Assembly (NCBI GenBank): GCA_964016885.1
Contig: OZ024744.1
Coordinates: 136,028,001-136,092,000, forward strand
Source of the DNA: Eledone cirrhosa
Taxonomy: Eukaryota
Direction: 5' to 3'
Length of the DNA: 64,000 nt
A program made the translations under genes and the position numbers. This document shows, piece after piece, positions 1-64,000 of the stretch (positions are counted from its first letter, which is position 1; every line of letters starts with the position of its first letter). The notes beneath the pieces were generated by a model. That model had not been told where the DNA came from and searched no databases. It was given only the letters and a program-made list of their open reading frames with translations.

Positions 1-1591
1 TTGGGGTGTTTGGAATTGTGTGGGTGTTTGAGGAGGGGCGGGGAAAACCTTTCAGGAGGACGCGGTTGTGCGGCCTGGTGCAGGGTGGTTCCACGTCCTC
101 AGGGAGTTTTTCAATGTTTTTCAATGCTTTTCAATGTTTTAAAAATGTCAAGTAGGACCTTCACCATTTTCAGGTTAGGGAGACCCATTGCCATTGTAAA
201 ATTCGGCCCTTCGGTTTGTACCGAAGGGTTATTGTTTATTTTGTCTAAGTTTTTATTGTTTTTGTTTATGTATGTGTAGAGTTTTTGTGTTGTGATTGTT
301 TTTGTTTGTTGTTCTTGAGTATGCTTGTGTTTTGTTGTATGTGTTGTGTTGTCAGGTGGGGTTATTTTTGTTTGTGTGGTGTATGTACGTTTTTTTCTTT
401 TGACTTTTTGGAAGGGAGCCCCCTCGTCTTCCGAGGATATGAGCTCCTCTTCTGTATTGGAGGGGAGGGGTATATTGCCAGGTTGTGTTTGCACTGCGTG
501 TGTTTTTGTATTTGTGTTCTGAGGGGAGAGGCTGGGTGGGACCGTGTTTTGGGTTGTTTTCTTGAGCTGTTGTTGATGTTGTTGTTGTGGTTGTGGTGGT
601 GTTGGTGGTGTTATTGTTTGTGGTGTTTGTAATAATTATTTCTACTTTAGGCACAAGGCCAGCAATTACCCAGTGTATTACTGGTACTTTATTTTATCGA
701 CCCCGTAAGGATGAAAGGCAAAGTCAACCTCGGCGGGATTTGAACTCAGATCGTAAAGGGACGTAACTATGCTGGAAAGCATGGCGTCCGACCCTCTACC
801 GATACTGCCAATCCACGTTTGTAATAATGGTTTCTTTTTTATCAGTTGAGGGCATGCAGCCCTCAAGTGACCTCTGCTTGCGCAGTGGTAACACGCGGGT
901 CGCCTACTCTCAACTGAAATATTTATATAGGTCTCTCCATCTAAATGAATTCTCTGCGGGATCTTCGCTATCCTTTCTGGACCAGAAGTTCCACGTTGGT
1001 CCTACTAAATACCTCTCTGGGGGACTTTCCACCTGAGATTATAATGTCTTGGTCAAGGTCTAAAACGCCACAAAGTAGCCACCAAGTGTCTACTTTGGGT
1101 CTTATGCAGTTGAATTTTATTTTTTGAGACCTTCTTCCCATGTAAGATGGGGAAAAGGTGAAGTGGGTGGATACAATGGGCGCAATAGAATGTTTTTACG
1201 CCGTTTCTTGATCCTTCATAAGCACCGAGATGCTACCGAAGAGTTTTCCTTTTTGAATGAACAAAATACTTTCCATTTGATTCCTTAAAACCAGCTCTAT
1301 CTCACTCTGAGACGGTTGTACTGGTTTTTTTGTAGCATTCGAGATTATCCTGAACACCACCGTGCTCGTGGCAATTTCTCTTTTTATTTCTTCTGGGGAA
1401 TTAATGCTGAATGAACCATCGGGTTCGAAAGTCACATACCTTTTTGCTTCGTCCAACTTTTGCTTTGCGTTGGTTTTTTTTTACAGTTTCCGCAAGGGAA
1501 ATTTTGTTGTCGTTGTCTTTCTTGTTATTGTTGTTGTTGTCACTGTTCACTTTGGTGTTCGTATTGGTATCGATAATTTTTCCGTTGCTGG
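1..1591 (-). mobile_element. Non-LTR retrotransposon (probably L1/Tx1-like) ORF1 region, decayed; 3' part, downstream of the Gypsy insertion
   Basis: The minus strand encodes a CCHC zinc knuckle RPACYHCASRGHLRAACP (~848-902), an SLAETVK (SYAxxV-like) motif near 1480-1500, and a T/Q/P/N-rich low-complexity tail. Removing the SINE (637-816) and one TSD copy joins ...LIKKKPLLQT to PQTITPP...VQTQPGNIP in frame. Several frameshifts are present. Confidence 0.65.
637..816 (-). mobile_element. tRNA-derived SINE (octopus-type), inserted in LINE ORF1
   Basis: Flanked by a 12-bp direct repeat GTTTGTAATAAT (625-636, 817-828). The minus strand has A-box-like TGGCAGTATCGG and B-box GTTCAAATCC, followed by GACTTTGCCTTTCATCC..GGGGTCGATAAAATAAAGTACCAGT, which I recognise from cephalopod SINEs. 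Confidence 0.8.
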
Positions 1592-1825
1592 TGTTACACG
1601 TTCATACCTGTGTATGCGTAGATATATATAACAATGAATACATCCCCACTATCAGTACTATTTTGTTAAGCGCATCTAGTAAACAGTAGGAACTGTGTCT
1701 AAGGCGGATACGCACAGTATGTATCACTCCGCTAAAACATGCCAAGTAAATAAACACGTAGAATCATGCTAATGCCTTCAGTGAGTTGTTTATTATCCCA
1801 GCACGAACCACAAGAATACATAACA
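1592..1825 (+). repeat. 5' LTR (234 bp)
   Basis: Starts TGTTACACG and ends CATAACA. Matches 6437-6673 except for 4 substitutions and 2 small indels by my count. Confidence 0.95.
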
Positions 1826-1836
1826 TGGTGGCAGCG
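1826..1836 (+). promoter_or_regulatory. Primer-binding site, tRNA-Leu type
   Basis: TGGTGGCAGCG immediately after the 5' LTR, complementary to the ...CGCUGCCACCA 3' end of tRNA-Leu. Confidence 0.8.
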
Positions 1837-1948
1837 ATAAATACTTAATCGAAAACCGTGCCTTTACAACAAAACAGGAACACAACAAACCTGAAATTTA
1901 ACAAACTGAATATCACTTCGTCTTCGTACACACACACGTGAATCCAAA

Positions 1949-3229
1949 ATGGCGGCCCCCGTCGCCGTACAGATGAATCTACATCCGACCATGAACTGGG
2001 ACGCCGATGATATCGTGGAAGCGTTTAAGAAATTCAAACAGAAAACTCAATTGGCTTTCAAAAGCTTCCTGAAAGGTACAACTGCCGATGAAAGGGTAAG
2101 CTACATCCTTTTATGGACGGGAGAGAAGGGCCTAGACCTATTCAATAGTTGGGACATGTCAGAATCGGATTGCAATAATCCAGACACACTGTTAGAGAAA
2201 TTTGAAAGGCACCTAGAGCCCAGATCAAACCATAGAATTCATAGTGTAGCAGGAGTTGCCTCCCTCGTTGTGACACTCACAACCCCAATAGACAGGAAGT
2301 AGAACCCTTTCTGTAACTTCCGGTCAGAACCCTATAAAACTAACAACGTTAAGCTCTCTATCTCTCATTCGCCTTTTCAGTCAGGCGACTCCTGGCTTTC
2401 GCCAGGAGTCTTCACTCAGGCGTGTGTAACCCTGGCAACCAAGCGGTAACTAATAACTTTGTTTCATTCTTTCATCTACTCATTGACATGTCAACTATAC
2501 AGTTCTATATATCCACAAATTGTTTATTAAATATTATACACACAAACCACGTCTTCTTGTTACATTCATACAAACCAGTATTTCGCTATAATAGGTACGA
2601 ATTCCAGGGCCTGTCACAAGACCCACAAGAAACAATTGACAACTTCCTGTCCAGACTAAAGAATGTTGCTGAGAAATGCAGATTCAAAGACAAGGACGAA
2701 AGGATTGTTGATCAACTCATAAGTCCAGAAATCCCTCATAGGTAAGGACGCTCTCCAGTTGATAGAAGCAGTAGACACTGCAAGAGCATTCGAAGCCACT
2801 ACCAAACAAATGGCCTCACTTACTTTACAAACAAACACAATAGGCAGCAGTGTAGATATTGTATCCAGACATAGAACGAAACATACCCACAAACAGAGAA
2901 CATGCCAGTACTGCGGTACAGAGCATGAGTTCAATGACCGGAGGAAATGTCCTGCATTTGGTACACACTGCAAAGCATGTGGCAAGCCCAACCACTGGGG
3001 AAAAATGTGTAGACTAACAAAATCTCACAAATACAAGCCCCAGTTTCCAAAGAGGAGCGGAAAGAGAAGACAAAGAGACATACATGCCCAACAACAGGAA
3101 GAAAACACCTCAGAGGAGGAATTCTTGGCAGTCGGCACAATAAATGTACATGAGATGGGAAATGACAACCAGAAAAAAAATGAAGCATACACAACAATAC
3201 AAATCCAAAAGACGTCAGGCAAGAAATGA
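1949..3229 (+). pseudogene. gag: Gypsy gag, interrupted by a solo LTR and a frameshift/deletion near 2720-2760
   Basis: ATG at 1949. Removing 2245-2594 joins HRIH-RYEFQGLSQDPQETIDNFLSRLKNVAEKCRF in frame. Two Cys/His knuckles are present (CQYCGTEH...C and CKACGKPNHWGKMC). Confidence 0.85.
2245..2590. mobile_element. Solo LTR (346 bp) of an unrelated LTR family, inserted in gag
   Basis: Ends TGTAGC...GCTATA (GCTACA with one change), 4-bp TSD ATAG (2241-2244, 2591-2594), internal TATAAAA at ~2333. No similarity to the host LTR. Confidence 0.8.
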
Positions 3230-6018
3230 ATAAACATTGACTTAAAGCTAAAGATTGACACTGGAGCCCAGAATGATATCTTGCCTGTCAACCTCTACAA
3301 AAAGATGTAATCCTCACTGCATACGGAGGTACCAGGATTCCACAACTGGGCAAAACAACCATTACAGGGACACACAAAGGAAAAATAATCAAGTGTTCTT
3401 TTTATGTCACAAGAACAGAAGGACCTGCAATTCTTGGACTTAATACCTGTCAAAGGGTTAATATTGTGTCAATCAACGGGGAAGTGAAGGCAGCGCCAAG
3501 CAGGATTGACAGAGATATGCCTATCGAAGACCGACCACCAATCACAAATAATGAAGAACTGATAAGCATGTACCCAGAATGCTTTGACGATACAGTCGGG
3601 TGTTTTGAGAATTGTCGATACCATATAACAGTCGACCCCAATGCCAAACCAATTGTTCACCCACCTCGCCGCGTTCCACTGGAATTAAAAGAGAAGCTGA
3701 AGGCAGAGTTAGACAGAATGGAGAAAAAGGAAATAATCACCAAAGTGACACGACCAACTGACTGGGTGAATTCAATTGTAATCAAAGAAAAAGCCAATGG
3801 TACCTTACGAATATGCCTCGACCCAAGAGATCTGAACATGGCATTAAAACAAGATTACTACCCAATTCCAACCCTTGAAGAAATCACACCATCATTAGCT
3901 GGATCCAAGATATTCAGCAAACTGGATGCCAGTAATGGGTACTGGAATGTAAAGATAGACAAAGAATCATCGATGCTAACTACCTTCAACACACCATTTG
4001 GCAGATACCGATTCAACCGACTCCCATTTGGATTGAAGGTGAGCCAAGATGTTTTCCAGCGCCAAATAGATGAGGCCTACCAAGGCTGCAAGGGAGCAAT
4101 TGGGATAGCAGACGATATCCAAGTGCATGGCAAGGATGAGATCACACACGACTTCAATTTACATGAAGCTATGGAGAAAACCCGACAAGCAGGTATCAAA
4201 CTCAATGTAAACAAGTGTGTGATCAAAGCAAAAGAGTGCAAATTTTTTGGAATGATATACTCTGCAGAGGGAGTGAAACCAGACCCCGCTAAAGTGGAAG
4301 CCATCAGTTACATCAGAGAACCCCAAAATAAGAAGGAACTCGGAAGCTTCCTGAGACTCATCCACTATATGGGAGCCTTCATACCTAAGCTGGCCGATCA
4401 CACTGCAAACCTCCGAGAGCTAATGAAAGATGACATAGAGTTTGATTGGTGTGCTTCGCACACACAGGATTTCAATGCAATCAAAAAGCTCATCAGTAAG
4501 GAGACAACTTTGCAGTACTATGATAGATGCAAACCAGTAACACTCCAAGTTGATGCTTCTATGAGAGGAGTTGGCGCAGCATTGATACAAGAAGGTAAAC
4601 CTATTGCATATGCCTCGAAAGCTCTCTCACCCACAGAGACAAGGTATGCAAACATTGAAAGGGAACTCCTGGCAGTGAAAAGTTTCACACATACCTGTAT
4701 GGCAGATATTTCAATATTGAGTCAGACCATCGCCCACTAGAACAAATATACAAAAAAAAACTCACAAAAGCACCAGCCAGACTGCAAAGGTTACTAAAAA
4801 TATGACTACAATATCAGGTACAAGCCAGGAAAGGACCTGATATTGGCGGATGCTCTTTCCAGACTATCCTCACATGATAAACAGGAAATGGAAGGACTAA
4901 GTGTAAAGGTCCACCACATTGTAAATGTGACAAACACAAAGCTGGAACAAATCAAAGAGGAGACCAGCAAAGATGAAGAACTCCAGCTCCTTACTCAGAT
5001 GGTGATTCAGGGATGGCCAGAGAAGAGACATCAGGTGCAGCCTCTCATTCGTGAATATTGAGCCATCCATGATGACATATCAGTGGAGAATGGAATCCTG
5101 ATGGCTGGATCCCGAATAATTATGCCCAAATCAATGCAAAAAGAGATTCTTGTCAAGATCCACCAAGGACTTCTGGGAATGGAAAAATGCAAACTCCGAG
5201 CCAAGTCAGCTGTATATTGGATAGGCATGTACAAAGACATAGAAAAGATGGTTTCTACATGCCACATCTGTCAAAAGTACAGAAACTCTCAACAAAAGGA
5301 GGAAATGATATCCAGTGACATTCCAAGAAGGCCATGGCAAACTATTGGAGTAGATCTGTTCACAGAGAACCAAGAATGGTACTTGAATATGGTCTGCTAC
5401 TACTCCAAATTCCCATTTGTGAGAAAAGTGAAAGACCTGAAGGCCAAAACAATAACTACAGTGGCTCGAGGACTCCTAGCAGAGCAAGGAATACCAGAGC
5501 AGATCATATGTGACAATGGAACCCAGTTCACATCTCAGGAATTCAAAAAGCTAGCCGATGAGTATGGGTTCAACATTGTAACCTCATCTCCACACTACCC
5601 CAAAGGCCATGGATTCATAGAAAGACAGGTGCAGACAGTCAAGAGAACACTAGTCAAATGCCGAGAAACTGAGGAAGACCCACACCTGGCACTTCTGTCC
5701 CTACGAGCGACACCACTGAGGACTGACATGAAATCCCCAGCAGAAATGCTGAATGGCAGGAAATACAAAACCACCCTGCCAACTAAGATCCAACCTCCTA
5801 TTGACCAGGAAAAGACAAGGGCAAAGCTAGCAGCCACTCAAGAACAAGCACAGAAATATTACAACAAACATGCACAATACTTACCTGAGATACTTGGAGG
5901 ACAGCATGTGCATACACAAGATGATCCTATAACCAAAACATGGATCCCAGAACAAGTTGTCAGTAGAGCCGAAACTCCAAGATCATATATTATAGAAACT
6001 GAACTGGTAGGCAGCTGA
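3230..6018 (+). pseudogene. pol: Gypsy pol (protease, RT, RNase H, integrase) with stops, deletions and frameshifts
   Basis: Protease IDTGA at ~3254-3268, in the gag frame after a TGA. RT has LRICLDPRDLN, RLPFGL and IADDI; RNase H has VDAS and YANIERELLAV; integrase has H..C-x2-C, GVDLF, CDNG and IERQV. Split into ORFs 3466-4740, 4843-5061 and 5083-6018. Confidence 0.93.
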
Positions 6019-6424
6019 GACGTAACAGGGCCCACATCTGCCCAACACCAAAGCTATCGAGGATAACATGCGCAACACCCACAGCAGATGACGACACACA
6101 CAGAATCCGTGCTTCCACAGAATCATCACCCCAACGGGCACCAACCACCTATCAGCAGCCCAACAACACACCTCAGACACCAGTGCAGAGCACAAGATCC
6201 ACCAGATGGAGACCGAACATTTTACCACCGATTCGATACCGTTAAAAGAAAAACAAAAAAAAACAACTATTTCTGCGAGATTAGGAAGCAGAAAACCACG
6301 TGTGTGGGCAGAATAATCTCACGGTTTCTGCTGCAGGATTGCCACCCTTGCGCTGACAGTCCATTAGTGTAAGGGAGATTACATCTACTTTTTTTTTTTC
6401 ATTGCCAAAAGATCCTTTTTTTTC

Positions 6425-6436
6425 AAGAAGAAGGGA
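6425..6436 (+). promoter_or_regulatory. Polypurine tract
   Basis: AAGAAGAAGGGA directly before the 3' LTR. Confidence 0.85.
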
Positions 6437-6673
6437 TGTTACACGTTCATACCTATGTGTATGCGTAGATATACATAACAATGAATACATCCCCACTATC
6501 AGTACTATTTTGTTAAGCGCATCTAGTAAACAGTAGAAACTGTGTCTAAGGCGGATACGCACAGTATGTATCATTCCGCTAAAAACATGCCAAGTAAATA
6601 AACACGTAGAATCATGCTAACGCCTTCAGTGAGTTGTTTATTATCCCAGCACGAACCACAAGAATACATAACA
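6437..6673 (+). repeat. 3' LTR (237 bp)
   Basis: Direct repeat of 1592-1825, followed by TSD GCTGG. Confidence 0.95.
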
Positions 6674-7065
6674 GCTGGTATTAATTCCAATTTTTGTCTT
6701 TTCGGTTGTTGTCTGTTGTTCCTTATTAACGTTTTTCGTTAAAGGAAGTGGGAGAAGCTGGGCACTTAGTGCTTTCATTTTTCCTCGAAGATTTTTTTTT
6801 CTTTGGGGAGCGTGGCACCATGACTTGTATTAATGCCGTCCATTACTACAAGCTGAGTTCACAAAATTGTAAGAAGAAAACTTTCACCCCAAAAAGGGGC
6901 GGAAATAATAATAACCCCAACGTCTGCAGGCCATAACGATGGGTTAAAGTATATCACAATAGAAAAATAAATCCCAAATCTCACTTTTTACAAGGTAAAA
7001 CCAATGTAAAACACAGAGCTCATTAATACACGTCTACCTCCGTCAACAGAGTGAAAGACCCACTT
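6674..7065 (-). mobile_element. 5' part (5' UTR and ORF1 start) of the LINE interrupted by the Gypsy element
   Basis: The minus-strand frame KEQQTTTEKTKIGINTS continues across the TSD into NGKIIDTNTNTKV at 1586. An AGACGTG motif (7029-7035, minus) resembles LINE internal-promoter elements. The 5' boundary is approximate. Confidence 0.55.
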
Positions 7066-7147
7066 ATGCTCGTGCACACGAAAACACACACTCTCGCATA
7101 CCTCTATCACTTTCGATAATGTCACCACCACCACCACTATCACTGTC

Positions 7148-7557
7148 GTGACACCTACATGACCACTTTACAGTGTGTACTGGGACTTTTTGTTAAGACA
7201 TATGACTACCTTCCAGTGTGTACTAGGTACCTTTTGTCGTGACACCTACATAACTACTTTACAGTGTGTACTGGGTACTTTTTGTTGTGACACCTACATG
7301 ACCTCTTTACAGTGTGTACTGGGTAATTTTTATTGACACCTACATGACCACTCTACAGTGTGTACTGAGTACTTTTTGTTGTGACACCTACATGACCACT
7401 TTACAGTGTGTACTGGGTACTTTTTATAATGACATCTACATGACCACTTTACAGTGTGGACTGGGGACTTTATGTTGTGACATCTACATGACAACTTTAC
7501 AGTGTGTATTGGCTACTTTTTGTTGTGACACCTACATGACCACTTTACATTGTGTAT
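7148..7557. repeat. 48-bp minisatellite (~8.5 copies), probably an expanded 3' UTR repeat of the RTE family
   Basis: Unit GACACCTACATGACCACTTTACAGTGTGTACTGGGTACTTTTTGTTGT. Its reverse complement matches ~2 diverged units at ~9560-9650 in the plus-strand RTE-derived element. Confidence 0.85.
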
Positions 7558-7576
7558 GCTCTGTAAAGTGGTAGTG

Positions 7577-8262
7577 TCATGATAAAATACACCCATAGAT
7601 ATCAGCTATGAGCGTTAGATCATCTGCGTATAGAAGTTCCCATGGGCAGCCGGTCTTGAACTCCTCTGTTATAGCCTGAAGGGCAATAATAAATAGGAGG
7701 GGGCTAAGCACAGAGCCCTGATGAACACCGACTTTTACACTAAATTCTTCACTATATTCCTTGTTAATTCTAACCTTGCTGACTGTTTCATTATACATGG
7801 CTTGTATAGCTCTCACAAGCCATTCATCAACACCTAGTTTTCTAAGAGCCCACCAGATAATGGAGCGGGGGACTCTGTCAAAGGCTTTCTCCAGGTCTAC
7901 AAAAGCTAAGTAGAGGGGTTTACTTTTAGCTAGGTACTTCTCCTGTAGTTGTTGTACAAGGAAAAGAGCGTCTGTGGTACTTTTACTTGACACAAACCCA
8001 AACTGCATTTCATCTAGATCAATTCGCTCTCTGTGACCTTCATGACCTGGTCAACTAACTTAATGCCTCTATAGTTTCTCCTATCTAGGGCATCTCCTTT
8101 ACCCTTGTAGCAGTTAATGATGATGCTGTTACGCCAGTCCTTTGGTATGACCCCATTCTGTATGACTCTGTTTTACTATCTGGGTGACCAAAGTATGTCC
8201 CATCATTCAAAATCTCAGCTGCTTTGCCTGTGTTCATATCTTTGATTGCCTTACTTATTATA
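7577..8262 (-). mobile_element. RTE-clade LINE, RT-domain part (host copy, downstream half)
   Basis: ISKAIKDMNTGKA..., QFGF, AFVDLEKAFDRV, GVHQGSVLSPLLF, LLYADD. Frameshifted. Confidence 0.92.
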
Positions 8263-9796
8263 TGTTTTTACACGGTCCATTTACTTAGAATCCAAGCCAT
8301 CAATTTTATTCGTTAATTCTGTCAGACCCTCAAAAACAATCGTCTTGTATTTAAACTTTGATTACTGTTATACATTCGTTTAATAACCTTCTCGTATTTA
8401 AACACTGATTAGTTATATGTTCGTTTATAGGTTTATCGTTTATAGGATGAAATCTGTGGCTGGAGCAGACCTATAGGCAGGAGGAGAGTAACTTGGTGGT
8501 GGAGGAGTCAATCAAGGCCAAGAAGCAAGCTTGGAAAGTATGGTGAGATGGGGGATGTAGAGAGAACTATCAAGTGGCCAGGAGACAAGTGTACTTCGCA
8601 AGAAGGGAAGCAGAGGAAAGCAAGTTCAAGCATGTTCTACAACACGAGGACCAAAAACGTGAGGTGTTCAGGATTGCTAGGCAATGTGTCAAGGAAATCC
8701 GTGATATTGTCGGGGAGAAGTGTGTACGTAATGATAATGGTGTACTTGCCCTCACTGATACTGATAAGAAGGTAGCTTGGAAGTGTCACGACAAGAGGCT
8801 ACTAAATGAGGAGAATAAGTGGGAAAAAGATAGTCTGCCCCACATCGATCCAATAGAGGGACTAGCGGTGCAGGTTTGGTTCTATAGAAATAGTGGACCC
8901 CTTCCGTTACCTGGGTGACAAAATCAGCAGTGGTGGAGGGTGCTCTGAAAGTACAGTAGCTAGAGTCAGAACGGGATGGAAAAAGTTCAGAGAGCTTATA
9001 CCACTATTAGCCGCTAAAGGGTTCTCTCTAACAATGAAAGGCAGGCTGTATGATGCCTGCATACGAACAGCAATGTTGCATGGCAGTGAGACCTGGGCAC
9101 TGTGTGCAGAGGATATACGCAGACTGGAGAGGAACGAAGCTTGCATGCTCCGTTGGATGTGTAATAGTAATATACATGAACGGCAAAGCATAAATGAACT
9201 AAGGGAGAAATTAGGAATAAGAGGGATCAGATGCTTTTTATACAGACGACAGCTGTATAAAAAAGTGCAGGGCAATAAAGATAGACGGTAGCCACGGAGG
9301 AGGCAGACCCAGAAAAACCTGGGACGATTTGATAAATTCCGACCTTACACACTTACACCTCTCCAAGACAATGTCACTGGACCGAGATCTTTGGCGCCAC
9401 GCAGTAATACAGAAGACCCGCCTTGCCTAAGTACAAAGTGAAACCTACAGTCAGTAGGCACCTCCTAACCAAAAATACACCCCCATTCCACCACCCTTAC
9501 CCCCACCCACACCTAAAGTTATGTTGGTACCACAACATCCAGTCCTAAACAAATGAGGTCGTGTAGGTGTCACAACAAAAAACACACAGTCCACGCTGTA
9601 ATGTGGCCGTGTAGGTAACACGGTAAAAACCTCCCATCCACACTGTAAACGTGGTTGGTGTGAGGAAGGGCATCCAGCGGTAGAAAACCCGCCAGACAGT
9701 CCTATACGAGCAAGACAACCAATCTTGCCTCACGTGGGGCAATTCCCGTCTAAACACATGCTAGCGTGGAAGATAGACGATGATGATGATATGATG
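8263..9796 (+). mobile_element. Non-autonomous, internally deleted RTE-derived retroposon with (GAT)n tail
   Basis: Direct repeat ATTATA at 8257-8262 and 9797-9802. It contains the RTE pre-RT segment (TWWW...PIEGLAVQV, ~8450-8875) fused to the post-RT segment (FRYLG...LHGSETWA...RPRKTWD, ~8890-9430), then a 3' UTR with 48-bp units, GGAAGGGCATCCAGC and a GATGATGAT tail. Confidence 0.75.
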
Positions 9797-10051
9797 ATTA
9801 TACTACCTTTAACTTGCACCGCTGGTCCCTCTATTGGGTTGATTTGGGGCAGACTATCTTCATCCCATTTACTCTCCTCATTTAATAGTCTTACATAGTG
9901 GTATTTCCAAGCTACCTTCTTTTCAGTATCAATGAGGGCAAGTACACCATTATCATTACGGACACACTTCTCACTGATGACATCAAAATTTTCCGACACA
10001 TTGCCTCACAATCCTGAACACCTCACGCCTTTGGTCCTCACCTTGCAGAAC
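9797..10051 (-). mobile_element. RTE-clade LINE, pre-RT part (host copy, upstream half)
   Basis: EKCVRNDNGVLALIDTEKKVAWKYHYVRLLNEE...PIEGPAVQVKGSII. Joins in frame to (I)ISKAIKDM at 8262 once the insertion is removed. Confidence 0.85.
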
Positions 10052-10146
10052 ATATATATATATTTGGCTAAATGTCAATAACACAAACAAAATATTATCA
10101 ATGCCAAATTAAAAAGAAATATTCAAATAATACCACTTACAAGATT

Positions 10147-10827
10147 TTATTTAAGATGTACAGTTTTTAAATGTGTTTTCAATGATTTCATATAGTGAAA
10201 TGATTTATTACAGAAATCACAGTCTCTTCTTTCTCCGGTGTGAACTTTTACATGTTGATTCAAGGAGCTAGACTGTTTAAATGATTTTAAACAGTCTCTA
10301 CATTTATATTTCCTTTCATTACTGTGTATCTTTATATGATCTTTTAAAATACTATTTTTTGAAAAAGACTTGAAACAAATTTCACATGTATAAGGCTTCT
10401 CACCAGTATGTGTTCTCAGATGATCTTTTAAAGAACTTTTCTGACTAAATTTAGCACCACAATGGTCACACATATAAGGCTTCAGATTATAGTGAGTTTT
10501 TATGTGACTACTAAGGTGAGATTTTCTGAAAAATGATATACCACAAAATGAACACTGAAACTTTTTTACTTTATTGTGTCTTGTTTCATGTTCAGTTAAT
10601 GAAAACTTTCGAGTAAATGTTTGGCCACATTCAGAACAAGAAAAAGGTTTCACTTTTTCATGCATTTTCAGATGAACAGTTAAATTACTCTTACTGTTAA
10701 ATTTCTTTTCACAGTACTTGCATTTGAAAGGCTTTTCTCCTGTATGAATTCTCTTATGTACAGCTAATGAACTTATTCTTGAAAAATGCTTCAAGCAGAC
10801 ATGGCACTGCCATTTTGGTGGTGTCAT
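10147..10827 (-). CDS. C2H2 (Kruppel-type) zinc-finger protein, 8 tandem fingers; probably the terminal exon
   Basis: Intact 226-aa ORF with eight C-x2-C-x12-H-x3/4-H units and HTGEKP linkers. A 3' splice acceptor (TTTTTGTTATTTTGCAG, AG at 10840-10839) lies 11 nt upstream of the ATG. Confidence 0.9.
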   Translation of the reverse strand: MTPPKWQCHVCLKHFSRISSLAVHKRIHTGEKPFKCKYCEKKFNSKSNLTVHLKMHEKVKPFSCSECGQTFTRKFSLTEHETRHNKVKKFQCSFCGISFFRKSHLSSHIKTHYNLKPYMCDHCGAKFSQKSSLKDHLRTHTGEKPYTCEICFKSFSKNSILKDHIKIHSNERKYKCRDCLKSFKQSSSLNQHVKVHTGERRDCDFCNKSFHYMKSLKTHLKTVHLK

Positions 10828-11639
10828 AATTTTAAATACTGCAAAATAACAAAAATAACAAACAATTGAGAAAAATCAAAGAATAGAATTGTAAAATTCA
10901 ACAATTCAGAAGTGAACATGTAAATTTGATATCATTATCATTTAATGTTTGTTTTTCCCTGCTAGCAAGGGCTGGACAAGATACATGAACATGAAGAAAG
11001 AACCATACACATAAAAAAAATACTTCAAAGTTTTGCAAACCTGTATAATTACACTATCAGTTGTTTAATCCTTCTCTATTTATCAAACTATTAAGTTATG
11101 AGATATAAAAGAACATGAGATAAAAACCAGATTTTAGATTGGTGTCAGCATAAACACAGACACACATCACTGTCAACTGTTACAAGGGTAAAAATGATGT
11201 ACCAAAGAGAGGCATCAGATTGTTAGATTTATTTATACTTGTGTCACATTCACCCAGAATGGGTTGATCAGTGCATCCTGAGCAAAAGTTGCCCATTCAC
11301 AGCAACCACAGATGTCTCATACAAATATTGTCAAACAGTCACAATTTCAACAGCAGATATTAGCTCAAAATCTAACTTCATTGTGCTAATCCATACTTAC
11401 AAATGTTTGCCTCGCCATTTAAGACATTTAGGAAGGGGCTCTGGTGCAACTGCATTGCACATGAATTCACCTCAGAGTGTGTGACCAAACCAACAGAGGA
11501 AGCTTTTGTTGTTGAAGGGAATCAATCCAGCAGAAACAACAAATTTTATCAAGAGAGTCACCACCAAGACTGCCTGCAACACCAATGATAAGTCGAAGTA
11601 GCACATCTGCCAGGAATTCCAAGATTTGTCAGCTGTAGC

Positions 11640-11840
11640 CATGACACACACTTGTTCCTGATTCTGAGGTTGCCTTGAGGAGGTTATTAAAGCTGGCGAG
11701 GGTTATATTGAATAATTATGTAGTATACTGGTTCAGTAACTTTGTGTATCTTGAATTTTCAATAAATCTTATAAGATAAAGATTTTATGTATATTTTTCT
11801 GAAATCTGTCAGCCACATCAATTCTACGTCTGCACCATAT
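11640..11840 (+). mobile_element. Relic 3' end of a Tc1/mariner-superfamily transposon
   Basis: 11641-11715 reads MTHTCS*F*GCLEEVIKAGEGYIE*, matching the typical transposase C-terminus (R-L-x-A-V-I-x-A-x-G-G-Y). It is followed by AATAAA and a TA-rich end. Confidence 0.5.
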
Positions 11841-11845
11841 ATATA

Positions 11846-12412
11846 CAGGGGTTGGACAAAATAATGGAAACACCTAGCATCATAGCATCATCATTTTGAA
11901 ATATCTATAAAACCGTCAAAAGCTTGTTTATTTTTATTTTTTTTTATTTATTATTAGTGTTGCTTAATATGTTTTGTTAAAATTGCTGTTTGTTTTCAGA
12001 TATCATCAGAAAAAGGTAATTAAAATTCATTAAAATGCCAGATCTATCGGACTTTCAAAGAGGTCAAATTGTTGGTGCTCGTATGGCTGGTGCTAGCGTA
12101 ATGAAAACAGCCGAAATATTTGGTGTATCAAGAAGTACTGTCTCGAAAGTAATGACAGCTTTTGAGAAAGAGGGGAAAAAAACCTCCTCGTCGAAACAAA
12201 ACTCCGGAAGAAAACCAATACTTTCAGATAGGGACAGTCGGACTCTTACGCAAATTGTTAGAAAGGATCACAAAAGTACAGCTCCTAAAATTACTGCAGA
12301 GCTTAATGACCACCTCGAGAACAATAAAAATAAACAAGCTTTTGACGGTTTTATAGATATTTCAAAATTATGATGCTATGATGCTAGGTGTTTCCATTAT
12401 TTTGTCCAACCC

Positions 12413-12415
<3 letters not shown>
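11846..12415 (+). mobile_element. Internally deleted Tc1-like DNA transposon (570 bp)
   Basis: ~90-bp TIRs CAGGGGTTGGACAAAATAATGGAAACACC.../...GGTGTTTCCATTATTTTGTCCAACCCCTG with TA on both sides. Confidence 0.93.
12035..12373 (+). pseudogene. Truncated Tc1 transposase (N-terminal HTH DNA-binding region only)
   Basis: MPDLSDFQRGQIVGARMAGASV..TAEIFGVSRSTVSKV...SGRKP...TAPKITAELN, then runs into the right TIR. No DDE domain. Confidence 0.85.

Positions 12416-12471
<56 letters not shown>
12416..12471. repeat. (TA)n microsatellite
   Basis: Perfect TA run starting at the Tc1 target TA. Confidence 0.95.
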
Positions 12472-12476
<5 letters not shown>

Positions 12477-12492
12477 ATATCTTTGTAGATCC

Positions 12493-12840
12493 TAGACCTG
12501 GGCACAGTGTGCAGAGGGCCTGCAAAGATTGGAAAGAAATGAAGCCTGCATGCTTGGATAGATGTGTAATACATGAATGGCAAAGCATAAACGAACTGAG
12601 AAACTGGGCATAACAGGAATAAGATGCAATGTGGAGGAGAGGAGATTACGTATATATTGGACTCTTTGTTTCAAGGACACAACAATCAGTCTAGTGTTGG
12701 TGCCATGAGAAAATGTACCCGGTACACTCTGTAAAGTTTTGAAATGTATGTAAGCAAAATGTGGGGCCCCCAACTCTTCATCTTTGTCTAAGAAATGACA
12801 AAACACTTAGTACTGGTGCCATGACAAAATATCCATGGTA
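12493..12840 (+). mobile_element. Old RTE 3' fragment
   Basis: ACCTGGGCACAGTGTGCAGAG...GAAGCCTGCATGCT...GGCAAAGCATAAACGAACT resembles 9090-9230. GTGCCATGA..AAAAT.TACCC units resemble the 3' UTR repeats. Confidence 0.6.
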
Positions 12841-13182
12841 GATTGTTGAGATGCAAGATGTGAAACCCTGGCCCAACTAAGAGGTCATTAGTACTGATCC
12901 GTCTGTGACTACCTATTCAACACTTAACGGACAATATATGATAATATCTATATATTAATATGCTTATACCTACGTACTGTATGTCCAACTGTGTGTCACA
13001 CTTTCAGTAATTACATAGTAATTTATCTGCTGTTGAAAAAAAATCCCTATTATACATACAATAATTTGATGTAATGCCTTGCACCGAATATTTTCTTTCA
13101 TTGTCTTATTTATTATTCACCGCCCAAGAACAACTTCAACTCCCAACAGAAGAAATTATATATTTTATATTACTGTTGTGAG

Positions 13183-13315
13183 GTAAGTTGAAGATTGATA
13201 ATACACTCTATTTTTACCTCCGCCAAATAGGTAATGCTTTATCCTCGCATAGTTTGTTTGTTTTGTTTTAAGTTTTTATTTCTGACAAACATCATCTCTA
13301 ACCACTTTCTTATAG
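13183..13315 (+). other. Putative spliceosomal intron in the 5' UTR of the repeat ORF
   Basis: Donor AG|GTAAGT at 13183, T-rich body, CTAAC branch motif at 13298-13302, acceptor CTTTCTTATAG at 13315 (alternative AGs at 13318 and 13322). Confidence 0.55.
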
Positions 13316-13359
13316 CAGCTAGGTGTTCTTCATAATTACTGAAACAACCATTCTTAAAA

Positions 13360-13494
13360 ATGGAAGATAGAATAAGTCAACAAAGAGAGGCAGCGAGAGA
13401 GTGACAAAGAAGACTATGACAGCGGTTACGAGCAGAAGAGAGGCAAACAAACCGTGACTGTAATCGAGAACAAATGTAAGAAAGGAGGAATGAT
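13360..13494 (+). pseudogene. Degenerate in-frame N-terminal leader of the repeat ORF
   Basis: AAAAATGG start. Reads MEDRISQQREAARE*QRRL*QRLRAEERQTNRDCNREQM*ERRND, 45 codons in frame with ATG 13495, with stops at 13402, 13417 and 13477. Confidence 0.7.
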
Positions 13495-16400
13495 ATGAAC
13501 CAAGAGGAGAGAGAAGCTTCTCTACAGAATAGAAGTGGAGATCATGATAGAAGAAATAACATGAATCCAGAGGAGAGAGAAGCTTATCTACAGAATAGAA
13601 GAAGTGGAGATCATGATAGAAGAAATAACATGAATCCAGAGGAGAGAGAAGTTTATCTACAGAATAGAAGAAGTGGAGATCATGATAGAAGAAATAACAT
13701 GAATCCAGAGGAGAGAGAAGTTTATCTACAGAATAGAAGTGGAGATCATGATAGAAGAAATAACATGAATCCAGAGGAGAGAGAAGCTTATCTACAGAAT
13801 AGAAGAAGTGGAGATCATGATAGAAGAAATAACATGAATCCAGAGGAGAGAGAAGCTTCTCTACAGAATAGAAGTGGAGATCATGGTAGAAGAAATAACA
13901 TGAATCCAGAGGAGAGAGAAGTTTATCTACAGAATAGAAGAAGTGGAGATCATGACAGAAGAAATAACAGGAATCCAGAGGAGAGAGAAGTTTATCTACA
14001 GAATAGAAGTGGAGATCATGGTAGAAGAAATAACATGAATCCAGAGGAGAGAGAAGTTTATCTACAGAATAAAAGAAGTGGAGATCATGGTAGAATAAAT
14101 AACATGAATCCAGAGGAGAGAGAAGTTTATCTACAGATTAAAAGAAGTGGAGATCATGGTAGAAGAAATAACATGAATCCAGAGGAGAGAGAGGCTTATC
14201 TACAGAATAGAAGTGGAAATCATGATAGAAGAAATAACATGAATCCAGAGGAGAGAGAAGCTTATCTACAGAATAGAAGTGGAGATCATGATAGAAGAAA
14301 TAACATGAATCCAGAAGAGAGAGAAGCTTATCTACAGAATAGAAGTGGAGATCATGATAGAAGAAATAACATGAATCCAGAGGAGAGAGTAGCTTATCTA
14401 CAGAATAGAAGTGAAGATCATGATAGAGGAAATAACATGAATCCAGAGGAGAGAGAAGTATTTCTACAGAATAGAAGAAGTGGAGATCATGGTAGAAGAA
14501 ATAACATGAATCCAGAGGAGAGAGAAGTTTATCTACAGAATAGAAGTGGAGATCATGATAGAAGAAATAACATGAATCCAGAGGAGAGAGTAGCTTATCT
14601 ACAGAATAGAAGAAGTGGAGATCATGATAGAAGAAATAACATGAATCCAGAGGAGAGAGAAGCTTCTCTACAGAATAGAAGTGGAGATCATGGTAGAAGA
14701 AATAACATGAATCCAGAGGAGAGAGAAGCTTATCTACAGAATAGAAGAAGTGGAGATCATGATAGAAGAAATAACATGAATCCAGAGGAGAGAGAAGCTT
14801 CTCTACAGAATAGAAGTGGAGATCATGGTAGAAGAAATAACATGAATCCAGAGGAGAGAGAAGTTTATCTACAGAATAGAAGAAGTGGAGATCATGATAG
14901 AAGAAATAACATGAATCCAGAGGAGAGAGAAGTTTATCTACAGAATAGAAGTGGAGATCATGATAGAAGAAATAACATGAATCCAGAGGAGAGAGAAGCT
15001 TATCTACAGAATAGAAGAAGTGGAGATCATGATAGAAGAAATAACATGAATCCAGAGGAGAGAGAAGCTTCTCTACAGAATAGAAGTGGAGATCATGGTA
15101 GAAGAAATAACATGAATCCAGAGGAGAGAGAAGTTTATCTACAGAATAGAAGTGGAGATCATGGTAGAAGAAATAACATGAATCCAGAGGAGAGAGAAGT
15201 TTATCTACAGAATAAAAGAAGTGGAGATCATGGTAGAAGAAATAACATGAATCCAGAGGAGAGAGAAGCTTATCTACAGAATAGAAGTGGAGATCATGGT
15301 AGAAGAAATAACATGAATCCAGAGGAGAGAGAAGTTTATCTACAGAATAGAAGAAGTGGAGATCATGACAGAAGAAATAACAGGAATCCAGAGGAGAGAG
15401 AAGTTTATCTACAGAATAGAAGTGGAGATCATGGTAGAAGAAATAACATGAATCCAGAGGAGAGAGAAGTTTATCTACAGAATAAAAGAAGTGGAGATCA
15501 TGGTAGAAGAAATAACATGAATCCAGAGGAGAGAGAAGTTCATCTACAGAATAAAAGAAGTGGAGATCATGGTAGAAGAAATAACATGAATCCAGAGGAG
15601 AGAGAAGTTTATCTACAGAATAGAAGAAGTGGAGATCATGACAGAAGAAATAACAGGAATCCAGAGAGAGAAGTTTATCGACAGAATAGAAGTGGAGATC
15701 ATGGTAGAAGAAATAACATGAATCCAGAGGAGAGAGAAGTTTATCTACAGAATAAAAGAAGTGGAGATCATGGTAGAAGAAGTAACATGAATCCAGAGGA
15801 GAGAGAAGTTTATCTACAGAATAAAAGAAGTGGAGATCATGGTAGAAGAAATAACATGAATCCAGAGGAGAGAGAAGCTTATCTACAGAATAGAAGAAGT
15901 GGAGATCATGATAGAAGAAATAACATGAATCCAGAGGAGAGAGAAGTTTATCAACAGAATAGAAGAAGTGGAGATCATGATAGAAGAAATAACATGAATC
16001 CAGAGGAGAGAGAAGTTTATCTACAGAATAGAAGTGGAGATCATGATAGAAGAAATAACATGAATCCAGAGGAGAGAGAAGCTTATCTACAGAATAGAAG
16101 AAGTGGAGATCATGATAGAAGAAATAACATGAATCCAGAGGAGAGAGAAGTTTATCTACAGAATAGAAGAAGTGGAGATCATGATAGAAGAAATAACATG
16201 AATCCAGACGAGAGAGAAGCTTCTCTACAGAATAGAAGTGGAGATCATGGTAGAAGAAATAACATGAATCCAGAGGAGAGAGAAGTTTATCTACAGAATA
16301 GAAGTGGAGATCATGGTAGAAGAAATAACATGAATCCAGAGGAGAGAGAAGTTTATCTACAGAATAAAAGAAGTGGAGATCATGGTAGAAGAAATAACAT

Positions 16401-19400
16401 GAATCCAGCGGAGAGAGAAGCTTATCTACAGAATAGAAGTGGAGATCATGGTAGAAGAAATAACATGAATCCAGAGGAGAGAGAAGTTTATCTACAGAAT
16501 AAAAGAAGTGGAGATCATGGTAGAAGAAATAACATGAATCCAGCGGAGAGAGAAGCTTATCTACAGAATAGAAGTCGAGATCATGGTAGAAGAAATAACA
16601 TGAATCCAGAGGAGAGAGAAGTATTTCTACAGAATAGAAGAAGTGGAGATCATGGTAGAAGAAATAACATGAATCCAGAGGAGAGAGAAGTTTATCTACA
16701 GAATAGAAGTGGAGATCATGATAGAAGAAATAACATGAATCCAGAGGAGAGAGAAGCTTATCTACAGAATAGAAGAAGTGGAGATCATGATAGAAGAAAT
16801 AACATGAATCCAGAGGAGAGAGAAGCTTCTCTACAGAATAGAAGTGGAGATCATGGTAGAAGAAATAACATGAATCCAGAGGAGAGAGAAGTTTATCTAC
16901 AGAATAGAAGTGGAGATCATGGTAGAAGAAATAACATGAATCCAGAGGAGAGAGAAGTTTATCTACAGAATAAAAGAAGTGGAGATCATGGTAGAAGAAA
17001 TAACATGAATCCAGAGGAGAGAGAAGCTTATCTACAGAATAGAAGTGGAGATCATGGTAGAAGAAATAACATGAATCCAGAGGAGAGAGAAGTTTATCTA
17101 CAGAATAGAAGAAGTGGAGATCATGACAGAAGAAATAACAGGAATCCAGAGGAGAGAGAAGTTTATCTACAGAATAGAAGTGGAGATCATGGTAGAAGAA
17201 ATAACATGAATCCAGAGGAGAGAGAAGTTTATCTACAGAATAAAAGAAGTGGAGATCATGGTAGAAGAAATAACATGAATCCAGAGGAGAGAGAAGTTCA
17301 TCTACAGAATAAAAGAAGTGGAGATCATGGTAGAAGAAATAACATGAATCCAGAGGAGAGAGAAGTTTATCTACAGAATAGAAGAAGTGGAGATCATGAC
17401 AGAAGAAATAACAGGAATCCAGAGAGAGAAGTTTATCGACAGAATAGAAGTGGAGATCATGGTAGAAGAAATAACATGAATCCAGAGGAGAGAGAAGTTT
17501 ATCTACAGAATAAAAGAAGTGAAGATCATGGTAGAAGAAGTAACATGAATCCAGAGGAGAGAGAAGTTTATCTACAGAATAAAAGAAGTGGAGATCATGG
17601 TAGAAGAAATAACATGAATCCAGAGGAGAGAGAAGCTTATCTACAGAATAGAAGAAGTGGAGATCATGATAGAAGAAATAACATGAATCCAGAGGAGAGA
17701 GAAGTTTATCAACAGAATAGAAGAAGTGGAGATCATGATAGAAGAAATAACATGAATCCAGAGGAGAGAGAAGTTTATCTACAGAATAGAAGTGGAGATC
17801 ATGATAGAAGAAATAACATGAATCCAGAGGAGAGAGAAGCTTATCTACAGAATAGAAGAAGTGGAGATCATGATAGAAGAAATAACATGAATCCAGAGGA
17901 GAGAGAAGTTTATCTACAGAATAGAAGAAGTGGAGATCATGATAGAAGAAATAACATGAATCCAGACGAGAGAGAAGCTTCTCTACAGAATAGAAGTGGA
18001 GATCATGGTAGAAGAAATAACATGAATCCAGAGGAGAGAGAAGTTTATCTACAGAATAGAAGTGGAGATCATGGTAGAAGAAATAACATGAATCCAGAGG
18101 AGAGAGAAGTTTATCTACAGAATAAAAGAAGTGGAGATCATGGTAGAAGAAATAACATGAATCCAGCGGAGAGAGAAGCTTATCTACAGAATAGAAGTGG
18201 AGATCATGGTAGAAGAAATAACATGAATCCAGAGGAGAGAGAAGTTTATCTACAGAATAAAAGAAGTGGAGATCATGGTAGAAGAAATAACATGAATCCA
18301 GCGGAGAGAGAAGCTTATCTACAGAATAGAAGTCGAGATCATGGTAGAAGAAATAACATGAATCCAGAGGAGAGAGAAGTATTTCTACAGAATAGAAGAA
18401 GTGGAGATCATGGTAGAAGAAATAACATGAATCCAGAGGAGAGAGAAGTTTATCTACAGAATAGAAGAAGTGGAGATCATGACAGAAGAAATAACAGGAA
18501 TCCAGAGGAGAGAGAAGTTTATCTACAGAATAGAAGTGGAGATCATGGTAGAAGAAAAAACATAAATCCAGAGGAGAGAGAAGTTTATCTACAGAATAAA
18601 AGAAGTGGAGATCATGGTAGAAGAAATAACATGAATCCAGAGGAGAGAGAAGTTTATCTACAGAATAAAAGAAGTGGAGATCATGGTAGAAGAAATAACA
18701 TGAATCCAGAGGAGAGAGAGGCTTATCTACAGAATAGAAGTGGAAATCATGATAGAAGAAATAACATGAATCCAGAGGAGAGAGAAGCTTATCTACAGAA
18801 TAGAAGTGGAGATCATGATAGAAGAAATAACATGAATCCAGAGGAGAGAGAAGCTTATCTACAGAATAGAAGTGGAGATCATGATAGAAGAAATAACATG
18901 AATCCAGAGGAGAGAGTAGCTTATCTACAGAATAGAAGTGGAGATCATGATAGAAGAAATAACATGAATCCAGAGGAGAGAGAAGTATTTCTACAGAATA
19001 GAAGAAGTGGAGATCATGGTAGAAGAAATAACATGAATCCAGAGGAGAGAGAAGTTTATCTACAGAATAGAAGTGGAGATCATGATAGAAGAAATAACAT
19101 GAATCCAGAGGAGAGAGAAGCTTATCTACAGAATAGAAGAAGTGGAGATCATGATAGAAGAAATAACATGAATCCAGAGGAGAGAGAAGCTTCTCTACAG
19201 AATAGAAGTGGAGATCATGGTAGAAGAAATAACATGAATCCAGAGGAGAGAGAAGCTTATCTACAGACTAGAAGAAGTGGAGATCATGATAGAAGAAATA
19301 ACATGAATCCAGAGGAGAGAGAAGCTTCTCTACAGAATAGAAGTGGAGATCATGGTAGAAGAAATAACATGAATCCAGAGGAGAGAGAAGTTTATCTACA

Positions 19401-22400
19401 GAATAGAAGAAGCGGAGATCATGATAGAAGAAATAACATGAATCCAGAGGAGAGAGAAGTTTATCTACAGAATAGAAGTGGAGATCATGATAGAAGAAAT
19501 AACATGAATCCAGAGGAGAGAGAAGCTTATCTACAGAATAGAAGAAGTGGAGATCATGATAGAAGAATTAACATGAATCCAGAGGAGAGAGAAGCTTCTC
19601 TACAGAATAGAAGTGGAGATCATGGTAGAAGAAATAACATGAATCCAGAGGAGAGAGAAGTTTATCTACAGAATAGAAGTGGAGATCATGGTAGAAGAAA
19701 TAACATGAATCCAGAGGAGAGAGAAGTTTATCTACAGAATAAAAGAAGTGGAGATCATGGTAGAAGAAATAACATGAATCCAGAGGAGAGAGAAGCTTAT
19801 CTACAGAATAGAAGTGGAGATCATGGTAGAAGAAATAACATGAATCCAGAGGAGAGAGAAGTTTATCTACAGAATAGAAGTGGAGATCATGATAGAAGAA
19901 ATAACATGAATCCAGAGGAGAGAGAAGTTTATCTACAGAATAGAAGAAGTGGAGATCATGACAGAAGAAATAACAGGAATCCAGAGGAGAGAGAAGTTTA
20001 TCTACAGAATAGAAGTGGAGATCATGGTAGAAGAAATAACATGAATCCAGAGGAGAGAGAAGTTTATCTACAGAATAAAAGAAGTGGAGATCATGGTAGA
20101 AGAAATAACATGAATCCAGAGGAGAGAGAAGTTTATCTACAGAATAGAAGTGGAGATCATGGTAGAAGAAATAACATGAATCCAGAGGAGAGAGAAGTTT
20201 ATCTACAGAATAGAAGAAGTGGAGATCATGATAGAAGAAATAACATGAATCCAGAGGAGAGAGAAGTTTATCTACAGAATAGAAGAAGTGGAGATCATGA
20301 TAGAAGAAATAACATGAATCCAGAGGAGAGAGAAGCTTATCTACAGAATAGAAGAAGTGGAGATCATGATAGAAGAAATAACATGAATCCAGAGGAGAGA
20401 GAAGTTTATCTACAGAATAGAAGAAGTGGAGATCATGATAGAAGAAATAACATGAATCCAGAGGAGAGAGAAGTTTATCTACAGAATAGAAGTGGAGATC
20501 ATGATAGAAGAAATAACATGAATCCAGAGGAGAGAGAAACTTATCTACAGAATAGAAGAAGTGGAGATCATGATAGAAGAAATAACATGAATCCAGAGGA
20601 GAGAGAAGCTTCTCTACAGAATAGAAGTGGAGATCATGGTAGAAGAAATAACATGAATCCAGAGGAGAGAGAAGTTTATCTACAGAATAGAAGTGGAGAT
20701 CATGGTAGAAGAAATAACATGAATCCAGAGGAGAGAGAAGTTTATCTACAGAATAGAAGAAGTGGAGATCATGATAGAAGAAATAACATGAATCCAGAGG
20801 AGAGAGAAGCTTCTCTACAGAATAGAAGTGGAGATCATGATAGAAGAAATAACATGAATCCAGAGGAGAGAGAAGTATTTCTACAGAATAGAAGAAGTGG
20901 AGATCATGGTAGAAGAAATAACATGAATCCAGAGGAGAGAGAAGTTTATCTACAGAATAGAAGTGGAGATCATGATAGAAGAAATAACATGAATCCAGAG
21001 GAGAGAGAAGTTTATCTACAGAATAGAAGTGGAGATCATGGTAGAAGAAATAACATGAATCCAGAGGAGAGAGAAGTTTATCTACAGAATAGAAGAAGTG
21101 GAGATCATGATAGAAGAAATAACATGAATCCAGAGGAGAGAGAAGCTTCTCTACAGAATAGAAGTGGAGATCATGATAGAAGAAATAACATGAATCCAGA
21201 GGAGAGAGAAGTATTTCTACAGAATAGAAGAAGTGGAGATCATGGTAGAAGAAATAACATGAATCCAGAGGAGAGAGAAGTTTATCTACAGAATAGAAGT
21301 GGAGATCATGATAGAAGAAATAACATGAATCCAGAGGAGAGAGAAGCTTATCTACAGAATAGAAGAAGTGGAGATCATGATAGAAGAAATAACATGAATC
21401 CAGAGGAGAGAGAAGCTTCTCTACAGAATAGAAGTGGAGATCATGGTAGAAGAAATAACATGAATCCAGAGGAGAGAGAAGCTTATCTACAGAATAGAAG
21501 AAGTGGAGATCATGATAGAAGAAATAACATGAATCCAGAGGAGAGAGAAGCTTCTCTACAGAATAGAAGTGGAGATCATGGTAGAAGAAATAACATGAAT
21601 CCAGAGGAGAGAGAAGTTTATCTACAGAATAGAAGAAGTGGAGATCATGATAGAAGAAATAACATGAATCCAGAGGAGAGAGAAGTTTATCTACAGAATA
21701 GAAGTGGAGATCATGATAGAAGAAATAACATGAATCCAGAGGAGAGAGAAGCTTATCTACAGAATAGAAGAAGTGGAGATCATGGTAGAAGAAATAACAT
21801 GAATCCAGCGGAGAGAGAAGCTTATCTACAGAATAGAAGTGGAGATCATGGTAGAAGAAATAACATGAATCCAGAGGAGAGAGAAGTATTTCTACAGAAT
21901 AGAAGAAGTGGAGATCATGGTAGAAGAAATAACATGAATCCAGAGGAGAGAGAAGTTTATCTACAGAATAGAAGTGGAGATCATGGTAAAAGAAATAACA
22001 TGAATCCAGAGGAGAGAGAAGCTTATCTACAGAATAGAAGTGGAGATCATGGTAGAAGAAATAACATGAATCCAGAGGAGAGAGAAGTTTATCTACAGAA
22101 TAGAAGAAGTGGAGATCATGACAGAAGAAATAACAGGAATCCAGAGGAGAGAGAAGTTTATCTACAGAATAGAAGTGGAGATCATGGTAGAAGAAATAAC
22201 ATGAATCCAGAGGAGAGAGAAGTTTATCTACAGAATAAAAGAAGTGGAGATCATGGTAGAAGAAATAACATGAATCCAGAGGAGAGAGAAGTTTATCTAC
22301 AGAATAAAAGAAGTGGAGATCATGGTAGAAGAAATAACATGAATCCAGAGGAGAGAGAGGGTTATCTACAGAATAGAAGTGGAAATCATGATAGAAGAAA

Positions 22401-25400
22401 TAACATGAATCCAGAGGAGAGAGAAGCTTATCTACAGAATAGAAGTGGAGATCATGATAGAAGAAATAACATGAATCCAGAGGAGAGAGAAGCTTATCTA
22501 CAGAATAGAAGTGGAGATCATGATAGAAGAAATAACATGAATCCAGAGGAGAGAGTAGCTTATCTACAGAATAGAAGTGGAGATCATGATAGAAGAAATA
22601 ACATGAATCCAGAGGAGAGAGAAGTATTTCTACAGAATAGAAGAAGTGGAGATCATGGTAGAAGAAATAACATGAATCCAGAGGAGAGAGAAGTTTATCT
22701 ACAGAATAGAAGTGGAGATCATGATAGAAGAAATAACATGAATCCAGAGGAGAGAGAAGTTTATCTACAGAATAAAAGAAGTGGAGATCATGGTAGAAGA
22801 AATAACACGAATCCAGAGGAGAGAGAGGCTTATCTACAGAATAGAAGTGGAAATCATGATAGAAGAAATAACATGAATCCAGAGGAGAGAGAAGCTTATC
22901 TACAGAATAGAAGTGGAGATCATGATAGAGGAAATAACATGAATCCAGAGGAGAGAGAAGCTTATCTACAGAATAGAAGTGGAGATCATGATAGAAGAAA
23001 TAACATGAATCCAGAGGAGAGAGTAGCTTATCTACAGAATAGAAGTGGAGATCATGATAGAAGAAATAACATGAATCCAGAGGAGAGAGAAGTATTTCTA
23101 CAGAATAGAAGAAGTGGAGATCATGGTAGAAGAAATAACATGAATCCAGAGGAGAGAGAAGTTTATCTACAGAATAGAAGTGGAGATCATGATAGAAGAA
23201 ATAACATGAATCCAGAGGAGAGAGTAGCTTATCTACAGAATAGAAGAAGTGGAGATCATGATAGAAGAAATAACATGAATCCAGAGGAGAGAGAAGCTTC
23301 TCTACAGAATAGAAGTGGAGATCATGGTAGAAGAAATAACATGAATCCAGAGGAGAGAGAAGCTTATCTACAGAATAGAAGAAGTGGAGATCATGATAGA
23401 AGAAATAACATGAATCCAGAGGAGAGAGAAGCTTCTCTACAGAATAGAAGTGGAGATCATGGTAGAAGAAATAACATGAATCCAGAGGAGAGAGAAGTTT
23501 ATCTACAGAATAGAAGAAGTGGAGATCATGATAGAAGAAATAACATGAATCCAGAGGAGAGAGAAGTTTATCTACAGAATAGAAGTGGAGATCATGATAG
23601 AAGAAATAACATGAATCCAGAGGAGAGAGAAGCTTATCTACAGAATAGAAGAAGTGGAGATCATGATAGAAGAAATAACATGAATCCAGAGGAGAGAGAA
23701 GCTTCTCTACAGAATAGAAGTGGAGATCATGGTAGAAGAAATAACATGAATCCAGAGGAGAGAGAAGTTTATCTACAGAATAGAAGTGGAGATCATGGTA
23801 GAAGAAATAACATGAATCCAGAGGAGAGAGAAGTTTATCTACAGAATAAAAGAAGTGGAGATCATGGTAGAAGAAATAACATGAATCCAGAGGAGAGAGA
23901 AGCTTATCTACAGAATAGAAGTGGAGATCATGGTAGAAGAAATAACATGAATCCAGAGGAGAGAGAAGTTTATCTACAGAATAGAAGTGGAGATCATGAT
24001 AGAAGAAATAACATGAATCCAGAGGAGAGAGAAGTTTATCTACAGAATAGAAGAAGTGGAGATCATGACAGAAGAAATAACAGGAATCCAGAGGAGAGAG
24101 AAGTTTATCTACAGAATAGAAGTGGAGATCATGGTAGAAGAAATAACATGAATCCAGAGGAGAGAGAAGTTTATCTACAGAATAAAAGAAGTGGAGATCA
24201 TGGTAGAAGAAATAACATGAATCCAGAGGAGAGAGAAGTTTATCTACAGAATAGAAGTGGAGATCATGGTAGAAGAAATAACATGAATCCAGAGGAGAGA
24301 GAAGTTTATCTACAGAATAGAAGAAGTGGAGATCATGATAGAAGAAATAACATGAATCCAGAGGAGAGAGAAGTTTATCTACAGAATAGAAGTGGAGATC
24401 ATGATAGAAGAAATAACATGAATCCAGAGGAGAGAGAAGCTTATCTACAGAATAGAAGAAGTGGAGATCATGATAGAAGAAATAACATGAATCCAGAGGA
24501 GAGAGAAGCTTCTCTACAGAATAGAAGTGGAGATCATGGTAGAAGAAATAACATGAATCCAGAGGAGAGAGAAGTTTATCTAGAGAATAGAAGTGGAGAT
24601 CATGGTAGAAGAAATAACATGAATCCAGAGGAGAGAGAAGTTTATCTACAGAATAAAAGAAGTGGAGATCATGGTAGAAGAAATAACATGAATCCAGCGG
24701 AGAGAGAAGCTTATCTACAGAATAGAAGTGGAGATCATGATAGAAGAAATAACATGAATCCAGAGGAGAGAGAAGTATTTCTACAGAATAGAAGAAGTGG
24801 AGATCATGGTAGAAGAAATAACATGAATCCAGAGGAGAGAGAAGTTTATCTACAGAATAGAAGTGGAGATCATGATAGAAGAAATAACATGAATCCAGAG
24901 GAGAGAGAAGTTTATCTACAGAATAAAAGAAGTGGAGATCATGGTAGAAGAAATAACATGAATCCAGAGGAGAGAGAGGCTTATCTACAGAATAGAAGTG
25001 GAAATCATGATAGAAGAAATAACATGAATCCAGAGGAGAGAGAAGCTTATCTACAGAATAAAAGAAGTGGAGATCATGGTAGAAGAAATAACATGAATCC
25101 AGAGGAGAGAGAAGTTTATCTACAGAATAAAAGAAGTGGAGATCATGGTAGAAGAAATAACATGAATCCAGAGGAGAGAGAGGCTTATCTACAGAATAGA
25201 AGTGGAAATCATGATAGAAGAAATAACATGAATCCAGAGGAGAGAGAAGCTTATCTACAGAATAGAAGTGGAGATCATGATAGAAGAAATAACATGAATC
25301 CAGAGGAGAGAGAAGCTTATCTACAGAATAGAAGTGGAGATCATGATAGAAGAAATAACATGAATCCAGAGGAGAGAGTAGCTTATCTACAGAATAGAAG

Positions 25401-28400
25401 TGGAGATCATGATAGAAGAAATAACATGAATCCAGAGGAGAGAGAAGTATTTCTACAGAATAGAAGAAGTGGAGATCATGGTAGAAGAAATAACATGAAT
25501 CCAGAGGAGAGAGAAGTTTATCTACAGAATAGAAGTGGAGATCATGATAGAAGAAATAACATGAATCCAGAGGAGAGAGAAGCTTCTCTACAGAATAGAA
25601 GTGGAGATCATGGTAGAAGAAATAACATGAATCCAGAGGAGAGAGAAGCTTATCTACAGAATAGAAGAAGTGGAGATCATGATAGAAGAAATAACATGAA
25701 TCCAGAGGAGAGAGAAGCTTCTCTACAGAATAGAAGTGGAGATCATGGTAGAAGAAATAACATGAATCCAGAGGAGAGAGAAGTTTATCTACAGAATAGA
25801 AGTGGAGATCATGGTAGAAGAAATAACATGAATCCAGAGGAGAGAGAAGTTTATCTACAGAATAAAAGAAGTGGAGATCATGGTAGAAGAAATAACATGA
25901 ATCCAGAGGAGAGAGAAGTTTATCTACAGAATAAAAGAAGTGGAGATCATGGTAGAAGAAATAACATGAATCCAGAGGAGAGAGAAGTTTATCTACAGAA
26001 TAGAAGAAGTGGAGATCATGATAGAAGAAATAACATGAATCCAGAGGAGAGAGAAGTTTATCTACAGAATAGAAGAAGTGGAGATCATGACAGAAGAAAT
26101 AACAGGAATCCAGAGGAGAGAGAAGTTTATCTACAGAATAGAAGTGGAGATCATGGTAGAAGAAATAACATGAATCCAGAGGAGAGAGAAGTTTATCTAC
26201 AGAATAAAAGAAGTGGAGATCATGGTAGAAGAAATAACATGAATCCAGAGGAGAGAGAAGTTTATCTACAGAATAAAAGAAGTGGAGATCATGGTAGAAG
26301 AAATAACATGAATCCAGAGGAGAGAGAAGTTTATCTACAGAATAGAAGAAGTGGAGATCATGACAGAAGAAATAACAGGAATCCAGAGAGAGAAGTTTAT
26401 CTACAGAATAGAAGTGGAGATCATGGTAGAAGAAATAACATGAATCCAGAGGAGAGAGAAGTTTATCTACAGAATAAAAGAAGTGGAGATCATGGTAGAA
26501 GAAATAACATGAATCCAGAGGAGAGAGAAGTTTATCTACAGAATAAAAGAAGTGGAGATCATGGTAGAAGAAATAACATGAATCCAGAGGAGAGAGAAGC
26601 TTATCTACAGAATAGAAGAAGTGGAGATCATGATAGAAGAAATAACATGAATCCAGAGGAGAGAGAAGTTTATCAACAGAATAGAAGAAGTGGAGATCAT
26701 GATAGAAGAAATAACATGAATCCAGAGGAGAGAGAAGTTTATCTACAGAATAGAAGTGGAGATCATGATAGAAGAAATAACATGAATCCAGAGGAGAGAG
26801 AAGGTTATCTACAGAATAGAAGAAGTGGAGATCATGATAGAAGAAATAACATGAATCCAGAGGAGAGAGAAGTTTATCTACAGAATAGAAGAAGTGGAGA
26901 TCATGATAGAAGAAATAACATGAATCCAGACGAGAGAGAAGCTTCTCTACAGAATAGAAGTGGAGATCATGGTAGAAGAAATAACATGAATCCAGAGGAG
27001 AGAGAAGTTTATCTACAGAATAGAAGTGGAGATCATGGTAGAAGAAATAACATGAATCCAGCGGAGAGAGAAGCTTATCTACAGAATAGAAGTGGAGATC
27101 ATGGTAGAAGAAATAACATGAATCCAGAGGAGAGAGAAGTTTATCTCCAGAATAAAAGAAGTGGAGATCATGGTAGAAGAAATAACATGAATCCAGCGGA
27201 GAGAGAAGCTTATCTACAGAATAGAAGTCGAGATCATGGTAGAAGAAATAACATGAATCCAGAGGAGAGAGAAGTATTTCTACAGAATAGAAGAAGTGGA
27301 GATCATGGTAGAAGAAATAACATGAATCCAGAGGAGAGAGAAGTTTATCTACAGAATAGAAGAAGTGGAGATCATGACAGAAGAAATAACAGGAATCCAG
27401 AGGAGAGAGAAGTTTATCTACAGAATAGAAGTGGAGATCATGGTAGAAGAAATAACATGAATCCAGAGGAGAGAGAAGTTTATCTACAGAATAAAAGAAG
27501 TGGAGATCATGGTAGAAGAAATAACATGAATCCAGAGGAGAGAGAAGTTTATCTACAGAATAAAAGAAGTGGAGATCATGGTAGAAGAAATAACATGAAT
27601 CCAGAGGAGAGAGAGGCTTATCTACAGAATAGAAGTGGAAATCATGATAGAAGAAATAACATGAATCCAGAGGAGAGAGAAGCTTATCTACAGAATAGAA
27701 GTGGAGATCATGATAGAAGAAATAACATGAATCCAGAGGAGAGAGAAGCTTATCTACAGAATAGAAGTGGAGATCATGATAGAAGAAATAACATGAATCC
27801 AGAGGAGAGAGTAGCTTATCTACAGAATAGAAGTGGAGATCATGATAGAAGAAATAACATGAATCCAGAGGAGAGAGAAGTATTTCTACAGAATAGAAGA
27901 AGTGGAGATCATGGTAGAAGAAATAACATGAATCCAGAGGAGAGAGAAGTTTATCTACAGAATAGAAGTGGAGATCATGATAGAAGAAATAACATGAATC
28001 CAGAGGAGAGAGAAGCTTATCTACAGAATAGAAGAAGTGGAGATCATGATAGAAGAAATAACATGAATCCAGAGGAGAGAGAAGCTTCTCTACAGAATAG
28101 AAGTGGAGATCATGGTAGAAGAAATAACATGAATCCAGAGGAGAGAGAAGCTTATCTACAGAATAGAAGAAGTGGAGATCATGATAGAAGAAATAACATG
28201 AATCCAGAGGAGAGAGAAGCTTCTCTACAGAATAGAAGTGGAGATCATGGTAGAAGAAATAACATGAATCCAGAGGAGAGAGAAGTTTATCTACAGAATA
28301 GAAGAAGTGGAGATCATGATAGAAGAAATAACATGAATCCAGAGGAGAGAGAAGCTTATCTACAGAATAGAAGAAGTGGAGATCATGATAGAAGAAATAA

Positions 28401-31400
28401 CATGAATCCAGAGGAGAGAGAAGCTTCTCTACAGAATAGAAGTGGAGATCATGGTAGAAGAAATAACATGAATCCAGAGGAGAGAGAAGTTTATCTACAG
28501 AATAGAAGTGGAGATCATGGTAGAAGAAATAACATGAATCCAGAGGAGAGAGAAGTTTATCTACAGAATAAAAGAAGTGGAGATCATGGTAGAAGAAATA
28601 ACATGAATCCAGAGGAGAGAGAAGCTTATCTACAGAATAGAAGTGGAGATCATGGTAGAAGAAATAACATGAATCCAGAGGAGAGAGAAGTTTATCTACA
28701 GAATAGAAGTGGAGATCATGATAGAAGAAATAACATGAATCCAGAGGAGAGAGAAGTTTATCTACAGAATAGAAGAAGTGGAGATCATGACAGAAGAAAT
28801 AACAGGAATCCAGAGGAGAGAGAAGTTTATCTACAGAATAGAAGTGGAGATCATGGTAGAAGAAATAACATGAATCCAGAGGAGAGAGAAGTTTATCTAC
28901 AGAATAAAAGAAGTGGAGATCATGGTAGAAGAAATAACATGAATCCAGAGGAGAGAGAAGTTTATCTACAGAATAGAAGTGGAGATCATGGTAGAAGAAA
29001 TAACATGAATCCAGAGGAGAGAGAAGTTTATCTACAGAATAGAAGAAGTGGAGATCATGATAGAAGAAATAACATGAATCCAGAGGAGAGAGAAGTTTAT
29101 CTACATAATAGAAGAAGTGGAGATCATGATAGAAGAAATAACATGAATCCAGAGGAGAGAGAAGCTTATCTACAGAATAGAAGAAGTGGAGATCATGATA
29201 GAAGAAATAACATGAATCCAGAGGAGAGAGAAGTTTATCTACAGAATAGAAGAAGTGGAGATCATGATAGAAGAAATAACATGAATCCAGAGGAGAGAGA
29301 AGTTTATCTACAGAATAGAAGTGGAGATCATGATAGAAGAAATAACATGAATCCAGAGGAGAGAGAAGCTTATCTACAGAATAGAAGAAGTGGAGATCAT
29401 GATAGAAGAAATAACATGAATCCAGAGGAGAGAGGAGTTTATCTACATAATAGAAGAAGTGGAGATCATGGTAGAAGAAATAACATGAATCCAGAGGAGA
29501 GAGAAGTATTTCTACAGAATAGAAGAAGTGGAGATCATGGTAGAAGAAATAACATGAATCCAGAGGAGAGAGAAGTTTATCTACAGAATAGAAGTGGAGA
29601 TCATGGTAAAAGAAATAACATGAATCCAGAGGAGAGAGAAGCTTATCTACAGAATAGAAGTGGAGATCATGGTAGAAGAAATAACATGAATCCAGAGGAG
29701 AGAGAAGTTTATCTACAGAATAAAAGAAGTGGAGATCATGGTAGAAGAAATAACATGAATCCAGAGGAGAGAGAAGTTTATCTACAGAATAAAAGAAGTG
29801 GAGATCATGGTAGAAGAAATAACATGAATCCAGAGGAGAGAGAAGCTTATCTACAGAATAGAAGTGGAGATCATGGTAGAAGAAATAACATGAATCCAGA
29901 GGAGAGAGAAGTTTATCTACAGAATAAAAGAAGTGGAGATCATGGTAGAAGAAATAACATGAATCCAGCGGAGAGAGAAGCTTATCTACAGAATAGAAGT
30001 GGAGATCATGGTAGAAGAAATAACATGAATCCAGAGGAGAGAGAAGTTTATCTACAGAATAGAAGAAGTGGAGATCATGACAGAAGAAATAACAGGAATC
30101 CAGAGGAGAGAGAAGTTTATCTACAGAATAGAAGTGGAGATCATGGTAGAAGAAATAACATGAATCCAGAGGAGAGAGAAGTTTATCTACAGAATAAAAG
30201 AAGTGGAGATCATGGTAGACGAAATAACATGAATCCAGAGGAGAGAGAAGTTTATCTACAGAATAAAAGAAGTGGAGATCATGGTAGAAGAAATAACATG
30301 AATCCAGAGGAGAGAGAGGCTTATCTACAGAATAGAAGTGGAAATCATGAAAGAAGAAATAACATGAATCCAGAGGAGAGAGAAGCTTATCTACAGAATA
30401 GAAGTGGAGATCATGATAGAAGAAATAACATGAATCCAGAGGAGAGAGAAGCTTATCTACAGAATAGAAGTGGAGATCATGATAGAAGAAATAACATGAA
30501 TCCAGAGGAGAGAGTAGCTTATCTACAGAATAGAAGTGGAGATCATGATAGAAGAAATAACATGAATCCAGAGGAGAGAGAAGTATTTCTACAGAATAGA
30601 AGAAGTGGAGATCATGGTAGAAGAAATAACATGAATCCAGAGGAGAGAGAAGTTTATCTACAGAATAGAAGTGGAGATCATGATAGAAGAAATAACATGA
30701 ATCCAGAGGAGAGAGAAGTTTATCTACAGAATAAAAGAAGTGGAGATCATGGTAGAAGAAATAACACGAATCCAGAGGAGAGAGAGGCTTATCTACAGAA
30801 TAGAAGTGGAAATCATGATAGAAGAAATAACATGAATCCAGAGGAGAGAGAAGCTTATCTACAGAATAGAAGTGGAGATCATGATAGAAGAAATAACATG
30901 AATCCAGAGGAGAGAGAAGCTTATCTACAGAATAGAAGTGGAGATCATGATAGAAGAAATAACATGAATCCAGAGGAGAGAGTAGCTTATCTACAGAATA
31001 GAAGTGGAGATCATGATAGAAGAAATAACATGAATCCAGAGGAGAGAGAAGTATTTCTACAGAATAGAAGAAGTGGAGATCATGGTAGAAGAAATAACAT
31101 GAATCCAGAGGAGAGAGAAGTTTATCTACAGAATAGAAGTGGAGATCATGATAGAAGAAATAACATGAATCCAGAGGAGAGAGAAGCTTATCTACAGAAT
31201 AGAAGAAGTGGAGATCATGATAGAAGAAATAACATGAATCCAGAGGAGAGAGAAGCTTCTCTACAGAATAGAAGTGGAGATCATGGTAGAAGAAATAACA
31301 TGAATCCAGAGGAGAGAGAAGCTTATCTACAGAATAGAAGAAGTGGAGATCATGATAGAAGAAATAACATGAATCCAGAGGAGAGAGAAGCTTCTCTACA

Positions 31401-34400
31401 GAATAGAAGTGGAGATCATGGTAGAAGAAATAACATGAATCCAGAGGAGAGAGAAGTTTATCTACAGAATAGAAGAAGTGGAGATCATGATAGAAGAAAT
31501 AACATGAATCCAGAGGAGAGAGAAGTTTATCTACAGAATAGAAGTGGAGATCATGATAGAAGAAATAACATGAATCCAGAGGAGAGAGAAGCTTATCTAC
31601 AGAATAGAAGAAGTGGAGATCATGATAGAAGAAATAACATGAATCCAGAGGAGAGAGAAGCTTCTCTACAGAATAGAAGTGGAGATCATGGTAGAAGAAA
31701 TAACATGAATCCAGAGGAGAGAGAAGTTTATCTACAGAATAGAAGTGGAGATCATGGTAGAAGAAATAACATGAATCCAGAGGAGAGAGAAGTTTATCTA
31801 CAGAATAAAAGAAGTGGAGATCATGGTAGAAGAAATAACATGAATCCAGAGGAGAGAGAAGCTTATCTACAGAATAGAAGTGGAGATCATGGTAGAAGAA
31901 ATAACATGAATCCAGAGGAGAGAGAAGTTTATCTACAGAATAGAAGTGGAGATCATGATAGAAGAAATAACATGAATCCAGAGGAGAGAGAAGTTTATCT
32001 ACAGAATAGAAGAAGTGGAGATCATGACAGAAGAAATAACAGGAATCCAGAGGAGAGAGAAGTTTATCTACAGAATAGAAGTGGAGATCATGGTAGAAGA
32101 AATAACATGAATCCAGAGGAGAGAGAAGTTTATCTACAGAATAAAAGAAGTGGAGATCATGGTAGAAGAAATAACATGAATCCAGAGGAGAGAGAAGTTT
32201 ATCTACAGAATAGAAGTGGAGATCATGGTAGAAGAAATAACATGAATCCAGAGGAGAGAGAAGTTTATCTACAGAATAGAAGAAGTGGAGATCATGATAG
32301 AAGAAATAACATGAATCCAGAGGAGAGAGAAGTTTATCTACAGAATAGAAGAAGTGGAGATCATGATAGAAGAAATAACATGAATCCAGAGGAGAGAGAA
32401 GTTTATCTACAGAATAGAAGTGGAGATCATGATAGAAGAAATAACATGAATCCAGAGGAGAGAGAAGCTTATCTACAGAATAGAAGAAGTGGACATCATG
32501 ATAGAAGAAATAACATGAATCCAGAGGAGAGAGAAGCTTCTCTACAGAATAGAAGTGGAGATCATGGTAGAAGAAATAACATGAATCCAGAGGAGAGAGA
32601 AGTTTATCTACAGAATAGAAGTGGAGATCATGGTAGAAGAAATAACATGAATCCAGAGGAGAGAGAAGTTTATCTACAGAATAGAAGTGGAGATCATGAT
32701 AGAAGAAATAACATGAATCCAGAGGAGAGAGAAGTATTTCTACAGAATAGAAGAAGTGGAGATCATGGTAGAAGAAATAACATGAATCCAGAGGAGAGAG
32801 AAGTTTATCTACAGAATAGAAGTGGAGATCATGATAGAAGAAATAACATGAATCCAGAGGAGAGAGAAGTTTATCTACAGAATAAAAGAAGTGGAGATCA
32901 TGGTAGAAGAAATAACATGAATCCAGAGGAGAGAGAGGCTTATCTACAGAATAGAAGTGGAAATCATGATAGAAGAAATAACATGAATCCAGAGGAGAGA
33001 GAAGCTTATCTACAGAATAAAAGAAGTGGAGATCATGGTAGAAGAAATAACATGAATCCAGAGGAGAGAGAAGTTTATCTACAGAATAAAAGAAGTGGAG
33101 ATCATGGTAGAAGAAATAACATGAATCCAGAGGAGAGAGAAGTTTATCTACAGAATAGAAGTGGAAATCATGATAGAAGAAATAACATGAATCCAGAGGA
33201 GAGAGAAGCTTATCTACAGAATAGAAGTGGAGATCATGATAGAAGAAATAACATGAATCCAGAGGAGAGAGAAGCTTATCTACAGAATAGAAGTGGAGAT
33301 CATGATAGAAGAAATAACATGAATCCAGAGGAGAGAGTAGCTTATCTACAGAATAGAAGTGGAGATCATGATAGAAGAAATAACATGAATCCAGAGGAGA
33401 GAGAAGTTTATCTACAGAATAAAAGAAGTGGAGATCATGATAGAAGAAATAACATCAATCCAGAGGAGAGAGAAGTTTATCTACAGAATAGAAGAAGTGG
33501 AGATCATGATAGAAGAAATAACATGAATCCAGAGGAGAGAGAAGCTTCTCTACAGAATAGAAGTGGAGATCATGGTAGAAGAAATAACATGAATCCAGAG
33601 GAGAGAGAAGTATTTCTACAGAATAGAAGAAGTGGAGATCATGGTAGAAGAAATAACATGAATCCAGAGGAGAGAGAAGTTTATCTACAGAATAGAAGTG
33701 GAGATCATGATAGAAGAAATAACATGAATCCAGAGGAGAGAGAAGCTTATCTACAGAATAGAAGAAGTGGAGATCATGATAGAAGAAATAACATGAATCC
33801 AGAGGAGAGAGAAGCTTCTCTACAGAATAGAAGTGGAGATCATGGTAGAAGAAATAACATGAATCCAGAGGAGAGAGAAGCTTATCTACAGAATAGAAGA
33901 AGTGGAGATCATGATAGAAGAAATAACATGAATCCAGAGGAGAGAGAAGCTTCTCTACAGAATAGAAGTGGAGATCATGGTAGAAGAAATAACATGAATC
34001 CAGAGGAGAGAGAAGTTTATCTACAGAATAGAAGAAGTGGAGATCATGATAGAAGAAATAACATGAATCCAGAGGAGAGAGAAGTTTATCTACAGAATAG
34101 AAGTGGAGATCATGATAGAAGAAATAACATGAATCCAGAGGAGAGAGAAGCTTATCTACAGAATAGAAGAAGTGGAGATCATGATAGAAGAAATAACATG
34201 AATCCAGAGGAGAGAGAAGCTTCTCTACAGAATAGAAGTGGAGATCATGGTAGAAGAAATAACATGAATCCAGAGGAGAGAGAAGTTTATCTACAGAATA
34301 GAAGTGGAGATCATGGTAGAAGAAATAACATGAATCCAGAGGAGAGAGAAGTTTATCTACAGAATAAAAGAAGTGGAGATCATGGTAGAAGAAATAACAT

Positions 34401-37400
34401 GAATCCAGAGGAGAGACAAGCTTATCTACAGAATAGAAGTGGAGATCATGGTAGAAGAAATAACATGAATCCAGAGGAGAGAGAAGTTTATCTACAGAAT
34501 AGAAGTGGAGATCATGGTAGAAGAAATAACATGAATCCAGAGGAGAGAGAAGTTTATCTACAGAATAGAAGAAGTGGAGATCATGATAGAAGAAATAACA
34601 TGAATCCAGAGGAGAGAGAAGTTTATCTACAGAATAGAAGTGGAGATCATGATAGAAGAAATAACATGAATCCAGAGGAGAGAGAAGCTTATCTACAGAA
34701 TAGAAGAAGTGGAGATCATGATAGAAGAAATAACATGAATCCAGAGGAGAGAGAAGCTTCTCTACAGAATAGAAGTGGAGATCATGGTAGAAGAAATAAC
34801 ATGAATCCAGAGGAGAGAGAAGTTTATCTACAGAATAGAAGAAGTGGAGATCATGATAGAAGAAATAACATGAATCCAGAGGAGAGAGAAGTTTATCTAC
34901 AGAATAGAAGAAGTGGAGATCATGATAGAAGAAATAACATGAATCCAGAGGAGAGAGAAGCTTATCTACAGAATAGAAGAAGTGGAGATCATGATAGAAG
35001 AAATAACATGAATCCAGAGGAGAGAGAAGTTTATCTACAGAATAGAAGAAGTGGAGATCATGATAGAAGAAATAACATGAATCCAGAGGAGAGAGAAGTT
35101 TATCTACAGAATAGAAGTGGAGATCATGATAGAAGAAATAACATGAATCCAGAGGAGAGAGAAGCTTATCTACAGAATAGAAGAAGTGGAGATCATGATA
35201 GAAGAAATAACATGAATCCAGAGGAGAGAGAAGCTTCTCTACAGAATAGAAGTGGAGATCATGGTAGAAGAAATAACATGAATCCAGAGGAGAGAGAAGT
35301 TTATCTACAGAATAGAAGTGGAGATCATGGTAGAAGAAATAACATGAATCCAGAGGAGAGAGAAGTTTATCTACAGAATAAAAGAAGTGGAGATCATGGT
35401 AGAAGAAATAACATGAATCCAGAGGAGAGAGAAGTTTATCTACAGAATAAAAGAAGTGGAGATCATAGTAGAAGAAATAACATGAATCCAGAGGAGAGAG
35501 AGGCTTATCTACAGAATAGAAGTGGAAATCATGATAGAAGAAATAACATGAATCCAGAGGAGAGAGAAGCTTATCTACAGAATAGAAGTGGAGATCATGA
35601 TAGAAGAAATAACATGAATCCAGAGGAGAGAGAAGCTTATCTACAGAATAGAAGTGGAGATCATGATAGAAGAAATAACATGAATCCAGAGGAGAGAGTA
35701 GCTTATCTACAGAATAGAAGTGGAGATCATGATAGAAGAAATAACATGAATCCAGAGGAGAGAGAAGCTTATCTACAGAATAGAAGTGGAGATCATGATA
35801 GAAGAAATAACATGAATCCAGAGGAGAGAGTAGCTTATCTACAGAATAGAAGTGGAGATCATGATAGAAGAAATAACATGAATCCAGAGGAGAGAGAAGT
35901 ATTTCTACAGAATAGAAGAAGTGGAGATCATGGTAGAAGAAATAACATGAATCCAGAGGAGAGAGAAGTTTATCTACAGAATAGAAGTGGAGATCATGAT
36001 AGAAGAAATAACATGAATCCAGAGGAGAGAGAAGTTTATCTACAGAATAAAAGAAGTGGAGATCATGGTAGAAGAAATAACATGAATCCAGAGGAGAGAG
36101 AAGTTTATCTACAGAATAGAAGAAGTGGAGATCATGATAGAAGAAATAACATGAATCCAGAGGAGAGAGAAGTTTATCTACAGAATAGAAGTGGAGATCA
36201 TGATAGAAGAAATAACATGAATCCAGAGGAGAGAGAAGCTTATCTACAGAATAGAAGAAGTGGAGATCATGATAGAAGAAATAACATGAATCCAGAGGAG
36301 AGAGAAGCTTCTCTACAGAATAGAAGTGGAGATCATGGTAGAAGAAATAACATGAATCCAGAGGAGAGAGAAGTTTATCTACAGAATAGAAGTGGAGATC
36401 ATGGTAGAAGAAATAACATGAATCCAGAGGAGAGAGAAGTTTATCTACAGAATAAAAGAAGTGGAGATCATGGTAGAAGAAATAACATGAATCCAGAGGA
36501 GAGAGAAGTTTATCTACAGAATAGAAGAAGTGGAGATCATGACAGAAGAAATAACAGGAATCCAGAGGAGAGAGAAGTTTATCTACAGAATAGAAGTGGA
36601 GATCATGGTAGAAGAAATAACATGAATCCAGAGGAGAGAGAAGTTTATCTACAGAATAAAAGAAGTGGAGATCATGGTAGAAGAAATAACATGAATCCAG
36701 AGGAGAGAGAAGTTTATCTACAGAATAAAAGAAGTGGAGATCATGGTAGAAGAAATAACATGAATCCAGAGGAGAGAGAAGCTTATCTACAGAATAGAAG
36801 AAGTGGAGATCATGATAGAAGAAATAACATGAATCCAGAGGAGAGAGAAGCTTCTCTACAGAATAGAAGTGGAGATCATGGTAGAAGAAATAACATGAAT
36901 CCAGAGGAGAGAGAAGTTTATCTACAGAATAAAAGAAGTGGAGATCATGGTAGAAGAAATAACATGAATCCAGAGGAGAGAGAAGTTTATCTACAGAATA
37001 GAAGTGGAGATCATGGTAGAAGAAATAACATGAATCCAGAGGAGAGAGAAGTTTATCTACAGAATAAAAGAAGTGGAGATCATGATAGAAGAAATAACAT
37101 GAATCCAGAGGAGAGAGAAGTTTATCTACAGAATAGAAGAAGTGGAGATCATGATAGAAGAAATAACATGAATCCAGAGGAGAGAGAAGTTTATCTACAG
37201 AATAGAAGAAGTGGAGATCATGATAGAAGAAATAACATGAATCCAGAGGAGAGAGAAGCTTATCTACAGAATAGAAGAAGTGGAGATCATGATAGAAGAA
37301 ATAACATGAATCCAGAGGAGAGAGAAGTTTATCTACAGAATAGAAGAAGTGGAGATCATGATAGAAGAAATAACATGAATCCAGAGGAGAGAGAAGTTTA

Positions 37401-38082
37401 TCTACAGAATAGAAGTGGAGATCATGATAGAAGAAATAACATGAATCCAGAGGAGAGAGAAGCTTATCTACAGAATAGAAGAAGTGGAGATCATGATAGA
37501 AGAAATAACATGAATCCAGAGGAGAGAGAAGCTTCTCTACAGAATAGAAGTGGAGATCATGGTAGAAGAAATAACATGAATCCAGAGGAGAGAGAAGTTT
37601 ATCTACAGAATAGAAGTGGAGATCATGGTAGAAGAAATAACATGAATCCAGAGGAGAGAGAAGTTTATCTACAGAATAAAAGAAGTGGAGATCATGGTAG
37701 AAGAAATAACATGAATCCAGAGGAGAGAGAAGTTTATCTACAGAATAAAAGAAGTGGAGATCATGGTAGAAGAAATAACATGAATCCAGAGGAGATAGAG
37801 GCTTATCTACAGAATAGAAGTGGAAATCATGATAGAAGAAATAACATGAATCCAGAGGAGAGAGAAGCTTATCTACAGAATAGAAGTGGAGATCATGATA
37901 GAAGAAATAACATGAATCCAGAGGAGAGAGAAGCTTATCTACAGAATAGAAGTGGAGATCATGATAGAAGAAATAACATGAATCCAGAGGAGAGAGTGCT
38001 TATCTACAAGAATAGAAGTGGAGATCATGATAGAAGAAATAACATGAATCCAGAGGAGAGAGAAGTTTATCTACCAGAATAG
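13495..38082 (+). CDS. Open frame of 8195 aa made only of 22/23-aa STPR-like repeats; translation unproven
   Basis: No stop over 24.6 kb. The same peptide resumes at 38287-38991, 38988-52751, 52748-61180, 61177-62478 and after 62478. Openness may simply reflect amplification of a stop-free monomer. Confidence 0.3.
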   Translation: MNQEEREASLQNRSGDHDRRNNMNPEEREAYLQNRRSGDHDRRNNMNPEEREVYLQNRRSGDHDRRNNMNPEEREVYLQNRSGDHDRRNNMNPEEREAYLQNRRSGDHDRRNNMNPEEREASLQNRSGDHGRRNNMNPEEREVYLQNRRSGDHDRRNNRNPEEREVYLQNRSGDHGRRNNMNPEEREVYLQNKRSGDHGRINNMNPEEREVYLQIKRSGDHGRRNNMNPEEREAYLQNRSGNHDRRNNMNPEEREAYLQNRSGDHDRRNNMNPEEREAYLQNRSGDHDRRNNMNPEERVAYLQNRSEDHDRGNNMNPEEREVFLQNRRSGDHGRRNNMNPEEREVYLQNRSGDHDRRNNMNPEERVAYLQNRRSGDHDRRNNMNPEEREASLQNRSGDHGRRNNMNPEEREAYLQNRRSGDHDRRNNMNPEEREASLQNRSGDHGRRNNMNPEEREVYLQNRRSGDHDRRNNMNPEEREVYLQNRSGDHDRRNNMNPEEREAYLQNRRSGDHDRRNNMNPEEREASLQNRSGDHGRRNNMNPEEREVYLQNRSGDHGRRNNMNPEEREVYLQNKRSGDHGRRNNMNPEEREAYLQNRSGDHGRRNNMNPEEREVYLQNRRSGDHDRRNNRNPEEREVYLQNRSGDHGRRNNMNPEEREVYLQNKRSGDHGRRNNMNPEEREVHLQNKRSGDHGRRNNMNPEEREVYLQNRRSGDHDRRNNRNPEREVYRQNRSGDHGRRNNMNPEEREVYLQNKRSGDHGRRSNMNPEEREVYLQNKRSGDHGRRNNMNPEEREAYLQNRRSGDHDRRNNMNPEEREVYQQNRRSGDHDRRNNMNPEEREVYLQNRSGDHDRRNNMNPEEREAYLQNRRSGDHDRRNNMNPEEREVYLQNRRSGDHDRRNNMNPDEREASLQNRSGDHGRRNNMNPEEREVYLQNRSGDHGRRNNMNPEEREVYLQNKRSGDHGRRNNMNPAEREAYLQNRSGDHGRRNNMNPEEREVYLQNKRSGDHGRRNNMNPAEREAYLQNRSRDHGRRNNMNPEEREVFLQNRRSGDHGRRNNMNPEEREVYLQNRSGDHDRRNNMNPEEREAYLQNRRSGDHDRRNNMNPEEREASLQNRSGDHGRRNNMNPEEREVYLQNRSGDHGRRNNMNPEEREVYLQNKRSGDHGRRNNMNPEEREAYLQNRSGDHGRRNNMNPEEREVYLQNRRSGDHDRRNNRNPEEREVYLQNRSGDHGRRNNMNPEEREVYLQNKRSGDHGRRNNMNPEEREVHLQNKRSGDHGRRNNMNPEEREVYLQNRRSGDHDRRNNRNPEREVYRQNRSGDHGRRNNMNPEEREVYLQNKRSEDHGRRSNMNPEEREVYLQNKRSGDHGRRNNMNPEEREAYLQNRRSGDHDRRNNMNPEEREVYQQNRRSGDHDRRNNMNPEEREVYLQNRSGDHDRRNNMNPEEREAYLQNRRSGDHDRRNNMNPEEREVYLQNRRSGDHDRRNNMNPDEREASLQNRSGDHGRRNNMNPEEREVYLQNRSGDHGRRNNMNPEEREVYLQNKRSGDHGRRNNMNPAEREAYLQNRSGDHGRRNNMNPEEREVYLQNKRSGDHGRRNNMNPAEREAYLQNRSRDHGRRNNMNPEEREVFLQNRRSGDHGRRNNMNPEEREVYLQNRRSGDHDRRNNRNPEEREVYLQNRSGDHGRRKNINPEEREVYLQNKRSGDHGRRNNMNPEEREVYLQNKRSGDHGRRNNMNPEEREAYLQNRSGNHDRRNNMNPEEREAYLQNRSGDHDRRNNMNPEEREAYLQNRSGDHDRRNNMNPEERVAYLQNRSGDHDRRNNMNPEEREVFLQNRRSGDHGRRNNMNPEEREVYLQNRSGDHDRRNNMNPEEREAYLQNRRSGDHDRRNNMNPEEREASLQNRSGDHGRRNNMNPEEREAYLQTRRSGDHDRRNNMNPEEREASLQNRSGDHGRRNNMNPEEREVYLQNRRSGDHDRRNNMNPEEREVYLQNRSGDHDRRNNMNPEEREAYLQNRRSGDHDRRINMNPEEREASLQNRSGDHGRRNNMNPEEREVYLQNRSGDHGRRNNMNPEEREVYLQNKRSGDHGRRNNMNPEEREAYLQNRSGDHGRRNNMNPEEREVYLQNRSGDHDRRNNMNPEEREVYLQNRRSGDHDRRNNRNPEEREVYLQNRSGDHGRRNNMNPEEREVYLQNKRSGDHGRRNNMNPEEREVYLQNRSGDHGRRNNMNPEEREVYLQNRRSGDHDRRNNMNPEEREVYLQNRRSGDHDRRNNMNPEEREAYLQNRRSGDHDRRNNMNPEEREVYLQNRRSGDHDRRNNMNPEEREVYLQNRSGDHDRRNNMNPEERETYLQNRRSGDHDRRNNMNPEEREASLQNRSGDHGRRNNMNPEEREVYLQNRSGDHGRRNNMNPEEREVYLQNRRSGDHDRRNNMNPEEREASLQNRSGDHDRRNNMNPEEREVFLQNRRSGDHGRRNNMNPEEREVYLQNRSGDHDRRNNMNPEEREVYLQNRSGDHGRRNNMNPEEREVYLQNRRSGDHDRRNNMNPEEREASLQNRSGDHDRRNNMNPEEREVFLQNRRSGDHGRRNNMNPEEREVYLQNRSGDHDRRNNMNPEEREAYLQNRRSGDHDRRNNMNPEEREASLQNRSGDHGRRNNMNPEEREAYLQNRRSGDHDRRNNMNPEEREASLQNRSGDHGRRNNMNPEEREVYLQNRRSGDHDRRNNMNPEEREVYLQNRSGDHDRRNNMNPEEREAYLQNRRSGDHGRRNNMNPAEREAYLQNRSGDHGRRNNMNPEEREVFLQNRRSGDHGRRNNMNPEEREVYLQNRSGDHGKRNNMNPEEREAYLQNRSGDHGRRNNMNPEEREVYLQNRRSGDHDRRNNRNPEEREVYLQNRSGDHGRRNNMNPEEREVYLQNKRSGDHGRRNNMNPEEREVYLQNKRSGDHGRRNNMNPEEREGYLQNRSGNHDRRNNMNPEEREAYLQNRSGDHDRRNNMNPEEREAYLQNRSGDHDRRNNMNPEERVAYLQNRSGDHDRRNNMNPEEREVFLQNRRSGDHGRRNNMNPEEREVYLQNRSGDHDRRNNMNPEEREVYLQNKRSGDHGRRNNTNPEEREAYLQNRSGNHDRRNNMNPEEREAYLQNRSGDHDRGNNMNPEEREAYLQNRSGDHDRRNNMNPEERVAYLQNRSGDHDRRNNMNPEEREVFLQNRRSGDHGRRNNMNPEEREVYLQNRSGDHDRRNNMNPEERVAYLQNRRSGDHDRRNNMNPEEREASLQNRSGDHGRRNNMNPEEREAYLQNRRSGDHDRRNNMNPEEREASLQNRSGDHGRRNNMNPEEREVYLQNRRSGDHDRRNNMNPEEREVYLQNRSGDHDRRNNMNPEEREAYLQNRRSGDHDRRNNMNPEEREASLQNRSGDHGRRNNMNPEEREVYLQNRSGDHGRRNNMNPEEREVYLQNKRSGDHGRRNNMNPEEREAYLQNRSGDHGRRNNMNPEEREVYLQNRSGDHDRRNNMNPEEREVYLQNRRSGDHDRRNNRNPEEREVYLQNRSGDHGRRNNMNPEEREVYLQNKRSGDHGRRNNMNPEEREVYLQNRSGDHGRRNNMNPEEREVYLQNRRSGDHDRRNNMNPEEREVYLQNRSGDHDRRNNMNPEEREAYLQNRRSGDHDRRNNMNPEEREASLQNRSGDHGRRNNMNPEEREVYLENRSGDHGRRNNMNPEEREVYLQNKRSGDHGRRNNMNPAEREAYLQNRSGDHDRRNNMNPEEREVFLQNRRSGDHGRRNNMNPEEREVYLQNRSGDHDRRNNMNPEEREVYLQNKRSGDHGRRNNMNPEEREAYLQNRSGNHDRRNNMNPEEREAYLQNKRSGDHGRRNNMNPEEREVYLQNKRSGDHGRRNNMNPEEREAYLQNRSGNHDRRNNMNPEEREAYLQNRSGDHDRRNNMNPEEREAYLQNRSGDHDRRNNMNPEERVAYLQNRSGDHDRRNNMNPEEREVFLQNRRSGDHGRRNNMNPEEREVYLQNRSGDHDRRNNMNPEEREASLQNRSGDHGRRNNMNPEEREAYLQNRRSGDHDRRNNMNPEEREASLQNRSGDHGRRNNMNPEEREVYLQNRSGDHGRRNNMNPEEREVYLQNKRSGDHGRRNNMNPEEREVYLQNKRSGDHGRRNNMNPEEREVYLQNRRSGDHDRRNNMNPEEREVYLQNRRSGDHDRRNNRNPEEREVYLQNRSGDHGRRNNMNPEEREVYLQNKRSGDHGRRNNMNPEEREVYLQNKRSGDHGRRNNMNPEEREVYLQNRRSGDHDRRNNRNPEREVYLQNRSGDHGRRNNMNPEEREVYLQNKRSGDHGRRNNMNPEEREVYLQNKRSGDHGRRNNMNPEEREAYLQNRRSGDHDRRNNMNPEEREVYQQNRRSGDHDRRNNMNPEEREVYLQNRSGDHDRRNNMNPEEREGYLQNRRSGDHDRRNNMNPEEREVYLQNRRSGDHDRRNNMNPDEREASLQNRSGDHGRRNNMNPEEREVYLQNRSGDHGRRNNMNPAEREAYLQNRSGDHGRRNNMNPEEREVYLQNKRSGDHGRRNNMNPAEREAYLQNRSRDHGRRNNMNPEEREVFLQNRRSGDHGRRNNMNPEEREVYLQNRRSGDHDRRNNRNPEEREVYLQNRSGDHGRRNNMNPEEREVYLQNKRSGDHGRRNNMNPEEREVYLQNKRSGDHGRRNNMNPEEREAYLQNRSGNHDRRNNMNPEEREAYLQNRSGDHDRRNNMNPEEREAYLQNRSGDHDRRNNMNPEERVAYLQNRSGDHDRRNNMNPEEREVFLQNRRSGDHGRRNNMNPEEREVYLQNRSGDHDRRNNMNPEEREAYLQNRRSGDHDRRNNMNPEEREASLQNRSGDHGRRNNMNPEEREAYLQNRRSGDHDRRNNMNPEEREASLQNRSGDHGRRNNMNPEEREVYLQNRRSGDHDRRNNMNPEEREAYLQNRRSGDHDRRNNMNPEEREASLQNRSGDHGRRNNMNPEEREVYLQNRSGDHGRRNNMNPEEREVYLQNKRSGDHGRRNNMNPEEREAYLQNRSGDHGRRNNMNPEEREVYLQNRSGDHDRRNNMNPEEREVYLQNRRSGDHDRRNNRNPEEREVYLQNRSGDHGRRNNMNPEEREVYLQNKRSGDHGRRNNMNPEEREVYLQNRSGDHGRRNNMNPEEREVYLQNRRSGDHDRRNNMNPEEREVYLHNRRSGDHDRRNNMNPEEREAYLQNRRSGDHDRRNNMNPEEREVYLQNRRSGDHDRRNNMNPEEREVYLQNRSGDHDRRNNMNPEEREAYLQNRRSGDHDRRNNMNPEERGVYLHNRRSGDHGRRNNMNPEEREVFLQNRRSGDHGRRNNMNPEEREVYLQNRSGDHGKRNNMNPEEREAYLQNRSGDHGRRNNMNPEEREVYLQNKRSGDHGRRNNMNPEEREVYLQNKRSGDHGRRNNMNPEEREAYLQNRSGDHGRRNNMNPEEREVYLQNKRSGDHGRRNNMNPAEREAYLQNRSGDHGRRNNMNPEEREVYLQNRRSGDHDRRNNRNPEEREVYLQNRSGDHGRRNNMNPEEREVYLQNKRSGDHGRRNNMNPEEREVYLQNKRSGDHGRRNNMNPEEREAYLQNRSGNHERRNNMNPEEREAYLQNRSGDHDRRNNMNPEEREAYLQNRSGDHDRRNNMNPEERVAYLQNRSGDHDRRNNMNPEEREVFLQNRRSGDHGRRNNMNPEEREVYLQNRSGDHDRRNNMNPEEREVYLQNKRSGDHGRRNNTNPEEREAYLQNRSGNHDRRNNMNPEEREAYLQNRSGDHDRRNNMNPEEREAYLQNRSGDHDRRNNMNPEERVAYLQNRSGDHDRRNNMNPEEREVFLQNRRSGDHGRRNNMNPEEREVYLQNRSGDHDRRNNMNPEEREAYLQNRRSGDHDRRNNMNPEEREASLQNRSGDHGRRNNMNPEEREAYLQNRRSGDHDRRNNMNPEEREASLQNRSGDHGRRNNMNPEEREVYLQNRRSGDHDRRNNMNPEEREVYLQNRSGDHDRRNNMNPEEREAYLQNRRSGDHDRRNNMNPEEREASLQNRSGDHGRRNNMNPEEREVYLQNRSGDHGRRNNMNPEEREVYLQNKRSGDHGRRNNMNPEEREAYLQNRSGDHGRRNNMNPEEREVYLQNRSGDHDRRNNMNPEEREVYLQNRRSGDHDRRNNRNPEEREVYLQNRSGDHGRRNNMNPEEREVYLQNKRSGDHGRRNNMNPEEREVYLQNRSGDHGRRNNMNPEEREVYLQNRRSGDHDRRNNMNPEEREVYLQNRRSGDHDRRNNMNPEEREVYLQNRSGDHDRRNNMNPEEREAYLQNRRSGHHDRRNNMNPEEREASLQNRSGDHGRRNNMNPEEREVYLQNRSGDHGRRNNMNPEEREVYLQNRSGDHDRRNNMNPEEREVFLQNRRSGDHGRRNNMNPEEREVYLQNRSGDHDRRNNMNPEEREVYLQNKRSGDHGRRNNMNPEEREAYLQNRSGNHDRRNNMNPEEREAYLQNKRSGDHGRRNNMNPEEREVYLQNKRSGDHGRRNNMNPEEREVYLQNRSGNHDRRNNMNPEEREAYLQNRSGDHDRRNNMNPEEREAYLQNRSGDHDRRNNMNPEERVAYLQNRSGDHDRRNNMNPEEREVYLQNKRSGDHDRRNNINPEEREVYLQNRRSGDHDRRNNMNPEEREASLQNRSGDHGRRNNMNPEEREVFLQNRRSGDHGRRNNMNPEEREVYLQNRSGDHDRRNNMNPEEREAYLQNRRSGDHDRRNNMNPEEREASLQNRSGDHGRRNNMNPEEREAYLQNRRSGDHDRRNNMNPEEREASLQNRSGDHGRRNNMNPEEREVYLQNRRSGDHDRRNNMNPEEREVYLQNRSGDHDRRNNMNPEEREAYLQNRRSGDHDRRNNMNPEEREASLQNRSGDHGRRNNMNPEEREVYLQNRSGDHGRRNNMNPEEREVYLQNKRSGDHGRRNNMNPEERQAYLQNRSGDHGRRNNMNPEEREVYLQNRSGDHGRRNNMNPEEREVYLQNRRSGDHDRRNNMNPEEREVYLQNRSGDHDRRNNMNPEEREAYLQNRRSGDHDRRNNMNPEEREASLQNRSGDHGRRNNMNPEEREVYLQNRRSGDHDRRNNMNPEEREVYLQNRRSGDHDRRNNMNPEEREAYLQNRRSGDHDRRNNMNPEEREVYLQNRRSGDHDRRNNMNPEEREVYLQNRSGDHDRRNNMNPEEREAYLQNRRSGDHDRRNNMNPEEREASLQNRSGDHGRRNNMNPEEREVYLQNRSGDHGRRNNMNPEEREVYLQNKRSGDHGRRNNMNPEEREVYLQNKRSGDHSRRNNMNPEEREAYLQNRSGNHDRRNNMNPEEREAYLQNRSGDHDRRNNMNPEEREAYLQNRSGDHDRRNNMNPEERVAYLQNRSGDHDRRNNMNPEEREAYLQNRSGDHDRRNNMNPEERVAYLQNRSGDHDRRNNMNPEEREVFLQNRRSGDHGRRNNMNPEEREVYLQNRSGDHDRRNNMNPEEREVYLQNKRSGDHGRRNNMNPEEREVYLQNRRSGDHDRRNNMNPEEREVYLQNRSGDHDRRNNMNPEEREAYLQNRRSGDHDRRNNMNPEEREASLQNRSGDHGRRNNMNPEEREVYLQNRSGDHGRRNNMNPEEREVYLQNKRSGDHGRRNNMNPEEREVYLQNRRSGDHDRRNNRNPEEREVYLQNRSGDHGRRNNMNPEEREVYLQNKRSGDHGRRNNMNPEEREVYLQNKRSGDHGRRNNMNPEEREAYLQNRRSGDHDRRNNMNPEEREASLQNRSGDHGRRNNMNPEEREVYLQNKRSGDHGRRNNMNPEEREVYLQNRSGDHGRRNNMNPEEREVYLQNKRSGDHDRRNNMNPEEREVYLQNRRSGDHDRRNNMNPEEREVYLQNRRSGDHDRRNNMNPEEREAYLQNRRSGDHDRRNNMNPEEREVYLQNRRSGDHDRRNNMNPEEREVYLQNRSGDHDRRNNMNPEEREAYLQNRRSGDHDRRNNMNPEEREASLQNRSGDHGRRNNMNPEEREVYLQNRSGDHGRRNNMNPEEREVYLQNKRSGDHGRRNNMNPEEREVYLQNKRSGDHGRRNNMNPEEIEAYLQNRSGNHDRRNNMNPEEREAYLQNRSGDHDRRNNMNPEEREAYLQNRSGDHDRRNNMNPEERVLIYKNRSGDHDRRNNMNPEEREVYLPE

Positions 38083-41000
38083 AAGTGGAGATCATGATAG
38101 AAGAAATAACATGAATCCAGAGGAGAGAGTTAGCTTATCTACAGAATAGAAGTGGAGATCATGATAGAAGAAATAACATGAATCCAGAGGAGAGAGAAGT
38201 ATTTCTACAGAATAGAAGAAGTGGAGATCATGGTAGAAGAAATAACATGAATCCAGAGGAGAGAGAAGTTTATCTACAGAATAGAAGTGGAGATCATGTT
38301 AGAAGAAATACATAATCCAGAGGAGAGAGAAGTTTATCTACAGAATAAAAGAAGTGGAGATCATGGTAGAAGAAATAACATGAATCCAGAGGAGAGAGAA
38401 GTTTATCTACAGAATAGAAGAAGTGGAGATCATGATAGAAGAAATAACATGAATCCAGAGGAGAGAGAAGTTTATCTACAGAATAGAAGTGGAGATCATG
38501 ATAGAAGAAATAACATGAATCCAGAGGAGAGAGAAGCTTATCTACAGAATAGAAGAAGTGGAGATCATGATAGAAGAAATAACATGAATCCAGAGGAGAG
38601 AGAAGCTTCTCTACAGAATAGAAGTGGAGATCATGGTAGAAGAAATAACATGAATCCAGAGGAGAGAGAAGTTTATCTACAGAATAGAAGTGGAGATCAT
38701 GGTAGAAGAAATAACATGAATCCAGAGGAGAGAGAAGTTTATCTACAGAATAAAAGAAGTGGAGATCATGGTAGAAGAAATAACATGAATCCAGAGGAGA
38801 GAGAAGTTTATCTACAGAATAGAAGAAGTGGAGATCATGACAGAAGAAATAACAGGAATCCAGAGGAGAGAGAAGTTTATCTACAGAATAGAAGTGGAGA
38901 TCATGGTAGAAGAAATAACATGAATCCAGAGGAGAGAGATGTTTATCTACAGAATAAAGAAGTGGAGATCATGGTAGAAGAAATAACATGAATCCAGAGG
39001 AGAGAGAAGTTTATCTACAGAATAAAAGAAGTGGAGATCATGGTAGAAGAAATAACATGAATCCAGAGGAGAGAGAAGCTTATCTACAGAATAGAAGAAG
39101 TGGAGATCATGATAGAAGAAATAACATGAATCCAGAGGAGAGAGAAGCTTCTCTACAGAATAGAAGTGGAGATCATGGTAGAAGAAATAACATGAATCCA
39201 GAGGAGAGAGAAGTTTATCTACAGAATAAAAGAAGTGGAGATCATGGTAGAAGAAATAACATGAATCCAGAGGAGAGAGAAGTTTATCTACAGAATAGAA
39301 GTGGAGATCATGGTAGAAGAAATAACATGAATCCAGAGGAGAGAGAAGTTTATCTACAGAATAAAAGAAGTGGAGATCATGATAGAAGAAATAACATGAA
39401 TCCAGAGGAGAGAGAAGTTTATCTACAGAATAGAAGAAGTGGAGATCATGATAGAAGAAATAACATGAATCCAGAGGAGAGAGAAGCTTATCTACAGAAT
39501 AGAAGAAGTGGAGATCATGATAGAAGAAATAACATGAATCCAGAGGAGAGAGAAGTTTATCTACGGAATAGAAGAAGTGGAGATCATGATAGAAGAAATA
39601 ACATGAATCCAGAGGAGAGAGAAGTTTATCTACAGAATAGAAGTGGAGATCATGATAGAAGAAATAACATGAATCCAGAGGAGAGAGAAGCTTATCTACA
39701 GAATAGAAGAAGTGGAGATCATGATAGAAGAAATAACATGAATCCAGAGGAGAGAGAAGCTTCTCTACAGAATAGAAGTGGAGATCATGGTAGAAGAAAT
39801 AACATGAATCCAGAGGAGAGAGAAGTTTATCTACAGAATAGAAGTGGAGATCATGGTAGAAGAAATAACATGAATCCAGAGGAGAGAGAAGTTTATCTAC
39901 AGAATAAAAGAAGTGGAGATCATGGTAGAAGAAATAACATGAATCCAGCGGAGAGAGAAGCTTATCTACAGAATAGAAGTGGAGATCATGGTAGAAGAAA
40001 TAACATGAATCCAGAGGAGAGAGAAGTTTATCTACAGAATAAAAGAAGTGGAGATCATGGTAGAAGAAATAACATGAATCCAGCGGAGAGAGAAGCTTAT
40101 CTACAGAATAGAAGTGGAGATCATGGTAGAAGAAATAACATGAATCCAGAGGAGAGAGAAGTATTTCTACAGAATAGAAGAAGTGGAGATCATGGTAGAA
40201 GAAATAACATGAATCCAGAGGAGAGAGAAGTTTATCTACAGAATAGAAGAAGTGGAGATCATGACAGAAGAAATAACAGGAATCCAGAGGAGAGAGAAGT
40301 TTATCTACAGAATAGAAGTGGAGATCATGGTAGAAGAAATAACATGAATCCAGAGGAGAGAGAAGTTTATCTACAGAATAAAAGAAGTGGAGATCATGGT
40401 AGAAGAAATAACATGAATCCAGAGGAGAGAGAAGTTTATCTACAGAATAAAAGAAGTGGAGATCATGGTAGAAGAAATAACATGAATCCAGAGGAGAGAG
40501 AGGCTTATCTACAGAATAGAAGTGGAAATCATGATAGAAGAAATAACATGAATCCAGAGGAGAGAGAAGTTTATCTACAGAATAAAAGAAGTGGAGATCA
40601 TGGTAGAAGAAATAACATGAATCCAGAGGAGAGACAAGTTTATCTACAGAATAAAAGTGGAGATCATGGTAGAAGAAATAACATGAATCCAGAGGAGAGA
40701 GAAGTTTATCTACAGAATAAAAGAAGTGGAGATCATGGTAGAAGAAATAACATGAATCCAGAGGAGAGAGAAGTTTATCTACAGAATAGAAGTGGAGATC
40801 ATGGTAGAAGAAATAACATGAATCCAGAGGAGAGAGAAGTTTATCTACAGAATAGAAGAAGTGGAGATCATGATAGAAGAAATAACATGAATCCAGAGGA
40901 GAGAGAAGTTTATCTACAGAATAGAAGAAGTGGAGATCATGATAGAAGAAATAACATGAATCCAGAGGAGAGAGAAGCTTATCTACAGAATAGAAGAAGT

Positions 41001-44000
41001 GGAGATCATGATAGAAGAAATAACATGAATCCAGAGGAGAGAGAAGTTTATCTACAGAATAGAAGAAGTGGAGATCATGATAGAAGAAATAACATGAATC
41101 CAGAGGAGAGAGAAGTTTATCTACAGAATAGAAGTGGAGATCATGATAGAAGAAATAACATGAATCCAGAGGAGAGAGAAGCTTATCTACAGAATAGAAG
41201 AAGTGGAGATCATGATAGAAGAAATAACATGAATCCAGAGGAGAGAGAAGCTTCTCAACAGAATAGAAGTGGAGATCATGGTAGAAGAAATAACATGAAT
41301 CCAGAGGAGAGAGAAGTTTATCTACAGAATAGAAGTGGAGATCATGGTAGAAGAAATAACATGAATCCAGAGGAGAGAGAAGTTTATCTACAGAATAAAA
41401 GAAGTGGAGATCATGGTAGAAGAAATAACATGAATCCAGAGGAGAGAGAAGTTTATCTACAGAATAAAAGAAGTGGAGATCATGGTAGAAGAAATAACAT
41501 GAATCCAGAGGAGAGAGAGGCTTATCTACAGAATAGAAGTGGAAATCATGATAGAAGAAATAACATGAATCCAGAGGAGAGAGAAGCTTATCTACAGAAT
41601 AGAAGTGGAGATCATGATAGAAGAAATAACATGAATCCAGAGGAGAGAGAAGCTTATCTACAGAATAGAAGTGGAGATCATGATAGAAGAAATAACATGA
41701 ATCCAGAGGAGAGAGTAGCTTATCTACAGAATAGAAGTGGAGATCATGATAGAAGAAATAACATGAATCCAGAGGAGAGAGAAGCTTATCTACAGAATAG
41801 AAGTGGAGATCATGATAGAAGAAATAACATGAATCCAGAGGAGAGAGTAGCTTATCTACAGAATAGAAGTGGAGATCATGATAGAAGAAATAACATGAAT
41901 CCAGAGGAGAGAGAAGTATTTCTACAGAATAGAAGAAGTGGAGATCATGGTAGAAGAAATAACATGAATCCAGAGGAGAGAGAAGTTTATCTACAGAATA
42001 GAAGTGGAGATCATGATAGAAGAAATAACATGAATCCAGAGGAGAGAGAAGTTTATCTACAGAATAAAAGAAGTGGAGATCATGGTAGAAGAAATAACAT
42101 GAATCCAGAGGAGAGAGAAGTTTATCTACAGAATAGAAGAAGTGGAGATCATGATAGAAGAAATAACATGAATCCAGAGGAGAGAGAAGTTTATCTACAG
42201 AATAGAAGTGGAGATCATGATAGAAGAAATAACATGAATCCAGAGGAGAGAGAAGCTTATCTACAGAATAGAAGAAGTGGAGATCATGATAGAAGAAATA
42301 ACATGAATCCAGAGGAGAGAGAAGCTTCTCTACAGAATAGAAGTGGAGATCATGGTAGAAGAAATAACATGAATCCAGAGGAGAGAGAAGTTTATCTACA
42401 GAATAGAAGTGGAGATCATGGTAGAAGAAATAACATGAATCCAGAGGAGAGAGAAGTTTATCTACAGAATAAAAGAAGTGGAGATCATGGTAGAAGAAAT
42501 AACATGAATCCAGAGGAGAGAGAAGTTTATCTACAGAATAGAAGAAGTGGAGATCATGACAGAAGAAATAACAGGAATCCAGAGGAGAGAGAAGTTTATC
42601 TACAGAATAGAAGTGGAGATCATGGTAGAAGAAATAACATGAATCCAGAGGAGAGAGAAGTTTATCTACAGAATAAAAGAAGTGGAGATCATGGTAGAAG
42701 AAATAACATGAATCCAGAGGAGAGAGAAGTTTATCTACAGAATAAAAGAAGTGGAGATCATGGTAGAAGAAATAACATGAATCCAGAGGAGAGAGAAGCT
42801 TATCTACAGAATAGAAGAAGTGGAGATCATGATAGAAGAAATAACATGAATCCAGAGGAGAGAGAAGCTTCTCTACAGAATAGAAGTGGAGATCATGGTA
42901 GAAGAAATAACATGAATCCAGAGGAGAGAGAAGTTTATCTACAGAATAAAAGAAGTGGAGATCATGGTAGAAGAAATAACATGAATCCAGAGGAGAGAGA
43001 AGTTTATCTACAGAATAGAAGTGGAGATCATGGTAGAAGAAATAACATGAATCCAGAGGAGAGAGAAGTTTATCTACAGAATAAAAGAAGTGGAGATCAT
43101 GATAGAAGAAATAACATGAATCCAGAGGAGAGAGAAGTTTATCTACAGAATAGAAGAAGTGGAGATCATGATAGAAGAAATAACATGAATCCAGAGGAGA
43201 GAGAAGCTTATCTACAGAATAGAAGAAGTGGAGATCATGATAGAAGAAATAACATGAATCCAGAGGAGAGAGAAGTTTATCTACGGAATAGAAGAAGTGG
43301 AGATCATGATAGAAGAAATAACATGAATCCAGAGGAGAGAGAAGTTTATCTACAGAATAGAAGTGGAGATCATGATAGAAGAAATAACATGAATCCAGAG
43401 GAGAGAGAAGCTTATCTACAGAATAGAAGAAGTGGAGATCATGATAGAAGAAATAACATGAATCCAGAGGAGAGAGAAGCTTCTCTACAGAATAGAAGTG
43501 GAGATCATGGTAGAAGAAATAACATGAATCCAGAGGAGAGAGAAGTTTATCTACAGAATAGAAGTGGAGATCATGGTAGAAGAAATAACATGAATCCAGA
43601 GGAGAGAGAAGTTTATCTACAGAATAAAAGAAGTGGAGATCATGGTAGAAGAAATAACATGAATCCAGCGGAGAGAGAAGCTTATCTACAGAATAGAAGT
43701 GGAGATCATGGTAGAAGAAATAACATGAATCCAGAGGAGAGAGAAGTTTATCTACAGAATAAAAGAAGTGGAGATCATGGTAGAAGAAATAACATGAATC
43801 CAGCGGAGAGAGAAGCTTATCTACAGAATAGAAGTGGAGATCATGGTAGAAGAAATAACATGAATCCAGAGGAGAGAGAAGTATTTCTACAGAATAGAAG
43901 AAGTGGAGATCATGGTAGAAGAAATAACATGAATCCAGAGGAGAGAGAAGTTTATCTACAGAATAGAAGAAGTGGAGATCATGACAGAAGAAATAACAGG

Positions 44001-47000
44001 AATCCAGAGGAGAGAGAAGTTTATCTACAGAATAGAAGTGGAGATCATGGTAGAAGAAATAACATGAATCCAGAGGAGAGAGAAGTTTATCTACAGAATA
44101 AAAGAAGTGGAGATCATGGTAGAAGAAATAACATGAATCCAGAGGAGAGAGAAGTTTATCTACAGAATAAAAGAAGTGGAGATCATGGTAGAAGAAATAA
44201 CATGAATCCAGAGGAGAGAGAGGCTTATCTACAGAATAGAAGTGGAAATCATGATAGAAGAAATAACATGAATCCAGAGGAGAGAGAAGTTTATCTACAG
44301 AATAAAAGAAGTGGAGATCATGGTAGAAGAAATAACATGAATCCAGAGGAGAGACAAGTTTATCTACAGAATAAAAGTGGAGATCATGGTAGAAGAAATA
44401 ACATGAATCCAGAGGAGAGAGAAGTTTATCTACAGAATAAAAGAAGTGGAGATCATGGTAGAAGAAATAACATGAATCCAGAGGAGAGAGAAGTTTATCT
44501 ACAGAATAGAAGTGGAGATCATGGTAGAAGAAATAACATGAATCCAGAGGAGAGAGAAGTTTATCTACAGAATAGAAGAAGTGGAGATCATGATAGAAGA
44601 AATAACATGAATCCAGAGGAGAGAGAAGTTTATCTACAGAATAGAAGAAGTGGAGATCATGATAGAAGAAATAACATGAATCCAGAGGAGAGAGAAGCTT
44701 ATCTACAGAATAGAAGAAGTGGAGATCATGATAGAAGAAATAACATGAATCCAGAGGAGAGAGAAGTTTATCTACAGAATAGAAGAAGTGGAGATCATGA
44801 TAGAAGAAATAACATGAATCCAGAGGAGAGAGAAGTTTATCTACAGAATAGAAGTGGAGATCATGATAGAAGAAATAACATGAATCCAGAGGAGAGAGAA
44901 GCTTATCTACAGAATAGAAGAAGTGGAGATCATGATAGAAGAAATAACATGAATCCAGAGGAGAGAGAAGCTTCTCAACAGAATAGAAGTGGAGATCATG
45001 GTAGAAGAAATAACATGAATCCAGAGGAGAGAGAAGTTTATCTACAGAATAGAAGTGGAGATCATGGTAGAAGAAATAACATGAATCCAGAGGAGAGAGA
45101 AGTTTATCTACAGAATAAAAGAAGTGGAGATCATGGTAGAAGAAATAACATGAATCCAGAGGAGAGAGAAGTTTATCTACAGAATAAAAGAAGTGGAGAT
45201 CATGGTAGAAGAAATAACATGAATCCAGAGGAGAGAGAGGCTTATCTACAGAATAGAAGTGGAAATCATGATAGAAGAAATAACATGAATCCAGAGGAGA
45301 GAGAAGCTTATCTACAGAATAGAAGTGGAGATCATGATAGAAGAAATAACATGAATCCAGAGGAGAGAGAAGCTTATCTACAGAATAGAAGTGGAGATCA
45401 TGATAGAAGAAATAACATGAATCCAGAGGAGAGAGTAGCTTATCTACAGAATAGAAGTGGAGATCATGATAGAAGAAATAACATGAATCCAGAGGAGAGA
45501 GAAGCTTATCTACAGAATAGAAGTGGAGATCATGATAGAAGAAATAACATGAATCCAGAGGAGAGAGTAGCTTATCTACAGAATAGAAGTGGAGATCATG
45601 ATAGAAGAAATAACATGAATCCAGAGGAGAGAGAAGTATTTCTACAGAATAGAAGAAGTGGAGATCATGGTAGAAGAAATAACATGAATCCAGAGGAGAG
45701 AGAAGTTTATCTACAGAATAGAAGTGGAGATCATGATAGAAGAAATAACATGAATCCAGAGGAGAGAGAAGTTTATCTACAGAATAAAAGAAGTGGAGAT
45801 CATGGTAGAAGAAATAACATGAATCCAGAGGAGAGAGAGGCTTATCTACAGAATAGAAGTGGAAATCATGATAGAAGAAATAACATGAATCCAGAGGAGA
45901 GAGAAGTTTATCTACAGAATAGAAGAAGTGGAGATCATGATAGAAGAAATAACATGAATCCAGAGGAGAGAGAAGTTTATCTACAGAATAGAAGTGGAGA
46001 TCATGATAGAAGAAATAACATGAATCCAGAGGAGAGAGAAGCTTATCTACAGAATAGAAGAAGTGGAGATCATGATAGAAGAAATAACATGAATCCAGAG
46101 GAGAGAGAAGCTTCTCTACAGAATAGAAGTGGAGATCATGGTAGAAGAAATAACATGAATCCAGAGGAGAGAGAAGTTTATCTACAGAATAGAAGAAGTG
46201 GAGATCATGATAGAAGAAATAACATGAATCCAGAGGAGAGAGAAGTTTATCTACAGAATAGAAGAAGTGGAGATCATGATAGAAGAAATAACATGAATCC
46301 AGAGGAGAGAGAAGCTTATCTACAGAATAGAAGAAGTGGAGATCATGATAGAAGAAATAACATGAATCCAGAGGAGAGAGAAGTTTATCTACAGAATAGA
46401 AGAAGTGGAGATCATGATAGAAGAAATAACATGAATCCAGAGGAGAGAGAAGTTTATCTACAGAATAGAAGTGGAGATCATGATAGAAGAAATAACATGA
46501 ATCCAGAGGAGAGAGAAGCTTATCTACAGAATAGAAGAAGTGGAGATCATGATAGAAGAAATAACATGAATCCAGAGGAGAGAGAAGCTTCTCTACAGAA
46601 TAGAAGTGGAGATCATGGTAGAAGAAATAACATGAATCCAGAGGAGAGAGAAGTTTATCTACAGAATAGAAGAAGTGGAGATCATGATAGAAGAAATAAC
46701 ATGAATCCAGAGGAGAGAGAAGTTTATCTACAGAATAGAAGAAGTGGAGATCATGATAGAAGAAATAACATGAATCCAGAGGAGAGAGAAGTTTATCTAC
46801 AGAATAGAAGTGGAGATCATGATAGAAGAAATAACATGAATCCAGAGGAGAGAGAAGCTTATCTACAGAATAGAAGAAGTGGAGATCATGATAGAAGAAA
46901 TAACATGAATCCAGAGGAGAGAGAAGCTTCTCAACAGAATAGAAGTGGAGATCATGGTAGAAGAAATAACATGAATCCAGAGGAGAGAGAAGTTTATCTA

Positions 47001-50000
47001 CAGAATAGAAGTGGAGATCATGGTAGAAGAAATAACATGAATCCAGAGGAGAGAGAAGTTTATCTACAGAATAAAAGAAGTGGAGATCATGGTAGAAGAA
47101 ATAACATGAATCCAGAGGAGAGAGAAGTTTATCTACAGAATAAAAGAAGTGGAGATCATGGTAGAAGAAATAACATGAATCCAGAGGAGAGAGAGGCTTA
47201 TCTACAGAATAGAAGTGGAAATCATGATAGAAGAAATAACATGAATCCAGAGGAGAGAGAAGCTTATCTACAGAATAGAAGTGGAGATCATGATAGAAGA
47301 AATAACATGAATCCAGAGGAGAGAGAAGCTTATCTACAGAATAGAAGTGGAGATCATGATAGAAGAAATAACATGAATCCAGAGGAGAGAGTAGCTTATC
47401 TACAGAATAGAAGTGGAGATCATGATAGAAGAAATAACAGGAATCCAGAGGAGAGAGAAGCTTATCTACAGAATAGAAGTGGAGATCATGATAGAAGAAA
47501 TAACATGAATCCAGAGGAGAGAGTAGCTTATCTACAGAATAGAAGTGGAGATCATGATAGAAGAAATAACATGAATCCAGAGGAGAGAGAAGTATTTCTA
47601 CAGAATAGAAGAAGTGGAGATCATGGTAGAAGAAATAACATGAATCCAGAGGAGAGAGAAGTTTATCTACAGAATAGAAGTGGAGATCATGATAGAAGAA
47701 ATAACATGAATCCAGAGGAGAGAGAAGTTTATCTACAGAATAAAAGAAGTGGAGATCATGGTAGAAGAAATAACATGAATCCAGAGGAGAGAGAGGCTTA
47801 TCTACAGAATAGAAGTGGAAATCATGATAGAAGAAATAACATGAATCCAGAGGAGAGAGAAGTTTATCTACAGAATAGAAGAAGTGGAGATCATGATAGA
47901 AGAAATAACATGAATCCAGAGGAGAGAGAAGTTTATCTACAGAATAGAAGTGGAGATCATGATAGAAGAAATAACATGAATCCAGAGGAGAGAGAAGCTT
48001 ATCTACAGAATAGAAGAAGTGGAGATCATGATAGAAGAAATAACATGAATCCAGAGGAGAGAGAAGCTTCTCTACAGAATAGAAGTGGAGATCATGGTAG
48101 AAGAAATAACATGAATCCAGAGGAGAGAGAAGTTTATCTACAGAATAGAAGAAGTGGAGATCATGATAGAAGAAATAACATGAATCCAGAGGAGAGAGAA
48201 GTTTATCTACAGAATAGAAGAAGTGGAGATCATGATAGAAGAAATAACATGAATCCAGAGGAGAGAGAAGCTTATCTACAGAATAGAAGAAGTGGAGATC
48301 ATGATAGAAGAAATAACATGAATCCAGAGGAGAGAGAAGTTTATCTACAGAATAGAAGAAGTGGAGATCATGATAGAAGAAATAACATGAATCCAGAGGA
48401 GAGAGAAGTTTATCTACAGAATAGAAGTGGAGATCATGATAGAAGAAATAACATGAATCCAGAGGAGAGAGAAGCTTATCTACAGAATAGAAGAAGTGGA
48501 GATCATGATAGAAGAAATAACATGAATCCAGAGGAGAGAGAAGCTTCTCTACAGAATAGAAGTGGAGATCATGGTAGAAGAAATAACATGAATCCAGAGG
48601 AGAGAGAAGTTTATCTACAGAATAGAAGTGGAGATCATGGTAGAAGAAATAACATGAATCCAGAGGAGAGAGAAGTTTATCTACAGAATAAAAGAAGTGG
48701 AGATCATGGTAGAAGAAATAACATGAATCCAGAGGAGAGAGAAGTTTATCTACAGAATAAAAGAAGTGGAGATCATGGTAGAAGAAATAACATGAATCCA
48801 GAGGAGAGAGAGGCTTATCTACAGAATAGAAGTGGAAATCATGATAGAAGAAATAACATGAATCCAGAGGAGAGAGAAGCTTATCTACAGAATAGAAGTG
48901 GAGATCATGATAGAAGAAATAACATGAATCCAGAGGAGAGAGAAGCTTATCTACAGAATAGAAGTGGAGATCATGATAGAAGAAATAACATGAATCCAGA
49001 GGAGAGAGTAGCTTATCTACAGAATAGAAGTGGAGATCATGATAGAAGAAATAACATGAATCCAGAGGAGAGAGAAGCTTATCTACAGAATAGAAGTGGA
49101 GATCATGATAGAAGAAATAACATGAATCCAGAGGAGAGAGTAGCTTATCTACAGAATAGAAGTGGAGATCATGATAGAAGAAATAACATGAATCCAGAGG
49201 AGAGAGAAGTATTTCTACAGAATAGAAGAAGTGGAGATCATGGTAGAAGAAATAACATGAATCCAGAGGAGAGAGAAGTTTATCTACAGAATAGAAGTGG
49301 AGATCATGATAGAAGAAATAACATGAATCCAGAGGAGAGAGAATCTTCTCTACAGAATAGAAGTGGAGATCATGGTAGAAGAAATAACATGAATCCAGAG
49401 GAGAGAGAAGTTTATCTACAGAATAGAAGAAGTGGAGATCATGATAGAAGAAATAACATGAATCCAGAGGAGAGAGACGTTTATCTACAGAATAGAAGTG
49501 GAGATCATGATAGAAGAAATAACATGAATCCAGAGGAGAGAGAAGCTTATCTACAGAATAGAAGAAGTGGAGATCATGATAGAAGAAATAACATGAATCC
49601 AGAGGAGAGAGAAGCTTCTCTACAGAATAGAAGTGGAGATCATGGTAGAAGAAATAACAGGAATCCAGAGGAGAGAGAAGTTTATCTACAGAATAGAAGT
49701 GGAGATCATGGTAGAAGAAATAACATGAATCCAGAGGAGAGAGAAGTTTATCTACAGAATAAAAGAAGTGGAGATCATGGTAGAAGAAATAACATGAATC
49801 CAGAGGAGAGAGAAGTTTATCTACAGAATAGAAGAAGTGGAGATCATGACAGAAGAAATAACAGGAATCCAGAGGAGAGAGAAGTTTATCTACAGAATAG
49901 AAGTGGAGATCATGGTAGAAGAAATAACATGAATCCAGAGGAGAGAGAAGTTTATCTACAGAATAAAAGAAGTGGAGATCATGGTAGAAGAAATAACATG

Positions 50001-53000
50001 AATCCAGAGGAGAGAGAAGTTTATCTACAGAATAAAAGAAGTGGAGATCATGGTAGAAGAAATAACATGAATCCAGAGGAGAGAGAAGCTTATCTACAGA
50101 ATAGAAGAAGTGGAGATCATGATAGAAGAAATAACATGAATCCAGAGGAGAGAGAAGCTTCTCTACAGAATAGAAGTGGAGATCATGGTAGAAGAAATAA
50201 CATGAATCCAGAGGAGAGAGAAGTTTATCTACAGAATAAAAGAAGTGGAGATCATGGTAGAAGAAATAACATGAATCCAGAGGAGAGAGAAGTTTATCTA
50301 CAGAATAGAAGTGGAGATCATGGTAGAAGAAATAACATGAATCCAGAGGAGAGAGAAGTTTATCTACAGAATAAAAGAAGTGGAGATCATGATAGAAGAA
50401 ATAACATGAATCCAGAGGAGAGAGAAGTTTATCTACAGAATAGAAGAAGTGGAGATCATGATAGAAGAAATAACATGAATCCAGAGGAGAGAGAAGCTTA
50501 TCTACAGAATAGAAGAAGTGGAGATCATGATAGAAGAAATAACATGAATCCAGAGGAGAGAGAAGTTTATCTACGGAATAGAAGAAGTGGAGATCATGAT
50601 AGAAGAAATAACATGAATCCAGAGGAGAGAGAAGTTTATCTACAGAATAGAAGTGGAGATCATGATAGAAGAAATAACATGAATCCAGAGGAGAGAGAAG
50701 CTTATCTACAGAATAGAAGAAGTGGAGATCATGATAGAAGAAATAACATGAATCCAGAGGAGAGAGAAGCTTATCTACAGAATAGAAGTGGAGATCATGA
50801 TAGAAGAAATAACATGAATCCAGAGGAGAGAGAAGCTTATCTACAGAATAGAAGTGGAGATCATGATAGAAGAAATAACATGAATCCAGAGGAGAGAGAA
50901 GCTTATCTACAGAATAGAAGTGGAGATCATGATAGAAGAAATAACATGAATCCAGAGGAGAGAGAAGTATTTCTACAGAATAGAAGAAGTGGAGATCATG
51001 GTAGGAGAAATAACATGAATCCAGAGGAGAGAGAAGCTTATCTACAGAATAGAAGAAGTGGAGATCATGATAGAAGAAATAACATGAATCCAGAGGAGAG
51101 AGAAGCTTCTCTACAGAATAGAAGTGGAGATCATGGTAGAAGAAATAACATGAATCCAGAGGAGAGAGAAGTTTATCTACAGAATAGAAGAAGTGGAGAT
51201 CATGATAGAAGAAATAACATGAATCCAGAGGAGAGAGAAGTTTATCTACAGAATAGAAGAAGTGGAGATCATGGTAGAAGAAATAACAGGAATCCAGAGG
51301 AGAGAGAAGTTTATCTACAGAATAGAAGAAGTGGAGATCATGATAGAAGAAATAACATGAATCCAGAGGAGAGAGAAGTTTATCTACAGAAAAGAAGTGG
51401 AGATCATGACAGAAGAAATAACAGGAATCCAGAGGAGAGAGAAGTTTATCTACAGAATAGAAGTGGAGATCATGGTAGAAGAAATAACATGAATCCAGAG
51501 GAGAGAGAAGTTTATCTACAGAATAGAAGTGGAGATCATGATAGAAGAAATAACATGAATCCAGAGGAGAGAGTAGCTTATCTACAGAATAGAAGAAGTG
51601 GAGATCATGATAGAAGAAATAACATGAATCCAGAGGAGAGAGAAGCTTCTCTACAGAATAGAAGTGGAGATCATGGTAGAAGAAATAACATGAATCCAGA
51701 GGAGAGAGAAGCTTATCTACAGAATAGAAGAAGTGGAGATCATGATAGAAGAAATAACATGAATCCAGAGGAGAGAGAAGCTTCTCTACAGAATAGAAGT
51801 GGAGATCATGGTAGAAGAAATAACATGAATCCAGAGGAGAGAGAAGTTTATCTACAGAATAGAAGAAGTGGAGATCATGATAGAAGAAATAACATGAATC
51901 CAGAGGAGAGAGAAGTTTATCTACAGAATAGAAGTGGAGATCATGATAGAAGAAATAACATGAATCCAGAGGAGAGAGAAGCTTATCTACAGAATAGAAG
52001 AAGTGGAGATCATGATAGAAGAAATAACATGAATCCAGAGGAGAGAGAAGTTTATCTACAGAATAAAAGAAGTGGAGATCATGGTAGAAGAAATAACATG
52101 AATCCAGAGGAGAGAGAAGTTTATCTACAGAATAAAAGAAGTGGAGATCATGGTAGAAGAAATAACATGAATCCAGAGGAGAGAGAAGTTTATCTACAGA
52201 ATAAAAGAAGTGGAGATCATGGTAGAAGAAATAACATGAATCCAGAGGAGAGAGAAGTTTATCTACAGAATAAAAGAAGTGGAGATCATGGTAGAAGAAA
52301 TAACATGAATCCAGAGGAGAGAGAAGCTTATCTACAGAATAGAAGAAGTGGAGATCATGATAGAAGAAATAACATGAATCCAGAGGAGAGAGAAGCTTCT
52401 CTACAGAATAGAAGTGGAGATCATGGTAGAAGAAATAACATGAATCCAGAGGAGAGAGAAGTTTATCTACAGAATAAAAGAAGTGGAGATCATGGTAGAA
52501 GAAATAACATGAATCCAGAGGAGAGAGAAGTTTATCTACAGAATAAAAGAAGTGGAGATCATGGTAGAAGAAATAACATGAATCCAGAGGAGAGAGAAGT
52601 TTATCTACAGAATAAAAGAAGTGGAGATCATGGTAGAAGAAATAACATGAATCCAGAGGAGAGAGAGGCTTATCTACAGAATAGAAGTGGAAATCATGAT
52701 AGAAGAAATAACATGAATCCAGAGGAGATCATGATAGAAGAAATAACATGAATCCAGAGGAGAGAGAAGCTTCTCTACAGAATAGAAGTGGAGATCATGA
52801 TAGAAGAAATAACATGAATCCAGAGGAGAGAGAAGCTTATCTACAGAATAGAAGTGGAGATCATGATAGAAGAAATAACATGAATTCAGAGGAGAGAGAA
52901 GTATTTCTACAGAATAGAAGAAGTGGAGATCATGGTAGAAGAAATAACATGAATCCAGAGGAGAGAGAAGTTTATCTACAGAATAGAAGTGGAGATCATG

Positions 53001-56000
53001 ATAGAAGAAATAACATGAATCCAGAGGAGAGAGTAGCTTATCTACAGAATAGAAGAAGTGGAGATCATGATAGAAGAAATAACATGAATCCAGAGGAGAG
53101 AGAAGCTTCTCTACAGAATAGAAGTGGAGATCATGGTAGAAGAAATAACATGAATCCAGAGGAGAGAGAAGCTTATCTACAGAATAGAAGAAGTGCAGAT
53201 CATGATAGAAGAAATAACATGAATCCAGAGGAGAGAGAAGCTTCTCTACAGAATAGAAGTGGAGATCATGGTAGAAGAAATAACATGAATCCAGAGGAGA
53301 GAGAAGTTTATCTACAGAATAGAAGAAGTGGAGATCATGATAGAAGAAATAACATGAATCCAGAGGAGAGAGAAGTTTATCTACAGAATAGAAGAAGTGG
53401 AGATCATGGTAGAAGAAATAACAGGAATCCAGAGGAGAGAGAAGTTTATCTACAGAATAGAAGTGGAGATCATGATAGAAGAAATAACATGAATCCAGAG
53501 GAGAGAGAAGTTTATCTACAGAATAGAAGAAGTGGAGATCATGATAGAAGAAATAACATGAATCCAGAGGAGAGAGAAGTTTATCTACAGAATAGAAGTG
53601 GAGATCATGATAGAAGAAATAACATGAATCCAGAGGAGAGAGAAGCTTATCTACAGAATAGAAGAAGTGGAGATCATGATAGAAGAAATAACATGAATCC
53701 AGAGGAGAGAGAATCTTCTCTACAGAATAGAAGTGGAGATCATGGTAGAAGAAATAACATGAATCCAGAGGAGAGAGAAGTTTATCTACAGAATAGAAGT
53801 GGAGATCATGGTAGAAGAAATAACATGAATCCAGAGGAGAGAGAAGTTTATCTACAGAATAAAAGAAGTGGAGATCATGGTAGAAGAAATAACATGAATC
53901 CAGAGGAGAGAGAAGTTTATCTACAGAATAAAAGAAGTGGAGATCATGGTAGAAGAAATAACATGAATCCAGAGGAGAGAGAAGTTTATCTACAGAATAA
54001 AAGAAGTGGAGATCATGGTAGAAGAAATAACATGAATCCAGAGGAGAGAGAGGCTTATCTACAGAATAGAAGTGGAAATCATGATAGAAGAAATAACATG
54101 AATCCAGAGGAGAGAGAAGCTTATCTACAGAATAGAAGTGGAGATCATGATAGAAGAAATAACATGAATTCAGAGGAGAGGGAAGTATTTCTACAGAATA
54201 GAAGAAGTGGAGATCATGGTAGAAGAAATAACATGAATCCAGAGGAGAGAGAAGTTTATCTACAGAATAGAAGTGGAGATCATGATAGAAGAAATAACAT
54301 GAATCCAGAGGAGAGAGTAGCTTATCTACAGAATAGAAGAAGTGGAGATCATGATAGAAGAAATAACATGAATCCAGAGGAGAGAGAAGCTTCTCTACAG
54401 AATAGAAGTGGAGATCATGGTAGAAGAAATAACATGAATCCAGAGGAGAGAGAAGTTTATCTACAGAATAGAAGTGGAGATCATGATAGAAGAAATAACA
54501 TGAATCCAGAGGAGAGAGAAGCTTATCTACAGAATAGAAGTGGAGATCATGATAGAAGAAATAACATGAATCCAGAGGAGAGAGAAGCTTATCTACAGAA
54601 TAGAAGTGGAGATCATGATAGAAGAAATAACATGAATTCAGAGGAGAGGGAAGTATTTCTACAGAATAGAAGAAGTGGAGATCATGGTAGAAGAAATAAC
54701 ATGAATCCAGAGGAGAGAGAAGTTTATCTACAGAATAGAAGTGGAGATCATGATAGAAGAAATAACATGAATCCAGAGGAGAGAGTAGCTTATCTACAGA
54801 ATAGAAGAAGTGGAGATCATGATAGAAGAAATAACATGAATCCAGAGGAGAGAGAAGCTTCTCTACAGAATAGAAGTGGAGATCATGGTAGAAGAAATAA
54901 CATGAATCCAGAGGAGAGAGAAGCTTATCTACAGAATAGAAGAAGTGCAGATCATGATAGAAGAAATAACATGAATCCAGAGGAGAGAGAAGCTTCTCTA
55001 CAGAATAGAAGTGGAGATCATGGTAGAAGAAATAACATGAATCCAGAGGAGAGAGAAGTTTATCTACAGAATAGAAGAAGTGGAGATCATGATAGAAGAA
55101 ATAACATGAATCCAGAGGAGAGAGAAGTTTATCTACAGAATAGAAGAAGTAGAGATCATGGTAGAAGAAATAACAGGAATCCAGAGGAGAGAGAAGTTTA
55201 TCTACAGAATAGAAGTGGAGATCATGATAGAAGAAATAACATGAATCCAGAGGAGAGAGAAGTTTATCTACAGAATAGAAGAAGTGGAGATCATGATAGA
55301 AGAAATAACATGAATCCAGAGGAGAGAGAAGTTTATCTACAGAAAAGAAGTGGAGATCATGACAGAAGAAATAACAGGAATCCAGAGGAGAGAGAAGTTT
55401 ATCTACAGAATAGAAGTGGAGATCATGATAGAAGAAATAACATGAATCCAGAGGAGAGAGAAGTTTATCTACAGAATAGAAGAAGTGGAGATCATGATAG
55501 AAGAAATAACATGAATCCAGAGGAGAGAGAAGCTTCTCTACAGAATAGAAGTGGAGATCATGGTAGAAGAAATAACAGGAATCCAGAGGAGAGAGAAGTT
55601 TATCTACAGAATAGAAGAAGTGGAGATCATGATAGAAGAAATAACATGAATCCAGAGGAGAGAGAAGCTTCTCTACAGAATAGAAGTGGAGATCATGGTA
55701 GAAGAAATAACATGAATCCAGAGGAGAGAGAAGTTTATCTACAGAATAGAAGTGGAGATCATGGTAGAAGAAATAACATGAATCCAGAGGAGAGAGAAGT
55801 TTATCTACAGAATAAAAGAAGTGGAGATCATGGTAGAAGAAATAACATGAATCCAGCGGAGAGAGAAGCTTATCTACAGAATAGAAGTGGAGATCATGAT
55901 AGAAGAAATAACATGAATCCAGAGGAGAGAGTAGCTTATCGACAGAATAGAAGTGGAGATCATGATAGAAGAAATAACCTGAATCCAGAGGAGAGAGAAG

Positions 56001-59000
56001 TATTTCTACAGAATAGAAGAAGTGGAGATCATGATAGAAGAAATAACATGAATCCAGAGGAGAGAGAAGTTTATCTACAGAATAGAAGTGGAGATCATGA
56101 TAGAAGAAATAACATGAATCCAGAGGAGAGAGTAGCTTATCTACAGAATAGAAGAAGTGGAGATCATGATAGAAGAAATAACATGAATCCAGAGGAGAGA
56201 GAAGCTTATCTACAGAATAGAAGAAGTAGAGATCATGATAGAAGAAATAACATGAATCCAGAGGAGAGAGAAGCTTCTCTACAGAATAGAAGTGGAGATC
56301 ATGGTAGAAGAAATAACATGAATCCAGAGGAGAGAGAAGTTTATCTACAGAATAGAAGAAGTGGAGATCATGATAGAAGAAATAACACGAATCCAGAGGA
56401 GAGAGAAGCTTCTCTACAGAATAGAAGTGGAGATCATGGTAGAAGAAATAACATGAATCCAGAGGAGAGAGAAGTTTATCTACAGAATAGAAGAAGTGGA
56501 GATCATGATAGAAGAAATAACATGAATCCAGAGGAGAGAGAAGTTTATCTACAGAATAGAAGTGGAGATCATGATAGAAGAAATAACATGAATCCAGAGG
56601 AGAGAGAAGCTTATCTACAGAATAGAAGAAGTGGAGATCATGATAGAAGAAATAACATGAATCCAGAGGAGAGAGAAGCTTCTCTACAGAATAGAAGTGG
56701 AGATCATGGTAGAAGAAATAACATGAATCCAGAGGAGAGAGAAGTTTATCTACAGAATAGAAGTGGAGATCATGGTAGAAGAAATAACATGAATCCAGAG
56801 GAGAGAGAAGTTTATCTACAGAATAAAAGAAGTGGAGATCATGGTAGAAGAAATAACATGAATCCAGAGGAAAGAGAAGTTTATCTACAGAATAAAAGAA
56901 GTGGAGATCATGGTAGAAGAAATAACATGAATCCAGAGGAGAGAGAGGCTTATCTACAGAATAGAAGTGGAAATCATGATAGAAGAAATAACATGAATCC
57001 AGAGGAGAGAGAAGCTTATCTACAGAGTAGAAGTGGAGATCATGATAGAAGAAATAACATGAATCCAGAGGAGAGAGAAGTTTATCTACAGAATAGAAGA
57101 AGTGGAGATCATGATAGAAGAAATAACATGAATCCAGAGGAGAGAGAAGTTTATCTACAGAATAGAAGAAGTGGAGATCATGATAGAAGAAATAACATGA
57201 ATCCAGAGGAGAGAGAAGCTTATCTACAGAATAGAAGAAGTGGAGATCATGATAGAAGAAATAACATGAATCCAGAGGAGAGAGAAGTTTATCTACAGAA
57301 TAGAAGAAGTGGAGATCATGATAGAAGAAATAACATGAATCCAGAGGAGAGAGAAGTTTATCTACAGAATAGAAGTGGAGATCATGATAGAAGAAATAAC
57401 ATGAATCCAGAGGAGAGAGAAGCTTATCTACAGAATAGAAGAAGTGGAGATCATGATAGAAGAAATAACATGAATCCAGAGGAGGGAGAAGCTTCTCTAC
57501 AGAATAGAAGTGGAGATCATGGTAGAAGAAATAACATGAATCCAGAGGAGAGAGAAGTTTATCTACAGAATAGAAGTGGAGATCATGGTAGAAGAAATAA
57601 CATGAATCCAGAGGAGAGAGAAGTTTATCTACAGAATAAAAGAAGTGGAGATCATGGTAGAAGAAATAACATGAATCCAGAGGAGAGAGAAGTTTATCTA
57701 CAGAATAAAAGAAGTGGAGATCATGGTAGAAGAAATAACATGAATCCAGAGGAGAGAGAGGCTTATCTACAGAATAGAAGTGGAAATCATGATAGAAGAA
57801 ATAACATGAATCCAGAGGAGAGAGAAGCTTATCTACAGAATAGAAGTGGAGATCATGATAGAAGAAATAACATGAATCCAGAGGAGAGAGAAGCTTATCT
57901 ACAGAATAGAAGTGGAGATCATGATAGAAGAAATAACATGAATCCAGAGGAGAGAGTAGCTTATCTACAGAATAGAAGTGGAGATCATGATAGAAGAAAT
58001 AACATGAATCCAGAGGAGAGAGAAGTATTTCTACAGAATAGAAGAAGTGGAGATCATGGTAGAAGAAATAACATGAATCCAGAGGAGAGAGAAGTTTATC
58101 TACAGAATAGAAGTGGAGATCATGATAGAAGAAATAACATGAATCCAGAGGAGAGAGTAGCTTATCTACAGAATAGAAGAAGTGGAGATCATGATAGAAG
58201 AAATAAGATGAATCCAGAGGAGAGAGAAGCTTCCCTACAGAATAGAAGTGGAGATCATGGTAGAAGAAATAACATGAATCCAGAGGAGAGAGAAGCTTAT
58301 CTACAGAATAGAAGAAGTGGAGATCATGATAGAAGAAATAACATGAATCCAGAGGAGAGAGAAGCTTCTCTACAGAATAGAAGTGGAGATCATGGTAGAA
58401 GAAATAACATGAATCCAGAGGAGAGAGAAGTTTATCTACAGAATAGAAGAAGTGGAAATCATGATAGAAGAAATAACATGAATCCAGAGGAGAGAGAAGT
58501 TTATCTACAGAATAGAAGTGGAGATCATGATATAAGAAATAACATGAATCCAGAGGAGAGAGAAGCTTATCTACAGAATAGAAGTGGAGATCATGGTAGA
58601 AGAAATAACATGAATCCAGAGGAGAGAGAAGTTTATCTACAGAATAAAAGAAGTGGAGATCATGGTAGAAGAAATAACATGAATCCAGAGGAGAGAGAAG
58701 TTTATCTACAGAATAGAAGTGGAGATCATGGTAGAAGAAATAACATGAATCCAGAGGAGAGAGAAGTTTATCTACAGAATAGAAGAAGTGGAGATCATGA
58801 TAGAAGAAATAACATGAATCCAGAGGAGAGAGAAGTTTATCTACAGAATAGAAGAAGTGGAGATCATGATAGAAGAAATAACATGAATCCAGAGGAGAGA
58901 GAAGCTTATCTACAGAATAGAAGAAGTGGAGATCATGATAGAAGAAATAACATGAATCCAGAGGAGAGAGAAGTTTATCTACAGAATAGAAGAAGTGGAG

Positions 59001-62000
59001 ATCATGATAGAAGAAATAACATGAATCCAGAGGAGAGAGAAGTTTATCTACAGAATAGAAGTGGAGATCATGATAGAAGAAATAACATGAATCCAGAGGA
59101 GAGAGAAGCTTATCTACAGAATAGAAGAAGTGGAGATCATGATAGAAGAAATAACATGAATCCAGAGGAGAGAGAAGCTTCTCTACAGAATAGAAGTGGA
59201 GATCATGGTAGAAGAAATAACATGAATCCAGAGGAGAGAGAAGTTTATCTACAGAATAGAAGTGGAGATCATGGTAGAAGAAATAACATGAATCCAGAGG
59301 AGAGAGAAGTTTATCTACAGAATAAAAGAAGTGGAGATCATGGTAGAAGAAATAACATGAATCCAGCGGAGAGAGAAGCTTATCTACAGAATAGAAGTGG
59401 AGATCATGGTAGAAGAAATAACATGAATCCAGAGGAGAGAGAAGTTTATCTACAGAATAAAAGAAGTGGAGATCATGGTAGAAGAAATAACATGAATCCA
59501 GCGGAGAGAGAAGCTTATCTACAGAATAGAAGTGGAGATCATGGTAGAAGAAATAACATGAATCCAGAGGAGAGAGAAGTATTTCTACAGAATAGAAGAA
59601 GTGGAGATCATGGTAGAAGAAATAACATGAATCCAGAGGAGAGAGAGGCTTATCTACAGAATAGAAGTGGAAATCATGATAGAAGAAATAACATGAATCC
59701 AGAGGAGAGAGAAGCTTATCTACAGAATAGAAGTGGAGATCATGATAGAAGAAATAACATGAATCCAGAGGAGAGAGAAGCTTATCTACAGAATAGAAGT
59801 GGAGATCATGATAGAAGAAATAACATGAATCCAGAGGAGAGAGAAGCTTATCTACAGAATAGAAGTGGAGATCATGATAGAAGAAATAACATGAATCCAG
59901 AGGAGAGAGAAGTATTTCTACAGAATAGAAGAAGTGGAGATCATGGTAGAAGAAATAACATGAATCCAGAGGAGAGAGAAGTTTATCTACAGAATAAAAG
60001 AAGTGGAGATCATGGTAGAAGAAATAACATGAATCCAGAGGAGAGAGAAGTTTATCTACAGAATAGAAGTGGAGATCATGGTAGAAGAAATAACATGAAT
60101 CCAGAGGAGAGAGAAGTTTATCTACAGAATAGAAGAAGTGGAGATCATGATAGAAGAAATAACATGAATCCAGAGGAGAGAGAAGTTTATCTACAGAATA
60201 GAAGAAGTGGAGATCATGATAGAAGAAATAACATGAATCCAGAGGAGAGAGAAGCTTATCTACAGAATAGAAGAAGTGGAGATCATGATAGAAGAAATAA
60301 CATGAATCCAGAGGAGAGAGAAGTTTATCTACAGAATAGAAGAAGTGGAGATCATGATAGAAGAAATAACATGAATCCAGAGGAGAGAGAAGTTTATCTA
60401 CAGAATAGAAGTGGAGATCATGATAGAAGAAATAACATGAATCCAGAGGAGAGAGAAGCTTATCTACAGAATAGAAGAAGTGGAGATCATGATAGAAGAA
60501 ATAACATGAATCCAGAGGAGAGAGAAGCTTCTCTACAGAATAGAAGTGGAGATCATGGTAGAAGAAATAACATGAATCCAGAGGAGAGAGAAGTTTATCT
60601 ACAGAATAGAAGTGGAGATCATGGTAGAAGAAATAACATGAATCCAGAGGAGAGAGAAGTTTATCTACAGAATAAAAGAAGTGGAGATCATGGTAGAAGA
60701 AATAACATGAATCCAGAGGAGAGAGAAGCTTATCTACAGAATAGAAGTGGAGATCATGATAGAAGAAATAACATGAATCCAGAGGAGAGAGAAGCTTATC
60801 TACAGAATAGAAGAAGTGGAGATCATGATAGAAGAAATAACATGAATCCAGAGGAGAGAGAAGCTTCTCTACAGAATAGAAGTGGAGATCATGGTAGAAG
60901 AAATAACATGAATCCAGAGGAGAGAGAAGTTTATCTACAGAATAGAAGTGGAGATCATGGTAGAAGAAATAACATGAATCCAGAGGAGAGAGAAGTTTAT
61001 CTACAGAATAAAAGAAGTGGAGATCATGGTAGAAGAAATAACATGAATCCAGAGGAGAGAGAAGTTTATCTACAGAATAGAAGAAGTGGAGATCATGACA
61101 GAAAAATAACAGGAATCCAGAGGAGAGAGAAGTTTATCTACAGAATAGAAGTGGAGATCATGGTAGAAGAAATAACATGAATCCAGAGGAGAGAGAAGTT
61201 TATCTACAGAATAAAAGAAGTGGAGATCATGGTAGAAGAAATAACATGAATCCAGAGGAGAGAGAAGTTTATCTACAGAATAAAAGAAGTGGAGATCATG
61301 GTAGAAGAAATAACATGAATCCAGAGGAGAGAGAAGCTTATCTACAGAATAGAAGAAGTGGAGATCATGATAGAAGAAATAACATGAATCCAGAGGAGAG
61401 AGAAGTTTATCTACAGAATAGAAGAAGTGGAGATCATGATAGAAGAAATAACATGAATCCAGAGGAGAGAGAAGTTTATCTACAGAATAGAAGAAGTGGA
61501 GATCATGATAGAAGAAATAACATGAATCCAGAGGAGAGAGAAGCTTATCTACAGAATAGAAGAAGTGGAGATCATGATAGAAGAAATAACATGAATCCAG
61601 AGGAGAGAGAAGTTTATCTACAGAATAGAAGAAGTGGAGATCATGATAGAAGAAATAACATGAATCCAGAGGAGAGAGAAGTTTATCTACAGAATAGAAG
61701 TGGAGATCATGATAGAAGAAATAACATGAATCCAGAGGAGAGACAAGCTTATCTACAGAATAGAAGAAGTGGAGATCATGATAGAAGAAATAACATGAAT
61801 CCAGAGGAGGGAGAAGCTTCTCTACAGAATAGAAGTGGAGATCATGGTAGAAGAAATAACATGAATCCAGAGGAGAGAGAAGTTTATCTACAGAATAGAA
61901 GTGGAGATCATGGTAGAAGAAATAACATGAATCCAGAGGAGAGAGAAGTTTATCTACAGAATAAAAGAAGTGGAGATCATGGTAGAAGAAATAACATGAA

Positions 62001-64000
62001 TCCAGAGGAGAGAGAAGTTTATCTACAGAATAAAAGAAGTGGAGATCATGGTAGAAGAAATAACATGAATCCAGAGGAGAGAGAGGCTTATCTACAGAAT
62101 AGAAGTGGAAATCATGATAGAAGAAATAACATGAATCCAGAGGAGAGAGAAGCTTATCTACAGAATAGAAGTGGAGATCATGATAGAAGAAATAACATGA
62201 ATCCAGAGGAGAGAGAAGCTTATCTACAGAATAGAAGTGGAGATCATGATAGAAGAAATAACATGAATCCAGAGGAGAGAGTAGCTTATCTACAGAATAG
62301 AAGTGGAGATCATGATAGAAGAAATAACATGAATCCAGAGGAGAGAGAAGTATTTCTACAGAATAGAAGAAGTGGAGATCATGGTAGAAGAAATAACATG
62401 AATCCAGAGGAGAGAGAAGTTTATCTACAGAATAGAAGTGGAGATCATGATAGAAGAAATAACATGAATCCAGAGTAGAGAGTAGCTTATCTACAGAATA
62501 GAAGAAGTGGAGATCATGATAGAAGAAATAAGATGAATCCAGAGGAGAGAGAAGCTTCCCTACAGAATAGAAGTGGAGATCATGGTAGAAGAAATAACAT
62601 GAATCCAGAGGAGAGAGAAGCTTATCTACAGAATAGAAGAAGTGGAGATCATGATAGAAGAAATAACATGAATCCAGAGGAGAGAGAAGCTTCTCTACAG
62701 AATAGAAGTGGAGATCATGGTAGAAGAAATAACATGAATCCAGAGGAGAGAGAAGTTTATCTACAGAATAGAAGAAGTGGAAATCATGATAGAAGAAATA
62801 ACATGAATCCAGAGGAGAGAGAAGTTTATCTACAGAATAGAAGTGGAGATCATGATATAAGAAATAACATGAATCCAGAGGAGAGAGAAGCTTATCTACA
62901 GAATAGAAGTGGAGATCATGGTAGAAGAAATAACATGAATCCAGAGGAGAGAGAAGTTTATCTACAGAATAAAAGAAGTGGAGATCATGGTAGAAGAAAT
63001 AACATGAATCCAGAGGAGAGAGAAGTTTATCTACAGAATAGAAGTGGAGATCATGGTAGAAGAAATAACATGAATCCAGAGGAGAGAGAAGTTTATCTAC
63101 AGAATAGAAGAAGTGGAGATCATGATAGAAGAAATAACATGAATCCAGAGGAGAGAGAAGTTTATCTACAGAATAGAAGAAGTGGAGATCATGATAGAAG
63201 AAATAACATGAATCCAGAGGAGAGAGAAGCTTATCTACAGAATAGAAGAAGTGGAGATCATGATAGAAGAAATAACATGAATCCAGAGGAGAGAGAAGTT
63301 TATCTACAGAATAGAAGAAGTGGAGATCATGATAGAAGAAATAACATGAATCCAGAGGAGAGAGAAGTTTATCTACAGAATAGAAGTGGAGATCATGATA
63401 GAAGAAATAACATGAATCCAGAGGAGAGAGAAGCTTATCTACAGAATAGAAGAAGTGGAGATCATGATAGAAGAAATAACATGAATCCAGAGGAGAGAGA
63501 AGCTTCTCTACAGAATAGAAGTGGAGATCATGGTAGAAGAAATAACATGAATCCAGAGGAGAGAGAAGTTTATCTACAGAATAGAAGTGGAGATCATGGT
63601 AGAAGAAATAACATGAATCCAGAGGAGAGAGAAGTTTATCTACAGAATAAAAGAAGTGGAGATCATGGTAGAAGAAATAACATGAATCCAGCGGAGAGAG
63701 AAGCTTATCTACAGAATAGAAGTGGAGATCATGGTAGAAGAAATAACATGAATCCAGCGGAGAGAGAAGCTTATCTACAGAATAGAAGTGGAGATCATGG
63801 TAGAAGAAATAACATGAATCCAGAGGAGAGAGAAGTATTTCTACAGAATAGAAGAAGTGGAGATCATGGTAGAAGAAATAACATGAATCCAGAGGAGAGA
63901 GAGGCTTATCTACAGAATAGAAGTGGAAATCATGATAGAAGAAATAACATGAATCCAGAGGAGAGAGAAGCTTATCTACAGAATAGAAGTGGAGATCATG
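13495..64000 (+). repeat. Giant tandem array of 66/69-bp monomers (~750 copies in window; continues past the end)
   Basis: Consensus ATGAATCCAGAGGAGAGAGAAG(T/C)TTATCTACAGAAT[AGA/AAA/-]AGAAGTGGAGATCATG(A/G)TAGAAGAAATAAC. ATG spacing is 66 (13495-13561) or 69 (13561-13630). No foreign insertion seen in 50.5 kb. Confidence 0.99.

What the first reader, a model, noticed from the sequence alone, without database searches (positions are those of the whole stretch)
12947..64000. Satellite-scale (>50 kb) array apparently born from STPR-like coding repeats of a Helitron-type ORF
Seen: ~750 monomers of 66/69 bp read as one 22/23-aa repeat (>16,000 codons in total). They are preceded in the same frame by an ATG leader, a canonical intron and an A|TCTATATA terminus. 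Known: STPR domains (Bombyx FMBP-1) are 23-aa helical DNA-binding repeats, usually in a few copies. Similar E/R-rich repeats occur N-terminal to animal Helitron Rep-helicase proteins, and Helitrons are known sources of tandem arrays. Inference: the monomer is one STPR-like unit amplified hundreds of times in place. The result is either a protein-derived satellite or a giant repetitive protein gene.
Basis: partly seen in the sequence, partly recalled or inferred. Interest (0 to 1): 0.88.

Follow-up and report, generated by a model that had tools for sequence, protein, structure and literature searches.

The report
Satellite grown from transposase coding repeat
A broken rolling-circle transposon carries about 2,350 tandem copies (160 kb) of the 66-69 bases that coded one unit of its predicted DNA-binding arm, which likely multiplied in place as non-coding satellite DNA after the gene died, and related copies with 1 to 733 units show the steps.

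Summary
The array is real and larger than reported: 748 units in the window, about 2,350 in 159.7 kb. It lies inside one non-autonomous Helitron copy, from A|TC at 12947 to a hairpin-CTAG end 378 nt past the array; the Rep/helicase gene is deleted. Near-complete relatives in this genome carry a few of the same 23-aa units in front of HUH-Rep and PIF1. Dispersed copies hold up to 14 units; a second, older array on another contig holds 733. The unit is STPR-like, not canonical STPR: the predicted fold's top PDB match is Bombyx STPR (weak margin), but E1/T2/R9 are absent and Pfam's cut-off is missed. A giant protein gene is unlikely: three private stops break the leader, variants look neutral, and stop and frameshift units were themselves amplified. 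An 8,195-codon ATG frame remains untested (no RNA holder listed). Nested block duplications point to unequal recombination, not rolling-circle amplification. Verdict: a new variant of transposon-derived satellite. The scan noted the same process earlier in another genome (116 units). The same module heads Octopus BTB proteins.

The parts
12947..12962 (+). Helitron 5' terminus TCTATATATTAATATG, preceded by A
   Evidence: homology of 13 aligned paralogues starts here, flanks differ; in run X1 loose ends at 12946
13183..13322 (+). putative 5'-UTR intron (GAG|GTAAGT ... AG at 13318 or 13322); splicing untested
   Evidence: sequence; conserved in the family
13360..13494 (+). dead start of the RepHel ORF (MEDRISQQREAARE*...), stops at 13402, 13417, 13477 private to this copy
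   Evidence: open in paralogues such as L089
13495..64000 (+). satellite array of 66/69-nt units (748 in the window). It continues beyond the window to G000:C28:136,201,176 (extended coordinate 173,176) and is followed there by the element's 378-nt 3' part (G000:C28:136,201,177-136,201,554): deletion junction, last ~37 codons of the PIF1 helicase, 3' UTR, subterminal hairpin and CTAG end
13495..38082 (+). residual ATG-started open frame of 8,195 codons; no sign of selection; expression untested
38044..38988 (+). four single-copy 1-2-nt indel units clustered in 0.9 kb (recent mutations or sequence errors)
52647..52747 (+). first of 24 amplified copies of a 101-nt frameshifting unit

Best explanation
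This is one dead, internally deleted Helitron copy whose transposase N-terminal 23-aa coding repeat likely multiplied in place, by unequal recombination, into a 160-kb satellite that is likely non-coding. Shown: the termini; the deletion of Rep/helicase; the same unit a few times over in front of HUH-Rep and PIF1 in near-complete relatives; a series of copies with few, 14, 733 and ~2,350 units; leader stops; amplified stop and frameshift units; nested block duplications. Inferred order: (1) an autonomous Helitron with a few STPR-like units gave deletion derivatives; (2) the pre-existing 69-nt tandem units let slippage or unequal exchange add copies of the 'RRSGDHDRR' unit; (3) one such array, shared by descent or exchange with the C18 array, grew by duplicating blocks of 34-267 units, blind to reading frame, in a satellite-rich region 298 kb from the contig end. 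The long open frames are likely a by-product of a young, homogeneous array of 3n-nt units. Predicted only: that the ancestral units bind the DNA major groove as STPR does.
For: Termini; 41 3' ends found, 33 ending CTAG, 39 followed by T. Relatives L088, L089, L090, L093 cover 1,324-1,480 of 1,530 aa of an intact RepHel and hold the HUH and Walker A motifs; Pfam Helitron_like_N 9.7e-54, PIF1 6.4e-36. Unit numbers. Non-coding: three leader stops; stops at 4 of 11 possible transversion sites against 43 of 114 missense (p=1.0); in the open first 361 units 7 synonymous and 30 missense variants against 36 and 159 possible; 24 x 101-nt and 11 x 68-nt frameshift units and 19 TAG units amplified; the antisense strand also has a 4,628-codon frame; the C18 array has 98 stop and 84 frameshift units of 732. 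Recombination: block periods of 34-267 units; an 18,178-bp duplication with 2 differences; single-copy units enriched at both edges (8-9% against 0-3.5%); no internal 5' or 3' Helitron ends. Young against the insertion: leader 5.5% from the family majority, units 2.5% from their own majority. Not an assembly invention: run X1 word depth 4.9 on the flank and 5,900-15,400 on the monomer.
Against: The first 24.6 kb has no stop or frameshift (chance 0.16-0.31 by a rough count of 11 or 7 independent events); if the four clustered indels at 38.0-39.0 kb are errors, the frame would reach about 52.7 kb. Unstratified, synonymous variants are over-represented (24 of 36 against 74 of 159, p=0.04), though not within transitions (p=0.14) or transversions (p=0.77). 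The base after CTAG is A, not the expected T. tblastn of the intact RepHel found nothing in the 3' tail; the helicase remnant rests on 92.6% DNA identity to L088. The near-identical 18-kb duplication could be an assembly error, so the exact length is uncertain. X1 may be the assembly's own sample, and word depth is no copy number.
Confidence: 0.85

Rival explanations
1. Giant repetitive protein gene: the Helitron promoter drives an mRNA translated from ATG 13495 into about 8,195 aa (roughly 1 MDa) of tandem STPR-like helices.
For: ATG-started open frame 13495-38082; conserved putative intron; the same module is open at the head of BTB proteins in three Octopus species, so it can sit in annotated host proteins.
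Against: Upstream ATG 13360 ends after 14 codons; neutral variant spectrum in the open part; frame-breaking units amplified downstream; equally long antisense frames; the sister array has decayed, longest + frame 426 codons; the amplified unit has lost M13, and 1,109 of 2,349 units are 22 aa.
Confidence: 0.04
2. Rolling-circle amplification by a Helitron transposase produced the array, as a concatemer of internal sequence or during transposition.
For: The mechanism is described for Helitrons (PMC12628747, passages). The two arrays share derived variants absent from 76 dispersed units (CATGGT, GAAGTTTAT), which could mean an early array moved with an element.
Against: One 5' and one 3' end, none inside, whereas the described arrays have several 5' ends; no fixed period but nested blocks of many sizes and ages; the two arrays have different deletion junctions.
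Confidence: 0.07
3. The array is largely an assembly over-expansion of a short repeat.
For: An 18,178-bp duplication differs at 2 sites only; no read spanning the array was seen.
Against: 158 distinct unit sequences in position-specific blocks; monomer word depth 1,200-3,100 times the flank's in run X1; a second array with its own variants.
Confidence: 0.04

Closest known systems
Helitron/Helentron central tandem repeats that became satellites (DINE-TR1 of Drosophila; Crassostrea Helentron arrays), as reviewed in PMC12628747 and PMC9659126 (passages and table rows read)
   Same: A tandem array between intact Helitron ends, with short and long forms in one genome.
   Different: Here the monomer is a coding unit of the element's own RepHel ORF, still in frame, and one element is inflated to 160.6 kb.
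Satellites matching transposon ORF pieces (HinfI/CR1 ORF2, PROsat/L1 ORF2, rye E3900/gag, CficCl-61-40/CACTA Tnp2; PMC9659126, passages and Table 1 rows)
   Same: Satellite monomer derived from transposon coding DNA.
   Different: As listed there, those are ORF fragments; here the monomer equals one protein repeat unit, and the intermediates survive.
STPR domain of Bombyx FMBP-1 (PDB 5D23; Pfam PF21107; PMC4856987, part 1 of 5 and passages)
   Same: 23-aa period; R6, L10, R20; predicted 2-residue linker plus 21-residue helix; top match of 48,161 chains.
   Different: M1, N2, Y9 in place of the hallmark E1, T/S2, R9; below Pfam cut-off; DNA binding untested.
STPR-bearing Helitron1 elements (HELIANO, PMC11417382, passages)
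   Same: STPRs are reported almost only in HLE1. In this genome a 1,718-aa ORF holds both PF21107 and PF14214.
   Different: This family has a divergent M1/Y9 unit that Pfam misses; no expansion to satellite appears in the passages read.

Membership tests
Helitron (HLE1), non-autonomous | 5' TC terminus after A, shared among copies | tested here: met
Helitron (HLE1), non-autonomous | 3' CTRR end with subterminal hairpin | tested here: met
   CTAG at extended 173,554; imperfect hairpin, -4.2 kcal/mol; 33 of 41 copies end CTAG
Helitron (HLE1), non-autonomous | insertion between A and T | tested here: inconclusive
   this copy reads A|TC...CTAG|A; 39 of 41 copies have T; empty site not sought
Helitron (HLE1), non-autonomous | derives from an element with HUH-Rep and PIF1 helicase | tested here: met
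   relatives L088/L089/L090/L093 with the same leader end and tail; all broken, no intact autonomous copy found
STPR repeat (PF21107) | strict 23-residue tandem unit | tested here: inconclusive
   23 aa in ancestral units; in the array 1,196 units of 23 aa and 1,109 of 22 aa
STPR repeat (PF21107) | Glu1, Thr/Ser2, Arg9 (PMC4856987 passages) | tested here: not met
   Met1, Asn2, Tyr9 in the array and in most ancestral units
STPR repeat (PF21107) | DNA-contact residues R6, L10, M13, R20 | tested here: inconclusive
   R6, L10, R20 kept; M13 only in the later ancestral units, not in the amplified unit
STPR repeat (PF21107) | Pfam gathering score (27 bits) | tested here: not met
   no hit for two array peptides; best relative 12.2 bits, 1 of 4 N-terminal pieces
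STPR repeat (PF21107) | 2-residue linker plus 21-residue helix per unit | tested here: inconclusive
   predicted model H48-68, H71-91, H94-116, pLDDT 71.5; 5D23 rank 1, Z 6.8, rmsd 3.9, 64 aligned, next row Z 6.1; Foldseek and PDB sequence searches blank
STPR repeat (PF21107) | binds AT-rich DNA in the major groove | not testable with these tools
   needs binding assays
Satellite DNA | long head-to-tail array of homogeneous monomers | tested here: met
   2,349 units, 159.7 kb, mean pairwise difference 3.4%
Satellite DNA | evolves without coding constraint | tested here: met
   one unstratified test gave p=0.04 the other way; translation untested
Satellite DNA | heterochromatic state | not testable with these tools
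   only context: other satellites follow directly; 298 kb from the contig end

The most novel reading that the evidence does not exclude
The first 24.6 kb is still transcribed from the Helitron promoter and translated into a ~1-MDa chain of about 360 STPR-like helices: a giant DNA-wrapping protein born from a transposase arm by satellite-style amplification, from the same module that octopus BTB proteins appear to have recruited.
Probability: 0.04. Interest if true: 0.9.

Novelty: new variant of a known kind. Interest (0 to 1): 0.5.

Why it matters
Satellite origins are rarely traceable. Here the parent gene, copies with few and 14 units, and two large arrays of different age (733 units, 7.3% diversity; ~2,350 units, 3.4%) sit in one genome. 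Because the monomer is a codon-phased protein unit, stops and frameshifts act as a built-in test that growth ignores coding. This makes the library and unequal-exchange models directly testable across individuals and species. It also warns annotators that kilocodon ORFs in such arrays arise without selection. The same transposase module heads annotated octopus BTB proteins, so one module may have had two fates: satellite seed and recruited protein domain.

Tried and rejected
Expression: no RNA holder listed, so no evidence either way. Pfam found no STPR in the array peptide; its DUF hits are low-complexity sums. PDB sequence searches with one protein and with a 6-sequence profile were blank; Foldseek gave nothing useful. 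The ESM Atlas first hit was an STPR cluster at 0.86 (173 features; PF21107 on 63% of members), a lead only. The register test against 17 canonical units put 6 of 7 units first of 23 registers with 0 of 300 shuffles above, but those units were picked by a pattern that fixes R6 and L10, so it is partly circular. The regularly spaced Rep hits on C20/C27 were checked as possible giant sister elements: another family, no leader, unit or tail match. A third large array was sought with an exact 32-mer: of 1,960 forward hits, 1,858 are C28 and 97 are C18; the 14 reverse hits are dispersed. Diverged or unassembled arrays would be missed. No Helitron-type N-terminal exon was found within about 75 kb upstream of this genome's BTB/STPR gene on C4. 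RAD-seq runs X9 and X10 gave 31 and 14 reads, uninformative; small-share runs of other organisms were not used as evidence. Read support for the 3' junction and the genomic context of P0026 remain open. Literature searches listed no paper on a satellite made from an STPR-coding unit; I saw listings, and passages of four papers; supplements were not read (the HELIANO tables may bear on STPR placement).
Full report
Observation. The window is G000:C28:136,028,001-136,092,000 of a 3.0-Gb genome; the closest named proteins are from Octopus. TRF finds a 66/69-nt array from 13495 to the window end, 748 units. The longest frame is 8,200 codons, and the leader from ATG 13360 has stops at 13402, 13417 and 13477 that the aligned paralogues lack, apart from one (L006) that shares the change at 13402.

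It is a Helitron. The leader has 50 matches in the genome (lower bound). Thirteen aligned paralogues share the boundary at TC 12947 with unrelated flanks. A 378-nt tail follows the array and ends in a hairpin and CTAG. Of 41 such ends in the loci held, 33 end CTAG and 39 are followed by T; this copy is followed by A. Four relatives (L088, L089, L090, L093) join the same leader end and units to a near-complete but broken RepHel, covering 1,324-1,480 of the 1,530 aa of intact P0003, with the HUH and Walker A motifs (Walker A not matched in L090) and Pfam Helitron_like_N and PIF1 hits. The giant copy is a deletion derivative running from the repeats to about the last 37 helicase codons. That remnant is identified by 92.6% DNA identity to L088; direct tblastn did not detect it. 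No intact autonomous copy of this family was found.

The monomer is a coding unit. Relatives encode MEDRISQQREAARERQ... followed by a few 23-aa units and then the Rep region. Dispersed copies carry about 1-14 units. A second array lies at C18:11,361,599-11,411,625: 733 units, 50 kb, no leader within the 41 kb upstream, a different deletion junction, the same 3' end. It is older (mean pairwise difference 7.3% against 3.4%) and has 98 stop and 84 frameshift units of 732. The arrays share variants absent from 76 dispersed units, so they likely share an ancestral short array or exchanged sequence. An exact 32-mer count leaves no room for a third similar array in the assembly.

STPR-like, not STPR. 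PMC4856987 (part 1 of 5 and passages) defines STPR as strict 23-aa units with E1, T/S2 and R9, DNA contacts at R6, R9, L10, Y16, R20, and a 2-residue linker plus 21-residue helix. Ours has M1, N2, Y9 but keeps R6, L10 and R20. Pfam misses it. For likeness: the predicted model shows the 2+21 pattern; its top match of 48,161 chains is the Bombyx STPR-DNA complex 5D23 (Z 6.8, rmsd 3.9, 64 aligned), within 1 Z of plain helices. A profile of six own-genome copies found 45 proteins; of the 23 scanned, 3 pass the STPR cut-off and 2 fall below it. Sister Helitrons here carry canonical STPR at the same place in the ORF, and HELIANO reports STPRs almost only in HLE1 (PMC11417382, passages). DNA binding is inferred, not shown.

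Coding or not. Distinct stop variants occupy 4 of 11 possible transversion sites, missense 43 of 114, synonymous 4 of 13 (p=1.0 and 0.77). Against this reading, synonymous sites are over-represented when classes are pooled (p=0.04); within transitions p=0.14. In the open first 361 units the counts are 7 synonymous and 30 missense, as the 36:159 opportunity predicts. Frame-breaking units were amplified: 24 x 101 nt, 11 x 68 nt, 19 with TAG. With 7-11 independent breaks, a clean first 361 units has a rough chance of 0.31-0.16. The antisense strand has a 4,628-codon frame. An ATG frame of 8,195 codons (13495-38082) remains and could not be tested, because no RNA holder was listed.

Mechanism. Unit order shows nested duplications of 34-267 units. 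Examples: 18,178 bp with 2 differences, 7,459 bp with 4, 2,286 bp with 5. Single-copy units concentrate at both edges, and no Helitron end lies inside. This fits unequal exchange (inference) better than the rolling-circle route, which gives several 5' ends (PMC12628747, passages). The leader is 5.5% from the family majority while units are 2.5% from theirs, so most growth likely followed insertion. The array ends 298 kb from the contig end among other satellites. In run X1, word depth is 4.9 on the flank and 5,900-15,400 on the monomer, the order expected for about 3,080 units; this is no true copy number, and X1 may be the source sample.

Comparison and novelty. Helitron-internal repeats turning into satellites, and satellites from transposon ORF pieces, are known (PMC12628747, PMC9659126; passages and table rows). 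Searches listed nothing on a monomer equal to one transposase protein repeat. The scan noted the same process in another genome (e1-9585707, 116 units; unchecked here). Verdict: new variant of a known kind, interest 0.5.

Side finding. The same N-terminal module, 69% identical over about half of query P0001, heads BTB proteins annotated in O. vulgaris, O. sinensis and O. bimaculoides. Their paralogues start with a canonical-looking STPR stretch instead, and an unnamed protein joins the module to an HMG box (P0026). Since an unnamed intact RepHel (P0003) has the same unit type, transfer from Helitron to host gene is the likelier direction (inference); these are gene models, not tested here.

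Noticed in passing
P0004, P0005, P0013: Octopus BTB-domain proteins ('Ken-like', LOC106877738) begin with this Helitron family's N-terminal repeat module, open in three species; paralogues lack it, and one (P0024) begins with a region that looks like a THAP domain (recalled, untested). Possible recruitment of transposon DNA-binding modules.
   Followed up: partly
P0026: Unnamed 331-aa protein with the same Helitron-type module fused to an HMG box; gene model and source not checked.
   Followed up: partly
G000:C18:11,361,599-11,411,625 (L112-L117): Second, older 50-kb array of the same unit with a Helitron 3' end and no leader.
   Followed up: yes
G000:C20:3.5-5.2 Mb, C27:13.0-15.5 Mb, C19, C16: Near-identical Rep copies of another Helitron family recur about every 70-200 kb, most with an open frame of the same 362-aa length; looks like large segmental repeats.
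   Followed up: partly
beyond the window, extended 173,555-208,118 (L041-L045): Right after the CTAG end: an AATATATTAATACG stretch like a decayed Helitron 5' end, then 48-nt satellites (6 kb and 19.6 kb) and a 40-nt array; a short inverted 48-nt array also lies at window 7144-7556.
   Followed up: no
window about 1610-6672: Broken Ty3/Gypsy-type LTR retrotransposon (RT, RNase H and integrase hits) with two similar LTR-like ends.
   Followed up: partly
window 10147-10875 (-): C2H2 zinc-finger array (8 Pfam stretches).
   Followed up: partly
window about 11845-12415: Short element with inverted ends and Tc1-like coding remnants (recalled likeness), next to a (TA)n run.
   Followed up: no
L098-L099 (G000:C2:315,526,157-315,531,310): 1,718-codon Helitron ORF with at least 11 near-identical canonical STPR units: an expansion of the repeat within an open frame in another family.
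   Followed up: partly
L149, L150, L151: Very short derivatives of about 370-440 bp (67 nt of leader, 2-4 units, 3' end); L068 has a second 5' end directly after CTAG.
   Followed up: partly

Follow-up and report, generated by a model that had tools for sequence, protein, structure and literature searches.

A satellite array of at least 50 kb that most likely grew from 23-residue repeats at the start of a dead Helitron gene

The stretch of Eledone cirrhosa DNA analyzed here, 64,000 nucleotides long and hereafter referred to as the window, carries a variety of features in its left part and a single tandem array over the remainder (Table 1). The gag and pol frames of the Ty3/gypsy-type element are broken by stops and shifts, the LINE scraps belong to what we take to be an RTE-like family, and the Tc1/mariner-like relic adjoins a (TA)n run (12416-12480). 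The exons upstream of the zinc-finger stretch would lie towards the Helitron-like element described below.

Table 1. Features of the window (positions count from its first letter)
Feature	Position	Strand	Remarks
Ty3/gypsy-type LTR retrotransposon	1591-6673		LTRs at about 1592-1825 and 6437-6673, 97% identical
48-bp tandem repeat, 8.8 copies	7144-7556		related pair at 9552-9648
Reverse-transcriptase LINE scraps	7577-9430
Open 242-aa stretch with 8 C2H2 zinc fingers	10147-10875	-	points away from array
Tc1/mariner-like relic, internally deleted	11847-12409		HTH matches; apparent terminal inverted repeats
Candidate HLE1 Helitron left end, TC after host A, then TATA-rich	12947..12990	+	only TC-TATA pattern match in 1-13400
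Putative 5' untranslated part of element, multi-copy	12991..13359	+	X1 depth 50-640 vs about 5 in flank
Broken gene start, 45 codons, stops at codons 15, 20 and 40	13360..13494	+	from translation
Satellite array, 66/69-bp units head-to-tail	13495..64000	+	at least 50.5 kb, open at window end
First array unit (edge unit), 66 bp, MNQ start	13495..13560	+	its ATG opens 8,195-codon frame
Unit of the preliminary description, 69 bp / 23 aa	13561..13629	+	translation MNPEEREAYLQNRRSGDHDRRNN; type occurs 78 times
Single-base indel cluster	37978..38990	+	4 of 6 odd-length units, and one unit with compensated shift
35-bp unit	52713..52747	+	frameshifting internal deletion between GGAGA copies
68-bp unit	61043..61110	+	frameshift
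Sole unit with in-frame stop (TAG, codon 5)	62464..62532	+

Between anchors the array comprises 746 whole units, of which 373 are 69 bp, 364 are 66 bp and three are 63 bp long, the other six having other lengths; the statement of the preliminary description that roughly half of the units lack one residue is thus borne out. About 16 monomer types are common and recur in irregular words, the match level is 94%, and block duplications are present, the clearest being a run of 46 identical units found at 38988 and at 42708. Rows with periods of 29, 47 and 48 bp returned by TRF were rejected as separate repeats, being sub-periods of the 66/69-bp array. The array is therefore satellite DNA in the sense of a long, homogenised head-to-tail array. 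Given the homogeneity of the units and the exactness of the 46-unit duplication, one could suppose that the length of the array is an artefact of assembling a short repeat; however, 90 distinct unit sequences are arranged in the irregular words just mentioned, and short-read contigs of run X1 reach depths of 8,000-12,700 in the array against about 5 in the flank (rough values, from a run that may not be independent of the assembly), which makes this explanation extremely improbable. The reading frame is kept in 740 of the 746 units. The frame opened at 13495 runs for 8,195 codons to a stop at 38082, inside the indel cluster, which may itself be an assembly error, and is followed past frameshifts by open frames of 4,587 and 2,810 codons.

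To the left of the array, a TC preceded by A (12946-12948) agrees with the rule for the left end of HLE1 Helitrons, which begin with TC after a host A (PMC11417382), although such signals are common by chance; it lies 413 bp upstream of the broken gene start at 13360. The contigs of three runs switch from unique or absent to repeated at about 12947. Contig depth rises in run X1 from 4.9 (12869-12909) to 1378 (12951-12991) and in run X4 from 0 to 599 across the same boundary, where depth is not to be equated with copy number and the independence of X1 from the assembly is uncertain; a contig of run X6 has a loose end before 12944, and the flank is matched without difference by a unique X1 contig of 404 bp that stops 29 bases into the candidate element. 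From these observations we infer that the left end of the element lies at 12947. No second copy of 12991-13359 is present within the window. A possible GT-AG intron (13183-13315), with donor and acceptor motifs, offers a lead within this putative 5' part. An X6 contig with a loose end before window position 13249 ends in a GC hairpin followed by CTAG, like the right end of a Helitron; it adjoins sequence resembling 13249-13289 and represents another element in another organism.

The broken gene start consists of a lead and, in codons 23-45, one diverged 23-residue unit. It is homologous, from residue 1, to the Helitron transposase family and to a cassette found in octopus BTB and mantis-shrimp HMG-box proteins: the region matches P0003, an Octopus BTB protein, with 64% identity over 81 aa (E 4e-15) and the Helitron protein P0074 with 59% over 68 aa. 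At the positions of the three stops all five relatives carry R, R and Q, from each of which the stop is a single C-to-T step away, and the gene start would thus have been killed by C-to-T decay, a view that for codon 15 draws on the R of the five relatives. Other copies of the lead-in in run X1 have a 4-bp deletion at 13411 and G-to-A changes at CpG codons 22, 24 and 34; among the differences listed, they also have CGA and CAA at two of the window's stop positions and the Helitron-type residues S47 and I31. The window's own allele was not among the X1 contigs compared, and its three stops are those of the assembly.

The source of the repeat was sought with a profile (A1) built from two intact octopus cassettes and four array units, which matched 56 of the 1.84 billion proteins searched. 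Two of the matches, P0016 and P0035 from the amphipod Trinorchestia, and P0074, recovered in a further search, have the lead followed by two to six 23-residue units in one frame with Helitron sequence, and in these intact members of the HLE1 family the units sit just ahead of a Helraiser-like core. P0074 matches the Helraiser transposase (PDB 7lcc) with an E value of 1.5e-41, and P0075 and P0076, collinear with P0074, carry Helitron_like_N. The 23-residue repeat is therefore part of the N-terminus of the HLE1 transposase family, and the gene start at 13360 is, as judged by sequence, homologous to the start of that transposase. The window contains no cysteine motif, RepHel (Rep plus helicase) core or right end of the element, which in HLE1 consists of a 3' hairpin, CTRR and a host T; all of these would lie past the array, which runs off the window, and Helitron membership of this copy is accordingly read from the left end and the gene start. 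Lead-in residues 1-45 are identical at 27-33 of 45 positions among P0003 (octopus), P0012 (mantis shrimp), P0016 (amphipod) and P0074 (Helitron). This identity is high for the split between molluscs and crustaceans and hints at horizontal transfer of one Helitron family; it points to a family common to a mollusc and crustaceans.

The cassette-bearing host proteins are P0001-P0011 (Octopus BTB) and P0012 and P0068-P0072 (Oratosquilla HMG-box), and their genes carry the cassette at the start in some isoforms only. Between two Octopus species the cassette is identical at 106 of 114 residues and is as conserved as the BTB domain (114 of 125). It is possible that the octopus and mantis-shrimp cassettes are independent domestications. 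Canonical ET-type STPR-like units, scoring 14-15 bits and so under the cut-off, are found in alternative exons of the octopus BTB genes.

The main rival source of the array lies in these host genes, in that the octopus BTB ('Ken-like') gene, whose cassette had come earlier from a Helitron, could have undergone duplication of its first coding exon, the array arising in the dead copy, again as a neutral satellite. The Octopus BTB proteins match the window best, from residue 1, and are the nearest to its units (14-17 of 23 residues identical, against 9-14 of 23 for the Helitrons P0074 and P0016); this is, however, expected under either reading if both window and BTB copies derive from an octopus Helitron. 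A captured 5' end could also have carried the TC end along. At nine informative lead-in sites the window sides with the Helitrons five times and with BTB four times, and a seven-row tree does not separate a BTB copy from a Helitron copy. Against the duplicate, lead-in positions 10, 24, 35, 42 and 44 and unit position 18 are of Helitron type where both BTB orthologues share another residue, the X1 copies have S47 and I31 as Helitrons do, and the segment has the marks of a multi-copy family that begins abruptly on its left. Neither the BTB and other downstream exons nor the ET-type repeat exon found a match within the window; they would lie beyond the array. We regard a BTB-exon duplicate as unlikely, and an HLE1 Helitron copy, giving rise to a neutral, coding-derived satellite, as the probable source. 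In a separate matter, H18 was considered as CpG decay of R18 and this was rejected, H18 being found in intact Helitron units.

The preliminary description had also placed the unit in register with the STPR, which is defined as a repeat of strictly 23 residues with conserved Glu1, Thr/Ser2 and Arg9 (PMC4856987). The register was upheld when the four commonest 23-residue units were compared with nine units of P0043, a protein with a strong Pfam STPR match (168 bits): it was the best of the 23 rotations (z 4.8-5.1; among 5000 shuffles, a fraction no greater than 0.0006 attained that score in any rotation), in a test that is partly circular, the P0043 units having been drawn from the A1 profile's own matches. 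The seven identities to FMBP-1 repeat 1 (positions 4, 5, 6, 8, 10, 20 and 23) hold, that at A8 for A-type units only, and the repeat 1 sequence used in the preliminary description agrees with that of PDB 5d23. As to the proposed replacement of the E1/R9 pair by M1/Y9, E1 and R9 are indeed absent, but the change is not the array's own, since M1 and Y/F/H9 are invariant in 14 of 14 units of intact relatives; M1 and the aromatic residue at 9 are thus, by sequence comparison, ancestral to the family and not a product of decay, and may pack on each other.

Measured against the published definition, the array has 373 of 746 units of 23 residues and 364 of 22, whereas intact relatives keep the strict period save for one 22-residue unit in P0020. 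In place of E1, T/S2 and R9, the 373 long units have M1 (368), N2 (373) and Y/F/H9 (373). The array retains three (R6, L10 and R20) of the nine residues through which the STPR contacts DNA (R6, R9, L10, M13, S14, Y16, A17, R20 and L21), and intact Helitron units additionally keep M13, as does FMBP-1. The array is therefore not an STPR member by that definition (PMC4856987); it descends from an STPR-like repeat and is a distant relative of the STPR. A reading of the unit as a functioning STPR repeat is not supported: E1, T/S2 and R9 are absent, the basic residue at 16 is lost, purifying selection is not seen (see below) and three stops lie upstream.

The rival to this distant kinship is convergence, in which this Helitron family would have acquired independently a common type of capped helix start (x-N/T-P-E-E-R) with a 23-residue period. 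The Pfam STPRs model (PF21107), which was in the library searched and has a cut-off of 27 bits, matched none of three array stretches, none of three A1 members and none of the intact units. In a direct search of the library with the array, FMBP-1 appeared at E 0.59, behind the unrelated repeats of protein A, and was absent from the matches when four pure 23-residue units served as the query. Short matches to TFIIE-A_C, DUF7167, DUF3140 and protein A were set aside as helix-start look-alikes inflated by repetition. Foldseek found no match in the PDB for the array model or the intact-unit model, and in the ESM Atlas the STPR clusters were reached at 0.82-0.83 only, under the lead threshold of 0.9. 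The A1 profile itself also drew unrelated helical repeats. However, 42 of its 56 matches have a period of 23 and, considering the best five families per protein, seven of the 56 pass the PF21107 cut-off and four more score below it; one of these eleven proteins is the full RepHel protein P0060.

The STPR fold is a zig-zag in which 2-residue linkers connect helices of 21 residues. Structure prediction gave helices of this kind for the intact octopus units (four helices, 3-23 and so on, joined by 2-residue linkers; pLDDT 89) but not with similar confidence for the array units (pLDDT 63), which also have lower helix propensity and less charge than the intact ones. Among 48,161 chains, the top-ranked match to the predicted intact-unit model was 5d23, the structure of the STPR with DNA, aligned in exact register with an rmsd of 1.6 A over 64 residues; its Z of 6.7 falls short of what the tool considers safe when repeats are compared. 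For the array-unit model 5d23 again ranked first, but with a Z of 5.8 and an rmsd of 5.3 A, tied with coiled coils. Together with the in-register shuffle test, the M13 shared by Helitron units and FMBP-1 and the STPRs already known from HLE1 (PMC11417382), these results make convergence quite unlikely in our judgment.

The relatives also bear on the length of the ancestral unit, which the preliminary description had taken to be 69 bp. This is supported: since the 16 tabulated units of P0003, P0004, P0012, P0074 and P0016 (17 rows when the first, diverged unit of P0074 is counted) all have 23 residues with x13-R14, the 69-bp form is ancestral. Derivation of the 66-bp form by AGA slippage is plausible in so far as the 3-bp loss falls within the AGAAGAAG run; the mechanism itself is conjectural. 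V8 is the majority residue (428 of 737 units), A8 being found in A-type units only, and K replaces R at position 13 in 127 of the 373 long units. Both V8 or A8 and D19 or G19 occur in units of either length, which implies exchange between units or repeated slippage afterwards. Runs of organisms B, C and E (small-share runs, compared once) also yielded near-identical units, at low depth, and the monomer may therefore predate the host species.

We then consider whether the array is read as protein. The 49 rare single-base alleles comprise 8 synonymous, 40 non-synonymous and one stop allele, where 20.5, 74.7 and 4.8% are expected; the resulting dN/dS of 1.4 allows ratios up to 0.5 to be rejected (P 0.003), with the proviso that any assembly errors among the rare alleles would bias the estimate towards 1. 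The count skipped one unit type with a compensated frameshift and left out nine units of other lengths. Common variants are likewise mostly non-synonymous. The array thus shows no protein-level constraint, as befits a satellite. Stop alleles in the sense frame number one against 2.4 expected (P 0.31), and one antisense frame is nearly open, with a stop in 5 of 740 units; set against both figures, the single sense stop gives a weak, non-significant hint that the frame is protected. That an antisense frame is almost open too indicates that long frames come free with a homogeneous, stop-free monomer, and since 66 and 69 bp are each divisible by three and no stop interrupts the monomer, an open frame extends over kilobases at no cost. 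The 8,195-codon frame is most likely a by-product.

Were the array a live giant coding exon, entered at the ATG at 13495 or by a splice past the stops, it would encode a poly-STPR-like protein of 8,000 to more than 16,000 residues. Such an exon would account for a long frame with its own ATG, for the 740 of 746 units in frame and for the one sense stop against five antisense, and four of the six frameshifts fall within 1 kb, at 38044-38990, and resemble read errors. However, it is at odds with the dN/dS of 1.4, with three stops just upstream, with a strict 23-residue period broken by half of the units, and with units at 52713 and 61043 that shift the frame and one at 62464 that stops it. Moreover, the helix-breaking G16 is fixed (368 of 373 long units, R or K standing there in 14 of 14 intact-relative units) and G19 occurs in 340 of 737 units. 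We consider a live exon very unlikely. The more specific proposal, that the array is still read, its product being a DNA-coating filament made of an amplified DNA-binding repeat of the transposase, and that the clustered frameshifts are errors of assembly, appears equally remote.

The array is better seen as a coding-derived satellite than as a working STPR protein, and the following sequence of events would account for it. An HLE1 Helitron would have inserted with its left end at 12947, bringing a transposase gene that starts at 13360 and encoded a basic lead followed by a small number of STPR-like helical repeats, each of 23 residues (M-N-x-E-E-R-x-x-aromatic-L); a cysteine motif and the RepHel core lie downstream of the repeats in the relatives and presumably did so in this copy. 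In the live element the repeats probably wrapped AT-rich DNA, by analogy with STPR helices, which occupy its major groove at 4 bp per repeat. In Helraiser, DNA binding depends on the N-terminal 489 residues, a finding that does not single out the repeats (PMC4778049). The copy in the window would then have died through its three stops, one 69-bp coding unit would have drifted (N15S, R16G, E19D/G) and part of its copies would have lost 3 bp to give the 66-bp unit. Unequal exchange or slippage would have amplified and homogenised the unit to more than 740 satellite copies, a process in which rolling-circle copying may have assisted (PMC12628747). The steps read from the data are the array structure, the dead gene start, the homology to the HLE1 N-terminus, the neutral variation and the 23-residue ancestor. 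Junction, dead gene start and ancestral unit all being readable, one can follow how the array was born and homogenised, and the locus illustrates cleanly the origin of a satellite in a protein repeat. It also warns against assuming that a frame of 8,000 codons within a repeat array must be a gene.

A wider question is where the STPR comes from. HELIANO counts STPRs among captured domains, encoded in separate ORFs (PMC11417382; bioRxiv version; supplement S10, S11, as far as available), and 55,718 HLE1 elements are reported in Octopus sinensis, together with STPRs in HLE1 (PMC11417382). In P0060 and P0074, STPR or STPR-like repeats lie inside the transposase frame. P0060 (2436 aa) has RepHel, DUF6570 and Pfam STPRs in one frame, in contrast to the pattern given in the available text, where DUF6570 marks HLE2 and STPRs occur almost only in HLE1, in separate ORFs (PMC11417382). 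We put forward, with slightly less than even confidence, the reverse of the published capture reading, namely that STPR-type repeats are a native N-terminal module of Helitrons that hosts took up repeatedly (octopus BTB, mantis-shrimp HMG, perhaps FMBP-1 and ZNF821); we hold this likelier than the DNA-coating filament. A divergent STPR-like repeat tied both to a Helitron transposase frame and to octopus and mantis-shrimp genes makes the origin of the STPR DNA-binding domain testable.

A literature search in which subscription journals and Repbase were thinly covered turned up no paper dealing with the array, with the captures in octopus and shrimp or with any satellite that stems from a Helitron protein repeat. 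Satellites from Helitrons or transposon ORFs, and STPRs in HLE1, are already known, and in the sources available to us we found no description of a Helitron satellite derived from a protein repeat. With the STPR (PF21107; Bombyx FMBP-1, PDB 5d23; ZNF821) the array shares the 23-residue period, the register and R6, L10 and R20, and the predicted model of its intact relatives shares the 2-residue linker and 21-residue helix. Unlike the STPR, its family has M1/N2/aromatic-9 for E1/T-S2/R9 and lacks the Y16, S14, A17 and L21 contacts; the array has no Pfam match, half of its units are of 22 residues, its copies exceed 740 against three to seven (PMC4856987), and it is apparently not translated. 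With the HLE1 transposase N-terminus (Helraiser, PDB 7lcc; P0016, P0035, P0074-P0076) it has in common a homologous gene start and units, and the TC after A, but the window holds only the first 45 codons, with stops, and the repeat, amplified more than 100-fold, the core and right end not being seen within it. The octopus BTB 'Ken-like' (LOC106877738, LOC115209896, CAI9720157.1) and Oratosquilla HMG-box (LOC143040549, LOC143040684) genes have the same lead and three 23-residue units; unlike the window they are, as database gene models, intact, with the three units fused to host domains. Satellites arising in Helitrons include DINE-TR1 of Drosophila and Cg170/HindIII of oyster, and those from transposon ORFs include CficCl-61-40, from CACTA Tnp2, and LINE ORF2 cases (PMC12628747, PMC9659126). 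As in these, the array would have expanded inside a dead transposon of which one end is kept; however, whereas the Helitron-borne satellites described there derive from central tandem repeats of non-autonomous elements (PMC12628747, PMC9659126), the monomer described here is a codon-exact protein repeat of the transposase, hence its multi-kilobase frames.
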